This document shows positions 1 through 64,000 of a DNA stretch of 64,000 nucleotides, piece by piece (within the stretch, counting starts at the first letter, position 1; each line of letters starts with the position of its first letter). The stretch spans positions 36,024,001-36,088,000 of the forward strand of contig CM119371.1 in NCBI GenBank assembly GCA_051294905.1. Reading direction: 5' to 3'. Source of the stretch: Botryllus schlosseri (Eukaryota). The position numbers and the translations under genes were made by a program. The notes below the pieces were generated by a model, which saw nothing but the letters and a program-made list of their open reading frames with translations, did no database searches and was not told the DNA's origin.

Positions 1-508
1 GCATTTCGAATGACATCGTCAGAATTACGCAGAAGTATTACGGTACTCAACTCTGATCATATGTACTTATATTCTGGCATTTGAAGTAGAGCGATTGGTT
101 TATATTCTGGTAGGAGTATTTGTTAGTTCGAGTAGTACTGTATGTCTGTTGTGGAGCCTGATTTTGGATGGAAGATATGACTGAAGCAGCTGGGACCCGC
201 AAGGATCAGGATATACTGTCTGCTCTGCTGTCGTGCTGACATAAAACAATGTCGCTGACACACATCGGAAGTATCTTTTGGGAGAACCAGCAAGACTAAA
301 CAAAGCAGTGCACTTCATTGTTGCCTTATACAATGCTGTTTTATTAGCACTACTTCGCAACTGCGATGAAAGTGGATTTGGAAAATCACACGCGATTTTG
401 ACAAATAGTTGATGTCACATGTGCGCTATTTAGGGAACTAAGAGAAGTAACTATCAAATAAATTTTAGAGCAGCTCAACCGCAGTGACAAGATCGGTCAT
501 CCTCTACC

Positions 509-1030
509 CAGAGGTGGTCAACGTAGTCATTGTTGGGAACCGAGTAGAAGTAGAAGTAACTCCGTAATTTATAATCCAGTACAAGTAGAACTAATTACTT
601 CCAAGACAGGTTAAAAGTACTTCAAGTGGAAGTAGAAATAAATTTCTGAAAAGTAGTCAAGAAAGTCGTTACATGAAGTAGATTAGGTTGAGGGTTGCTC
701 AGTTTTAGAAATTTATGCGAGGTGACAGCTGTTAACATTGCACGGTGCATCTTCTTGATCAACGCATAAGAGTAATGGCACTAAAAATAAGTGCAATTTT
801 CACAAATTGATTTAGTTACCGTGGTACTGGGGCTATTATGCCCAGGTTTTATGACAACCTCACGCTTGAAGGGGAGGCGATCATGCGCCAAAGCTACTTT
901 CTAGTTGACAAGATGTCAAGTCTGACAAAAAGGTTCTGCCTAAAAAGTGTCAAGTAGAAGTGGGAGTAGCCTAAACTCATAATGACGCGAGTACTCAGGT
1001 AAAATAGTACTTCGCTGCTGACCACCTCTG
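509..1030. mobile_element. Non-autonomous TIR element (hAT-like MITE) with AGTAGAAGTA subterminal repeats
   Basis: Termini cagaggtggtca (509) and tgaccacctctg (1030); internal agtagaagta motifs; same family at 5639 and 15973. No clear TSD. Confidence 0.7.
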
Positions 1031-2109
1031 TATATTGGTTCAACCAACTCAGAAACATCCTCTAAAGACGACGAACATTGTTTCTTTTGCATTGACTTCG
1101 TAATACTCTGAACAAATGATATTCTTTGATTCATTGAATTTACAAATATACTTGGAAAGAAGTACAATTTATTAATTTTTGTTTTGCATTCGATGCCCAG
1201 AGCATGAAAAATAGTTGAAGAATGCATGTCAACCTTATCAAGTTCAATAACTGCCGACACTTTATGCCCATGTCTTTTCCTCTGCCTCCATAACCACCTG
1301 TCTGGACAGATTCATAGCATCTACGGAAGAGCGCTTATCTTGCTGTACGCAAATGAAATATTATTTTCATAGCAGCATCGGGAAAGAAGTTCAGGACAGT
1401 TAGTCAGTGGTCAGATCATCTGCTGACATTTCTGTCGGCATGACACCACACTGCTTTTTACCGCATAATTGGCTCCAGGCTGAATTTTTTACGAGGGCAT
1501 CATCAATTTCTTAGTTGCCTATGTTCAGCTCTCTTGGGATAATCCATCAGATCATTAATTCGTATACATGTGCTATGTCTTGAAACTCAAGATATTTGCA
1601 CTGTGCCAAACAGTAAAGTAATCCAATCCAGGCAATCAATCAAGTAATCCAGATAGATTGTTGCATCATCGGTTGGAGCTGATGATCATTTTTCTTCGGG
1701 TAGTGGCACTTGGTAGCATGACAGAATGATCAATAACTTGTAATATAGGTATAGAGGTCTAAATATTTTGAATTGTTTACTGAGAAACCATACAATAGCA
1801 TAGGATGTTTAATATATATATATATTGTATGTAGCATGTTGCATGAATTTCCAATACATCAACGTACTGACAGTCATTGTCTCTTCAGGCTTAAAAATAG
1901 CGGTATCCTATATATATTGCAAACGATATCAATCATCAAAATACTGCAATGATTACCAACTACCACTATACAATACACTTATAGTAGGCTATGCAGTGCT
2001 GCATTAAATATCACGTAGTCAATCAAGTGGAGCTAATAAAATCAGCATTTTATAAGGCAACAATGAAGTGCACTGCAAGTGATTTGGAGGTCAGGGTATG
2101 CGTATATCA

Positions 2110-3095
2110 CACAGTCACGGGAGATAACGCGGCTATTTACGGGGCCGAATTTACTGAGGACGGAATTCAATCGGTAAATTCGGCCCTCGGACAATTTTGT
2201 GTAAAATTGTATTACCATAGTGTCCTATATGGTGTCGACACAAGCAAATCTCACGCCTCAGTGAAATTGTATCACGTCACAATTTCCATTTGACTACAGG
2301 CAATTTGACGGTCATTTTTGACCGGCTTGCCGAGCATTAAATTCGGTAAAACAGGTATCAAACGAAAGCTGACTCTGCACTGATTACGAAAATATAAATT
2401 TTATTCCGCTCGTGGCCCTGGAACTCCCACAGTCAGCCTCTAATTTTTCATTGTTATGGAGATTGGCATTGGGACGCAACAATGCTGTCTGGCGAAACGA
2501 GAGACGCAACAATGCTGTCTGGGTCCCTTTCTCTTGAGCTACTATATCGTTTCGCCAGACAGCATTGTTACGTCCCAATGCCAACCTCCATAACAATGAA
2601 AAATTAGAGGCTGATTGTCGGGGTTCCAGGGCCGCGAGCGGAATAAAATTTATATTTTCGTAATCAGTGCAAAGTCAGCTTTCGATTGATACCCATTTCA
2701 TCAAAGTTAATGCTCGGCAAGCCGGTCAAAAATGACCGTCAAATTGCCAGTAGCCAAATGGAAATTGTGACGTGATACAATTTCACTGAGGCGTGAGATT
2801 TGCCTGTGTCGACACCATATAGGACACTATGGTATTACCAACTATTATTGTGAATTACATTACATAATTATATTATTATCAAGTGATTAGGAGGTTAGGG
2901 TTAGGCTAGGGTTAGGGTGAGGATTAGGGTTAGGTTAGGGTTAAGGTTAGGTAATGTTATTGTAACTGTTATTGTAACCCTGTTTCTAGCCAAGTCACTG
3001 AACTATGACTTTGAGTGACTTTGGCCCTGGTCGAATTTACCGGAGGCCGAATTTACAGAGGGCCGAATTTACCGAGGGCCGAATTCACTTGAAAT
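2110..3095. mobile_element. Non-autonomous repeat element with GGCCGAATTTAC repeats and a GGGTTA-like tract; hosts a foldback insertion
   Basis: ggccgaattt(a/c) motifs at about 2142-2186 and 3030-3090; degenerate (GGGTTA)n at about 2893-2952. Boundaries approximate; superfamily not assigned. Confidence 0.45.
2216..2831. mobile_element. Foldback (long-TIR) non-autonomous DNA transposon, P-element-like
   Basis: Arms of about 285 bp are near-perfect reverse complements around a spacer of about 45 bp; termini CATAG...CTATG; 7-bp direct repeat gtattac on both sides (2209-2215, 2832-2838). Confidence 0.8.
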
Positions 3096-3269
3096 CAGCA
3101 CCATATGTCCGTATACTTCATAGTTTGTTATTGTTGCCATTGGTACAATGCGAATTTGATGGTCTGTGACCTTAAATATCATCAAACTTCACTATCAAAT
3201 CACTTTCAAAAGCTACCATGCGGTGGAAGATCAGCTAATATGTCAGATTTCCATTTCATAAAACATGGC

Positions 3270-4331
3270 TTAACTAGTGGTCCGTGGACTCTTCGGGGTA
3301 CGAAGCAACATATTCGGGGGTACGAGATACATGGAGGAATTGGCCTATATGTTATGTAGAGTTTAAATTAATTTGCAAACCAACAAAATGTGGAATATTT
3401 TTCAGGCTAATTTACCCAATATTTCCAATTCTAACTCCCAAACAGTCATACATGTCAATCAACTGTCACGCCACAATTGAAAATCCGTGACGTAATGGTA
3501 GCACTAATATATGGGATTCGTAGTGTGTACCATATTCTTCTGCCCACATGCGTAGGTGGAGTCAAACATGGTCACTACATCAGTACATATCCACTGCAGG
3601 GTGTGATACGTCAGTGACGTCGGGTTATAATAGGGTACAGGCAAGTAAGGCATTGCCTCACATGTCGTCAGGGATGAGTGAGGTAAAATTGTTAAACCTT
3701 CACTGATTGTTACTGGTATTTTTCATCAATGCTTATGAGTGATTCGATTGTCGACATTTCTATTCCCAAATTCACGGAATTTTCATATTTATTGTTCTAA
3801 AATATAGCGAGAAATGAGGGTTAAGGCGCAGAAGAGACACAGACGGGCCAAGCCTCGCCTGCATTAGGGCACCTTATGGTAAATACCTTTGAATTCATCA
3901 CCATACTGACCATATTCAAATGAAATTGGCGCGCTCATTCCGAAAATCTAAATATTGATCGATTTCGAAAGTATTAGGCGTAACATAACGCTACACATCT
4001 TTGTGGCAGTTCTAGCCAACTACTTACGTTACCAATCAAGAACTTGGATAGCTATTGCGTTGTTTTTAATTTGAATGTAACTTCCTAGGAAGTTACTTTT
4101 AACGACGTACATCAGGAGAACAATGTGTATTTGAAAACTGTTTTGTCCTACAAGCGTCGCCACGTCACGGTTGAAGGTATCAACCAAGGTACCGTGCAAT
4201 CCAGGATTTCGAGGTGCGCGATGACGGGTAGATCGAATTCGCCAATGGTGTAAGTCGCCGGCGTAACAGCAACTTAAATTTGAGGATTTTGAAAAGAGGG
4301 GTACGAATCCCTAATCCTGGTTACCCCACTG
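3270..4331. mobile_element. Degenerate hAT (Charlie/Buster-like) MITE with GGGGTACG subterminal motifs
   Basis: ggggtacg at about 3295, 3317 and 4298; ends ...ccccactg; resembles the element at 39109-39798. Confidence 0.45.
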
Positions 4332-4613
4332 TCTTGACTTCTCAAAGAAATGTTTATGCTGCCACGAGAATAATTATTCCTGCCGTCTTTAAAATTAACG
4401 TACACGTTGCTGCAATATTTATAAATTAGTTACAAAATTATAAATTGGTCAGAGAGCCATATCTTATACCCAAAGAGCCATAGGTTCCCGACCACTGAAC
4501 TAGTCGTTGAAAATTGTGGGACCGTGACTGCAATGGCACTGATACGCATGTTTGGCAATATCTACTTTCTACAGATCTTCTGTGAAGAGACCGCCAAATT
4601 CTTTGAGTATAGC

Positions 4614-5290
4614 CAGGGTCACTAACCTTTTTGCAACCAAGAGCTACACGTTGGGTACTGATTGAGGCGACGGGCTACCATTTACTCCCGTCGTTTACCC
4701 GTACCAGACAGAATGTTCCCTTTGATAATCATAGCACTGGGCAGGAATCACACTGCGGTAAGACTTCTAAGAGAGTCAAAAGTGTGTTGACTCAACACAT
4801 CTTATTTCAACTAGCTAGCCACTATGATTTTTTTAGAAATCATGAATTACTTCGCACCATGTTTGTATCAACTATACAGCAACAGTCAATTCGAATTTTG
4901 AAATATATCATGTCACACTTTAGACTTGACAAGTGGACATCATGTTATCCGTTTCTATAACAGTCAGTGGTGAATGTATGAGTGAGTGTATGAACTAGTG
5001 CGCTGTACTCTGGTATGTAACTTTACACTGCAACTCTGAGTGAGTGTTCCAGATGTGCATTAGTGAGTCGTGTTCTGTGTTTGTTTTTGATGAAGTTAAT
5101 CTCCGAAAAGGCAGATTCACAACAATAAGTTGAACCAAATACGCTTGCAACCTTCATAGCTGCTGGGCATGCACCACTGTACTTTTCCGTGTCAGCAAGG
5201 CGCCAAAAGTTTGATAGGCCTACTGCCTGGTGCACATTGAGGTGAAGGCCATTTTGCAGCGTTACAATTTCAATCTACAACTGTTCAGCA
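4614..5290 (-). pseudogene. hAT (Buster/GTF2IRD2-like) transposase C-terminal dimerisation-domain remnant with one terminus
   Basis: ORF 5023-5235 has KVASVFGSTYCCESAFSEINFIKNKHRTRLTNAHLEHSLR, the typical hAT dimerisation motif; TIR-like cagggtcactaacc at 4614. Confidence 0.85.
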
Positions 5291-5638
5291 TCCAGACATG
5301 ACAGATTTCATTTTACCGGATAGCAGCAACGATTACCGGAAGTTAGAAACATGGTACCAACTTGCGTTGAGTGTCGTAGAATCAAGCTATGTCAAAAGAT
5401 GCAATACGTAATGGGCATACAGATATTGAAAATCTCCCGGTACTTCACGGCTATCTGTTACCCAATAGTAATATTATTTACTATTTTAGCATCGTCCTGG
5501 ACGTCGAGCTAACATAAAACAGAACTTTCCGCCATTTCAAGAAGGTCGTGAATCGCATTCCGTCATGTTGCCTGTATAGGCAGTGGGCCGTATCCGACGT
5601 CTTCATTATCTTGTGATTATATTACATGTTGGTATTAC

Positions 5639-5865
5639 CAGAGGTTGTCAACGCAGTCAAGAAAGCTACTCAAGTAGAAGCAGAAGTAACGACGAAAAAA
5701 TCTACTCAAGCACGAGTAGAAGTACTTCTTCCATTAGCCACCTAAACTACTTGAAGTAGAAGTAGAATTGACTGACTTTAAATCAACTCAAGTGAGTAAG
5801 TCGTTTTGAAAACAGTTTTATTTCGTTCGCATTGGCTGTCAAAAGCTGCAAATTGAGCTATGCGG
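5639..5865 (+). mobile_element. Partial copy of the AGTAGAAGTA MITE
   Basis: cagaggttgtcaacg terminus; reverse complement matches about 17010-17200. Confidence 0.65.
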
Positions 5866-5921
5866 AAGGTGCAGAGAGCTTGATTCGTACTGATGCATCC
5901 CAGGAGTTATCACTTCTCGGC

Positions 5922-6107
5922 AACATCTTCCAGATTGATTTCAATGACACATGGCGTACTCCGATAGATGACTCCGGCAATTTTCCGGACACATGGTCAC
6001 AGTCAGGAAGGTATGGTAACATCTTCATGATTGATTTCAATGACACAAGGCGTACTCCGATAGATGACTCCGGCAATTTTCCGGACATATGGTGACAGTC
6101 AGGAAGG
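5922..6107. repeat. Tandem duplication, period 96 bp (two copies)
   Basis: aacatcttc...gattgatttcaatgacac...agtcaggaagg at 5922-6011 and 6018-6107. Confidence 0.9.
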
Positions 6108-6194
6108 CACCAACGGTATTAGTTTTCGATTTGCATTACACAATCATATGTTCACGTTCACAGCGGAAGGTTTTATAAAACTTCGTGTTCACAA

Positions 6195-6844
6195 CAGTGG
6201 TGGGATGACTCGAGTCAACTTTTTGGTATGACTTGACTCGACTCGAGTAACTTTGCAAAAATGATTTGACTTGACTTGACTCAGCGGATTGAAACAAAAT
6301 ATCCTCCATTGTTACATCACAAATAAATTGACCGCGAACGAAATGATCACAGTTTGCGTTAATGTACTAAGTAGTAGATTAAACTAATAGCAACGTATCT
6401 CTCTTTCTTGGACGACTCAGTGCATCAATTGCGCAGTGCTCACTTTAGCCAACCCTCTTGTATGAGTTGAATCGAACGAATATTTTTATGCGTTTATATT
6501 TTCGCGGATGTGTGGAGGGGTAGTGAATTGAACCATATCAATTTGTTACAACTTATCGGGCTTCGCAATCGATCCTCTATTTGGGCTCATCTATTTTATT
6601 AGCAGTGTTACGTGTACGTGAGCGATACAACGTCATTTTGCATGTATATTTAACTTCGTATTCGCTATTTGATTCAAGATAAATGATCAATCAATATGTC
6701 TTTCACACAACTAGCCAAATGTAATGACTTCGAATCATCACTGAAACTTCGAAAATTCGATTTGACTTGACTTGACTCGAGTCACCTTCAAAACACGAGT
6801 GACCAGACTTGACTTGAAAATCGATCGACTTGACTTGAACACTG
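6195..6844. mobile_element. hAT MITE with GACTCGAGTC/GACTT repeats
   Basis: cagtg...cactg termini; 8-bp TSD gttcacaa/gttcataa; absent from the paralogous segment near 23390. Confidence 0.8.
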
Positions 6845-7560
6845 GTTCATAAGAACCATAGCCATTTAGGGCAGGGGTTGCTAACCAGTGGTTCATGTAC
6901 CCTTATCCGGTGTGAAACACCAAAGCACGCTTACGACATGCAGTGGGAATTGATTAGTACATTTTTGTTTTTTTAATTTTGGAAACCAGTTACCTGGTTA
7001 TTAGACGATAACAACAACAACTGTTTTAAGCTGTTGTGGATGCTCGCTTGGTAGACTACTTCAGGTCGTTTCTACTAGTTCCAATATCTTCATTTTATGG
7101 CAATCATTTTTGTTTCGAAATGTGATATAGTTTTCAACAAACTAAGCTGGGCTGATCCAAAATTCGGGTCTCACATTTCACCTGTACCTCATATTCCCCC
7201 GTGCTACTGACAAGAGAGGCCAACCACAACTATGCAGAGCACATAGAAGTCGATCGCAACCCCGAATCATTTTATTATTACGAATAAGAGCCAGATGTTA
7301 AAATAATAGTAGCATCCGGTTTACCTCCGCGTTGTCGATGAGAACTTCACTAATACTCAGCAGTATGTTGATAACACTATGAATTGAAGAACAGACACTC
7401 TAAGCCTGGGCGATATGATTGGTGGCGTAGCCTACGTAAATGATATTGAGATTTAGATCCTACTCTTACACATATCTATTCAAATGGTGACAACTTTTTT
7501 TTTATATCAAAAACGAAATTACTGCATTCGACCAGCGAAGACACCTTTATACGCAGGTCG

Positions 7561-8379
7561 CTATATATATATCGACTTTTCAATTAGATAAAATATAAAG
7601 GGCAAAAGAAAACATGATACAAAATAACATCGAGATAATCAGTTTTGGGCTCGTGTTCAGCGTCTCCAACGTAGGCGGTCGTGGGCGTCTTCACGCGACA
7701 GCCCGCGTTGCGCTAGATCAGTCTCCATTGTCGAGTGCCATGTTTTCCGATTCCAGCCACCTCTGCGCCATGGCTCCGTGGGAATGTGATTGATGATGGC
7801 GGCGGCTGGTTTCTCGTCTTGATGCCGCACTAGATGGCCGATTAGGCGGAAGCGTCGTTCAGCTACCAGTAGACGGCACGGGACCGTTCCTGTGAGTTCT
7901 CGCATTGCATTCGTGGATATATGCTCCGGATGGTGAATGCCGAGTGCATAGCGGAGGAGTGCGTCGTAGTTAGCGTTGAGCGTCTTAGCCAGCTTCTCTG
8001 TCAGTGTGAGTGCCTCTATTCCGCTCGACATTGGCACGGAAGATACGGGTCTTGAGCTGGGTTGAGGCACTTGAATGGAAGAGGCTATGTAGCCGTCTTG
8101 CCGCGCCCCAGGCCTTTGCTCGCCTCGCCTTGAGCGCTTTTCCGGAGTCAACGGCGTCAATACCGAGGATTACAAAACTCGTTACATACTTGATATCGAT
8201 TTCTCCCAGTTGAATTGGTGTCGCGTTCTTCGGTAGAGCTGGTATGGCCAGAACCTCAGTCTTCTTGGCGTTGATCTGGAGGCCAACAAGAGCGGCGGTG
8301 GCCTCTAGCTGATTAATGAGGCGCTGTGCCGATGCGGTGTTCGGAGCAAGCAAGGCTAGGTCGTCTGCGTAGGCCGCGG
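7561..8379 (-). mobile_element. 5'-truncated RTE-clade non-LTR retrotransposon (RT C-terminal part, frameshifted)
   Basis: YADDLALLA...GLQINAKKTEVL (ORF 7985-8401) continues after a frameshift into LLRYALGIH...RRFRLIGHLVR...DRLRWRR (ORF 7657-8160); GC-rich; paralogous flank near 20215-20235 lacks it. Confidence 0.85.
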
Positions 8380-8989
8380 CGTAGCTGCAGAGCAGAGTCA
8401 TATTATTACTAGACCACTAGACCAGTGTTAATTTAACCATGGAAGTCACCGTATAGAATACAGTCTCCATACCATCACATTCATCATTTATCGAATCCTT
8501 TGCAGTTGGAAATATTATTTACCTATAGCAGACTACTCATGAACGAAATGCATGAAATGGATCTTTGTTTCAGCTATATGTAATACTGAATCCAAAATTA
8601 AAATCAAGTGCATGGGGTGCTGGAATCTTCATAAGTCAGTAGAAAAGACGAAAATTGGCATGTTTTAGAACAGGGGTCACCATCACGCGGCCTGCCAAGT
8701 CATATGCTGCGGCCCGCGACCTGATTTGATATTTAAGAAGAAAGCTAAGAAAACCAATTTGAAATGCTGAAATTAACTTCAGTTTCAACATGTTGTTGTT
8801 GCTTCAAAATAAGCTATTCTCTTGTGCCCAACATCACTATTCGTCATTATAGCTAAAACGGCTGTGGTGATGGCAACAACATTCCACCGAGGGAGAATCA
8901 GCTGATGTGAATGGGCATTGGGCATATTGTCTTGCCTTGCAATGGCCCAAACACTGCCAAGACCGAGACGCATAGAAAACGGCTTAGGG

Positions 8990-9281
8990 CAGTGGTTCCC
9001 AAACTGGGGAGCGCGCGCCCCTTGTGGGGAGGCGAAAGCATCTGAAAGGGAGGCGCTAAAAAGAATTTTTTTTCACGCTCCGCGCGATTTACCTCTATTT
9101 CATAGTTAGTGCTATGTGTATAGTCCGGAATTCATCTGATAGAATTATGTTATCAACAGCCATATCCTCCCATGCCATCAAACTAGCCGCTGGGATTTCT
9201 AGCATTCTGGATGCATTTCGTGATATGACAATTTTTCAGTATCATAAAGGGGTGTGTGTCTAAAAAATTTGAGAACCACTG
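8990..9281. mobile_element. hAT Charlie-like MITE
   Basis: cagtggttcccaaac...gagaaccactg; TSD-like gcttaggg/gcctaagg; family members at 34950-35266 and about 56291-56606; absent from paralog near 18210. Confidence 0.8.
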
Positions 9282-9379
9282 GCCTAAGGTTTTCCCACAA
9301 GATCATGCTTTACGTGGAGATAGTCTTTCAGCTAGTAACGTGAATCGCTAGTCCCAATATTGATTCCTTAGTCCGTAGT

Positions 9380-10838
9380 AAAGACGAAAATTGGCATGTT
9401 TTAAAACAGCAGTAGCGCAATGACAAAAACGAGGCATTGCAATGAAGTTGCTATTCGTCTGGACGAAGTTATGTATAGACAAGTCCTTCTCAATTGTTGT
9501 GCGGTGGAACACTAGGGTTTCTCTGAACCAATATCAAGGGATCTCTGGAGGTTAAGAAACATACTTTACTCATACATTTGACATGCGATGAAACGGCCGT
9601 CTTAACTATCATTGGTTGCAGGTAAATAGGCATGACTTGTAGTCGCATTGTCACTGTTGTGGTGAAACGTCGTATGCAGTGGAGTATGCGCAGGAAAGGT
9701 TTAGTTCCGATATCGTAACCCAGTACTTCTGAAATGCCAATTCTATATCCAATATTTATAAGCTCACTGGTAATTAGGAAATATGTTTTCACGCTGTTGC
9801 GTTTCGACCGCATTTCAAAACTGGTATCGTAAAGGAACAGTGGAAGTGACGCTGATTCGTAATAAATATTCCTTATGATGTTTTCTTTTCATGTGAAAAT
9901 TAAATTTTATTGATCTTATTCTTTTAGCAATATATTTATAGACGGTTAATTGCTCGCGCCAGCAATCTAAATCAATGTTTAGAAATGTAGATAGATGTGT
10001 ATTGTGGTCCATTTTTGTTTTTATACGTCGACGAAACTTTGGGGTTCCGCGAAGGCTTACAGATTAAAGTACGTGTTTCCGGGTTATCAAAAGACAGGAA
10101 ACACTGTTCTATACATAATATCAATACAACATGCCAATCAAGTTTGGTCTAGTCTTCATGTAAAGTTGGATATGTAAGTCAAAATATCATTACTTGACTT
10201 AGGCGTGGTATAATGGTTGGTGTTTCGACGCCAATTTACCAGGCGTCGAACCCTGCCTGCTGCACTAAATCTGCTTCCCGAACTCGGCCAACCTTGCGTA
10301 TTAGTCTTGTATTCAATCTTACACAACCGAGCACTCCGAATTGAACAAGGCTTTGGTTGAAACATGAAGAATGAAGATGCGTAATCGAGAGAGATTCGTA
10401 ATAGTGCTTGCTCGTCCGTTGCTCGATGGAATGGAGCGCGAAACAGCGGTAATGAGGGCAATTTATATACTAGCGAAAAGATAATTAAAGAGTAATCAAA
10501 CAATCAAAATCACTAAAATTCGTACAAATCACTAAAATCGTAAATTTACAATGATTGGAAAAACGAATACAAATAAGGACAGTTATATTGGCGAACTGGT
10601 TCCTCTAAAAACGTACTCAAATATAAAGGCTAGCAAATAACATGCGCAATCGCAAACAGTCGTTAACCAATAAACTATAGTACAAGAAACGGAAAATAAA
10701 TTTGTCAAAATATTATAATGATTATAGCAACAAAAATACGTACAATTTCCACCGCAAATATGATAGTGAACGTTTGATGAAGTGTAGTGAGCGTATTTGA
10801 GCGATGAAAATTGTAATGGTATCGTAGATATGCACAAT
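9380..10838. repeat. Downstream flank of the Kelch duplication unit
   Basis: Collinear homology with 34145-34770 plus 36855-37222 and with 47650-49445; short part also at 30098-30200 (reverse complement). Confidence 0.85.
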
Positions 10839-12464
10839 CTATATCTTCACAATAGCAGATCTGTAAATTTTAAAACATTGATCTGCCTTTGGTTTTACTG
10901 TAATCCATTTGTCATTTGTTATATCGTACTTTTCAAGTTCATTACAGGTTTCGAAATCTGATACTGTCAAAATCCAGTTGCCAACGTGATAAGCAGAAAC
11001 CAAATTATGACCAGCATTCATAGATGACAATGAAGTCCACTGAGCGGAAGGAACATCATAACATTCTACATTGTTTACTTTCTTATTTCTCCTGTATCCA
11101 CCGATCACAAATATATTTTGGTTTACTGCAATAACACCACTCCTGCACACGGGAAATCTCATTGATTGGAGGTCAACCCACTCGGTTGTGGATGGAGTGA
11201 ATCTACAGAATGCAGAAACGGCGACACCATCTTCTCTGCCTCCAATACAATAGATTGAATCGTTCAATGATATTAGACTTGCTGATGCAATTGCTGTAGG
11301 TTTGTCTTTCAGTTGACACCATTGATTTGCAGAGGAATGAAACGTCTCCACAGCACTTGATGTCACCGGAGAACTTCCACCGATAACGAATATTGACCCC
11401 GACAAAGAAACGGAGCGAGGATAGTCTCCGTGGTTGCTATTCATATCCTTCATCTTTTCCCACTTTGAATTTCTGATCTGAAAGTTCAGCCGGTGGACTG
11501 ATTTATTCCGACATAAAACATAAATGCATGAGTCGATAGCAATAGTACCGAAATGTTTGAAATGCTTGAACTTTTCATCATGGAACCTATCTACTTTCTC
11601 AGTTATTGGATTGAAGGATCGGATGCAATTCGTGTCATTATCGAAAAGAAGTATTAATTCATGTTTGTCAATTTCTTCCCCCGTTTTAACTGGTCTCTTC
11701 GCAGCTTTTAGAAGATGCTGATTGATAAATTTGTACAACGCCAAATCGTTGCTGATAATTGTATGAGTTTCCAACAAATGCTGCAAAAATGCCGCGGAGA
11801 TTTCATCAAATTTTATTACTTCAAGACATTCTTGAAAATTCAATTTCTTCTTCTGATTATACTCAATCCACTTTAGAGAAAGGATTAGCTTTTCTTTCTC
11901 GCATATTTTGGAGTTCCCGGACTTCAAAATTGCGAGAATGTGGTTTTTCTCAACATTTCCAAATTCAGGTTGGTTTGAGATTTCCATGATATTTTCATGA
12001 AAGAATACTTCGCATTTCGCGGAAATAGCGTCCAGTCTATACATATCCGCTACATGTCTTGTAGAGAAGTAACTCACTGCAGTTATTGTTTCCGCTAAAA
12101 TATCAGAAACTTCATGTTTCACATCTTCCATCTGCATAAGGCATGCGACCTGAAGAAGATCGTTAATCTTTTCGTCCGAAATCTCAAAATTACCCGAATA
12201 TATGAAATCAATGCAATTTTTCAAACATTCCGAATCCACGTCTTTGAAAACGACTCTTCCTTCACGATGTTCTTTCGTGTCGTGTTTCAGCATAGCTTTG
12301 AAATAAACCGAACCAGCCGACAATACATTTTTGTGGGTGTAATAGACATCATCTCCGACTTGAACTATAAAATCACAGTGATCATTTTCTCGTTTCATTT
12401 GATGTAATTCTTTCATCATCTTCAATGCATGTTTCTCCACATTAGGACGTATGACGTATACCAT
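10839..12464 (-). CDS. BTB-BACK-Kelch protein (KLHL-like), intronless, copy 1
   Basis: 541-aa ORF; BTB motifs CDFIVQVG..YYTHKNVLSAGSVYFKAML and IDFIYSG; BACK region; Kelch repeats IFVIGG, IYCIGG, VECYD...W. Confidence 0.95.
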   Translation of the reverse strand: MVYVIRPNVEKHALKMMKELHQMKRENDHCDFIVQVGDDVYYTHKNVLSAGSVYFKAMLKHDTKEHREGRVVFKDVDSECLKNCIDFIYSGNFEISDEKINDLLQVACLMQMEDVKHEVSDILAETITAVSYFSTRHVADMYRLDAISAKCEVFFHENIMEISNQPEFGNVEKNHILAILKSGNSKICEKEKLILSLKWIEYNQKKKLNFQECLEVIKFDEISAAFLQHLLETHTIISNDLALYKFINQHLLKAAKRPVKTGEEIDKHELILLFDNDTNCIRSFNPITEKVDRFHDEKFKHFKHFGTIAIDSCIYVLCRNKSVHRLNFQIRNSKWEKMKDMNSNHGDYPRSVSLSGSIFVIGGSSPVTSSAVETFHSSANQWCQLKDKPTAIASASLISLNDSIYCIGGREDGVAVSAFCRFTPSTTEWVDLQSMRFPVCRSGVIAVNQNIFVIGGYRRNKKVNNVECYDVPSAQWTSLSSMNAGHNLVSAYHVGNWILTVSDFETCNELEKYDITNDKWITVKPKADQCFKIYRSAIVKI

Positions 12465-13004
12465 GGTTAACGGTTATAAACAATATGGCTTTAGCTGTCA
12501 TAACAATTTACCAACGGTATTCGAAATGTCATCCAAGCATATGTAAGGTGAATTTCAATAACAACGATTACTTTTGCATCATAATAACCATTTTGAACCA
12601 AACCTATTACAAAACTGATCGATTGTTGACTTATGCTTCTAATATGCTACGGATTCTAATCCATAGAAATTAACGAAGCCTCGCTCAGCACGAAGTTGTC
12701 TGTGCTTACTTTTATACTGCTTGTTCCCGACCCTCCGATCGCTGGATTATGCTAGTCGGACGAAAATGGAATAGTTACATGTTAAATCACCATTCACTCT
12801 GCTTCTACAATAAGGAATAAACGAAGTCATTGGAAACAGAGTTCGTGAAACGAATTTACCGGTATAAAAATCATGGAACTACAAATTCCCTTGCAGAATG
12901 TTGTGTATATTTCCATCTAAATACCTTGCACTGCAACATCAATATTAAAGTCATTGTGACTGTGGATTGAGGAATGATACCCATGACACACATTCTTGCG
13001 TCCG

Positions 13005-13520
13005 TAAACCCATAACCTGCCTAGCTCACCTGCTTAGTTCTGCACTGCGAAAGACATGAATCACGAATTTTATAAGGTAATCATTGATTACTATATTTGA
13101 TATCAAACAAAGTTGTAACTTTTACCAATTGCGTGCATGGAGCCATTGTTGACATCTAGCAAACAGTAACTTTAGAATGGTTGACTTAACCACCATAGTA
13201 AAACGCTAGAAATCATACAAATACGATTGTCCACATACGATGTTCTTTTGAATTCTCTATTAGTTGCTGACGATTACCCCCGACGCGTGTCAGCCGAAAA
13301 TATTCGGGTTCATGTCATTATGAACATACTATTCAACTGTATATTGAAGTTCTGTACCTTCATGAAGCTGTTCAAATCTAATAGTAGAGTTATATTATTT
13401 ATTTGTGGTGACTTCATAGACTAATTGATGACATCCTAATAAAATCATATTTTCACTGCACATCATCAGTCATTACCGTGTACTGTAGTAAGGCCAGAAT
13501 AGTGTCAACAATGCAACGAA
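13005..13520. other. Conserved upstream non-coding block of the Kelch unit
   Basis: cccataa...gttctgcact...actatatttga(t/g)atcaaacaa...gttgacatct also at about 40840-41280, 51485-52020 and, reverse-complemented, 27880-28290. Confidence 0.7.
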
Positions 13521-13794
13521 AGTCCCACTTTCAAATCTTGTCGAAATATCTATGTCGTTGCCATATCACGTTGACATCAGAATATGAATGAATTGTAAGA
13601 AGTGAAAAAGTGTATTTATTAGCTTAAAAATTTGGACATAAATATTAACGGAATGATCATAACTCAATAACTTGTTATTATTTGCAATAAACATCAATGT
13701 TTTTGCTTTAACGCTGTACAGGGGTAATCGCAATTACTGACCAAATAGTATTATAACACCAAATATGACGTCCCAGTCGCAGAAATTCCAATAA

Positions 13795-15235
13795 CAGTGG
13801 TCAACAAAATGAAGAAAAAAAATTGGTGGAACATCTAGGAGCCGTTTCTGGGGTTTTCAAGGTCGCTGATTACGAATATCACAATATTTTCGCCAGATAG
13901 ACTCTAGAAAAGAAGATACTTACACCACTAAAAAAGCTTAAAATCGCTGTATTTACCCTTGAATATTTCACTTGGTAGGAAGTAAATCTTAGATTTTTTT
14001 TACTTTTACACTGCGCATAAATAGTTAATTGGCTATGATGAACACTCATGTCGTTCTCATTTATTCCATCAATTTCAACATGACCTGATGCGAGACCTTT
14101 GTTTGTTCAAAACGTAGTTTGTCAAGCCAAAAAATTGTACTTTTTAACAATGGAAATATATTTTCTCCTGTGCCAGTTGGTCATTTTACCAAGATAAAAG
14201 AGGAGTATAAATTAATCAACTTTGCCCCTGGAAAGCTTAACTAATATACTCATATGCGTCTCATCACGTTTCTCTCGTAAATGGATAATTTTCCGTAAAG
14301 CCTACGAAGTGGATATACCTAGTATCCATTTCGAACAAGAAGCTTAAATCTGCAATCTGGATCTCAGATTCGAATAGGATCTAAGGATTACAATTTCATA
14401 TTAAGAAAGGGGCTCAGACTGCTCACTGTATGGAATTCCTTAAAGGATGTAGTAAATAAAACGTTTTAGAAGATCACAAAGCACCAAACTACAAACAGTT
14501 GGTCCGAGAATTGGTATCTGCATATGGAAACCTTGGACCAAACATGAGCATTAAATCTCACTTCCTGTTCAGTCATCTTGATATATTTTCTGATGATATT
14601 GTTGATTAGAGGGAATAGAAATGGAAAAGGTTCCACCTATACAGCAAAACAACAACAGAAAGATATCAGTGCAGATGCGACGAACATAGAATGGCAGACT
14701 AGTGCTGAAACCTTTCGAAAAACTGCACTAAATTGCTTACAACCGAAAATAGTACAAGAACCAATTTTGCTTTAAGATAAGGTATTATTATTATATTCCA
14801 ACTAATTATTTGGAATTTAAAATATGTGGTTGACATAAACTGATTTAATTAATGCAACGCTATTTTAGTATTTAGGGAAATACTTATATACACGATTAAG
14901 GTTTATTTATGTGCATGATATCCGTGAAAGCCTCCAATTATGATAAATCTATTACCCCGAAATATAATTCTGTTGAAGTATTTTGATTTAAAACAGTCTT
15001 CAGCGTGTCAAAATAACAAATAGATTGAATTTCTGAACTTTATAGTACGACTGAGCCGATTTTTTATGCAGACCATATATAGCGAAAATATGTGATTTTG
15101 GTCAAAACAGCCCCATGGATTATCTCCAAAAATAGAGTCAATTTGAAAAAACGAGGTCATATTCGGAATCAGTGCCCTTCCAAAACCCCAAAACCACTCT
15201 TACTTTGTCTGCCTAAAAGTATGTGTTGCCCAGTG
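13795..15235 (+). mobile_element. Chapaev3-like (CMC) DNA transposon, internally deleted
   Basis: Termini ca(c/g)tggtcaac...gttgcccagtg flanked by TAA/TAA; about 14465-14600 translates to DHKAPNYKQLVRELVSAYGNLGPNMSIKSHFLFSHLDIF, a motif I associate with Chapaev3 transposases. Confidence 0.75.
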
Positions 15236-15972
15236 TAATCAATGTAAATAAATATATGGATAAATAAACCATAGACATCGTAATGATCGGTGTCACGCTT
15301 GTACCGAATGAGGTGTCGCAGTCGTAGTTTGCCAACATTTCCCATATTATTCGCATTATAAGAAAATGATTTAATGTTGGTGCGGCGAAAAGTGTCGGCC
15401 GCAATTTCATCAGATATTGATTAATTCTGCGTTTCAAGTATATTTTACCAATAGACGATATGCGAAAAATATTCATTAGAATGTATTCGTTTTGTGTGAG
15501 AATTTATTTTGATGTGCAGTTGATTTGGTATTCTATAATTATGTATTATATGTTTATTGTGGTGGATTTTCTTTGTATTATTCGGCGAAAATTTGGGGTT
15601 CCGGGAAGGCTGGCAGATCAGCGTATGTGTTCCGCTGGTAAGGTTAAAATCCCGTTCTACACTGTGAAGTCGTTCATGGTGATGTTATTGAACCACTGCC
15701 ATTGACCAACGAGCCGATACCGTAGTTGGATTACATGATATTCAAATTAAGGCTTCATTTTTCCATCACCGGCATAATAAAATATCATCATCCCCATACC
15801 CATGTAAATGGACACGATTTGGTTATCGAAAACGAAATAACTGTATAACACCCGCCAGCATGCGTAATACGGGAATCGATATCTCTCTAGAGTTGAGTCA
15901 TATCAATACGATACGATCTATTATATAAGCCGGTTCCATCGAATATAACATATGTAAAATGAAGGTAAGCAA

Positions 15973-17563
15973 CAGAGGTGGTCAGTAACGAAGTACTTCT
16001 ACTTTTTCGAAGTACTCAAGTAGTTTTCTTTTACTTCTGGTAGTTACTCAAGTAGACCTGATTTTCTACTTGATCTTCTACTTCTACTTCGTAATATTTT
16101 GTGATCTACTTACTTACTTTTCGCTATTTTCAGTTTGTCAAGTTGAAGTAGTTCAATTTTCCAATCAGGAAGATAGCCTGAGGATTTTTGTAGCTGTTTT
16201 CACGGCGCATCAACATTTAATTTTCGTCATCAGAATTTTCGTCGCACTTAGCGTGCAGTGCTAGATACGGAGTAACCAATATGATTTCACGAAATATCGG
16301 TGAATATAATTTAGATAGAAGGTTGGCGTGGTTCCGTTCAGACCACATTGTCGCCCCTCGTCCATATCAAATAATTCATCACAGTATATAACGTTTGAAA
16401 CTGATGTTTCGCAATCTAGCATTTACTTGTCATATCGTAATCCAGCATGACCATGGCATGTCCAAACCTGGAAAAGTGGACTCTGACTCTTTTTAGTTTA
16501 ATAGCTGTTTTATCATACCACCTTTGAAACTTTCTGGACTAAAAACATGAAATACATGTTCTGCTTTTAGAAGTAGTATTTATATTTCACTTTCAATTCC
16601 CAATATCATATACTTTGAGATATAATTATTATCAGTTCTTTTGTCTGGATATGTTGAAGTATAAAAGCAAGTGTAGCAATGCCTTTAATTTCCGGGAATA
16701 AAGCTACACAATATGACATTTTTACGGCCCACCATATTTTTATTAACGTTTACTAATCGCGCAAAGTGTTTACACCGTATCCTATACAACTTCTCCGTAT
16801 TGCTCTTCGACTAAACTACGACCCTTATAATATGGGGAATGGCGCCATACCATGCTGTTTTCTAAAACGTGCTGTTCGAGAAAACATAGGATTAGCATCG
16901 CATTTCCATATCAATACTATCATTTTCATCCCATGATGTGGACGAATGCTTATGCTAGCGAAAATTGGATACCTGCTGGTATGCATCAATATGAATCAAG
17001 CTCGTCACCTATCGCATAGCTCAATTTGCACATTTTTACAGTCCATGTGAACGAATTAGGATCGTTTTTATAACTACTTACTTACTTGAGTACTTTTAAA
17101 GTCAGTCAATTCTACTTCTACTTCAAGTAGTTTTAGGTTGCTTATGGAAGAAGTACTTCTACTCGTACTTGAGTAAATTTTTTCGTCGCTACTTCTACTT
17201 CTAATTCTACTTGATCATATTCACTTGGCAGATCTCATTTTCATGTACGTTTATTAAACTTGATTTCGTCAGCTGCTGAGCGTGACACACGCTCAGCAGC
17301 TGACGAAATCAAGTTTAATAAACGTACATGAAAATGAGATCTGCCAAGTGAATATGATAAAGTAGAATTAGAAGTAGAAGTAGCAGCAGAGATTTACAAG
17401 TAGGTAAGTAAGTACTCTCGGCTTAGTTTTGCGTAAAACCTGAAGCTGTCGAGTAGAAGTCGAATTAGTGTAGGATATTAATTGCTTTGAGAAAGTAGAC
17501 GAGTCGGCAAAATCTACTTCAAATACGTCGAAAGTAGAAGTAATTCATTCCTGACCACCTCTG
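15973..17563. mobile_element. AGTAGAAGTA MITE, rearranged, containing a long hairpin
   Basis: cagaggtggtcag (15973) ... ctgaccacctctg (17563); tacttctac/gtagaagta arrays. Confidence 0.7.
17188..17384. repeat. Near-perfect hairpin: 97-bp arms, 3-nt loop
   Basis: 17188-17284 is the reverse complement of 17288-17384 with one visible mismatch; loop aca. Confidence 0.95.
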
Positions 17564-18308
17564 ATCACAATGCTTACGAAGATACTTATGATAAGGAATC
17601 TCTAGATCATGTTTATCTGGGCTCCTCATCGCCGATCCCGCTGTAATGCAGCGCATTGAAAAGCTCAGACGAAGAGAGAGCCGAACTCTTGAAAGATGGC
17701 AGCTAAAGATCGCGTTCAAGGAGCAAAAGCACAAAGACATCTGACATTTATGAAATTCATGTTCTGGGCGCAAATGACTATAATAGCGATAAGCGCCAAT
17801 GATGTAATAAAAACAAACAAACAAACAATAAAGACAAAATAAATTCGGAGGATGTTCAACTGGTATCGTTTTCCTTGTAGTTCCAAAAATATTCTGCTCA
17901 TATTCGCTCACATTCAGCGTTCTGCTCGTATGCAGCGGTAAGATAGATCCTATCGTCAATGCCAGAAATAGAGAATTGATGAGTTGGTTAGCATATCCAA
18001 TGTAAATAAAAACCAGAATTTAAAAGAAATATGGTCCTTTCTAGGATTAGTCGGCTTCTATATAGGATTACTATAGCTGGCACGGCTTTGGCGGTGATAA
18101 TAGCATTCCGGGGAAAAAGAATTAGCTGATACGAATGTACAGTAATGGGAATGTTGCCTTGTCGGGCAATGGCCGATACACCGCCAAGACCGAGTGGCGT
18201 AGAAAACACATCGTGGCTTCTCCACAATATCAAGCTTTACGAGGAGATAGTTTCCCAGCAATTATCGAGTCTAGTTAACCCAAATATCGATTCTGCCTTG
18301 CCCTAGAC

Positions 18309-18486
18309 CAGTGGTTCTTAACCTTGTCTCCAGCGCCCCCCAGGGGTCGATTTGTATTTTGAAGGGGGAGGAAACGCTGAGGGGGCGAAATGGGGGGGGG
18401 CGTTTTGATCAGGGGGCTGTATGGGTGGGCTGAAAAAATATTGCCTCACAGTAGATGGTGTAGTAAGGACATATGATTATATAGTG
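18309..18486. mobile_element. Left part of a hAT MITE split by the inversion
   Basis: Starts cagtggttcttaacctt, preceded by ccctagac; the matching terminus at 32065 is preceded by gtctaggg (reverse complement of ccctagac). Confidence 0.8.
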
Positions 18487-20166
18487 CAGTGGTTCCCAAC
18501 CGGTGTGCCGCGGCACACTAGTGTGCCAATTGGACTGCTCAGGTGTGCCGCGAGCAAATGCGGTAAACTGGGTCGAAGTATAACAAAAATCTAAACTTTG
18601 AGTGTGTCATTGTTGGATTTTCTATTGAATTCACTATATCAAGACACGCGATGTACAATCCGATGCAGTGAACAGATACAAGGATATCGCGACGGCCATA
18701 GTAACGTTATCTCAATCAGGCATCCCATCAGGTCATGGATTGGGTCTTTTTCTGGCTTTTTATTGTAAAGACGCTCTGAGCACAGCAACGTATAGGGTCG
18801 GAGAATATCATAAATCTGCGACGCTTCGTAACTTGCTACTGCACTGCCGTGAATGAAACTGGGGTCTCCACCGTCAATGGGTGTGATACGCTAGTTTGCC
18901 CACATATAGTAGCATTTAGGACGGTGATAGATAGATAACTAGACTCGGGCTATTAGACCGTGATGCTGAGGTGTGGCCGAAGGTGACCTTTTACTTGTCA
19001 CCCCATCACAACCGGAGGCAGAACAGGGACGTGACGTAGTTGATGACCTTTTTCTGTTTTTATTTGTAGTCGTATTCTTGCCATGTCTTCGTTATCGATG
19101 ATAATTTTATACCATGCCGATATAACATATTTTGATTCCTGAGATGCCAACTTATAGCACGGTCCACTTTTTGTAAGATACTGCTTTTGCAGATCCGAAG
19201 ACGAGTAGGAGCCAATATAAACCTCCAACACCTAGGAAGGCATTCCCACCATCGAGAAATGTATAGGCTACTCATTTGGAAGTGATGTTCACGTTTACAA
19301 ATTAGAATTGCCGACAGAACCATTCACATTGCGATTGTTAGGTAGCGTGCCAGCATTGCAGGTAAAATCTAGGCTCAGGGCGCAACGTAATGTTGCAGGC
19401 GACAAATTTGAGAATTGAGAAGTAATGTTGATCAAATTATATCAGTTAACAAATTTCACCGGTCCTGAGGTTTATCATCCCGGTTTGTTGGAACTGCAAT
19501 TGAACAGCAGCTGGCTGCCAGTACGACTCTTGACTGAGGTATTGCTATCCTCTCAGAAGCTATTACACGATCTGCATGGAAACGCGTTTGGCTTCCAAGT
19601 ATAGACACCTCTATACGCGTCTGTATTTGTTGACGATCGCGATCGGACTCTTCCATGCGACGGTTAATTACATCGGCAACGAGGTAGTGTGCAGACTTTG
19701 TTGTCAAGCCAATCTTATGAAATTAACCTCAGCCTGAAGTTTGAACGAGATCTCAGCAAGCAAGTTATGTGGCAACAGAGGTAATGGTTGATAATTCAAA
19801 ACCTCACACGGACTGAGAGAAAGTCCGTATTCCTGCCTGCAATAAAATTGTAAAAAAAAAGAATTGAAAACGATCCCCATGTCAAATTATACCATTCGTA
19901 GACGTATTTGTGAAATGTCCACAGAGATAAAAGAAAACTTAATTTCTTCTTTGAAGCAGCGAAAAGCCTACTTGAGAGCACCGAAAAGGCAGAAGTTGGC
20001 TACTTCCTCAGTGACCACCTATATAAGACTGTGGTTGCTGCTAACGCATTCTGGTAGTTTGCTTTTGCCGTAAGCCAAAAGAGTTCAAAACCACTGTGCT
20101 AGTGTGCCGCGAAATCTTTTTCATTTTCAAAGTGTGCCGCAAGGTCAAAAAGGTTGGGAACCACTG
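18487..20166 (+). mobile_element. hAT Charlie-like non-autonomous element, copy A (1680 bp)
   Basis: cagtggttcccaacc...ggttgggaaccactg; gtgtgccgc subterminal motifs; short Buster-like peptide KTIPMSNYTIRRRICEMSTEIKENL; near-identical inverted copy at 33033-33944. Confidence 0.9.
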
Positions 20167-21178
20167 GGTTAAAGTAACACTGGTCTAATGGTCTGATAAA
20201 AATATGCCTTCGCTCTGCAGCTACGTAACGACCCGGGGATAAAGGTATATTTGCGGGTCGCGTGCTAATATTTATTATTCAATAAAAAAAGTTGTTCCCA
20301 TTGAAATAGATTTAGGGTACGACTTAAATCCTAATATCATGTACGCCATCAATCATATCGCCTAGGCTTGGAGCAGTGGTTTCCAACCTTTTTTGTTGTC
20401 GGAGCCGCATTTCAAATTTCATAGTACGTGTAGAGCCGATCGAATACACTCCTTAGGTATAACAAAACTTTTAAAGCATGAAAGTACGTACCAACGAATA
20501 TAGCAACATTAACATTAGAAAAATACACAAATTAATTTAATGTCCAACTTGGCATTGGCTTTGAGCTTCAAGAAGTGTGTCAAAGCGATGCGTAATTGCA
20601 GAGATGTACGCAGTAGCTGCCTGAGCTGGTCATCGGCCAATCAATTGCGATATTGATTTTCGATTCTGACCATTTGGCTGAAAAGTGCTTCACATGCATA
20701 AAAGTTTATCTAAATAGAGAATCGTTTTTCTGGTCATTGGTTATCAAGTTAAGATACTTTCCCTCTGAAACTTGGCTCCAATATTCAAGTAAGTCTTCAG
20801 TTTTAAATGATTTCTTGAGCTCGATATCCCACTGAATGTATAGCAACTCAAGTTGATAATTTCTAGGGGCAGTGGACACATTAACTACAATAGGATTTGA
20901 ACACCTTTTCATCGTGGGTGAAAAGCATTCATACCGTCAACGCGGCGATTGAACTCATCAGTAAAGGTACTAATAAGCCTGTTGTGTGCATCAAATGATC
21001 CATTGGTTTGATGGTCAGATACTGTTGGGAAATGTCTTGTAACACCACTTGCACTTAATTCTGGTGGTGAGCTGACCGAAATTTGAATGCCAATATGAAC
21101 CCATATGAGTGTGAGTATACTTTTTGGCATGAGTTGAGTAACGAGATCGTCGCTGAGTAAAGAATCGCTACTCGGAAG

Positions 21179-22601
21179 CAGAGTTGGATCAATTACATTA
21201 TTTCAGTTCGATTACAATTACAATTACAATTACTTTCATGCATGTCTCAATTACATTACAATTAAAATTTCTCCATGCTAAATATATCAAATTACAATTA
21301 CAATTACAATTACTCCTTGCATGCTTCAATTACATGTAATTGAATATTCATAAATTCAACCGTGCTCCTTGACAACCGTAGCGTCGTAATTAACAACAAT
21401 TCAAGTATTCATGTTTCATTCATGATACGCAAATACCCGTTAATTAATAAAAAGAAAAAACGTTTTCGAACTATTCCAGTATGCAGTATGTCGTTGAAAA
21501 AAGTATTATAATATATGCACGTGTTGGATTTGCGTATATAGTATATAATTAAAAAAATTATATTATTTTTATCGAGGGACGTAGGAATTAGGATGAGGAG
21601 TAAAATCAAAACCGTTCTTTGTCAGATAAGACGTTATATAATATCCAGTGGTCTGGTTAGTTAGCCAGACGATGTAACGATGCAGCATCGTGATCTGAAA
21701 TCGTATTGTAGATTGCCAACCCACGGATAGATGCGCAAGATGTGAGTCACGGATGAAGGCACCGACAAACGTACTGCAGAGCCGGCTAAAAGCAGCAAAC
21801 TTTGTAGTCCTAGAGAGCTGGCGATCTAAGCGTCCAAATTTCATGCATTTGGTCTTTATCGTAAGCTATTGATGCACTAATTCCGAAAATACAAATTAAA
21901 ATCTCGTCAGGGCAATGTAACTGCTCCAAAATAGCCGTTTAAGGCCGACTGTTCTGAAAAGTGAGAACGCCGCAGCAGCATGACCACAACAATGACCAAT
22001 TACGCCCAGCGATTGCTCAGAACAATGCCGATTCCCAGACTTTCCACGACTATTTTGGGATGGTACCATTGCCTGGAAATATACTTTTATTGCGGAATCA
22101 GTGCGACACTAGCTTTCGATTACGACCATACATATCAAATTTCGACGCTTGGATCGCCAGCTATGGGACTATCAATTCTGCTGCTTTTAGCCGGCTCAGC
22201 AGTTCGCTTCTCGGCGTATTCAATCGTGAGTCACGTGTTGCGAATCCATCCGTTGGTTAGTTAATTGTATACAATGGCAGCCGAGGCCAGCATAGCGGTC
22301 AAAATGAAAAACTTCGCCCGCAAGGGCGCAGTCAAGGGCTTCCGCGAATGGACCCACCAAATTCCTTGTCGACATTTAAAGAGAATGCATTATAAGTCAA
22401 TTATTTTATGTTGTGCCTGTCAGGTCTCAATAGCAATTTATTGAAATAAAATTGTAATTGAGCAAAATTTTTGTCAACTTACAATTACAATTACAATTAC
22501 ACAAAATAAAATTGCTTCAATTACAATTACATTACAATTACATTGAAAAATGTAATTAATTACATTCAGCTCAATTACAAATTACAATTGATCCAACTCT
22601 G
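21179..22601. mobile_element. hAT MITE with CAATTA subterminal arrays
   Basis: TIR cagagttggatcaatt / aattgatccaactctg; TSD ctcggaag/ctcggcag. Confidence 0.85.
21715..22260. mobile_element. Imperfect palindromic element nested in the CAATTA MITE
   Basis: agccggctaaaagcagc (about 21780) vs gctgcttttagccggct (about 22180) with inverted flanks; related pieces at about 52250-52600 and 62010-62075. Confidence 0.6.
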
Positions 22602-24019
22602 CTCGGCAGCATATGAATTGGTCTCCATCTCTAATTATAAACCCCAGACTCAAAGCTATGCAAGGGTAAGATTTTAATATGAATTTCATCTTTTTGTTAT
22701 AAACTGATTTTTTAATATTGTTACGGGACTTTCAAACGTCAATGGGAGCCGCAAGAAGGGTAGCTGGGAGCCGCATGTGGCTCTCAGAACCGCGGTTGGA
22801 AATCACTGACTTAGAGTGTTTGTTGTGCATTTCAGAGTGTCATCACCATACTGCAGAATATTGGGGAAGTTATTATCGGCAACGCAGAGGTATACCGGGT
22901 GCTCCTATTATTTCACCATCTGGCTCTTATTCGTGGTTTCTAAATGATACGATTGCAATCGACTTCTATGTGCCCTGCATAGTTGGTGTTGACCTCTCAT
23001 ATTGGTGGAATGAGGGAATATGAGGGTATATTAGGGTGAAATGTGAATCCCGAATTTTGGATCAACCAGCTCAGCTTATGCAAAACTCCATCACATTTCA
23101 AAACGAAAATGATTCCCATAAAATGAAGATATCGGAAGGAGTAGAAACGACCAGTAGTAGTCTTTCTAGAGAGCATCTATCTCAGCCTGAAACATTGCTT
23201 TTTAACGTCTAATAACATGGGGACCACAACCCAAAATTCAATAACCGAATTTTTCGCTGATTCCCAAAACAGAAATATGCTAATAAATTTTCACTGCATG
23301 TGGTACACCTGGTTTGGTGTTTCGCACCTGAAAAGGGTAGCCTACATTAACCACAAGTTAAGAACTCCTGCCTCAAAATGGTTATGATTCTTGTGACCGG
23401 AAAGTTTTATAAAACGTTCCGCTTGGAACGTGAACATATTACTGTATAATGCAAGTCGCAAACTACTTCCGTTGGTGCCTTCCTGTCTGTGCGCATATGT
23501 CCGGACAATGTATTACCGGTGATATTAATCTTAATATGCCTGGTGTCATTGAAAAGAGAGCAATCATAAATATGTTACCATAGATCGAATCTCCTATCAT
23601 ATTTTATAATATCTTCTTCAATATATTTTTATTTTGATACAGTGTTAGATTTCACCAGGAGACCTTGTTCGCCAGAGTTGCTCAGGATAGAATTCGCCAT
23701 CAAGGGACTCAAACATACTTTCCAGTTTCATTACAAATGACTAAATTTGCAATTGCGCGGTAGCATACGGTCATGTTGTTTTTTTCAAGCCTGTTTCCTT
23801 GTTGAGCACTTAGCGGTAACGGAGGCATGTCATGTTTATCAGAAGCGTAGGAGTGTGATATAGATCAAGCATAATTTATGAAAATTCATGTAATTTCATA
23901 AAAAACCAACAGTCTAGAAACTTCCAAGGTTCGTTCGAGAATAAACGAACTTCTGAAATATCGAGGCCCGCACGACGGACATACGAACGTGAACATAACA
24001 TTTGGAACAACCAGTGACG

Positions 24020-24810
24020 AGCAAGATACGGCCCGCGAAGGGATTTGATCGGCCCGCAGAGAGTTCTTCACACTGAAAGGAAAATTATATTCTGGAAGTA
24101 TTGACAAATTTTATTCGTCGCAGAATGAATCCAAGTTTACCAACCTGAGAAAGATAGACATTAAAATTACCCTGTTCGGTTCTACATACATTTTCGACCA
24201 TGAGCTATAACGAAACAAGACTGTGTTCCAATTTAACTGTTGTTTGTGGCTTTAGTGGTGTTTGTCGACTACAATGGTCTAACACCAGGCCAATTTTTGT
24301 TCATTTTCATTCCGTAGATGCCGACTTGTAGCACGGCCCACTTCTAGGCTCTTAATAAGACACCGCTTACACGGATGAGATAACGAGGAGGATCCTAGAT
24401 AAACCTCTAACGCTGGGGTAGGAATTCTCGAATCGAACACGCTCGGACTCGAACCCTCAGCCCATTGGTGTTGCAGCTGTGGATTATACCACTGCGCTAT
24501 CTCGCCACCATTCACGTGCAATATTTACCAAGGGTTGCTACCCCTATGACATGTAGCCAGAGTTCAAAGAACTTATTGACAACTTTGACCGACCACAGAT
24601 GTCTGATTTGCTTCAACAGCTACTGTTAATAAATTCTTTAAATTATGTTTTAGTCTCTGTGCTTCAAACGTAAAATTTACATTAAATACGATTGTTTCCT
24701 TGTTTGGTGGATAAATACGCGATTATTGTATACATTCTGTAATCCGGCCCACCAATTACTTCATTTACCGAAATCCCGTCCGCCGACCAGGAGAAGTTGC
24801 CCGCTCCTGC
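24020..24810. mobile_element. hAT Charlie-like MITE (CGGCCCG motifs) containing a SINE
   Basis: cggcccgc motifs, transposase-like fragment near 24140-24200, end gagaagttgcccgctcctg; related copy at about 54555-54998. Confidence 0.6.
24240..24510 (-). mobile_element. tRNA-derived SINE
   Basis: Minus-strand head ggtggcgagatagcgcagtggta...ggttcgagtcc (A/B-box like); body and tail shared with 58540-58745, 60295-60545 and part of 19100-19260. Confidence 0.7.
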
Positions 24811-24967
24811 TTCTGTTTATTGTTTGATAGCAACAGAGGATTAGCCAGATTATCACCTGGACCAGGGGCGAGCGACTTCTGCAGTCGGCGGGCCGGATAT
24901 GGGAAAATGAAGTACTTGGCGGGCCGGATTCCTAAATCGACACATAAAACGCGTATTTATCCATCTA

Positions 24968-25260
24968 TAGGGGAAGCGAGTGGCGCAGTTGGTCACGACA
25001 CCAATGGGAGTGGTTCGAATCCCGGTTTGGACCAACTTTAGCGTGTCGGAGGTTATACGGGCTCCTCAATGCCGACCTCATTGCTGTTGCAGTGACTTTA
25101 AAAGTCGGCAGCAAAGGAACGAAGATGAAGCGAGCGTGGCGGCTGCATGAGAGAGTGGTAGAACATTAAAGACCCGAAAAATGCCATTCATTGTACTATG
25201 CGAAAACGTGTAAAGCCTTAAACTGGCTAAAAGCACCACTGTTGTGTCTAATAATAATAA
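24968..25260 (+). mobile_element. tRNA-derived SINE (second subfamily) with (TAA)n tail
   Basis: gtggcgcagttggt (A box), ggttcgaatccc (B box), ends taataataataa. Confidence 0.6.
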
Positions 25261-26635
25261 TCAATCAATGGGAATAATCGTATATAATGTAAACTTCAAA
25301 TTTGAAGCATGGAGTCCAAAACAGTATTCAATGAATTTATTACCGTAATGTACTTCAATAGCTGTTGAAGACATCTGTGGTTGATCAAAGTCGTGAACAG
25401 GTTCTTTGAACTCTAGCTGCATGTAGGCACAAAGAAAACAAAGAAATAAAGAATAATTATTAATTACCAATCACTATTATTTGTGTCCGAAAAAAAGGAA
25501 GAATAAACTACAGTCACAATGATTTGACGTTGTAAGCAGGTAGTGAACAATTGCGGCAGACTGTGACCGCGGGTCATATTATCATGTAAGACCGAAAAGT
25601 GGGTTTAGATTTGTTTCAAATTCACCAAGATATCAATTCATTAGGTTTGAGTTCATGCGGAAATGCCGGTAATGCAAGACTTCTCGTGTTGACGAACTCG
25701 TGCATAAGATCCACCCTCGCACGCTATATACACACACGCACGCTAAAGAATAATGTAGTAGTAGTAAGCGAGTAGTGGGGGACTACGGCAGACTATGGCC
25801 GCGGGCAACATAATCGTGTACGACCAGAAACTGACAGCGGGCCGCTAAAAATCACGTCGCGGGTCGCATGCTGCCCGTCCCCGACCTGGACTATTCGATC
25901 ATCTGCACCGTGGAATTAGTCTTGCGATTACAGCCCTGACTCGGCTATCATTCATATAAGCCGACTTACGCCAGAGTCTTTTTAGTTTAGTCTTTGGTTA
26001 CATTGGTTCTGCTCATATTCTTCCATTTTCTGACGTTGACAATAGGATCTACGTTACCGCTGCATATAAGCAGGTGTTACAAGCATTTCAGAACTACCTC
26101 GGCAGTTACAATGAAACCGTGCGTGATATGGCAAACAGCTGAGATCTTTCAAATGCAGTCAATGTATAGATACAGAATGATCACAAATCTTGTGAATATT
26201 CCATATAGAGCTATCATAACTTCCTGCGTCCCATCGTACAAGCACCATGTCGATTAAAATGTTGAATTTGATTTTTATATCGTGGTGTAAGTCCCATGTA
26301 GGTACTGTTTCGTGTAGAACGGGTGTATATTCACACCCATTTATAATGGGTGACACACAGGTGGTGATACACACCTTTTCGCTAATAGTTTACGCTACTT
26401 ATATCACCGCTGCGCTTTGCAAACAATGAGCAATACGGTTATTGCAAATGCCACGTGGTTAATGGAACAATAATACAATAGCCATTAAGTATACTAAAAT
26501 TATTATTGTAGTCGGAATGTAGCATATAGGCTCAGATTTCATAAAGATGATCTTCAAATGAATATAGTTATATAGGATCTCATCAACTTGTACTTTATAA
26601 AAATGCAAACATCTCCACAGTTCGGTTCGACGTCA

Positions 26636-26708
26636 GCCGCTGTAGCTCAGTGGTTACAGAACTGGTCTCGTAAGCCAGGAGTCGTGAATTCGAATCTCAC
26701 CGCTGGCT
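26636..26708 (+). tRNA. tRNA-Thr(CGT)-like gene, probably pseudogene
   Basis: 73 nt GCCGCTGTAGCTCAGTGGTTACAGAACTGGTCTCGTAAGCCAGGAGTCGTGAATTCGAATCTCACCGCTGGCT; anticodon stem CTGGT/GCCAG around CT-CGT-AA; mismatches in acceptor and D stems. Confidence 0.75.
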
Positions 26709-26712
26709 CGGT

Positions 26713-26762
26713 GCTGTCGTGGTCGAGAGTTTAAGGTGCACGTTCGAATCGTGCCGACAACG
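26713..26762 (+). pseudogene. tRNA-Ser pseudogene with internal deletion, 4 nt downstream of tRNA-Thr
   Basis: GCTGTCGTGGTCGAGAGTTTAAGG...GTTCGAATCGTGCCGACAACG then TTTTT; matches both ends of the 42030-42110 copy but lacks anticodon and variable arms. Confidence 0.75.
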
Positions 26763-26899
26763 TTTTTAAAACTTACATAACACATACGGATCACAGCGTC
26801 ACAGAGTTGGTCATGCGCCAGCGGATTTTGCTATGCCCTGCAGCAGTACGAGCAAAATGTTAAATAACAATATCAACAAACATTCATTGCCCTTTCTAA

Positions 26900-27284
26900 G
26901 AGGATTAATCCTCTTTTTTCAATAAGTTGAATTTGCCCGCAGAGGACGCCCACATGTCCTCTTTATGTGAATTTGTCCTCTTTTCTAGAAAAAGTGTTAT
27001 TAATCGATCAAATACTGGACTCCGACGCAGCGAACGCCAGAGTTGACAAGATAAAGAAAATCACGGCGCGGAGGGTATTTCGAGAGTAGCGAAGGCACAG
27101 ATGACATTTTTAGTGAGCAATTGGGTAAAGGTGGGTAATTCGGCAGTCGAGTCTACATGATGACTTTTGTTTTCACTAAAAGTCGAAAAATTATCAAAAT
27201 AGTCATTTTTCCTTTCCGGTAAAAGAGCTTTCGGATTTTTTGAAAAATGTCCCCTTTTTTGGATCTCAAAATATGGTAACCCTA
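26900..27284. mobile_element. hAT Blackjack-like MITE remnant
   Basis: End atatggtaacccta with gtcctc motifs; similar termini at about 47434 (cagggtcgccatatcgtcc) and 62083 (tagggttaccatacgtcc). Confidence 0.5.
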
Positions 27285-28716
27285 GTTTAGTTAAACCACA
27301 ATTACGATGCCCAGAATCATTCCAAGAGTGGGAATTGAAGGTGTATCAACTGTAATAAAGGCTAATTACTCTCTTGAACGGTTTATAATTGACACATATA
27401 AACATTCTTTGGAAATACTGGATGAACTCGTTATCAAATCAATTCGGTATAATATGCGGTAACGACACAGCATATTGCTACGGGCTGGGTACAACGATTC
27501 GAGTTTACTCGAATCTGAATCGAGTTCTAATTGTAATAAAACGACTCGCTTAGTGGGAAACGACTCTCTCGCGTTCAGAATTTATTGAAATAAAGCAAAT
27601 ATTAAAAACAAAATATATCTTAAAAATGATAGTTTCGACAGTCCCCAGCACCCACCTAGGTACCATTGAAACTTGATCGGTCGTATACCAGCACTAATGT
27701 TTTGTTGTCGAACGCTTTTAAAATCATTGTTTAGTGATAAAACATATTATTTTTTATTTTTCAGTCACCTACGATTGCCCCGTATAGTGTCAGTTCCGAA
27801 ATATATTCATGTTTATTTCACATCTGAATATATTATTTACTGATATTTTGATGTTTGCCAGACATTGCGACGACCTAAAATCTATTCACTACCTTTGGAA
27901 ATAGGATTTTTTTTGTTACATTGTTGGCACTATTTAGGTCATACATGTGGACGTTACAGATGTGATGTGGAATTATGATTTTTTACAAGGATGCGTTATC
28001 GATACGTATGAGAAACCATTAGAAAATGAATAGTGTAACTCGCTCTTGGAATATGATAGAAATGTATGATTTTTAGCATTTTATTAAAGAAGTCAACCTA
28101 ATCTCTTCGAATTGAATATTTGCTAGATGTAAACAGTGGGTGCGCTCGTAATTGGTGAAAGTTACATGATTGTTTGGTCTCAAATATAGCAGTCGGTGAT
28201 TTATTTATTTAGTACGTGATTCATGTCGTCTGTGTTGCAGAACTGGCCAGATGAGCTGAGCATGGTTTTATGGGTATACTGACCCCAGATAATGTGACGT
28301 TAGTATCATATTTCAATCGAGAGTGACAACGACGATGATATTGATGTAGCAGTGTAAGGTATTCCGAGAGAAATACACAACTTTCTGCAAGGCTATTTGT
28401 ATCTCCATGGTTTTGATTGTCGGTACGTTAGTTTCTAGAACTCTGTTCTTGGTGACTTTGTCCTTCAGAAGTTTTGTGTATTCAGTATTGCAGGTTACTG
28501 GTAATAGTACCATCCAAATATTCCACGATTGCCTTTTGATCGAGTAAGGGTTATTATGAACCATAGACATGTGATATTGTAAGTCATGGCATCGTCACGA
28601 TTCTCGTGGCTCTTGAAATTCAGCTTATATGTTTGGATGACATTTTCGATTACGTGTGAATACTTGGTATGACAGCCTTATATCAAGTAGGCCTATATAA
28701 ATTAGAACCGGTAATC

Positions 28717-30078
28717 ATGGTGCACGTCATACGTCCTAATGTGGAGAAACATGCAGTGAAGATGATGCAAGAATTGCATCAAATGAAACTAGAAAATGAT
28801 CATTGTGATTTCATAGTTCAAGTCGGAGAGGATGTCTATTACACTCACAAAAATGTATTGTCGGCTGGTTCAGATTATTTCAAAGCCATGTTGAAGCACG
28901 ACACGAAAGAGAGTCGCGAAGGAAAAGTCATTTTAAAAGACGTGGATTCGGAATGTGTGAAAAACTGTATTAATTTCATAGATTCGGGTAATTTTGAGAC
29001 TTTGGACGGAAAGATTAACGATCTTCTTCACGTAGCAAGCCTTATGCAGTTGGAGGATGTGAAACATGAAGTTTCTGATATTTTAGCGGAATCAATTAGT
29101 GTAGCGACTTATTTCTCTACGAGGAATGTTGCGGATATGTATGGGCTGAACACTGTTTCCGCGAAATGCGAAATATTCCTTCATGAAAATATCATGGAAA
29201 TTTCAAACCAACCTAAATTTGGAAATGTTGGAAAAAACCTAATTCTCACACTTTTGAAGTCCAGCCAATCCAAATTATGCGAAAAAGAAAAACTAATCCT
29301 ATCACTCAAGTGGATTGAGCATAATCGGCAGAAGAAATTGGATTTGCATGAATGTCTTGAAGTAATCGAAATTCACGAAATCTCTTCGGTATTTTTACAG
29401 CATCTGTTAGAAACACACCCAGTTATCAGCAACGACTTGGCGTTGTATAAATTTATAAATCAGCATCTTCTGAAAGCTGCGAAAGGACCGGACACCACCA
29501 AAACAGAAATTGTCGATGATGATTTATTACTTCTTTTTGACGATGGCACGAATTGTATCCGATCCTTCAATCCAATAACTGGGAAAGTAGAGAGGTTCCA
29601 TGAAGAAAAGTTCAAGCATTTGAAACGTTTCGGTACTATTGCTAACGACTCATACATTTATGTTTTATGTGATGATAAATCAGTCAACCGACTAAACTTT
29701 CAGATCAGAAATTCAAAATGGGAAAAGATGAAGGATATGATAAGCAACCACGGAAGCTATCCCCGCTCAGTTTCTTTTTCGGGGTCAATATTCGTTATCG
29801 GAGGAAGTTACCGGTGGACATCACGGGTTGTGGAAACATTTCACTCGTCTGCAAATCAATGGGTTCAACTTAAAAACAAACCGACAGCAATTGCAGATGC
29901 AAGTCTCGTATCATTGAATGATTCCATATATTGTATCGGAGGTATAGGAGAAGATGGTTTTACCGTTTCTTCATTCTGCAGATTCACTCCATCCTCACCA
30001 GAGTGGGTTGACCTCACACCAATGCACATTTGCGCTGAAAACTATTTACTTTGCGTTTCTTGTACTAGACATGATTAG
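28717..30078 (+). pseudogene. BTB-BACK-Kelch copy 2, 3'-truncated (open frame, last ~106 residues missing)
   Basis: Homologous ATG at 28717 (MVHVIRPNVEKH); similarity ends at EWVDLTPM (about 30024), then HICAENYLLCVSCTRHD-stop; downstream-flank homology resumes at about 30098. Confidence 0.85.
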
Positions 30079-30204
30079 CTATCTATATACACCCCTTTAC
30101 TACCACGCCTAATTCAAGCAATGATATTTTGTCTTACCCATCCAACTTCACTTGAAGAATGAATCAAACTTGATTTGCAAGTCGTATTGACATTATATAT
30201 GGGG

Positions 30205-31115
30205 CAGTTGGATGACTCGAGTCACCTTTTTCGCATAACCTGACTTGACTCGAATCAATTTGTTAAAATGACTTGACTTGACTCGGCGTATCAGAAATGT
30301 GGAACGACTCGTGACTCGGAGCAAAATTCACGAGTCAATTTCGAGTCAACAAGCAGTCGATGTCGATAAAAATCATTTTATCTTGCAAATGTTTGGACTG
30401 TACGCGAAACGCTGGTGTAACCCGTGAGAGCGACCAATAATTCAATGATTGTGCGATTTACTGAGCCTCCATTGTTTTCTCACAAATAAAGTGATCGCAA
30501 ACGAGGTGATCGAAGCTTACAGCTTACGCTGTCGTAAATTAGTATAGTAAAGTAATTTATTAGCAAAATGTCTATTGCTGTTCTCTGTTCTTAACTTTAT
30601 TGAAATTGAATTCCATTCTAGTTTATATAGTCCTCAACTATTGGCGCAGGCTGGCATTGTATCATATCAATTTGTAAATGGGTAATGTGTCGCATCTTAT
30701 TAATTCGTTTCTCTATTCTCTATTTTGGCTGGTAATTATAATCTGAGACTATGCAATTACTGACGTAGTTTAGCATTTATACGTATATGTGAATGATAAA
30801 GCGCCTTCTTGCGTTTATATTAACTCTATATTCGTTCATAGGTCCAGAATCAATGACCACTCAATCTGTATTACAGACAGCCAGCAAAATGCAATGACAT
30901 AAGCTTGCCTCATGATTCGAAAATACAACTTGACTTGAATTGTGACTTGACTCGTGACTTGTCTTGGCATGACTCGAGTCACCTCTAAAAATCGAGTGAC
31001 TTGACTTGACTCAAGTCACCTTCGAAAATTGATTGACTTGAATTGACTCGAGTCAAAACGTGCAATGATTCGAAATTACTCGTGACTCGAAGGTAGTGTC
31101 TTGATCCCAACACTG
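30205..31115. mobile_element. hAT MITE with GACTCGAGTC/GACTT repeats
   Basis: Same family as 6195-6844; ends gatcccaacactg. Confidence 0.75.
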
Positions 31116-32064
31116 GCAATATGTCATCTCCTACCCCGTAAACACTTATTTACCAGTTTTACTGTGAATAAAGAATATGATTATTATATTAATTTATAGA
31201 GCGCCGAATATAGCAATATTTCATTACTACACTAGAGTGCTGTACACCAGAGGCACTAAAATATAAAAGTAAACGATATTCAGCAGGACGGAATTTCTAT
31301 ATCTAACCATAAGATTTTCTGTGTATACGCTACTGCACATGGCGTACGACTTCAACAACCAATTCTACTATTGATCACGCTTAATTACATGTGGCCACTG
31401 AGGGCCAAGACAGCCGTATCATCGCAAATCATATACATGAGTTGAGTGTAAGTCTTGACCTCCAGAGAGACCTGAGAATAGCTCAGGAAACCCCTATAAT
31501 GTGCCATTGAACATCGGTTGGGAACCACTGTTCTAGATACAACTTCTTCCAGATACATGGAATCTCAATGTAAGTGCCTGGTTTTGTCACAGCGCTGCAA
31601 TTGTTATAAGCAGTGCCGATTTTCGTTGTTACGGCTTATTTTGAAGGGCTCCAGCGCCTAGAATAGATTTCAATCTATATTTTTTGGAATCAGTGCTACT
31701 TATAGCTTACATAAAGATCAATTTTATCCATTTCTTTTATGAGTACTTGAGTAGTCACTCTAGTCATATTCTAGCTATTGATTAATAATATTTTTCTAAC
31801 ATGAAGGGTTCGATGTATGCGTAAATATGGCAATTGTGGGGTACGGTGCCTTCCAAAGGTTAAAAAAAATCTGGTCTAGTAGCCTAGTAAATATGACTCT
31901 GCCCGACAGCTACCTTACAATACACGCATCAAGTATATTGGTGGGTCGCTTGCAGTTATGTCGTTTCCTATGGCTATAACGCATTTACATAGGTATGGGG
32001 TAGCATATGATGTAATTCTGAATATCATGCACGCCATCAATCATATAGGCTCGTTGGTCTAGGG

Positions 32065-33032
32065 CAGTGGTTCTTAACCTTTATTTCTCCAGCGCCCCAT
32101 TTCAAAAATTGTCTGGGTCTGGCGCCCCCCATGTAAAAGACAGTAGTAAAAACAATGCGTAAGTGGTCGAAATCTGGTTCCGGGTTGGGACTTGACTATT
32201 AGACCACTCGACCAATTATAACGGCATGACTGCATGTGCTATTTTCGGGATCAAATCAAGGTTGTTACCAACCATTGGGTAAGGTCTACGGGCTCATAGC
32301 ATTTGGTTCGAGATAGATCTACACATCACGAATTCTCTTCTGCGACTGGTAATACGAGGAAGTTAATTGTATTGGGCTTTGCTTTATTGCTTTGTGTACC
32401 TACTAAATCAACTGAGAATCTGGTAGAGATTTGTTCACATTAAATTCAGTACTGCACCAAACTGTTAAAATTAACATGAATGGGGGTAACAACAATAATC
32501 ATTATCATCCTTTATGATACGATGAAGAAATATTCTGACTGGCATCACTCGGAAAATTTCACTGTTCAGTGCCTTTTCGATTTCGACACGCTTTGCACTG
32601 CAGGATACGATACCTCTAGTTCAAAACATTTTGTGAAAAATAACCCGGGCTATTAGAGCTATGGGTATTTTGTCGCCGTCATATTTCAGTTAATAGCTGT
32701 ACTATATCAGTGTAACCGTCGGTTTATTAATATTTTCATCCTTTCAAAACACCACAAAACTGCGATACAATGAAAAGATAGGAAGGTGTCGAGACGACTT
32801 GGGGTAGCTAGCGTGACGGAAGTGTTTTAACGGGAAATTGGCAATTCAAAAGTACGCCCAATTATTTTACATGAAATAAAATAAACCACTGCATTCACGG
32901 AAACATCGTCGGTGGATATTTCGGGATGAGCGCAACGAAAAATGTTGTTATTTGACAGATTCGTCGAGTTAGTTCGCAGTGACCATTGACAACTCAGGGA
33001 TAAATACCTAGAGAACTATTGTTCAATTATAT
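32065..33032. mobile_element. Other part of the hAT MITE split by the inversion
   Basis: cagtggttcttaacctt...ctccagcgcccc terminus matching 18309; reverse-complement TSD gtctaggg. Confidence 0.78.
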
Positions 33033-33944
33033 CAGTGGTTCCCAACCTTTTTGACCTTGCGGCACACTTTGAAAATGAAAAAGATTTCGCGGCACACTAG
33101 CACAGTGGTTTTGAACTCTTTTGGCTTACGGCAAAAGCAAACTACCAGAATGCGTTAGCAGCAACCACAGTCTTATATAGGTGGTCACTGACGAAGTAGC
33201 CAACTTCTGCCTTTTCGGTGCTCTCAAGTAGGCTTTTCGCTGCTTCAAAGAAGAAATTAAGTTTTCTTTTATCTCTGTGGACATTTCACAAATACGTCTA
33301 CGAATGGTATAATTTGACATGGGGATCGTTTTCAATTCTTTTTTTTTACAATTTTATTGCAGGCAGGAATACGGACTTTCTCTCAGTCCGTGTGAGGTTT
33401 TGAATTATCAACCATTACCTCTGTTGCCACATAACTTGCTTGCTGAGATCTCGTTCAAACCTCAGCATCACGGTCTAATAGCCCGAGTCTAGTTATCTAT
33501 CTATCACCGTCCTAAATGCTACTATATGTGGGCAAACTAGCGTATCACACCCATTGACGGTGGAGACCCCAGTTTCATTCACGGCAGTGCAGTAGCAAGT
33601 TACGAAGCGTCGCAGATTTATGATATTCTCCGACCCTATACGTTGCTGTGCTCAGAGCGTCTTTACAATAAAAAGCCAGAAAAAGACCCAATCCATGACC
33701 TGATGGGATGCCTGATTGAGATAACGTTACTATGGCCGTCGCGATATCCTTGTATCTGTTCACTGCATCGGATTGTACATCGCGTGTCTTGATATAGTAA
33801 ATTCAATAGAAAATCCAACAATGACACACTCAAAGTTTAGATTTTTGTTATACTTCGACCCAGTTTACCGCATTTGCTCGCGGCACACCTGAGCAGTCCA
33901 ATTGGCACACTAGTGTGCCGCGGCACACCGGTTGGGAACCACTG
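33033..33944 (-). mobile_element. hAT Charlie-like non-autonomous element, copy B (912 bp)
   Basis: Reverse complement of 18487-20166 minus 768 bp of internal sequence; the ORF track gives identical translations in both copies. Confidence 0.9.
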
Positions 33945-34949
33945 CTTTAACCTTTGGAAGGCACCGCGTAGGCCGCAATCACCATACCATCACATTCACC
34001 ATTCATCGAATCCTTTGCAGTTGGAAAATATTATTTACCTATAGCAGACTCCTCATGAAATGGATGAAATGAATCTTTTTGTAAGATATCTGTTATACTG
34101 ATTCCAAATATGCAAATCAAGTCAAAGTGCTGGAAACCCCTTCAAGTCAGTAGTAAAGACGAAAATTTGCATTTTTAGAACAACAGTAGCGCAATGACAA
34201 AACGAGGCATTGCAATTGAGTTGCCATTCATCTGAACGAAGTTACGTATAGACAAGTTCGTAATTGTTGTCCGGTGGAACACTAGGGTTTCTCTGAACCA
34301 ATATCAAGGGATCTCTGGAGGTAAAGAAACATACTTAACACAGGCATATGACATGCGATGATGCGGCCGTCTTGGCTATCATTGGTTACAGGTAAATAGC
34401 CATGAGTAGTAGTCGAATTGTCACTATTGTGGTGAAACGTCGTGTGCAGTAGAGTATACGCAGGAAAGGTTGAGTTTCGATATCGTAACCCAGTACTTCT
34501 GAAATGTCAATTCTATCTCCAATATTTATAAGCTCACTGGTAATTAGGAAATATGTTTTCACGCTGTTGCGTTTCGACCGCATTTCAGAACTGGTATCGT
34601 AACGGAACAGTAAAAGTAACGCTGATTCGTATAAATATTCCCTATCATGCTTTCTTTTTATGTGAAAAATAAATTTTATTGACCTTGTTCTTTTAGCAAT
34701 ATGTTTATAGACGGCTAATTTCTCGCGCCAGCAATCTAAATCAATGTTTAGATATGTAGATAGATCTAGATCAGGGGTGGGCAAACTACGGCCCGCGGGC
34801 TGCATGCGGCCCGCAACACCGTTCTGTGCGGCCCGCGAGAGTCCAAAGAAACTTTTCAAAAATATTGATGAAATGCGTACTAAGAGTCGAATTAATGCAG
34901 GGACTTGATTAACATGTTCTTAGTATATTTCACCATGATAATTCTAAGA

Positions 34950-35266
34950 CAGTGGTTCTCAAACTGGTGGGCGCGCCCCCTTGGTGGCGTGAAAGTATTT
35001 AAAGGGGGCGCGAAGCTGAGCTCAACTGAAAAATTTTTTCGCGCCTTGCGCGATTTACACCCAATTCACAGTTATTGCTCTGTATTTAGTCTGGATTTCA
35101 TATTTAAAAATCTCTCATCCACAGTCGTAACCTTCCATGCCATCAAACTACCCGTTAGGTTGGCTAGCATCTTGGTTGCGTTTTGCGATATGACGATAAG
35201 GGGGTGCTAAATCTTTCACCATCATAAGGGTGGAAGGGCGTGTCTTAAAAAGTTTGAGAATCTCTG
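34950..35266. mobile_element. Nested hAT MITE (family of 8990-9281)
   Basis: cagtggttctcaaact...agtttgagaatctctg; collinear with 8990-9281. Confidence 0.8.
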
Positions 35267-35289
35267 ATCTAAGGTAAACACGTAATATC

Positions 35290-36247
35290 TAGGGATGGTG
35301 TGAACCTCTGAAAGGTTCAGGTTCGTGTGAACGTGAACCTTTTTGAAAGGCTCTGTGTGAACACGAACGTGAACCTCATGACGTCACGTGATGTCATATT
35401 GCTAATTTTAACACCATATTTCAATTAGGTGATTGCCTATATTAATCTGCTGTACACGATACCGAGCGACGACTCGGGCCACATAATAGCTCAGTACTTA
35501 AGTATACATATTGACGTTTTAAACGTTGCCAAATGTATCAACTGAGGCAATCAAATGATATAAATAATAATCCCATAAAATCAGTATCTTGCGTCGCTTT
35601 GCCATATATTTCGACCTGATCGGACAATGTATTCGGCGTCTGAGTATTGCCACATGGATATTAAGCATAGTGTAAAATAAGTTTCTATACTTGCTACCGA
35701 TATTACCCCATTAACAAGTTATACAGCAGTATAGCCAACACCCCAGACGCACGGATTTGGTTTTTATGATACAGTATATACATATGTAGTCAAGATTGAC
35801 CCCGTACGCCTGCTATATTTTTACATCAGAAGACGATATCAATCTCATTGATTGGTTGAATTAGGATCATTTGCTGACAAAATACAGTGTATTTTGCTCT
35901 TGATGTCATGTGATTGCGGGTCAAGCTCACAGCACAGAGACACTAAATATGTACAAACGGAAAGCTGGGTATTTCGAGCAAACTTTTGTAACAATATTTT
36001 TTGAGATTGTCAAGGGCATACTCGTTTAGTGTAGAATGTTTATGAGGCCAGCTCCATGCATAAAGTGGCCCGCAGTTGTAACTCCATAAACTTAAACCAG
36101 AAATGTTATAATGAAGTGAAAATTGCAATATATGAAAAAGGTTCACAGTGCAGAACCTACCAAGGTTCTGTTGTGAACGTGAACCTCAAATTTTCCGAGG
36201 TTCACACACAGAACGCGAACGTGAACATCACGTTCACACCATCCCTA
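35290..36247. mobile_element. Nested hAT Ac-like MITE with GTGAAC repeats
   Basis: TIR tagggatggtgtgaac / gttcacaccatcccta; perfect TSD gtaatatc. Confidence 0.92.
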
Positions 36248-37222
36248 GTAATATCACAGCGGGATAGCTGCTACGAGATTGACATAATTTGGATCACGAG
36301 TCGGATTTCAGATTAACCACTCTATTTTTAATTATTTCAGTGATGTGATTATAAAACACGATTCGGGCGTGTCTTAGGTAGATTCGTTCTATGTATGCGT
36401 AGAATTGTGGTATTTATATTTTATCTACACATAGTAGAAGCGTGTTTGAAGCTAACATGGTTATGATGCTGTCAGCATTGTGTGTCCTGGAGCCGAACCA
36501 AAAGTGGAATTAGTAAATCTATGAACAGATCGCTGCTCACAGATTTAAATGTCAATCCCGTTCTAAGAATCGGGCCAACCGACTTTCATCTCTATATAGT
36601 TTTGACAAATTGGTTATTGAGGTCCGCCACCCTATGAAATCTCGCCACTATATGTTTCTGACGCGTGTACGATATCATCAAAGCAATCTTCGGCTTGTTT
36701 TAAATAAGCATATATATTATCTCCATGTCCTCGATATGTAATAAAATATCAATATTGCGTTTTGCTATATAATCCCAATTTTATATAGTGCGGCCCGCGA
36801 ATGGATTCAGATGTTGAATGCGGCCCGCGAGCTCAAAAGTTTGCCCACCCCTGATCTAGATAGATGTGTATTGTGGTCTATTTGTGTTATTAGGCGTCAA
36901 CGAAAATTTGGGTTTCTGTGAAGGCTTACAGATTAACGTACGTGTTTCCGGGTTATTAAAAGACAGGAGACACTGCTATATATACAATATAAATACAACA
37001 TTCCAATCAAGCTCGGTTTAGTCTTTATTTAAAGTTGGATGGGTAGGCCCATGTCAAAATATCATTACTACAGTACAAGAAACGGAAAATAAATTTGTAA
37101 AAATATTATAGTGATGATAGCAACTAAAATATGTACAATTTACACCTCAAATACAATAGTCAACGTTTGATGAAGCGTATGTGAGCGATGGAATTTGTTA
37201 TGGTATCGAAAACTTTTACAAT

Positions 37223-38851
37223 CTATATCTTCACCATAGCAGATTTGTAAATTTCAAAACATTGATCTGACGTTGGTCTCACTATAATCCATTTGTCATT
37301 TGATATGTCGTACTTTTCAAAGTCATTGGAGGTTTCGAAATCTGTTACCGTAAAAATCCAGTTGCCAACGTGATAAGCAGAAACCAAATTATGACGAGCA
37401 TTCATAGATGACAATGAAGTCCACTGAGCAGAGTTAACATCATAACATTCTACATTGTTAAGGTTCTTCCGTCTACACAGCCCACCGATCACAAATATCT
37501 TTTGTTCAACGGCAACAACACCACTATCACACACAGGATATCTCATTGGTTCGAGGTCAACCCACTCTGATGAGAATGGAGTGAATCTGCAGAATGAAGA
37601 AACGGTGACCTCATCTTCTCCTATACCTCCGATACAATAGATGGAATCAGTCAATGATACAAGACTTGCATATGCAATTGCTGTGGGTTTGTTTTTCAGT
37701 TGCAGCCATTGATTTGCTGAGGAGTGAAATGTTTCCACAGCACTTGACATCACCGGAAAACTTCCTCCGATAACGAATATAGACCCCGACAAGGAAGCTG
37801 AGCGGGGATATTCACCGTGGTCACAAATCATATCTTTCATTTTTTCCCATTTTGAATTTTTGATTTGAAAGTTTATTCGGTGGACTGATTTATCGATACA
37901 CAAAACATAAATGTATGAGTCGTTAGAAATCATACCGAAACGTGGCAAATGCTTGAACTTTTCCTCATTAAAGTGCTCTACTTTCTTAGCTATTGTATTG
38001 AAGGATCGGATACAGTCTTTCTCATTATCAAGAAGTAATATTATTTCATTCTCGTCAATTTCTTCTTTCGTTTTTTCTGGTCTTTTTGCAGCTTTCAGAA
38101 AATGTTTATTAATATATTTGTACAACTCGAAGTCGTTGCTTATAATTGGGTGCGTTTCCAACAGATGTTGCAAAAATATTGAGGATATTTGGTCATATTG
38201 GATTACTGCAAGACATTCATGCAAAAACCGTTTCTTCTTCCGATTATTCTCAATCCAATTGAGACATAGGATTAGTTTTTCTTTCTCGCATAATCTAAAT
38301 TTGCTCGACCTCAGAATTGTGAGGATTAGGTTTTTCCCAACATTCCCAAATTCTGGCTGGTTTGAGATTTCCATGATATTTTCATGAAAGAATATTTCGC
38401 ATTTTGCGAAAACAGTGTTCAGCCCATACATATCCGCAACATTCCTCATGGAGAAATAATTCGCTACAGTGATTGATTCCGCTAAAATATCAGAAACTGC
38501 ATGTTTCACATCTTCCAACTGCATAAAGATTGCTACATGTAGAAGATCGTTGATCTTTTCATCCGAAATCTCAAATTTACCCGAATATATGAAATCGATA
38601 CAGATTTTGACACATTCCGAATCAACGTCTTTGAAAGCGACTCTTCCTTCACGGCTTTCTTTCGTGTCGTTCTTCAACATGGCTTTGAAATAATCCGAAC
38701 CAGCCGACAATACGTTTTTGTGGGTGTAATAGACATCATCTCCGACTTGAACTATGAAATTACAATGATCATTTGCCTGTTTCATTAGGTGCAATTCTTC
38801 CATCATCCTCACTGCATGTTTCTCCACATTAGGACGTATGACGTGCACCAT
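37223..38851 (-). CDS. BTB-BACK-Kelch protein (KLHL-like), intronless, copy 3
   Basis: Uninterrupted ORF; homologous ATG at 38851 (542 aa); collinear with copy 1 to the terminal VKI-stop. Confidence 0.95.
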   Translation of the reverse strand: MVHVIRPNVEKHAVRMMEELHLMKQANDHCNFIVQVGDDVYYTHKNVLSAGSDYFKAMLKNDTKESREGRVAFKDVDSECVKICIDFIYSGKFEISDEKINDLLHVAIFMQLEDVKHAVSDILAESITVANYFSMRNVADMYGLNTVFAKCEIFFHENIMEISNQPEFGNVGKNLILTILRSSKFRLCEKEKLILCLNWIENNRKKKRFLHECLAVIQYDQISSIFLQHLLETHPIISNDFELYKYINKHFLKAAKRPEKTKEEIDENEIILLLDNEKDCIRSFNTIAKKVEHFNEEKFKHLPRFGMISNDSYIYVLCIDKSVHRINFQIKNSKWEKMKDMICDHGEYPRSASLSGSIFVIGGSFPVMSSAVETFHSSANQWLQLKNKPTAIAYASLVSLTDSIYCIGGIGEDEVTVSSFCRFTPFSSEWVDLEPMRYPVCDSGVVAVEQKIFVIGGLCRRKNLNNVECYDVNSAQWTSLSSMNARHNLVSAYHVGNWIFTVTDFETSNDFEKYDISNDKWIIVRPTSDQCFEIYKSAMVKI

Positions 38852-39108
38852 GATCAACGGTTATAAATCATATACTTGGTGTATAGCAGTTATGTGAAGT
38901 TATCACAGGTATTCGAAAATGTCATCCAAACGCATATGCTGAATTTCCCTATATATAATAATAACCATCTTTTGATCAAACGAATTCCCAAACTTCTAGG
39001 TTATAATTAAAAAATTCCATCATTCGCTTCTCGTGCTATCATGGAATATTTGCCGCCTGGTAACTTCCGCACTGCTCCTACAATAACGAATACACTAATC
39101 TTCTAAAG

Positions 39109-39798
39109 CAGTATTTCGTAAACTTTTTAGCGTTCGTACCCCTTGAGCTGCCATAGATTGTATTTCGAACACCCTATCAAGGATCGAAACAGCACTATGT
39201 CAAGCCATCCTCAATGGCTGGTCTTGGGATCCATAGGTTTTTTAACACATGTTATTCTGATTTCAGGTACTGGAGACATTTCAGCGACAGGAGATGTTAA
39301 TATCGAAGGTTCAGCCGACGTGTTGTGATTTTTGGATCCGAGTGTAAATCACCGCCGTCGGTCACCTACGGTGAAATTTCACAGGTCTTGGAGTGCTGTG
39401 GGATGGAAGTTACGGCCAGTGCCGAATTGTGGAAATGTGAAAGCTCACCCAGCAGGCTTCACATCCCTTGAATGAAGCACCCTAAAGGCGTCAAGGCACC
39501 ACTTCACATAATTGTGAAAAATTCTAAACTCAGTTCTGCATCCTATGTTATATTTTTTTAATGTATTTGGAATGACATACCCAAATATAGAGTGAATATT
39601 GTCTTGAAAGGGAATCACGCGAAGCGCAAAGAATATTCTCGAGTTCAAAAAATGCGGCCAGTAATATTCCACTTCATATTAATTTGCAAAATAATATGTT
39701 TAATTAGATAACGTATAGTTGCACACATCATCTCGTACCCCTTACGTTGGTGCTTCTTACCGCAAATGGATCTGTGGACTCCTGTTTGAGAACCACTG
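39109..39798. mobile_element. hAT MITE about 260 bp upstream of copy 3
   Basis: cagtatttcgtaaac...gtttgagaaccactg; TSD ttctaaag/tcctaaag; cgtacccc motifs; absent upstream of copy 1. Confidence 0.75.
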
Positions 39799-39910
39799 TC
39801 CTAAAGCATAAAGTCACCAAGTTCTAGAAACAAACGTATCGACATCGAAATTATTGAACTACAAATGGCTTTACAGAAGAGTTGTATATTTCCATCCAAA
39901 TACCCTACAA

Positions 39911-40759
39911 CAGTGGTTCCCAAACGGCGGGGAATTCCCCACTGGTGGGGAATTTCGGGATTTCTGGTGGGGAATAGACTCACTTTTGAAACAAAATCTT
40001 TATAGTTCTCCTTTATTAATGTTCATTTAGAAAAGCCGAGCGATATCTCTAATATTTCTTAGGTCATTCACAATTCAGAGATTCATGTTATCAGCGCCTC
40101 CGATTCGCAAGAATCACCTGGATAGCGACACATGACGTCCAGCAATTGTTTTTATTCATTTGTACACCATCATCGGTCACGAAACGTAGTGATAGAAAAT
40201 ATCCTGATTCGTTGTATTAAGAGCTCATATTGCTGAACTTGAACATGTAGGCTACTCGAGGGAAATCATGAACTCGCTAATTAATTGCACTACCAGACTC
40301 GTTACAAATTAAATCAGATATGTATTTAGTTTCAAGTTCTTTTAATAGCATGCGAAAGTGAAGTTTACGGCAGCTTATTTGTATATCAAACGCATGAGCT
40401 CGTCAACACCAGGAAGTTTATCTGACCCATGTATTATTCGGCATTTACGTATGTAAATTGATGCTACCGCACAAGATTTGGAAAATTTTCAAGCCCCTCC
40501 TATTTTTCTGTTGGCTGCGCGCCAGGGTGGATACATATATTTACGGAGTCGCGTTTAAGGTTACCATTTTACGGCTTTTTAATTATCAATTCCGGGGATC
40601 TTAACAATCCCCAATATCACGTATTTACTGATCAAAGTCTTGCAAAATTTTAAAAGAGGTAGGAAATTAATAGGGTTGATATACAGATTTTAGGTGGGGA
40701 ATGAAGGCTCGGAATAATTCGGAAGTGGGGAATTAAGATTAAAAGGTTGGGAACCACTG
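39911..40759. mobile_element. hAT Charlie-like MITE with GGGGAAT motifs
   Basis: cagtggttcccaa...ttgggaaccactg; perfect TSD ccctacaa. Confidence 0.92.
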
Positions 40760-42029
40760 CCCTACAATGATACAATAATATTATAGTCATTGTCCCTCCC
40801 GATTGACCAATGATACCAACGACACATATTCTTAGGTTAGTAAACCCATAAAAGCACGCATTAAACCCTGTTGTCTTCTCTGTCTGCTTACCTCATCTGC
40901 TCAGTTCTGCACTACGAGGGGCATGAATAATATACTACTTAGATAAATCAACGACTACTATATTTGAGATCAAACAATGACGTAATTTCTACCAATTACG
41001 AGCTTGCACCCAATGTTGACATATCTAGCAAGCAGTGAATACATGCAGCTTGGAAGGGTTAATTTAAAGAGATTATATTGACTTTCATCGTAATGAAATG
41101 CTAAAAATCATACAAATGTACCATGTTGCTAAACCTAGTTACACTATTCATTTATGATGGTTTCATGAACTTATCGATGACCTCCTGATATAAAAATTAT
41201 AATATCACTGCACATCATAACCGTCTATCGTAAGACCTAAATAGTGGCAACAAAGCAACACAAATTCCTGCTTCAAAGCTGGTGGAACAATTTTAGATTG
41301 TCGCAATGTCAGGTTAATATCAGATTACGAATAAATTATATATTCATATTTGAACTGAACATGAATATTGCTGATCTGTCTCGATACAAGGGCAATTGTC
41401 AGCGAATGAAAAAAATACAAAAAATATGTTACAACGGTGCAAAATGTTTTTAAAAGCAGAAATGTGGATGTTTTGTTCGACCACAAAAACTTAATGTCGG
41501 TTATATGATCGATTCAAGCTTCACTGCCACCTCGGTGGGAAAGGAGTATCGAAACTATAAATTCTAGTATATTCCTATCATTGGATATTTTGATTAGTTC
41601 AATAATTTTTCAATGCGAAAATATCGTCTCAAACCACGCGACACGAATTATCACAATTAAAAGTTTAAAACTCGATTCAGATCTCTTTATTCGAATCATT
41701 GTCACCAGCCTTAAAAATGTGCTGTGTCGTTACCGCCGATTATGCGAAATTGTTGTGTTCAGGCAGTATATTCACAGATTGGCGCATAGCACAGGTTTCT
41801 CTGAGTAAATTAAAATCCGTTTACTCGTTCCAATAATTCAGTTGAACATCGGCATAACCTCCCTAGCTGCGGATGAAACAAAATTGCATCTCTCCACTAC
41901 CTAAGGGCAATAAATGTTTGTTGATATTGACATATAACTTTTTACCCGGATTACCGCAAGGCATAGCAAAATCTGCATGCGCCTGACCAACTCTGACCGT
42001 GTGTGTCATATAATTTTAAAATTTAAAAA

Positions 42030-42110
42030 CGTTGCCGACAGGATTCGAACCTGCGCGGCAGAGCCCAACATATTTCTAGTCTGACGCCTTAACCACTTGG
42101 CCACGACAGC
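42030..42110 (-). tRNA. tRNA-Ser(AGA)-like gene, probably pseudogene
   Basis: Minus strand GCTGTCGTGGCCAAGTGGTTAAGGCGTCAGACTAGAAATATGTTGGGCTCTGCCGCGCAGGTTCGAATCCTGTCGGCAACG then TTTTT; long variable arm; mismatches in anticodon and acceptor stems. Confidence 0.85.
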
Positions 42111-42114
42111 ACCG

Positions 42115-45100
42115 TTTAAGCGACGTTTATTCAAATATATACATACAATATTGATAATTTCATTAAGAAAATCTTTCCCCGTCATCGGGTCATCTCGTCT
42201 CAGCCGTTGCCGAAGTCGGGTCTGTATTCGCGGTCGTAGCAGACGCCGTCGTAAAAGTTGGCGCTCGTAGTCGCTCGGTTCATCTCATCGCAGCAGTCGA
42301 TGTCGATTGGTAGTCGTGGTCGTAGTACGAGCCGCCGGTACTAGGCGCTCGTTTGCGTGTGTTTTTCGTAGTCGTTGGTGTATGGTTTGGGTTGTGTGTC
42401 AGGTATTCGGTGCGGATTGGTGGTGGGGTTTGGGGGGATAAGGTAGGATTGTGGCGGGGGGTTAGGAGGTTGGGTAAAGTGGGATGGGATGGGAGGTTCG
42501 GGTGGTTGGCATAGGTTGTGGGTGGATTGGTTGGGTTTTATGAGTCGATATATACAATACGATTTATCGCGCGAGCGTTAAGTGGGCTCGCTTAAATTAT
42601 TCGGTATATTTTACTTCTTATATCGTTGATGCGTTGGTCAATATTTTGGGCGTATTCATTTTGGATGTCGAGTGCATTTTTCCATCAGCATACAAGTGTT
42701 TTCACGTTCATAAATGCTTTCATTATGGTCGGAGCTTGCGGTCCGTTGTAGACGTAGCGTATGATCTCGTCGGGTGTAGCGTCAATAGTCGTTTGCAGGT
42801 CGTTTTCGAGATCCTGTATTGCAAGAGAGATCAGTTTTTTGTAAGTTGCATATTCGGCGAAGGTGTGACGTAGAGTATCTTCGGTGTGTTGGCAGAGTTT
42901 GCATTTGTTTTTCAAGTAGGCGTCTTTTCTTCGTACCCAGCCCGCGCTGGTTTTTCCGGAACCTGTAAAGTAGGCTCAACTCTCAGTGTTTTAATGCGAT
43001 ACGTAATCTCACGTTTCTTGTTGTCAATGTGGTCTTTGATATTGGGTTGGTATAGCCATATCTCTTTCCAGTCCGCCGTGTGGCTTCCTTCTTTTTAACA
43101 ATGATCTAGTACATTTCTTTCTGGCTTAGTTCTTGTATATCTTGTGATTGGCTTTTGTTTACGTCGAAGATTTCCTTTTTCTTCCTCCATTCCTCCGTCA
43201 ATGTATTTCTGTGAAGGTAGAGGTTGTTGTATAAATTGCAATTTATATCGCTCACCTTCGTTGTCAGATTGAGTATCGCTTCTGCGTACCAGATATCAAT
43301 CGCGCTCTCAAGTCGACTGAGTTGTTGTAGTCTTTTTGCTCTCTTTGTTTGTGTTGCAGATTCGATATCTGGCATATCGACCCCTCCTTCTGGCTTGGGT
43401 CTGATCAGTTGCATTCTGCTTTTTTTGCTCGAGTTTCTCAGGACTCCACAGTAGGCCGAAGAGGAGGCGTTCAAGTTGCTTGAGCTTGTCGTCTGGAATC
43501 TGCTGGTTGGCATATGTATACGTAAATTTTGCTAATTATGTAATTATTACCAATCCAAGAAAGCCGTTTCGACTTAATATGCCTTACACTTTTCTCGACT
43601 CCTTGCAAGAGCCCGTCGAAGTTCATTTGCAGTTCGATTTCTCCGTGGTATAAGCCCAGTATCTAATTACTGGCCTCAGCACATGTGCGTGCGTAGTTTT
43701 TCGCAGTCTGATGCGTGATTTTTCGTTCAGCGGTATGATTCTGTCTTGTCTGTGTTGATATCTTGACCTGTCACTCTATGCAAACTTTGATATTCGTTAA
43801 GGACTGTGGTAATAGAGTCAGTTGTTCTTAGATATAGTGTGACGTCATCAGAAAATTGGTCCGATTTATGCTCTATCCCGCCGATTCGGATACCTTTGAT
43901 GTTGTCATTAGGCCTAGTGCCTAATTTGTGGACTAGCGGGTCTGCGCTAATCGCGTATAGTATCATACTCAAAGATCCTTGTCTAGCGCCCCCTGTACAT
44001 TATACATTGGCTGCTTGGAGGCCGTTAACCTCGAGGGTCGCAATGGGATTATCATATATGGCTTCAATCACTTTAAGCGTTTCTCCCCTGACGTGCAATT
44101 TGTCAAGCACTTTGGAAAGCATTTGGTGGTCGACCTCATCAAAGGCTTTCCTTGCGTCTACGTTCATTATATAGCCTTCCAAAGGTTTTTCTTGATGATA
44201 ATTAACAATTGCACTCACGCTGTGGCGTATCACGTCCATTTCTCTCCCGGGAATTCCCGCTTTCTGTGTCATGCTGATATTGCTCTAAATTTCCTCAACC
44301 AGTCTGTTGTTGAGAATTCCCGCCATTATTTCGATTTGAAATGTCATAATTCCGCCGTACCACCCAAACACTGATTTTAGATCTTGAGTGATACTGAGCC
44401 TTGCACTAATAAGAATATGTCCCTGAATAAAGAGTAACTGGTAAATGCGTGGAGCTGCCAGTGGTCTTTAATTTTGATTGATTTCATTTTTCACCATCAT
44501 CAACGGGCATGTTGAAAGAAAGTTGGAGAACCACTGATGATGGCCAGCAAGTGTGAAGTATCTTGGTAACAATACAGTACAGATTCTCATTGTGGTCTGC
44601 GAGTCATTCGGTTCTGATAAAGACCTTGGGCATTTCTACCAAGTAGTGGTACTCCACCACCCTGACAAAGTGCAGGTGTTCCTCCTCTTTTTGCGAATCG
44701 ATTGAACGTTTCTTCAAACCTTCGCTCAAATACTCGCACTACTAGGTCGGTGTGTCTGGCTCCCAGTTGACAATCAGCCACCTTTTCTATGAAGGACTTC
44801 ATATCACCACGCTCATCCTCAATTAAGGCAATTTTCATGGCATGTAGCTGCATCGACGAGGAGGTAAGCGCGGGTTGCCTTGTCAAAACATATCCTCCAT
44901 CCAGTATGTGGCTGGTTGTTGTGCTTCCAGCATAGATCAACTGGAACACATCTAGTAGCCCAAAATCTTCCATGATGTTACCAATTGATCCGAGATAAGA
45001 TTTCAATAGATGAAAACCACCCAACGTTGGAATGACTGGTGAACTTGTCTGCTTTATTATATAGTCTATGCATCCCTCGGCTTAATCGGAAGATCGCCGG

Positions 45101-46234
45101 TGACTTTAGTGACACCAGCGCGGTGTGTGCACCCTTTAAGAGTGGTGAAGGTGGTGTTCAAGTCATTACGGTCTCCTTCAATAACTGGATGGAACTCGAT
45201 CTGTGTGCGCTGTTTTGCTTAAGCATTGATTCTCTTAATCCAGCCATTCCAGTTGGAATGTTTAAACTCAAGTAGGTTCATTGGATTTAATAATCAAGCC
45301 CGCTGCTCATAGTGTGTTACCTGGATTGATCCATGAGCCAAGGATAAGAAATAATGGTGAAACAGCGACGATCCAAGCAGAAACAATCGACATTGAACTC
45401 ACAGAAGTCTGTGCTGGGTTCATAGCCGCTTTTACTTCGGTACAATTGCGTCCATCTCACAGAACGGAATAATACAGAAAATACCGGTTTAGCCCTTGCT
45501 GGACGGCTTAGTGCTGTATTTGGAGAATTACTGTCCTGATTTTAAGCCTATATATGTGTGTTTTACCCAGTAATAAAGTGTACAGAATTTGTTGAATCGT
45601 TCGGTATCGATTTACTGAACGGTATAACTGACGGTATAACTACGCCATCAGCGCCATTACTGGTACATATATTTTCCACAAAACAGTCTGTAGTAAAAAG
45701 TAAACTTTGACAATCAATTGAGAATCATGAAAAACCATTATTATACCCATACTTCTACTTAGTAACCTATAGGCGATTAAGGATTTTTTTTCTTCATTTT
45801 TTTATTATTTTATTTTTTCAAATTTGTCAGATTTAACAGCTTTTGTTTCTGGGTTTCCCACAAGAGTTGAACTTCAACATTTTAACACATGTTATAAGAG
45901 ACCTTGACAGACGTATTGGCGAAGAAATAGTTTGGTAACAATATAGTTCACAGATTTGTGATATATTACATAAAGTGCCTTTACTATGAATCAAGATCCA
46001 GATCCAGCTACGCGATATGTTTCCGTATTTTACGCATTGTTTATGATTTCTGTTAATCTCGAACCAATGCTTTGCCACATAGTGAGGTAGAATTCCAATG
46101 TTAGGCCGTCGAAACTCGGTGACCTTTTCCTGTTCACTGCTTTCGGTATTTGTAATATTTCGCTAGATTGTATTACCGATCCTTATTCATTGTCTCTCTC
46201 GTGATGCCGTCGTGCTGATACGATGACAGATATT
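42115..46234 (-). mobile_element. 5'-truncated Tx1/L1-type non-LTR retrotransposon inserted at the tRNA-Thr/tRNA-Ser junction
   Basis: RT motifs RSPSFDGLTLEFYLTMW (about 46075-46130), QKAGIPGR, VDARKAFDEVDH, QFSDDVTLY, PKPEGGVDMPDI, C-terminal CKLC; AATAAA near the 3' end; 8-bp direct repeat cagcaccg at 42107-42114 and 46235-46242. Confidence 0.88.
44540..45770 (-). mobile_element. DNA-transposon remnant nested in the LINE, probably Academ-like
   Basis: GGFHLLKSYLGSIGNIMEDFGLLDVFQLIYAGSTTTSHILDG resembles a motif I associate with Academ transposases; it interrupts the RT. Boundaries approximate. Confidence 0.55.
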
Positions 46235-46242
46235 CAGCACCG

Positions 46243-46308
46243 AGCCACCGGTGACGTTCGAACTCACGTTTAAGCAGATCAGTGCTCTAGCCTCTGAGAT
46301 GCGGCGGT
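46243..46308 (-). pseudogene. Degenerate tRNA-Thr, partner of the 42030-42110 tRNA-Ser
   Basis: Minus strand ...ctcagaggctagagcactgatct...cgtgagttcgaacgtcaccggtggct-cggtgctg aligns to 26636-26716; upstream flank 46310-46730 matches 26250-26635. Confidence 0.75.
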
Positions 46309-48206
46309 TGACGACGAGGCAGACTGTGAAGACGTTTGCAATTTTACTTAGTACCAGTTGTCAAGATCATATATAACTAATACTGTTGCAGTTGTAATAA
46401 CAGTATCTTCATTTGAAGATCACATTTATGAAATCTATTCCTATATGCTAGATTTGGCCCTCAATATTAATTTTAGTATGCTTCACCACCATTGTATTAT
46501 TCTACCATTAACCACGGAACATATGCAATAACTGTATTGTTCATTGTTTGCAGAGTGCAGCGGTGATAACATTAGCGTACACTCTCCGCGAAAAGATGTG
46601 TATAACGACCTGTGTATCATCCGTGACATATGGGTGTGAATATACACCCGCGCTACGCAAAACCAGTACCGACCTGGGACTTACACGACGGTATAATAAT
46701 AAAATACAACAATTTAATCGAAATGATGCTTGGACGCAGGTATGCGCGTAGGAACGATGGATTGATAACCGCGAGATATGTTTGGGTTAGGTACTGTTTT
46801 CGTGTACCACCATTTGGGTGTGAATACACACTCTTTCGCTAAGAGTGTGTGTACTGCAAGTACGCCTACGCAAAAAAAAGTTTCAGTTGAAAATAATCGC
46901 AATCGGGATCCGCGGAGTTCCTTGAGCATAGCCACCAACAAAGCTCTTTCTTCCCCGGCCGCTTTTATATTCTATCTGCGTTTGCGGAGAATCAAGATAT
47001 TTTGAACCATTTTCAATTCCAATTCTGGTTCAGAAGCAGGTACAGCCAATATGGAGTTGAATATCAATACCGCACCCTTCCCACAAACGTATACCTATGT
47101 ACTGGTAGCGTCTGGAATATCACTCGTTCTGTTAGTTCCGATGCTGTCACTATTTATCAGGATTAGGATCAAGTGGACTCATTTCGCTTTGCGGATACAC
47201 GGGTAATTTAAGCATTAGTACACGTCTCGCTTATGATCTGGAGCATTCAAGTCATGGCTCTGGTGCATCTCCTCCCGATTCTCTCCAATTCCAGGTTCAA
47301 GCTAAACGGAAGAGATCAAAGAAGCCATTGCTCGTATTCAATTAGAAGTCGAAGTAACGTAGTAAGTTTCTACCTATAACTACAAGTAAAAGTTGCGATT
47401 TTCAAGAATGTAAATGTATACGTATTCTAGAGGCAGGGTCGCCATATCGTCCTTATTTCTAAGATTTGTCCTTATTTTGAATGGCCACGTCTTGGAAATC
47501 TCAACTGTCCTTACTTTTAAGAAAGGTCCTTCTTTTCGACTTGCGTCCTTATTTTGTCGTATTTTCAACAACTACAGAACTTTAAGCGCTTTCTTGTGAT
47601 AGCCTATCTGTGTTGCAATATCTATCAATATCTATCAATCCAAACTAAGTTCGGTGTGTGGTAGAACACTAGGATTTCCCAGAGCCAATATCAAGGGATC
47701 TCTGCGGGCAAAGAAACATACTCAACTCATACATATGATATGCGATGATTCGACCGTCTTGGCTATCAACGGTTGCAGGTAAATAGGCTTGACCAGTAGT
47801 CGAATTGTCGTGGTACGCCGTGTGCACAAGAAAGATTGAGTTTCAATATGGTAACCCAGTCCATCTGAAATGCCAATTCTATCTCCAATATTTTTACGCT
47901 CACTGGTAAATAAGCAATATGTATTCACGCTGCTGAGTTTCGACCGCATTTCAAAACTGTTATCTTAACGGAACAGCAGAAGTGACTCTGAATCGTAATA
48001 AATATTCCTTATAATAATTTCGTTTTATGTGAAAATTAAATTTTAATGAAAATTTTCTCCTAAAAATATGCTGATACACGGTTAATTTCTCGCGCCAGCA
48101 ATTCAAATCAATGTTTAGATAAGTATGTAGAATGTAGATGTAGATAGATGTTGATTGTGGTCGATTTTTGTTATTACACGTCAACGAAAATTTGGGGTTT
48201 CGCGAA

Positions 48207-48634
48207 AGAGAGAGAGAGAGAGAGATTTATTGATTTGTCCAACCGTAAAGAAAACAACATCGGCACATGAAACAACAATAGATGAACTTAACGGTATTGG
48301 ACAGGGTGTGACCGATATGACTCTGGGTAGGGTCAACTGGTCTGATCACACCCTGCATTAAAAAATACAGATATTGTGTCTTAAATTTGGATGCAATTGG
48401 TTGGGATCAATCTATTCAATTCAGCTCAGCATAATAATAAAATACTAACAAAAGACATATTTGGTGGGAGACAAGCGGATCAGTTATAATGGGAGACAAG
48501 GTGACTGAATAATTCCTTTTTAAAGGAGTGGTATGGGAGGTCCCGTATTGATGAGGGTATAGAATTCCATATGACAGGACCGGCATAGTCGATCGATTTC
48601 TTTGTGAGGTTACTGGTGGGTCGATGTAGAGATT
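48207..48634 (-). mobile_element. 3' end of a CR1/L2-group LINE with (CT)n tail
   Basis: KKSIDYAGPVIWNSIPSSIRDLPYHSFKKEL C-terminal motif; AATAAA then (CT)n on the minus strand; empty site in paralog near 10050. Confidence 0.8.
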
Positions 48635-49510
48635 GCTTGCAGATTAACGCGCGTGTTCCTGGGTTATCAAAGAACAGGAAACACTGTTCTATATATAATA
48701 TCAATACAACATGGCAATCAAGTTTCGTTTTTTCTTCATGTAAAGTTGTATATGTAAGTCAAAATATCATTACTTCTAAGCGTGAAATATTGGTCGGTGT
48801 TTCGACGTGACACTCCGATCTAATGACTGTCGATTTACCAGGCGTCGAACCCTGTCTGCTGCACTAAATCTGTTTCCCGAACTCGGCAAACCTCGCGTAT
48901 CAGTCTTGTATTCAATCATACACAACCAAGCACTCCGAATTGAACAAGGCCTTGGTTGAAACATGAAGAATGAAGATGCATAATGGAGAGAGACTTGCAA
49001 TAGTGCTTGCTCGTCCGTTGCTCGGTGGAATGGAGCGCGAGACAACGGTAACGAGGGTCATTTATACACTAGCGAAAATATAATTAAAGAGTAATCAAAC
49101 AATCAAAATCACTAACAATCGTAAAATCACTAAAATCGTAAAATTACAAAGATTGGAAAAACCGAATACAAAGAAGGACAGTTACATTGGCGAACTGATT
49201 CCTCTAAAAACGTACTCAAATATAAAGACTAGCAAATAACATGAGCAATCGCAAACAGTCGGTAACCAATAAACTATAGTACAAGAAACGGAAAATAAAT
49301 TTGTCAAAAATATTATAATTATTATAGCAACAAAAAGATGTACAATTTTCACCGCAAATATAATAGTGAACGTTTGATGAAGCGTAGTGAGCGCATGTGA
49401 GAGATGGAATTTGTAATGTTATCGTAGATATGTAGCCTACAATCTATATCTTCACACGTGGCCTACTAAAAACAGTACGCCATGTGTCACAATAGCAGAC
49501 TTATAGTAGG

Positions 49511-51166
49511 CTATAAGTACTTATAGTAGTTTAGGAGGCCATGCTTCACAATAGCAGACTTATAAATTTTATAACATTGATATAGCTTTGGTTTTACTAT
49601 AATCCATTTGTCATTTGTTATATCGTACTTTTCAAGTTCATTACAGGTTTCGTAATCTGATACTGTCAAAATCCAGTTGCCAACGTGATAAGCAGAAACC
49701 AAAGTATGACCAGCATTCATAGATGACAATGAAGTCCACTGAGCAGAAGTAACATCATAACATTCTAGACTGTTTACACTCCAATTTCTCCTGCTTCCAC
49801 CGATCACAAATATATTTTGGTTTACTGCAACAACACCACTTACGCACACGGGAAATCTCATTGGTTGGAGGTCAACCCACTCACTTGAGGATGGAGTGAA
49901 TCTGCAGAATGAAGAAACGGCGGTACCATCTTTTCCTACGCCTCCGATGCAATAGATGGAATCGTTCAATGATACGAGACTTTCATTTGCAATTTCTGTA
50001 GGTTTGTCTTTCAGTTGCACCCATTGATTTGCAGAGGAATGAAATGTCTCTACAGCACTTGATGTCACCCAACAACTTCCTCCGATAACGAATATTGACC
50101 CCGACAAAAAAACTGAGCGAGGATTTTCTCCGTGGTCACGAATCATATCCTTCATCCTTTCCCATTTTGAATTTTTGATTCGGAAGTTTAGTCGGTGGAC
50201 TGATTTATTCCGGCATAAGACATAAATGTATGAGCCGTTAGCAATACTCCCGAAATATTTCAAATGCTCGAACTTTGCATCATGGAACTTCTCTATTTTC
50301 TCAGTTATTGGATTGAAGGATCGGATACAATCCGTGTTATCATCAAAAAGAATTATTAATTCATGTTTGTCAATTTCTTCCTCCGTTTTTTCCGGTCTCT
50401 TCGCAGCTTTCAGAAGATGCTGATTGATAAATTTGTAGAACGCCAAGTCGTTGCTGATAATTGCATGAGTTTCCAACAGATGCTGCAAAAATGCCGCGGA
50501 GATTTTATCAAATTTTATTACTTCAAGACATTCATGAAAATTCAATTTCTTCTTCTGATTATACTCAATCCACTTTAGAGAAAGGATTAGCTTTTCTTTC
50601 TCGCATATTTTGGAGTTCCCGGACTTCAAAATTGCGAGAATGTGGTTTTTCTCAACATTTCCAAATTCAGGTTGGTTTGAAATTTCCATGATATTCTCAT
50701 GAAAGAATACGTCGCATTTCACGGAAACAGCGTCAAGTCCATACATATCCGCTATATGTCTTGTAGAGAAGTAACTCGCTGCAGTTATTGTTTCCGCTAA
50801 AATATCAGAAACTGCATCTTTCACATCTTCCAACTGCATAAGGCATGCGACGTGAAGAAGATTGTTAATCTTTTCGTACGAAATCTCAAAATTACCGGAA
50901 TATATGAAATCAATGCAGTTTTTCACACATTCCGAATCCACGTCTTTGAAAACGACTCTTCCTTCACGATGTTCTTTCGTGTCGTGTTCCAACATGGCTT
51001 TGAAATAATCCGAACCAGCCGACAATACGTTTTTGTGGGTGTAATAGACATCATCTCCAGCTTGAACTATGAAATCACAGTGATCATTTTCTCGTTTTAT
51101 TTGATGTAATTCTTCCATCATCTTCACTGCATGTTTCTCCACATCACAGCATACGATGTGCATCAT
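49511..51166 (-). CDS. BTB-BACK-Kelch protein (KLHL-like), intronless, copy 4, altered N- and C-termini
   Basis: 551-aa ORF collinear with copy 1; N-terminus MMHIVCCD; ends IVKHGLLNYYKYL because of an insertion; ancestral stop remains at 49444-49446. Confidence 0.93.
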   Translation of the reverse strand: MMHIVCCDVEKHAVKMMEELHQIKRENDHCDFIVQAGDDVYYTHKNVLSAGSDYFKAMLEHDTKEHREGRVVFKDVDSECVKNCIDFIYSGNFEISYEKINNLLHVACLMQLEDVKDAVSDILAETITAASYFSTRHIADMYGLDAVSVKCDVFFHENIMEISNQPEFGNVEKNHILAILKSGNSKICEKEKLILSLKWIEYNQKKKLNFHECLEVIKFDKISAAFLQHLLETHAIISNDLAFYKFINQHLLKAAKRPEKTEEEIDKHELIILFDDNTDCIRSFNPITEKIEKFHDAKFEHLKYFGSIANGSYIYVLCRNKSVHRLNFRIKNSKWERMKDMIRDHGENPRSVFLSGSIFVIGGSCWVTSSAVETFHSSANQWVQLKDKPTEIANESLVSLNDSIYCIGGVGKDGTAVSSFCRFTPSSSEWVDLQPMRFPVCVSGVVAVNQNIFVIGGSRRNWSVNSLECYDVTSAQWTSLSSMNAGHTLVSAYHVGNWILTVSDYETCNELEKYDITNDKWIIVKPKLYQCYKIYKSAIVKHGLLNYYKYL

Positions 51167-52149
51167 GACTAACGGTTATAAGTTATATACTTGATGTATA
51201 ACTCTCATAACAAGTTATTTCATGTATTAGAAAATGTCATAAATATACAAGCTTTATTTCAAAAACTACTCATTTACTTTCAGTAATACATGTCTATGCA
51301 TCATGATAACCATCTTTCGAGCCAAACGTATCCCGAAACTTCCTGATTGTCATGCAAAAACTTCTTAAAACTAACGTACTGATATTATTGTTATGGAACT
51401 ACATTTGGCCTTGGAGAATTCTGTGTATTTTCTTCAAATTACCTTGCACTGCTATATGCATATACTAACGACATGTAATCAGTCAGTAAACCCATAAAAC
51501 CACGCATTAAACACGGTTGTCTAATCTAATCCAATACCGTTGTGGTGACTTATCTCTACTGTACTCTACTAAGCAGTCGACTGCATACGTAGTGTTCGTA
51601 AGATTGAGATAATTGACGTAGCATTTGTGCAATTTTTGTACCAAATCAGTTCAAATCAGAAGATTCACTTTAGTATAACCAACATATGAATCACGCACTA
51701 TATAAATAAATCATTGACCACTATATTTGAGATCAAGCAATATTGTAACTTTTACCAAATACGAGCATACACACAATGTTGACATCTACCAAACAGTCAC
51801 TGGATGCTGCTTGGAATAGTGGAATTTCATCATGATATAATGCTAAAAATTATACAAATTTACCATGTTTCCAAATTGAGATGCACTATTCATGATGGTT
51901 TCATCACTTTCGTTGACTTATCGATGACATTCCGATAAAAAAAAAAACATAATTTCGTCATACATCATTACTGTGCACCTGCAAGACCTAACTAGTGCCA
52001 CCAAAGAAACAAAAATCTCTGTTTGAAAGTTAGTCGTCACAATCTCAGGATAATATCAGAATATGGATGAAATGTATGAAGTGACTATAGTGAGTGAGTT
52101 TATCAGGTTTTGAAATATTTACAGAAATATTCAGTAATATATTCCCAGT

Positions 52150-53559
52150 CAGTGGCGTAGCAGCCACTTGGCGGTTATGGCTCCAAGGGGGCGGCAAAAT
52201 GAGGCTGCGCGGTGCAGTGTACACAGCCGGATAAAACCCGCGAAATTGGTATAGTCCTATAGCTGGCGACCAGAGAGCTAAAATGTAATCAAACTGGTCT
52301 CAATCGGAAGCTAGTGTCACACTGATTCCGAAACACAAAAATTAAAATGTCAGCATGTCAATGGAACCACTCCGAAATGGCCGTCAAGGCCGATTGTTCC
52401 GAACTGTCGGAGCGCTGCATCACAATGACCGATTACCCATGGTATGGAAATTGTATCTTGCGATTATTCGGAACAATGCCGATTTGCAGACTTTGATGGC
52501 TATATCGGGGTGAATTCGTGGCCCGGACCAGCTTTTATATTGTATTTCCGGAATCAGGGCAACAATAGCTTTCGATTATTATCAGTATTGGTAAATTGGA
52601 GTTAGCGGGGGAGGGGGGGTAGCGTATATAGTGGCGACGATAAGCGCCTACCGCCCAGGCGGCCCTGGTTGAGTATTGGTCGGATGTTATTCTGGGCTCC
52701 TCTTTCCCCGCGTCGCCCGATGAAAGAGCGCACTCACAAGGAATGGAGAAAGACCAAAAGACCGCGGAATAGACACTAACATCGAAAAAGGAACTGTGAA
52801 ATCAGGCTATTGCCGCAAGGCCGAGGTGGATGCTAGTTCAAAAGACCGCTACTGCAAACACAACTGGTCGTTTGGCACCCTCCTATCTGTTTATTACATC
52901 GCATTGTACATTGTGTGTGTCTTGTTCATATGAAAATACAATCTGACGATTATTGATTGTTATTTATTGATATGAGGATGTTTTTGGCGCAGTGAGAGCA
53001 TACGTTCGATCGAAATGCAACAGCGTGTTTTACAGTGGCTATAGCTAAATCACACTTATACTTGATTCGACACCATCTTTATGCTCGTGTCTGAAACTTT
53101 GTCTGGCCATTAGTGTTTCAATTGCGAGAGGAGCTTCTCAAAGCTCAAACTGATAAAGTCTTATTTACGTTATACCATGAATGATGATCGTCTATCAGCT
53201 CCATCCATTCTTTCTATAGAAAGACACTACGTTAAAGAATTGATGTTGAGGATATTGTCGCTGATATCGCTTCGGTGAAAGCCCGAAAAGTTCAGTTTTG
53301 AGGCGACTATTGATTTTTTGCCCAAAAAAATTCGTTCTCCATTTCTTGTCTTTAATATTTTTGGCCCTATAAACGCTGAGACAGTGAGGTTTCTTTTTCA
53401 AGCAACACAAAACTTCTGAGACGCCGCATATTATTTGTAATTATTTTTATTGAAATGATTGCGTGAACATGAAACTATGTCGAAGATCGCTGCGGTCTAC
53501 TTATGGTGCGGCATTTTCCACGAAAGCCCTGGGTGGCAGCACATGCTGCTACGCCACTG
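52150..53559 (+). mobile_element. hAT (Tip100-like) element with transposase C-terminal remnant
   Basis: TIR cagtggcgtagcagc / gctgctacgccactg; about 53120-53225 reads CERSFSKLKLIKSYLRYTMNDDRLSAPSILSIER. Confidence 0.85.
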
Positions 53560-53869
53560 TTCATAGGTGAATATTTTTGAGCTTGCACTAAGCAGGGGCA
53601 ATTGCTAGCGACTGTAAAGTTGTGTAACCACCTATTATAACATAAAATATCACTTCACACCGGACTTGACGCGGTGGTGACTTGAAAATGACTCGACTCG
53701 AGTCGAGTCAAAACTATAAAAGTGAGATTGACTTGTGACTCGGAGCCCTGTGACTTGATACAACCCTGCTTTTAGTCCTGACAAACTGCTGCTTTCATGA
53801 CTACAAAATAATTCGCACCAGGTTATGTTAATATTGATAGAATGACTGAGAACGACATGATGGTTCTTC

Positions 53870-54113
53870 AGAGTCAATTATCTATTCATGCGCAGTATAA
53901 AATTTAAAAAATACGGTTTTCTTCCTATCAAGTGAAATAATCAAGGGTAAATAGTAAATACAGTAATTTTGGGCTTCTTTAGGGGTATAAATATCTTCTG
54001 CACAAAAGCCAATCCGGCAATACTAGTGTTATATTCGTAATCAGCAACCTCGAAAACCCCAGAAACGGCTCTCAGATATTCTGCCAATAAATAATTCGTT
54101 TTGTTGACCAGTG
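53870..54113 (-). mobile_element. Chapaev3-like 5' terminal fragment
   Basis: Reverse complement of about 13795-14040; terminus cactggtcaacaaaa with TAA flank. Confidence 0.75.
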
Positions 54114-55061
54114 TTATTGGTAAGGCGAAAACTGTCGGACACACTTTCATCAGATATAAAATATTTCTGTAATTCAAGTATATTTTACGAATATACTATA
54201 TGATTTGCAATAAACATATTCATTGGGTTCGGTGGCAGGACAACGGCCCACCATTTCGCGTTTTTTCATGGTAACGTATCCTGGCATCGAAATGTGACGT
54301 CATCCTATTAACGCGAGACCTTTGTAGTAGAGTCGCTGGAGCAATGCTTTTCAGTCGGTACCGTGAGGGGAACCTTGACAGTACCCGTTGATACTGTCGC
54401 GGTGTTGAAACACTCGGGCGGAATGCTATCCATCGAAGCCGTATAATCAATTCAATAAAAATCCCTACTATTGAGAAAAAGTCCCGTAGTTCTCTTTGTC
54501 GTCACGAATAAGGCACAATTAAATAAAGTTAATTGCTTGAATCCTCTTATAGAATAGGCGCGGGCAGCATATGTTCCGCGGGCTGGTCCCGGCCCGTGAC
54601 GGGATTTTGAGCGAACCATGGACAGCTTCCGGTCTTACATGATAGAGTGGCCAGAGGCCCAGGTATACATACATTTGCGAGCAGATGTTTTCGACCATGA
54701 ACATGAACAAGAGAAAGTCTCGTTCCAATCTAACTTATGTTCACGTGCAGTCTTCACTAAGGGTATGTACATCCAACATGCAGCCAGAGTTCAAATAAAT
54801 TGTTGGCAACTTTGATCGACCACAGATGTCCCATGGCTTCAATAGCTATTGAAGTAGCCTACATTACGTTAATAAATCCATTGACTACTGTTTTTGATGT
54901 ATATGCTTGACGCCTAAAGTTTACATCAAATACAAGTTATTTCATTCATAGGTGAACAAATTCGCTATGGATGGACTGGAGAAGTTGCCCGTCTGTGATA
55001 TAGAACATGCAGTTTCTCATCTACAAGCTCATTGTACCGACAGACAAATATATTGAAGAAC

Positions 55062-55651
55062 CAGGGTTGTAATGACTCGAGTCATGACTCGACTCGACTC
55101 GAGTCCGACTCGAGTCACGATTTTCTGATGACTCGACTTGACTCGAGTCATTTTTTCAAAATACGGAAATGACTCGACTCGACTCGAGTCAATCTGTGTA
55201 TTGACTCGACTTGGACTTGAGTCATTGCGCATGACTCGATCCAAGTCATTGACTCGAGACTCAGACGGCCAAGACCGACATTTCATTGTAATTCCGAAGC
55301 CAACACACTATTGGGATTTCGTCTGTGGGTACTGGTACTTGAATATGCGACCAGAAACTGCTAAAAGTGAGGAAAATTGGTATATTATAAATGCGAAACA
55401 TTCGATATCACCAAACAGAGTTATAAAAAGTGGGGTTACCAATACTTTAACTGGAAACTGAGCAGTCTATACAATGACTTGGACTCGGACTCGAGTCATA
55501 ATTCCATGACTCGGACTCGACCCTCTGCTCGCTGACTTGGACTCGGACTTGACTCGGTGGTGAATTGAAATGACTCGACTTGACTCGAGTCAAAACTATA
55601 AAAGTGAGATTGACTTGTGACTCGGAGCCTTGTGACTTGGTTACAACCCTG
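55062..55651. mobile_element. hAT MITE with GACTC arrays
   Basis: TIR cagggttgtaa / ttacaaccctg; perfect TSD tgaagaac; partial copy at about 53660-53768. Confidence 0.92.
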
Positions 55652-55978
55652 TGAAGAACCTTCTCTGATCTCGGAAATGACATTCTGAGACCATCTGTAT
55701 TTAATTGCACCATCCATGAACGATTGGGAGATTCGATGTGCTTTCATTTCATACTCTTCTTCAAATATAAAAAGGGCTATATAGCTCTGAAAACAAATGG
55801 TACATATATATGCTATATCGAATCCAGCACATTATTTTGAATTGACTTTTTTTGAAAACGAATGACGACAGCATAGCAGCCTCAGAAATTCGGTGTCGGG
55901 ACAACATACGATATTTTGTCCTTGAAATGGCCAATGCACACGCGCACACTCACGCACCTGGAAGTGGAGACTGTAACA

Positions 55979-57365
55979 CAGGGGTGGGCAATTATTTTCC
56001 CCTGTGGGCCAAATGAGAAATAGAAAATACGTTGGCGGGCCGTGTGAAATTTAGTAGCTATTCTGCATCGTATCTTTATTAAGTAGCTATTCTGCATCGT
56101 ATCTTTAATATATTTCTAAATGACAGTGTTAATAAATTCTGCTCATTGACTGAGTTGATCTTGGTAATGAGAAAATGATGGTTAATCGAAAAAGATCTAT
56201 TAGCCATCATGAATCAAAACAATGGTAAACATGATACATTTTCAAATCTCTTTAAACTACAACCCACGTTATTTCATTAAGACGCTAAAACAGTAGTTCT
56301 CAAACTTGTTTAGGGGTGCCACCCTTTATGATAGCGAAAGATTTCGCTCCCCCTTATCATTATGTCACAAACCAATGAAATGTGCTACCAGAATGCCAAA
56401 AATCCAAACGGATAGTTTGATGGATGGAAGCTTTTATGGCTGTCGATGAGAGAATTGTGAAATGTTTAAGTCGGACGAAACACAGAGCAACATGTAGCCT
56501 ATTAGGTGGGGGGGGGGAAATCAAGCGGAGCGCGAACATTTTTTCAATAAACTTCGGCTTTGCGCCCCTATCTGATGATTGAACGCCCCCAGTTCGAGAA
56601 CCACTTCACTTAAATATATATGCAATAGTACAAAGCTTATTTTCTTGGTCGCTGCATTTCGAGCAGTCAGCAGCTTAAATAGCCTTGATGTTGAGCGAAG
56701 CTTGCAGTTTTTCTGAACTTTGCACTGCCTTGACCGAGTGTCTCGTGTTTTTGTCGTAAGACCGACTTTGATTAAAATCCTCAATATTGGCGATATGCTC
56801 GGAAAAAACTAAAAGGACCGGCTCACTCTTGACTCCAGTATACAACTATTTAGTGCTCTCAATTTTACACCTTTGAATTTCAGTATTCGTCTTTCCTTTT
56901 TTTGGCATGCCGGTTAAACGTTTATGATGATAGATATGATGAGTGAGTCATATAGTACTCGCGAGCACTGATTGACTTGTTTTACAAATTAGGGATTTGG
57001 AAACGTATCACGCAACAATTTGAAACACATACCGTAAAACGCGTATCGTGACAATGGCAACAAAAAGGTCTGAGCTAAACTATATGTAAAGAGTGATTGT
57101 TACTCATACTTTGGCACATTGCCTTTATTTTGAATCTGAATTACGCATGTCAGGTATACGTAGGCAGCGTAATAGAGGCATATTAATGAACAGGCTTCGA
57201 GGTACCGGTAAATGAATTTCCAGCTCAGTTTATTAAGCCTCTGATTTTATTTATTCAAATAGCAAGTTTTATGTTTTGAATTCCAATCAACCTTTCGCGG
57301 GCCGCACAGAATATTTTTGCAGGCCGGCCGCATTTGGCCCGCGGGCCGCACTTTGCCCAGGTCTG
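55979..57365. mobile_element. hAT Charlie-like element with nested MITE (about 56291-56606)
   Basis: caggggtgggcaa...ttgcccaggtctg; perfect TSD ctgtaaca. Confidence 0.88.
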
Positions 57366-57389
57366 CTGTAACACAACACATACGGCTCA

Positions 57390-58330
57390 CTGTACGTAAT
57401 TTTGTGGCGAAATCGACATCGGAGAATATAATATTACTGAATAAATATTTGAATGACAGTGGTAAACTAAGTACCTTGTTTGATGTCATCATCGAGATGT
57501 AGTTATCTGCCATACGAAATTTCACCGCCAATTTCGGCATGGAACACCGTCAAAATCAATACAGACCAACACCAAATTTTGAGTAAAATGCATTACCACG
57601 TATACGCTGATCAGTGTGGCAACAGCTGTTAGTCGACATGTGAAACGAAATAACTATCGCACTTGACAATGGGATTGTACGCAAATGTCAACTATATACG
57701 CAGACGACTTGAGATCTGAAATTTCACGGCGAAATAGACATAGTAGAATATGAAATTACCGAATAAATATCTGAATGCAAACCTAGAAACTTAGTATACT
57801 GCTATACGTCATGGAGATATACCATTCGAAATCTCACCACCTATCTCGGTATGGAACACCGTCAACATTAGCACAAAGCAACATCGGCTTTTGAATTCGC
57901 AATGCGATATAGGTAGATGTCCGATCTGCGCACACCTATACGATGCTTGAACTCGATAACCGTCCTGATAAATTGCCAACCTTGAAACTCGGTACAGAGT
58001 TCGATATTAAAATCAAGACATACCATGCAAAATCTCATGGCCGTTCTCGGTATGGAATATCGTTAAAATCAATAAAGACCAATACCGGCTTGTGTGTAAA
58101 ATCTGTTACGCATATATAAGACGGGTCAGCTCACACTCTACTACGAAAATCACTTGCTACCCTAATCCTTGAGTACCAACCCGCAAACTTGCGGCATTGT
58201 TCGATACCACCATCACGCCACATGATAGCAAGTTTCAAAACTCATCATGAGACAAAATACCGTCAAAATCGTCGTAAGCCAGCAACGGTCGACTCAAAGC
58301 ATAGCATAGCAACAGAGGTCAGAACAAATA
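57390..58330. repeat. Degenerate tandem repeat (units about 200-310 bp)
   Basis: Motif aaat(c/t)tca...cgg(c/t)atggaa(c/t)a(c/t)cgt(c/t)aa at about 57516, 57827, 58030 and 58238; second motif at about 57405 and 57725. Confidence 0.7.
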
Positions 58331-58539
58331 CCATTGATACAGTTCGAGTCGGAAAGTTGCCCTACCTGCTTGGTAATTTGGCCGAATATCATGAATCAAG
58401 ATAGTAAATCACCGTTTCCTTATTGTGAGCGGCTTCGAGAGAACAGACACGTAAAGCTCGTTATGACCGCTACCGCGGCACGAGTAATCAATGCCCCGGT
58501 TACGCATTTAGACCCGAAAACATCAAGGATAATGATTGT

Positions 58540-58745
58540 GGCGATATAGCGATACTGGTACGTTCCGCAGCTGCGACATCAATGGGTTGCGGGTTCGGTT
58601 CCGACCGAGGTTAACTCTAGAATTCTCCTTCCTATGTGTTGGAGGCTTGTAAACGTCAACGAATAAGGATAAAAATGACGAAAATTGGCCTGGTGTAAAT
58701 GACCCTAGTATCGTCGACAAACACCATGAATATCACAACAACAAA
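58540..58745 (+). mobile_element. tRNA-derived SINE, internally deleted
   Basis: Shares head (ccgcagctgc...gggttcg) and tail (aaattggcctggtgt...gtcgacaaacacca) with 24240-24510. Confidence 0.65.
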
Positions 58746-59725
58746 CAGAAGATAATGCGATTTGGGCAGATATTTCGCTATATATAGGCTTTACAAGCGA
58801 AAGCAAAGAAGATAATCTGATGTTCGCCGTAATTTCACTATATATATTGATTGCTGTGACCTGTGAGTGTATAAATGATAACTATAACACAATTTTGCAA
58901 CTTTTTTGAAAACTTCCGGCAGCTTCCTAAATTCTCAGAAGTTATGAGGTATGGTGTTTTAAGCTGTCTGGAGGAATATTATATTGCAACTTTTGACAAC
59001 TTTTCCTCATTTTTTCATGCAACTTTTTGCAACTTTTTCGATTTTTCATGCAACATTTTCCAACTCCAATCGATTTTTTATACAACAAACTTTTACTGGA
59101 AATATCTGGCATGACATGTGCAAGTACATAGATCGCTTGATTATTTCACTGTCGTTTATACTTGAAGTCCTTTTTGATTTGACGTGTATTCAGGCTACTC
59201 TAGACCGCCGAAAATTATATATTCACTGGGTCAACTTTTTCAAGCTACTGATTTTGTTTAAGTTGGCAACATTGACTTTTTCTACAGTACCTTGGATACG
59301 TAACGATTCGAGTGTCTCATACCCTAATATTTCAAGGTAATTCTCCATCACCGCAACTTTTTAGTGCAACTCTTGTGAAAAATTAAATGCCTCTTTTTAC
59401 TGCGATTTTGTGTAAAATCAGTGTAGCCTTATACGGATTTCACCGCAACAAAACATGCTCCCTGATGATTACTCATTGCTATATCACAGATTTGTAGGCG
59501 TGGCAATAGGACGAGCCGCCACTGTATCACGTATTAAGTGTGTATTGCGGTAGATATCTGTTGATTAGACTCAGCGGAATATCGGGTTGCCGCTAAGGCT
59601 TGCTGATTAGCGTAAGTGTTCCGGAGGTTACAAAAGGTTACGAACCACTGTTTTACATTGTAAAGTATTTCACGGTAATGGTAATAAGGAACTTTGTTCA
59701 TGTCGAAAACTGGTTGGAATTATAG

Positions 59726-60634
59726 CAGTGCTTCTTAACCGTAGGGTCGCGACCCACCTATAGGTCGCGGAGCTATTTCTGGCGGGTTGCGAATGAATGT
59801 CCAAATGTTACGGTATCATAATCAATACGTCAAGTATCTTATCTTCTCACGATTAGTCGAGCAAATCAACGTTCTTATCCTTCAAATGAAGTCGCTTTTG
59901 CTCCAAGAACCCCTACAAGCCACGTTCTCTTGCTCACAATATTTCGTGAGCCAGATCTTCGCGAAAGTAATTTTGGTGGGGGCGCGAAATTGGACAGTGT
60001 GTTATTGTGGATATCTGGGAATTGGAATTACTTCCTTGCTGCAAAGGCTTTGCGCAATGCTCACGTTTTCAGGAAATGCCGCAATCTAGTCCGAGATGGT
60101 GCTAAAATTAGCAACAATTGCAGCGAAGCAATCTACTCTGAACCCCAACGTGTTCAACGTAAAATTCACGCAACTTATCGTTTGTAAGCATCAGTTACGT
60201 GTAACAACTGTTGTCCGCTTCATACATTCGTATTCAAGAATTATCGTTCAAGTTGTCGGCATCAAGTTTATCTCGTTAATACGACGCATTGTCCGCGGTG
60301 AGGGAGTAGCGATCCGCAGCTGCAATACCAATAGGTTACGGGTTCGATTCCGACCGAGGTTGGCTCGAGAATCCCTTGCTAAGTGTTGACGGTTACCAAA
60401 GCTCCTTCTCACTATCTGATCCGCGTAAGCGGTGTCTTAAGGAAGTCTAGAGCTGGGCCTTGCTACAAGTCGACAGCAACGAAATCAAAATAATGAGTAC
60501 CAGTCTGGAGTAAATGACCATCGCAGTCCAGAAACACCATGAATTCCTGAATTACGTTTTCGTTCGTTTTTGAAGTTTCATAGTGGGTCGCACAGTAAAA
60601 TTTGGGTCGCGAACTGAAAAGTTGGGACGCACCG
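59726..60634. mobile_element. hAT MITE with GGGTCGC motifs, containing a SINE (about 60295-60545)
   Basis: cagtgcttcttaacc...gggtcgcgaccc start; gggtcgc motifs at about 60585-60610. Confidence 0.6.
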
Positions 60635-60649
60635 ATTTATAGTATAATG

Positions 60650-62680
60650 CAGTGGTTCCCAAACTTTTTCGGTGTGAGGGCCAAATTTAGAATTGCAGAG
60701 TACGGCCGGGGCCGCACGAATACTACGGCTATGAAACGAACCCAAACAGTCATCATGGCTATTTCGGAGTAGTTTTATTGCCCTGGCGAGATTTTAAAAC
60801 TGTACACCGTTGACGCCTACTTATCTGCTGCATTGGGTGTCCGCTGAGTGAATCAACTTTTCGCGCCTAAACACGCGAAGCGCGAGAAATTTCTTTAGTT
60901 TCATGACTGAATCGGTCAATATGATCGGGAATTGCATGTATTGCTATCAATTTTCATCCCGTCTCTGTTCACGTAATCTGATTTACCGGTAGATCTGAGT
61001 GAGGTGTGTTTGAAAAGGTATAGGTCCCCTCAATAGTAATTAAACATCTCCGGGAGCATACCCGTTGGCAGGAACGTAACAGCACTTCTTCAGAACGCAG
61101 GACTCCCATAGGGTGATAAACTGACCGCGCATCACGTTGTTCGTTTTTGCCACGAAATTAAAGTTGTACTGTTTAGTGAGACAGCGCGCGACGTGCGAAT
61201 ATTTCGATAATTCATGATAAAATTGGTGAATAAGATCGGGAATTGCATGGTTGTCCTCTCTGCCTACGTAATCAGATTTACCGGTAGATCTGAGTGACAG
61301 GTGTCTTTGAAACTGCAGACCTTGTTAAATTAAACATCTTCGGGCGGGCGGACCCCTAGGTATGACTTCTTTATACATGATGTTATTTCGTGACCTCCTC
61401 CTGTCTGCTATATCAAAAAATGTAGAATTGCCCAAACCTATTAAATTGAAAGATCAGACGATTTCAGATTGGTATTTCTTCACTGGCATATAATTTTCTT
61501 TCCTGCGGGATGGTATTTGTCTTGCTAGGTTCAGATTGCCAAGACAAGAACATTCGACGCCAGTCATTTAGGCGCGTATATGGACAATTAAACCTATATG
61601 TATTTTGTATATATAACGAAGTTTTTGGTATTTCGAAGTTTTTGGTCAGCATAAAAGCAGTCCTTTACGGCCAAGGCTTTCTCATTGCCGATCGTTCTGA
61701 CACACTTCTTGGAGTCACATGTTACATGGCCTAAAACTTTATATGTCTTGGTGCGTTGTGGTGCGGTCATGGCCAACGCTGATATGCCCATTTCTATAAG
61801 TCTTGCGTATTTTTTCTTGGGGAAGAGTACCCAATAATCAAGATATGTGGCGAATTGAAATCGCGCATAGCGCGAAAAATGTTTGAAAAAGTTGCATAAA
61901 TTTTCCAAAATACTCTATAATTTATGCTAATTCACGAAATAATTTTGGGCCCCGCCCGAGCTCGGTGCGGCAGTTACGGCCCTGACTATATAGGACTACC
62001 AATTATGCTGCTTGTAGCCGGCTAAGCAGTATGCATCTCGTCGTATTCAACCGTGAGTCGCGTGTTGCACATCTAGTCATCATAGGGTTACCATACGTCC
62101 TCTTTTAAGATGATTTGTCCTAATTTTTGATTTTTTTAAATGTGTCCTCGGAAAACGCCCAAATGTGTTCTTTTTTGAGGATTTTCGTGACATATAGGGC
62201 CCAATTCGACTGATATACATTAAGTCAGCACTGTAGAAACGCTACGGTGGCTATTTCGGGAGCTGGACCGGAAAGTTTACCTTTTTTTCGGTCAACCACC
62301 TGTTAGAGTGAAGGAAAAACTGTATTTTCCGGGAGTTGAGCCTCTTTTTCTTTTTTAGTCAAGCGACCACGAAGTGGGAAAAATTTACCATTTTTTCAGG
62401 ATTTTCCTCCGATTTTGAAAGTTATCAATACCTATTTATATCTATAGCTACTGCTCGTTCAACTGGAAAGTTAGGGCACATTGCATTGAAACAGCAGTGA
62501 CGAAACGTTAGCAGTCTATACTCACAACTTTACTGCAATTCTATAATCAAAAACTAGAGAGGACAAGCCAAACAAGAGTATTTTATAAATATAAATTTTC
62601 TTTTTTGTCATAAATCGATTTCTTAAAATATTTTGGGGGCCGCAAGAAGGCTATCTGGGGGCCGCACTTGGGAATCACTG
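60650..62680. mobile_element. hAT Charlie-like element with internal direct repeat and nested fragments
   Basis: cagtggttcccaaac...ttgggaatcactg; ggggccgc motifs; internal repeat about 60923-61050 vs 61233-61340. Confidence 0.7.
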
Positions 62681-64000
62681 GATAATGTCATCGTGCAGCC
62701 TACTAATGTATGAGATGACAGATGCCAGATTTCGTTTCTACGTAATAATTGACGAAATGCGCTAACAAAAAGCCAATAGTAAATTGACTGACTGATTGTT
62801 CGCGTGCTGTAATTAGGCATTAACTTACAAGGTGTTTTAATGCTGTAATAATGCACTATTACAACAAGTACAGTCGGCTCCGCTTATTTCCTAGCAGTTT
62901 GGTTCCGCTCATTGTGCCGAATTACGCGCAAATCAATTGTTCCCTTCATGGTCATGCGTGAAGGCGCACAACGCAATCAAAATACGGTGCTTGCTTTTGC
63001 GTAATAAATGGATTGCAGCTAGGCGATACTGCAGTAACTGACACAGTCGGATAAAACGCACAATATATATTAACTTCAGATTAGCGTTGCATTCTAAAGT
63101 AGTTTCGATACCAAACCATTCATTAACTACAGTATACTGTATTACTGTGTATGCCTACTACACGCATATATGGTTCAAATAATATTTTTTCATATCCCTA
63201 CCTACGCAACTAACTGCCGAACTGTCAAGGAAGACTCTTCACTTATTTCGTCGTTTTTAGTAGTTTCATTCAATTGAGTTTGTTGCGCTGCGGGAATCTA
63301 GATTTTGCCTGCTGCGCAGAGAGCCAGAGTTTAAATGTTTGTGATTGATCGTCAGCTGGCACTATGACGTTATACGCAATCTGATATTTACTGACGCGGA
63401 GCCGCGTCTCGAATTGCAGAATTTGTAAAATCCTCAAAATGTCACCTTTCAGAGGCACTCACGAACACGACACACATTGTCATTTTTGTGTGACCCTGTA
63501 AATCTCCATGTAATCTTCAATAGTTTTTATCACCCTATACGTTTGGTTTGAAACGATACCTTGTCTTGGCGAATAAGACTGTATGTATTTAGTTGTGTTC
63601 GTTCCGCTGCGTTGTAAGCACTCATCAAAACACGCCTGCAGGCACGCGGCTGGAGGCGTTCCTGTGATCTGAGTGATGGCTTGAAAACATACTACAATCT
63701 TAGTGTAGTACTGAACGAAGTACGCAGTTTGCATTTAAGAGACTCCGTGGTCGAAAGTGACGTTTCGTGCTGAAATCGCTCTGTTAATTCGTATATTTGC
63801 CGAATTTCTGGGATATGTGTCTGTGGATTTTAACGAGTCACTTCCAGAATCCGTCAGCATTATTAAATTAGTCAGAAATTTAGTTACAAATCTTAATATT
63901 TACATTGCAGACTTGTGTTGTCATTAGGGCAGTTACCACGGTAATTTGTGCGGGCAATTATCGCAATTACGGTGCTCAATGCTCACTGAAATTAAAAATT

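Follow-up and report, generated by a model that had tools for sequence, protein, structure and literature searches.

Does the array of BTB-Kelch genes at this locus of the colonial sea squirt Botryllus schlosseri encode receptors whose binding loops have been diversified by selection, as an earlier note had proposed? We analysed a stretch of 64,000 nucleotides (the window), and the features located in it are collected in Table 1. The four open reading frames (ORFs) reported previously were found at the positions claimed for them, each with BTB (PF00651, E = 1e-19 to 3e-22), BACK (PF07707, E = 2e-9 to 1.5e-11) and Kelch_1 (E down to about 2e-25) matches in Pfam. The description of the genes as intronless holds for the coding region, each copy being a single ORF, and has that scope. 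Three of the four paralogs are intact, copies 3 and 4 being 75% and 84% identical to copy 1, and copy 4 carrying an extra 10 residues at its C-terminus. The fourth, copy 2, is truncated. The conserved Met of the family lies inside its ORF, and the protein retains BTB, BACK and blades 1-4, with the last ~105 residues (blades 5-6) gone: its Pfam Kelch matches stopped at residue 454, tblastn reached only residues 1-436 of copy 3, its match in its own genome covered query positions 1-437, and a C-terminal remnant was found nowhere in the window. Since family similarity stops at 30024, blades 5-6 are absent, and copy 2 therefore does not encode a full six-blade propeller and is likely a pseudogene.

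Table 1. Features of the BTB-BACK-Kelch array, in window coordinates.
Feature	Position	Strand	Basis
3' flank common to duplication units	9487..10838	-	direct repeat families D3-D6
Copy 1, single-exon BTB-BACK-Kelch, intact	10839..12464	-	ORF, 541 aa incl. stop codon
Copy 1, six-blade Kelch propeller	10842-11660	-	Pfam Kelch_1, 2.1e-25
Copy 1, codons 347-348, D-A loop between blades 2 and 3	11421..11426	-	
Copy 1, BACK	about 11772-12065	-	Pfam, 3.9e-11
Copy 1, BTB	about 12090-12404	-	Pfam, 3e-22
Upstream block (~100 nt), local subfamily	12465..12570	-	alignment of 10 upstream regions
Upstream block, equivalent by copy 2	28615-28716	+	blastn flank matches
Copy 2, truncated, inverted orientation	28717..30078	+	ORF from 28669, 469 aa
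3' flank matches beside copy 3	34145-34771, 36854-37234		blastn, 81-92% identity
Copy 3, intact BTB-BACK-Kelch	37223..38851	-	ORF, 542 aa
Upstream block, equivalent by copy 3	38852-38947		blastn flank matches
3' flank matches beside copy 4	47660-48139, 48833-49126, 49273-49455		blastn, 81-92% identity
Copy 4, intact BTB-BACK-Kelch	49511..51166	-	ORF, 551 aa
Upstream block, equivalent by copy 4	51167-51240		blastn flank matches

The window genes belong to a cluster of 10 genes spanning 345 kb. A 25-nt BTB motif matched 122 times in the genome (495 Mb), compared with 0 matches for a control motif, from which the family size was taken as at least about 120 single-exon members. An initial look at the genome gave 545 candidates; all of the 80 scored were near full-length, and an internal stop was absent in 75 and present in 5. 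The reading frames of the family have been maintained open: paralogs differ by a dS of 0.14-0.47, and in a neutral simulation at 0.1 substitutions per site the open frame survived in only 4 of 2000 trials. Birth-and-death evolution, as had been suggested, fits the truncated copy 2, the 5 scored copies with stops and a near-identical gene pair (dS 0.006). The nearest neighbours of a gene change from one segment to another, indicating that some exchange between copies occurs as well. A literature search returned no published description of this BTB-Kelch family.

The lack of introns and the many copies could point to an origin in a mobile element or a virus (a large DNA virus carrying a BTB-Kelch gene, for instance), the genes having then multiplied with a selfish element. 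BTB-Kelch genes of poxviruses and other Nucleocytoviricota have the same architecture and are likewise multi-copy, intronless and fast-evolving; Nucleocytoviricota accounted for 2 of the 10 language-model neighbour clusters listed (leads without alignment), and the intergenic DNA of the window contains dispersed repeats and a reverse-transcriptase fragment. Against this, none of the 27 other ORFs of the window exceeded the Pfam curated cut-off (one held a sub-threshold reverse-transcriptase fragment and one a weak, chance-level match), the GC content of the genes equals that of their surroundings, and the tandem copies share promoter-proximal and 3' flanks, as expected from unequal crossing-over. 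Viral BTB-Kelch proteins target host proteins, whereas here the arrays are of a host type and have no viral neighbours in the window. We regard such an origin as scarcely credible.

The fold of the encoded protein was examined on copy 1. Its AlphaFold2 model (mean pLDDT 89.8) showed six four-stranded blades (24 strands), with blade 1 closed by the C-terminal strand, and helices 132-141 and 145-157 directly after BTB, in the BACK/3-box position. The best full-length Foldseek matches were KBTBD2-CUL3 complexes (E = 6.7e-33); the propeller aligned with the Kelch domains of KLHL12 and KEAP1 at TMt 0.82-0.85, KEAP1 was also matched in sequence (2.2e-35), and residues 12-246 matched the KLHL3 BTB-BACK domains (entry 4hxi, 2.5e-22). 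A BTB-BACK homodimer was predicted with a score of 0.67 (best of 3 controls, 0.00). Among proteins of solved structure, 21 of 30 pairs of one chain attained that mark, compared with 0 of 23 single chains. The prediction may, however, simply reproduce similar BTB dimers that have already been solved. The predicted partner had a pLDDT of 84, contacts agreed 100% between runs, and the interface comprised residues 1-23, 44-51 and 88-100. In its three-domain architecture, six-blade propeller and predicted BTB dimer, the family resembles the vertebrate KLHL/KBTBD adaptors (KEAP1, KLHL12, KLHL3, KBTBD2), from which it differs in sequence (identity only 15-22%). Vertebrate KLHL/KBTBD genes number a few dozen and are mostly old, dispersed and intron-containing, each with its own conserved substrates. 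The Botryllus paralogs, unlike these, are young, have a single exon, number at least about 120 and lie in tandem arrays, with the presumed pocket under positive selection. The Cullin-3 gene of this animal is split into exons.

We further investigated where the paralogs differ. All of the loop strings quoted in the earlier note were present in the alignment, both those after GG (GGSSPV/GGSYRW/GGSFPV/GGSCWV; GG-RED/GGIGED/GGIGED/GGVGKD; GGYRRNKK/GGLCRRKN/GGSRRNWS) and those between blades (NSNHGDY/ISNHGSY/ICDHGEY/IRDHGEN; AIASA/AIADA/AIAYA/EIANE; VCRSG/VCDSG/VCVSG). Loop and strand classes were set by the predicted structure, and not by residue variability. For the three intact copies of the window, we obtained a dN of 0.218 and a dS of 0.221 in the B-C and D-A loops, versus 0.085 and 0.344 in the strands, and this contrast exceeds chance. 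The strands are conserved, but not nearly invariant, as had been stated.

Selection on codons was measured in 67 paralogs using self-written likelihood code, in which the topology was held constant, branch lengths were those of a nucleotide tree after scaling, and posteriors were naive, not Bayes empirical Bayes. Omega was 0.44 under M0 and below 1 gene-wide (0.3-0.66). The comparison of M7 with M8 gave 2dlnL = 878.6, M8 assigning an omega of 3.36 to 5.1% of sites; M1a versus M2a gave 876.3, and a model allowing any distribution with omega <= 1, neutrality included, was rejected against an unrestricted one (2dlnL = 918). Averaged across whole B-C/D-A loops, omega was only ~1 (0.82-0.99), so that the excess is carried by about 25-35 sites. 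On an alpha/beta grid, 34 sites reached P(beta>alpha) >= 0.9 and 307 were purifying. Grid-called sites fell mainly in Kelch (30, versus 4 in the N-terminal 268 residues), and 24 of these 30 lay in B-C or D-A loops (Fisher p = 7e-7); M8 placed 21 of its 23 Kelch sites in the same loops, in all six blades, which is not an even distribution. The synonymous rate was not raised in the loops (alpha 1.17-1.39 versus 1.15 in strands). The ratio of beta to alpha was 0.20 in the BTB core, 0.37 in the 3-box helices and 0.37-0.39 in the BACK region. Positive selection in the family is strongest at codons 347-348. Site 347 (alpha 0.5, beta 9.0, grid posterior 1.0) showed 19 residue types among the 67 paralogs between the invariant H345 and G346 and a P349 kept in 65 of 67, and was called again by M8 and in the eight local genes alone. 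The claim of diversifying selection is supported by an omega > 1 class together with the loop placement of its sites: positive selection is site-specific and concentrated in the B-C/D-A loops of all six blades.

Recombination between copies inflates tree-based site tests. Relaxed loop constraint, with gene conversion and alignment error imitating omega > 1, could be put forward in place of adaptation, given the segment-wise switching of nearest neighbours, a whole-loop omega not clearly higher than 1, and hot sites such as 365 and 460 (a few such) in gapped alignment columns. The strongest sites, however, lie in ungapped columns flanked by invariant residues, as at 347, and combine a beta of 4-9 with an alpha of 0.3-0.5. 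A tree from Kelch only gave 2dlnL = 672. When the gene set was divided, 2dlnL was 43-47 for the local eight genes and 626 for the other 59, and the two independent site lists had 13 of 19 sites in common where 2.6 were expected (p = 1.5e-8). A cross-check that needs no tree used the 38 sites identified from the other 59 genes. At these, dN/dS was 1.45 for the local genes and 1.48 for the window copies; the remaining Kelch sites gave 0.34-0.36. The rejection of omega <= 1, the recurrence of sites in disjoint gene sets and the tree-free result make an explanation without adaptive diversification very improbable. The window's own subfamily shows the signal at largely the same sites, and the finding of the same mode and positions in a separate local subfamily argues for a property of the whole family instead of a peculiarity of one array.

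In solved KLHL/KBTBD complexes the substrate site is the upper face of the propeller, shaped by D-A and B-C loops (Canning et al. 2013, PMC3597819, in the part of that source available to us), and in the predicted model the selected loops occupy the corresponding face. Judged by sequence and model, the selected sites would form the pattern expected of a binding face. A conserved scaffold whose loops on the likely target face evolve faster than neutral leads to the prediction of diversified ubiquitin-ligase target receptors. Our main reading, to which we assign a probability of roughly 0.7, is a tandemly amplified single-exon BTB-BACK-Kelch family with upper-face loops under positive selection and a constant BTB, whose products are likely dimeric Cullin-3 receptors. 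Going by solved KLHL/KBTBD structures, the BTB domain would dimerise, BTB and 3-box would dock on Cullin-3, and the selected loops would constitute the substrate pocket; each receptor would bind a protein target of its own and present it for ubiquitination. Some BTB-Kelch proteins bind actin, and the propeller might instead act as a scaffold, decoy or cytoskeletal binder independently of Cullin-3, with BTB serving oligomerisation only, a reading with which the weaker constraint on BACK than on the BTB core agrees. The complete set of BTB, 3-box/BACK and Kelch domains has nevertheless been retained, the best matches (KBTBD2-CUL3 and KLHL3) are Cullin-3-bound adaptors, and strong purifying selection on BTB over at least 67 paralogs fits a common conserved partner, so we consider a Cullin-3-independent function improbable.

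The Cullin-3 receptor reading places the family beside known adaptor expansions. The earlier note had compared it with nematode F-box and MATH-BTB proteins; the comparison stands as an analogy of evolutionary mode, but not of membership, as no MATH or F-box (FTH/FBA) domain was detected in any of the four copies (Pfam, E <= 0.01). Such nematode expansions were reportedly described by Thomas in 2006. As in nematodes and plants, lineage-specific tandem genes for predicted Cullin-RING adaptors here combine a conserved docking part with a positively selected putative substrate part; unlike those systems, the substrate part would be a Kelch propeller instead of MATH or FTH/FBA, and F-box proteins use another cullin than BTB-Kelch adaptors do. 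The likeness is, by analogy, one of convergent mode and not of common descent. Tunicates (sea squirts) are the sister group of vertebrates. Diversifying Cullin-RING adaptors are already known in nematodes and plants, where they are discussed as intracellular surveillance, and a Kelch version with more than 100 intact members would extend this idea to chordates and to a different binding fold. In the accessible parts of two sources, the expansions are proposed to serve intracellular recognition of foreign proteins (PMC8120010, C. elegans F-box; PMC4091423, grass MATH-BTB).

The diversification of the Botryllus family may be driven by proteins that change fast or are polymorphic, those of pathogens, viruses, mobile elements, competing cell lineages or gametes being candidates. 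With Cullin-3 binding and target capture both predicted, a role in defence is a guess. A more far-reaching version, which we think doubtful, is a germline-encoded intracellular repertoire of a chordate, in which more than 100 BTB-Kelch pockets, each of a different shape, would sense and destroy fast-evolving foreign or rival proteins. Near-identical BTB domains could then cross-pair paralogs and multiply specificities, and the targets might come from viruses, mobile elements, or parasitic germline or stem-cell lineages of fused colony partners. If true, this repertoire would be an innate, inside-cell counterpart of the antigen-receptor repertoire. Colonies of this sea squirt fuse naturally and are exposed to germline parasitism, so that a connection with allorecognition or with competition between cell lineages can be put to the test. 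The about 25-35 residues of the presumed pocket, contributed by all six blades, provide a testable list toward the recognised targets.

The same molecular mode could also operate in reproduction, with the genes forming a KLHL10-type germline or spermatogenesis ampliconic family driven by competition among sperm, gametes or germ-cell lineages instead of by pathogens. Tandem amplification with positive selection is typical of reproductive genes. The termite Zootermopsis, whose colonies are able to merge, likewise has a lineage-specific BTB-BACK-Kelch (KLHL10) expansion, of 37 genes versus 10 in Macrotermes and at least about 120 here; expression ties it to spermatogenesis, a link with colony mergers is suggested as possible, and site selection in propeller loops is not reported in the portion of the source available (PMC4348803). 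A 'Kelch-like protein 10' transcript is among fertility-associated Botryllus genes, although nothing in the available part of that source connects it with the window's family (PMC4523013). The language-model neighbours of the family were generic BTB-BACK-Kelch clusters, none of them named KLHL10, and paralog reads occurred in all four of the bulk RNA runs, which two studies had contributed and whose libraries look unstranded. We judge a reproductive arena unlikely.

As for transcription of the copies, these runs showed that members of the family are transcribed, with 41-508 reads per run at 85% likeness, but at 95% likeness copies 3 and 4 had a depth of at most 1.5, with 97-100% of reads fitting only partly, and reads at least 99% alike to copy 1 numbered 2, 0, 0 and 19 across the four runs. 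The reads at 85% likeness were confined to the coding region, with a peak on the BTB domain and zero depth upstream of 12575. The conserved upstream block carries a TATATAA-like motif ~22 nt ahead of the ATG, and going by its letters it is possibly a core promoter.

The four long open reading frames (ORFs) were located where an earlier note, based on sequence only, had placed them, and every loop string it quoted was present in the protein alignment of the copies. Numbered 1 to 4 in order, 4/4 carried BTB, BACK, and Kelch_1 domains by Pfam, and the other window copies shared 75-84% protein identity with copy 1. The likeness of copy 2 to the other copies stopped at 30024; its last ~105 residues (blades 5-6) were gone, and no remnant of this C-terminal part was found elsewhere within the window. 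Copies 1, 3, and 4 had ~100 nt 5' of the ATG in common, as well as stretches of the 3' flank, which is the trace that tandem segmental duplication would be expected to leave. A dispersed repeat flanked copy 2 on both sides, in inverted orientation; the two flanking repeats were 98-100% alike, with other genomic copies of the repeat at only 89-96% (1164 first-look candidates). Copy 2 is itself inverted, and its segment could have been inverted via recombination or duplication between these repeats. None of the 27 other window ORFs of at least 100 aa scored above a Pfam curated cut-off. Matches below the cut-off were a reverse-transcriptase fragment, probably a decayed retroelement, and one weak match at chance level. 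An antisense ORF inside copy 3 was taken for a chance frame. Copy 4 read 10 residues past the usual stop of the family, and another family gene, L002 (G000:C1:35904273-35905892; 595 aa), had a 54-residue basic tail beyond that stop.

Positions of genes and other features in the window
Feature	Position (nt)	Strand	Remark
RVT_1 fragment	7985-8416	-	28.9 bits, just below 29.6 cut-off
3' flank of copy 1 with RNA reads	10300-10572
Copy 1 ORF	10839-12464	-	541 aa
Residue 7 of copy 1	12444-12446
Dispersed repeat, one of two inverted copies	18486-20184
Copy 2 ORF	28669-30078	+	469 aa, truncated and inverted
Dispersed repeat, one of two inverted copies	33015-33945		lacks ~750 nt of interior
Stretch with partial RNA fits	36000-37067		fixed difference at 36227
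Copy 3 ORF	37223-38851	-	542 aa
Antisense ORF inside copy 3	37911-38387	+	158 aa
Copy 4 ORF	49511-51166	-	551 aa
Extension of copy 4 past usual stop	49511-49543		10 residues

The copies belong to a much larger family. The assembly comprised 495.5 Mb in 219 contigs (the window being G000:C1:36024001-36088000), and copy 1 as query drew 545 first-look candidates from it. Of these, 80 were scored; 80/80 were strong, near full-length, single-ORF matches with 56-100% identity, and 75/80 had no internal stop. A 25-nt motif of the BTB domain matched the genome 122 times (39 forward, 83 reverse), with 0 matches for the reversed control. Clusters of the motif were found on contig 1 at 6.54-7.59, 13.83-14.02, 14.75-15.69, and 35.88-36.22 Mb, with a few matches on other contigs. 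The genes of the window sat in the last of these clusters, ten genes over 345 kb. In the gene tree, from which truncated copy 2 was left out, one split joined seven of these ten (L001-L007, including the three intact window copies) with one contig-14 gene, apart from the other 59 genes; the last two genes of the local cluster, L066 and L068, fell outside it. Two of the seven, L005 (G000:C1:35999601-36001226) and L006 (G000:C1:35879432-35881057), lay 120 kb apart with dN 0.001 and dS 0.006, which points to a very recent duplication, to conversion, or to two haplotypes that were not collapsed during assembly. In a large protein collection, the best relative outside the genome was a full-length protein of 54% identity (P0001), and the other relatives were ordinary BTB-Kelch proteins of at most 28% identity. 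Neighbours in a language-model protein atlas were generic BTB-BACK-Kelch clusters only. A separate locus, L071 (G000:C9:15067070-15070354), carried a GH6 glycoside-hydrolase domain divided between two exons, and a second copy (L072) lay 43 kb off. GH6 is not known from animals outside tunicate cellulose synthase; L071 would fit such a gene and agrees with a tunicate source. A search of the assembly for COX1 gave no match.

Pairwise comparison of the local genes gave dS of 0.14-0.47 and gene-wide dN/dS of 0.30-0.66, the L005/L006 pair (dS 0.006) being the exception. When copy 1 was evolved neutrally in simulation, its frame stayed open in 83/2000, 4/2000, and 0/2000 trials at 0.05, 0.10, and 0.15 substitutions/site, respectively. 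Since neutral frames rarely stay open and nearly all scored copies were open, the proteins are under purifying selection. The BTB core was the most constrained part (ratio of nonsynonymous to synonymous rate, beta/alpha, 0.20), and the 3-box helices stood at 0.37.

Transcription was examined in four raw bulk RNA runs with the same species label, whose libraries looked unstranded. At 85% likeness, 278, 41, 143, and 508 reads were placed on 10300-13000 in the four runs, most of them at most 90-95% alike. They covered the coding region of copy 1 with a peak on the BTB domain (bin 12302-12392: depth 20+10 in run X8 and 31+34 in run X14), and depth was zero across 12575-13000. Reads on the 3' flank reached ~30 per strand in run X14 with many loose ends, and may stem from a repeat or from a 3' end that several genes share. 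In runs X8 and X13, no reads fell on unique intergenic bins at 95% likeness, and DNA carry-over was therefore an unlikely source of the reads. The reads at 85% likeness are interpreted as paralog transcripts, and the family is transcribed. Reads at least 99% alike to copy 1 numbered 2, 0, 0, and 19, which does not establish a transcript of copy 1 itself. For 36000-52000, ~6-13% of each run was read, and 79-313 reads were placed at 95% likeness, 97-100% of them as partial fits; copies 3 and 4 reached a depth of at most 1.5 in the four bulk runs, with no clear transcript. The expectation that the copies are transcribed was borne out for paralogs of the family, but not for copies 1, 3, and 4. The stretch 36000-37067 had a depth of 2-7 in four/four runs at 95% likeness, nearly all partial fits, and resembles a short repeat that forms part of transcripts from other loci.

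Selection at single codons was modelled across the family. Of 70 family loci, three were excluded: L023 (premature stop) and L057 and L059 (aberrant N-termini). Copy 2 was likewise omitted. The remaining 67 genes were aligned by codon (541 columns kept), and a nucleotide maximum-likelihood tree was built. We used our own pruning-likelihood codon model with F3x4 frequencies; the topology was fixed, and a single free factor scaled all branch lengths. M0 gave an omega of 0.44 and a kappa of 2.15 for the 67 paralogs. The comparison of M7 (lnL -40167.12) with M8 (-39727.82; six beta classes), proposed by the earlier note, yielded a class with omega above 1 (2dlnL = 878.6; 5.1% of sites at omega 3.36). 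M1a (-40292.55) versus M2a (-39854.38) gave 2dlnL = 876.3, the class above 1 having an omega of 3.87 and taking in 4.9% of sites, and a free omega mixture restricted to at most 1 versus unrestricted (lnL -40067.9 vs -39609.0) gave 2dlnL = 918 with ~11% of sites above 1. Under these simplified codon models, with site posteriors from naive empirical Bayes, 25 sites reached an M8 posterior of at least 0.95: codons 7, 204, 277, 300, 304, 319, 347, 348, 366, 393, 394, 410, 415, 440, 441, 457, 460, 461, 462, 487, 488, 504, 509, 532, and 535 of copy 1. A grid in which synonymous (alpha) and nonsynonymous (beta) rates varied separately per site found 34 sites with P(beta>alpha) of at least 0.9 and 307 with P(beta<alpha) of at least 0.9. 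The strongest was site 347 (alpha 0.5, beta 9.0), which held 19 different residues in the 67 paralogs and was flanked by invariant H345 and G346 and by P349 (65/67). Mean alpha was 1.17-1.39 in loops and 1.15 in strands; with rates so similar, a mutational hot spot does not explain the pattern. Nearest neighbours differed between gene segments, so exchange between copies occurs, and such exchange can inflate tree-based site tests. With a Kelch-only tree the signal was kept (2dlnL = 672). Averaged over whole loops, omega was ~1, the excess being carried by ~25-35 sites.

We located these sites on an AlphaFold2 model of copy 1, for which the input alignment comprised 62 family members and 8 outside proteins. 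Mean pLDDT was 89.8, and the model showed six blades of four strands each, blade 1 being closed by the C-terminal strand. Residue classes were taken from the model's strand list and fixed before the site lists were viewed; in the Kelch part there were 42 residues in B-C loops, 61 in D-A loops, 39 in A-B and C-D loops, and 131 in strands. The 30 Kelch sites of the grid fell on B-C loops (15), D-A loops (9), C-D loops (2), A-B loops (0), and strands (4) (Fisher p = 7e-7), and the N-terminal 268 residues held only 4/34 grid sites (p = 2e-6). Among M8 sites in Kelch, 21/23 were in B-C or D-A loops, with all six blades represented. The selected sites were not spread evenly over the structure; an even spread would have spoken against the earlier proposal. 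Canning et al. 2013 (PMC3597819) place the substrate site on the upper face, its pocket shaped by inter-blade D-A and variable B-C loops.

Largely the same positions were selected in the window's own genes. In the three intact window copies, dN/dS was 1.14 in B-C loops, 0.99 in B-C and D-A loops together, 0.52 in the bottom (A-B and C-D) loops, 0.25 in strands, and 0.34 in BTB. The eight-gene local clade alone gave 2dlnL = 43-47, and 16/19 of its sites (Kelch-only partition) were in top loops. An independent analysis of the other 59 genes called 38 sites, and 13 of the 19 were among them, compared with 2.6 expected (p = 1.5e-8). In a check that needs no tree, pooling those 38 sites gave a dN/dS of 1.45 for the local genes and 1.48 for the window copies, with 0.34-0.36 at other Kelch sites. 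The window genes are a second, separate subfamily whose selected positions largely match those of the rest of the family.

Structural comparison pointed to Cullin-3 adaptors. In Foldseek, full-length KBTBD2 in Cullin-3 complexes ranked first against the copy 1 model (E = 6.7e-33, TM 0.55), followed by the propellers of KLHL12, KEAP1, and KLHL17 (TMt 0.82-0.85, 15-22% identity). By sequence, copy 1 matched KEAP1 at 2.2e-35 and the BTB-BACK domains of KLHL3 (entry 4hxi) at 2.5e-22 over residues 12-246. A predicted BTB-BACK homodimer scored 0.67 versus 0.00 for the best of 3 controls, a score that may reflect memory of similar solved dimers; that mark was reached by 21/30 solved one-chain pairs and 0/23 single chains. 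The partner had a pLDDT of 84, with full agreement between runs. The family is most likely a large set of predicted dimeric Cullin-3 substrate receptors that is young and arose by tandem amplification; selection would push the target pockets of the copies apart and keep the ligase-docking half the same. The driver proposed by the earlier note is defence, which would pit the receptors against fast-changing foreign proteins. Conflict in reproduction or between cell lineages is a serious rival explanation, and expansion of the same architecture in a termite has been linked to spermatogenesis (PMC4348803). This mode of adaptor diversification has been described for F-box and MATH-BTB families in nematodes and plants (PMC8120010, PMC4091423). 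A search of the open-access literature found no description of the family, and as far as that search reaches, no chordate relative has been described with so large a Kelch-propeller version. The window contributes the second, separate subfamily, the formal M7/M8 result, the tree-free cross-validation, and read-level evidence of family transcription.

The predicted dimer interface comprised residues 1-23, 44-51, and 88-100, which is the usual BTB dimer interface. Residue 7, one of only two N-terminal M8 sites, lies within it, in the part formed by residues 1-7, and its variation could, speculatively and on the predicted dimer, tune which paralogs pair.

Follow-up and report, generated by a model that had tools for sequence, protein, structure and literature searches.

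A 12.9-kb inversion, probably recent, between two inverted hAT-type copies in a Kelch gene cluster of Botryllus schlosseri

Inversions flanked by transposon copies in opposite orientation, with exchanged target duplications, are described for Galileo at inversion 2z3 of Drosophila buzzatii (PMC2775673) and for the MITE BuT5 at inversions 2s of Drosophila mojavensis and 2x3 of D. uniseta (PMC3698922). The Galileo copies are reported to differ by about 7% and to be visible chimeras, a state that proved recombination (PMC2775673). BuT5, whose duplications measure 8 or 9 bp, belongs with the P elements, and its inversions are given as chromosome-scale and fixed (PMC3698922). At rice OsRLG5-161, two inverted Ds (hAT) copies lie 1.1 kb apart inside a gene cluster, the second having come from a local inverted hop, and 33 of 300 regenerants had inverted the intervening DNA by recombination (PMC3239180). 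In Atlantic cod, tandem accumulations of hAT-derived MITEs lie at the breakpoints of large-scale chromosomal inversions, which are attributed to ectopic recombination (PMC12368964).

The window analysed here is the whole stretch of 64,000 nucleotides from Botryllus schlosseri (assembly GCA_051294905.1, contig CM119371.1, positions 36,024,001 to 36,088,000). An inversion is present in its assembled sequence, where one segment lies in reverse, bounded by the non-autonomous hAT-type copies A and B, which are inverted relative to each other.

18487-20166, plus strand: copy A, a 1,680-bp non-autonomous hAT-type element with perfect 15-bp terminal inverted repeats (TIRs) and repeated subterminal GTGTGCCGCG motifs
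20167-33032, no strand assigned: inverted segment, 12,866 bp, whose reversal turns minus-strand Kelch-unit paralog blocks to plus
33033-33944, minus strand: copy B, 912 bp, putative inverted sister of A without A's 768-bp middle

As at the BuT5 inversions, a non-coding TIR element lies at each breakpoint, in opposite orientation and with an exchanged duplication (PMC3698922); unlike them, the window has hAT-type ends, a 12.9-kb segment and one imperfect duplication. Opposite orientation, an exchanged duplication and a single target copy in the non-inverted state are shared with Galileo 2z3 (PMC2775673), although that state is here read from paralogs and A and B are 0.2% apart. The locus resembles the rice Ds case in that a hAT element has its intervening DNA inverted between retained copies within a tandem gene cluster. 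The rice system as described was engineered, with induced transposase, tissue culture and a 10-fold shorter interval (PMC3239180), whereas the present case is natural, in an animal and 12.9 kb long, and one of its copies (B) is internally deleted. With the cod MITEs it shares a hAT derivation and a position at animal inversion breakpoints (PMC12368964), but here single copies are found, with duplications split at the nucleotide level. We regard the locus as a clean example of the kind of rearrangement known from Galileo, BuT5 and rice Ds, and it is probably recent.

Three agreeing marks argue that the inversion is real: the split duplication of B (8/8), a host element split together with its own duplication (8/8), and a paralog that reads across the restored B site.

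8380-8672, plus strand: paralogous stretch, not rearranged, on the downstream side of Kelch copy 1, crossing breakpoint 2
18301-18308, plus strand: left copy of the host 8-bp target duplication, CCCTAGAC, exact reverse complement of 32057-32064
18309-18486, plus strand: left piece of the older hAT-type host element, 178 bp, cut by breakpoint 1, with a TIR and subterminal match to 32065-32098
20167-20174, plus strand: inverted copy of B's target duplication, GGTTAAAG, 8/8 with 33945-33952, in single copy at two paralogous empty sites
32057-32064, plus strand: right copy of the host duplication, inverted, GTCTAGGG, pairing with 18301-18308
32065-33032, minus strand: right piece of the host element, 968 bp, now inverted, inside which a nested repeat may lie
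33945-33952, plus strand: outer copy of B's target duplication, CTTTAACC, reverse complement of 20167-20174

The first target duplication is exchanged between A and B at 8 of 8 bases, and the exact match of GGTTAAAG with CTTTAACC has a chance of about 2e-4 even with the central TA taken as given. For the 8/8 match of the host duplication the chance is about 1e-4, and the two host element ends have 30 of 34 aligned bases in common. When the segment was reversed and the elements were removed, 8380-8672 aligned across the junction in one 297-bp block (82.5%, E 1e-74), and a second paralogous block also crossed it (32106-31279, 855 columns, 67%). The target 8-mer is in single copy at both paralogous empty sites, with no loss or gain at the B site, a state read from these two sites and not from a non-inverted allele. 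No paralog crosses the host-element site, where 18000-18308 scored 28 against the copy-1 unit (shuffle maximum 39); breakpoint 1 is independently fixed by the split 8/8 host duplication. An Rfam scan of 16000-37000 returned two matches, neither of them at a breakpoint.

With the segment turned back, the four Kelch genes all lie on one strand.

10839-12464, minus strand: Kelch copy 1, 541 aa, not within the inverted segment
28717-30078, plus strand: Kelch copy 2, an intronless BTB-BACK-Kelch ORF of 453 aa, flipped
37223-38851, minus strand: Kelch copy 3, 542 aa; breakpoint 2 divides its downstream region 3.3 kb beyond the stop codon
49511-51166, minus strand: Kelch copy 4, 551 aa

An initial annotation of this DNA had proposed the reverse-complementary 8-mers after A and B, the paralog reading across the junction and the alignment of Kelch strands upon reversal, all of which we recovered. 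Its host element cut in two also held, with exact duplications and ends that agree less than fully. The "13-kb" inversion flipping Kelch copy 2 was refined to 12,866 bp, with copy 2 truncated.

It is very improbable that the assembler flipped the segment between an A and a B that are themselves truly inverted on the chromosome. Among the contigs listed, none spans A, B or the whole stretch, which would allow such an error, but the repeats are short, sharing no block longer than 484 bp, and are set apart by the 768-bp indel, and the position of the window, at least 30 Mb into its piece, suggests a long-read assembly. In one exact contig, 20167-20563 is preceded by 24 bases from the right end of A; such a junction is present in either orientation and is therefore uninformative, and its 24-base overlap with A falls below the 31-base rule applied. 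Among the 15 contig joints listed of 2111, from short contigs, none lies at a breakpoint. The contigs compared with the window came from 4 of 10 runs. Small shares were seen in runs X5 (0.07) and X6 (0.06).

The 15-bp TIRs of A and B are identical, and the element combines an 8-bp target duplication and short TIRs with a lack of transposase coding capacity, as expected of non-autonomous hAT elements. ORFs of 100 aa are absent from A and B. Pfam gave no family in the six frames of A at E<=0.05, and none of the 18 frames searched in A, the right host piece and the element at 20374-22808 had a match. Charlie/Buster-type hAT elements typically carry CAGTGG ends and a TA-centred 8-mer. The inversion had been called MITE-bounded: bounding TIR elements are indeed present, but A, at 1.7 kb, is long for a MITE. 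The two copies, inverted and located as the annotation had them, are near-identical only over their shared 484 and 428 bp, with two substitutions in these 912 bases, one per shared part. The deletion junction of B has microhomology at 6 of 7 bases.

Family contig tallies, among the contigs listed, suggest a sister relationship, and from their sequences A and B look like a parent and its recent local daughter rather than two independent insertions. Family letters were read from the best 40 of 909 variant rows, which are the best-supported rows and not a random sample. Twelve of the 40 fall within A or B, seven of them (six distinct sites) in the shared parts. At all six sites A equals B, and at least 91% of the summed family depth has a different letter in each of the four runs, among the best rows listed. 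A small young subfamily with the same six letters may exist, given that the best 40 of 909 rows were used and that counts had an upper cap. Had A and B inserted independently, as members of a small subfamily with recent activity, ectopic recombination between them would be the textbook route, as described for Galileo (PMC2775673) and BuT5 (PMC3698922), and with up to 9% of family depth lacking the majority letter at some of the six sites close copies could exist elsewhere. This origin nevertheless seems improbable: two members of a rare subfamily would have had to land by chance 13 kb apart, and at 18849/33582, 33566 and 33835, among the rows listed, just 0-3% of family depth lacks the majority letter in each of the four runs.

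The second flank pair, at breakpoint 1, is less regular.

18479-18486, plus strand: 8-mer left of A, ATATAGTG, with candidate partners at 33025-33032 (6/8, reverse complement) and 32700-32707 (7/8, reverse complement)
32700-33032, no strand assigned: possible true partner 8-mer (32700-32707), next to it a TIR-like CAGTG at 32708, and a piece of 325 bp

The direct match is 6/8, as had been claimed, and two alternative pairings, with 32700-32707 and 18471-18478, reach 7/8. A site like that at 32700 occurred in 1 of 5000 Markov simulations, and no other among the 211 CAG[TG]G sites comes within one mismatch. The partner of A's left flank may be an 8-mer other than that adjoining B, and the 325-bp piece up to 33032 may have moved together with copy A or served as its host. 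The CAGTG at 32708 is perhaps no element end, since the first ~100 bp of the piece also resemble a dispersed motif. Depth in the bin 32436-33099 is ~10x that of the bin beside it in run X1, and in the other three runs it is higher yet, which is a weak hint of a nested repeat in the right host piece. Searches for other host element copies by BLAST and nhmmer within the window returned its own two ends and weak motif matches only, and exact-motif scans gave 0 matches in metagenome, genome and viral contigs. A Helitron reading of 32708-33032 was dropped, fitting ends being absent by eye. A hAT excision footprint was also dropped for the 6/8 flank, the changed bases appearing unlike the complement pattern of Ac footprints.

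From the 6/8 match the annotation had raised aberrant transposition as an alternative to ectopic recombination. These two mechanisms are still the main candidates, but the mismatch does not in itself favour the former, because hybrid element insertion at the same site preserves both duplications, like recombination (PMC2775673), and because duplications of 6/8 were also found in 2 of 4 end pairs checked within the window. A better argument for aberrant transposition, absent from that annotation, is the sister-like state of A and B. The mismatch would be explained without mutation by reversed-ends transposition, in which the facing ends of two directly oriented sister copies in the host element excised the intervening DNA and inserted at CTTTAACC, giving an inversion and a small deletion. 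The two 6/8 flanks would then be two distinct old target sites; a central TA, as is usual at element ends in the window, is present in both 8-mers, and inversion plus deletion is the outcome stated in the legend of Figure S1 D of PMC2775673. We find this route quite improbable: unrelated TA-centred sites agree at 4 of the other 6 bases with a probability of 0.046, an earlier hop within the ~1-kb host is required, and the 7/8 site at 32700 is left unaccounted for.

What the sequence itself shows is an inversion, an exchanged 8/8 duplication, a split host and two near-identical copies. In our tentative judgement, which falls somewhat short of even confidence, these features are best explained by a local hop with gap repair followed by ectopic recombination between inverted sisters; the order of events, the repair and the crossover are inferred. 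An old non-autonomous hAT copy would have lain within an older hAT element beside Kelch copy 2. Mobilized by transposase from elsewhere, it would have moved 13 kb along the chromosome and inserted in opposite orientation, duplicating CTTTAACC. The donor site would have retained a copy, most simply through gap repair that used the sister chromatid and was aborted; this would also explain the 768-bp deletion with its microhomology. The intervening DNA would then have been flipped when the inverted sister copies crossed over with each other; a crossover placed in the shared 5' 484 bp would leave the full-length form at the left breakpoint, as observed. With B's site as the new insertion, a perfect duplication is expected at the young site and an imperfect one at the old site, which matches the data. 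Junction microhomology is a mark ascribed to abortive gap repair plus MMEJ (PMC3814204), and the origin proposed for B is that of the second rice Ds copy (PMC3239180).

Against recombination, identical flanking copies point to hybrid element insertion by the criterion given in PMC2775673, and the homology available for a crossover is short (484 and 428 bp). Chimerism cannot show in sisters that differ at two sites; A and B are too alike for the Galileo test, so that hybrid element insertion stays among the candidates. The hop with recombination leaves the 6/8 flank unexplained; the probability of two differences among 8 bases is 0.01 at 2% divergence and 0.06 at 5%. In a one-step hybrid element insertion, the second copy and the inversion would arise at once, transposase joining, after replication, the left end from one sister chromatid to the right end from the other and inserting them at CTTTAACC, and B's middle would be lost afterwards. 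This model predicts flanking copies that are identical, a new exchanged duplication that is perfect and an old one (PMC2775673), in keeping with 2 of 912 bases differing, six rare letters in common (among the best variant rows listed) and, for same-site insertion, no loss at the new site. We nevertheless hold it to be unlikely: near-identity and the intact new site are equally predicted by a local hop, the 768-bp deletion needs a separate later event where hop and gap repair give both, and the authors rejected it for the natural Galileo case (PMC2775673).

A broader proposal, which we rate as a possibility on the unlikely side, is that hAT transposase and not recombination made the inversion directly, by same-site hybrid insertion or reversed ends, recently enough for it to segregate and on a copy that had arrived as a composite. 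If true, this would be a natural animal case of inversion by aberrant hAT transposition, in which the source copy itself came as a composite unit (A plus the 325-bp piece ending at 32708), and it would fit a genome where mispaired hAT ends routinely shuffle tandem gene clusters.

The divergence between A and B is 0.2% (95% interval 0.03-0.8%), versus 0.4-7.2% between second-sample contigs and the window in the eight pieces listed, some of which are possibly paralogs or repeat copies. The inversion therefore probably arose after much of the allelic variation, and it may still be polymorphic. The locus offers a base-resolved example of a small inversion by resident transposon copies in an expanding gene cluster, and the two candidate mechanisms could be distinguished by one population survey. 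New here are the sister-like A and B with six uncommon letters and the microhomology at B's 768-bp deletion junction.

The functional stake looks small, since no reading frame is cut by the breakpoints and Kelch copy 2 retains 8.5 kb of upstream DNA and was already truncated. Its 453 aa compare with 541-551 in the other copies: a ~0.94-kb deletion removed the last ~105 codons, and ~16 unrelated residues stand in their place. Relaxed selection on Kelch copy 2 was not supported, its pairwise dN/dS (0.32-0.43) lying inside that of the other pairs (0.27-0.47). One inverted unit would presumably hinder unequal crossover with neighbouring units. In a homologue search (5500 candidates, E<=1e-30) four passed, and the only named one was a Styela clava kelch-like protein with 27% identity.

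The window (40% GC, rich in repeats, eukaryotic) contains four intronless BTB-BACK-Kelch ORFs, which by sequence are old paralogs (dS 0.16-0.48 and amino-acid identity 74-84% between pairs). Four homologues were matched, the sole named one being a Styela clava protein (27%), which allows no more than a tentative guess that the host is a tunicate.

10839-12464, minus strand: Kelch copy 1
28717-30078, plus strand: Kelch copy 2
37223-38851, minus strand: Kelch copy 3
49511-51166, minus strand: Kelch copy 4
18487-20166: element A, 1,680 bp, non-autonomous hAT-type, inverted relative to B, ends identical to B's
33033-33944: element B, 912 bp, non-autonomous hAT-type, inverted relative to A, ends identical to A's

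Copy 2 lies in a 12,866-bp segment (20167-33032) bounded by A and B. The initial annotation described these elements as inverted and near-identical; the inversion stands, whereas near-identity applies to the shared parts, since the shorter B (912 vs 1,680 bp) corresponds to the first 484 and last 428 bases of A with 2 substitutions. Microhomology was found at 6/7 bases of the B deletion junction. The 15-bp TIRs of A are perfect, and the element carries no 100-aa ORF; none of its six frames gave a Pfam match.

As had been proposed, the 8-mers that follow A and B on their right are reverse complements at all 8 bases, and a host element is cut in two. This host is older and hAT-type, and the cut is at breakpoint 1, on the A side (18309-18486 and 32065-33032). 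The host-element ends at 18309 and 32065 point in the same direction and agree in 30 of 34 columns; the 8-mers just before them are reverse complements at 8/8. The chance of each 8-mer match is ~1e-4 to 2e-4, even with the central TA taken as given. A script was used to reverse 20167-33032 and to take out A, B and one target copy. Every minus-strand Kelch-unit block then became plus, which places the Kelch units on one strand as predicted, and the un-rearranged paralog does read across the junction, 8380-8672 spanning the restored B site (297 bp, 82%). A second alignment (32106-31279, 855 columns, 67%) covers the same site, and the target 8-mer is single at both paralogous sites, indicating no loss or gain there. 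The region downstream of copy 1 (~6.0-10.2 kb) is collinear with that downstream of copy 3 only once reversed. No paralog spanning breakpoint 1 was found in the window; the evidence for this breakpoint is the split host element. Given the split 8-mers, the split host element and paralogs collinear only after reversal, the inverted arrangement is, on sequence grounds, the derived state in the assembly.

The B target site (20167-20182 minus, 8423-8438, ~31860-31880 minus) sits inside an apparent decayed hAT end with a CAGTGT start, preceded at 2 of the 3 sites by a TA-centred 8-mer; being common to three Kelch units, this end would be older than the gene duplications.

The inversion is a real, well-marked case of a documented type. 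Reports on Galileo and the MITE BuT5 (PMC2775673, PMC3698922) and on rice Ds (PMC3239180) document inversions flanked by TIR elements in opposite orientation, with duplications exchanged between them; the cod report proposes such inversions for hAT MITEs (PMC12368964). For Galileo, recombination is favoured. A literature search on hybrid element insertion with inversion, too narrow to show that natural animal cases are absent, gave the Galileo report and plant Ac/Ds studies.

The region 16500-36400 was compared with contigs (all sequences were contigs) from 4 of the 10 listed runs. Among the best-supported 40 of 909 variant rows, depth being a lower bound in three runs, 12 fell in A or B and 7, at 6 distinct sites, in their common parts. 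A equals B at all 6, and a different letter makes up 91-100% of summed depth in every run. The two are thus apart from the family bulk, yet 0.2% from each other. Most simply, these sequences would reflect a recent local origin of one copy from the other, though the genome could also hold a small, young subfamily at other sites that accounts for this. Three pieces from run X5, whose organism label differs, are 2-5% from A.

According to the Galileo report (PMC2775673), recombination and same-site insertion of a hybrid element leave the same exchanged duplications, and only chimeric versus identical copies differ; between sisters, as A and B appear to be, this test fails. We tentatively favour, at somewhat under an even chance, a local hop followed by recombination between the inverted copies. 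Excision with aborted gap repair would in one event produce the second copy and the internal deletion with microhomology (compare PMC3814204), and recombination would then flip the intervening DNA. One event would thus explain both the copy and the 6/7-base microhomology deletion, and the order of events was observed with rice Ds (hop then inversion, 33/300 regenerants; PMC3239180). Hybrid element insertion in one step would make the second copy and the inversion together but requires a separate later deletion, and we regard it as unlikely. Recombination between independent insertions is still less probable, and reversed-ends transposition plus a small deletion slightly less again. Every element end has the same flank in both orientations, so short contigs are uninformative on the inversion; none of those listed spans A or B, and none of the 15 joints listed, of 2111, lies at a breakpoint. 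Misassembly is very improbable, as are other histories together.

The 8 listed pieces of a second sample are 0.4-7.2% from the window, which exceeds the divergence of A from B and suggests, from sequence, that the event may segregate. In run X7, two contigs of similar depth overlap at 26183-26571, one 0.4% and the other 7.2% from the window, which suggests strongly diverged alleles within a single sample.

The second duplication, between the left flank of A and the inner flank of B, matches at 6/8 as annotated. Decay is possible, 6/8 being also seen in 2 of 4 end pairs checked in the window, but two changes in eight have a probability of 0.01-0.06 at 2-5% divergence. The left flank of A may pair instead with 32700-32707 (7/8, CAGTG next), perhaps beside a nested repeat. 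Such a site, sought post hoc, arose in 1/5000 simulated sequences; of the 211 starts of this kind in the window, again post hoc, no other comes within one mismatch. Over 32436-33099, read depth was ~10x that of the adjacent bin in run X1, and the excess was even larger in the other three runs; this hints weakly at an abundant nested repeat, summed depth not being copy number. Against this pairing, the 100 bases that begin at 32708 show weak similarity to a motif found inside A and at three other places (E 0.003-0.2), so that this CAGTG may be internal. The inner flank of B could also pair with 18471-18478 (7/8), but 8 extra bases would be left beside A. No second copy of the host element was found in the window or in the metagenome, genome and viral contigs searched. 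The weakly conserved ~95-bp motif is dispersed in several unrelated contexts (nhmmer, E 0.003-0.2):

32712-32809: ~95-bp motif
18606-18697: ~95-bp motif
52856-52949: ~95-bp motif
23076-23161: ~95-bp motif
7054-7121: ~95-bp motif

The breakpoints interrupt no reading frame. Copy 2 retains 8.5 kb of upstream DNA, and breakpoint 2, at the B site, lies 3.3 kb beyond the stop codon of copy 3. Copy 2 lacks ~0.94 kb at its 3' end, leaving an incomplete propeller (product of 453 aa), with no clear increase in dN/dS versus other Kelch pairs. At 30025-30100, ~65-75 bp between the aligned sides of this deletion match neither cleanly.

Other repeats were as follows.

34772-36853: complete hAT-type element, 2,082 bp, duplication 8/8, perfect
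39911-40759: complete hAT-type element, 849 bp, duplication 8/8, perfect
8990-9281: hAT-type element, 292 bp, duplication 6/8
20374-22808: hAT-type element, 2.4 kb, duplication 6/8
2209-2838: foldback (long self-complementary) stretch, 630 bp
17188-17384: foldback stretch, 197 bp
24708-24963: foldback stretch, 256 bp

The 20374-22808 element has no Pfam match; one frame reads FYACEALFS, which we take to resemble the hAT C-terminal motif. Its target is in single copy at a paralogous empty site (~7398-7405). Homology of the copy-2 unit (32040-32064 vs 7400-7430 and 20350-20373) ends ~13 bp from the host element, near the site in the copy-3 unit that the 20374 element targeted. By analogy with duplication by alternative transposition, reportedly a described process, the duplicated unit may have its edge at a hAT target site. 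The below-threshold Rfam miRNA-hairpin match at 17188-17384 probably reflects only its palindrome. Inside the inverted segment, 26636-26708 has a tRNA-like match exceeding the Rfam gathering score, which may be the head of a SINE or a tRNA pseudogene. The copy-1 unit is interrupted at 7657-8416 by ORF fragments on the minus strand; they carry a YADDL motif and look, by eye, like a truncated reverse transcriptase of a LINE.
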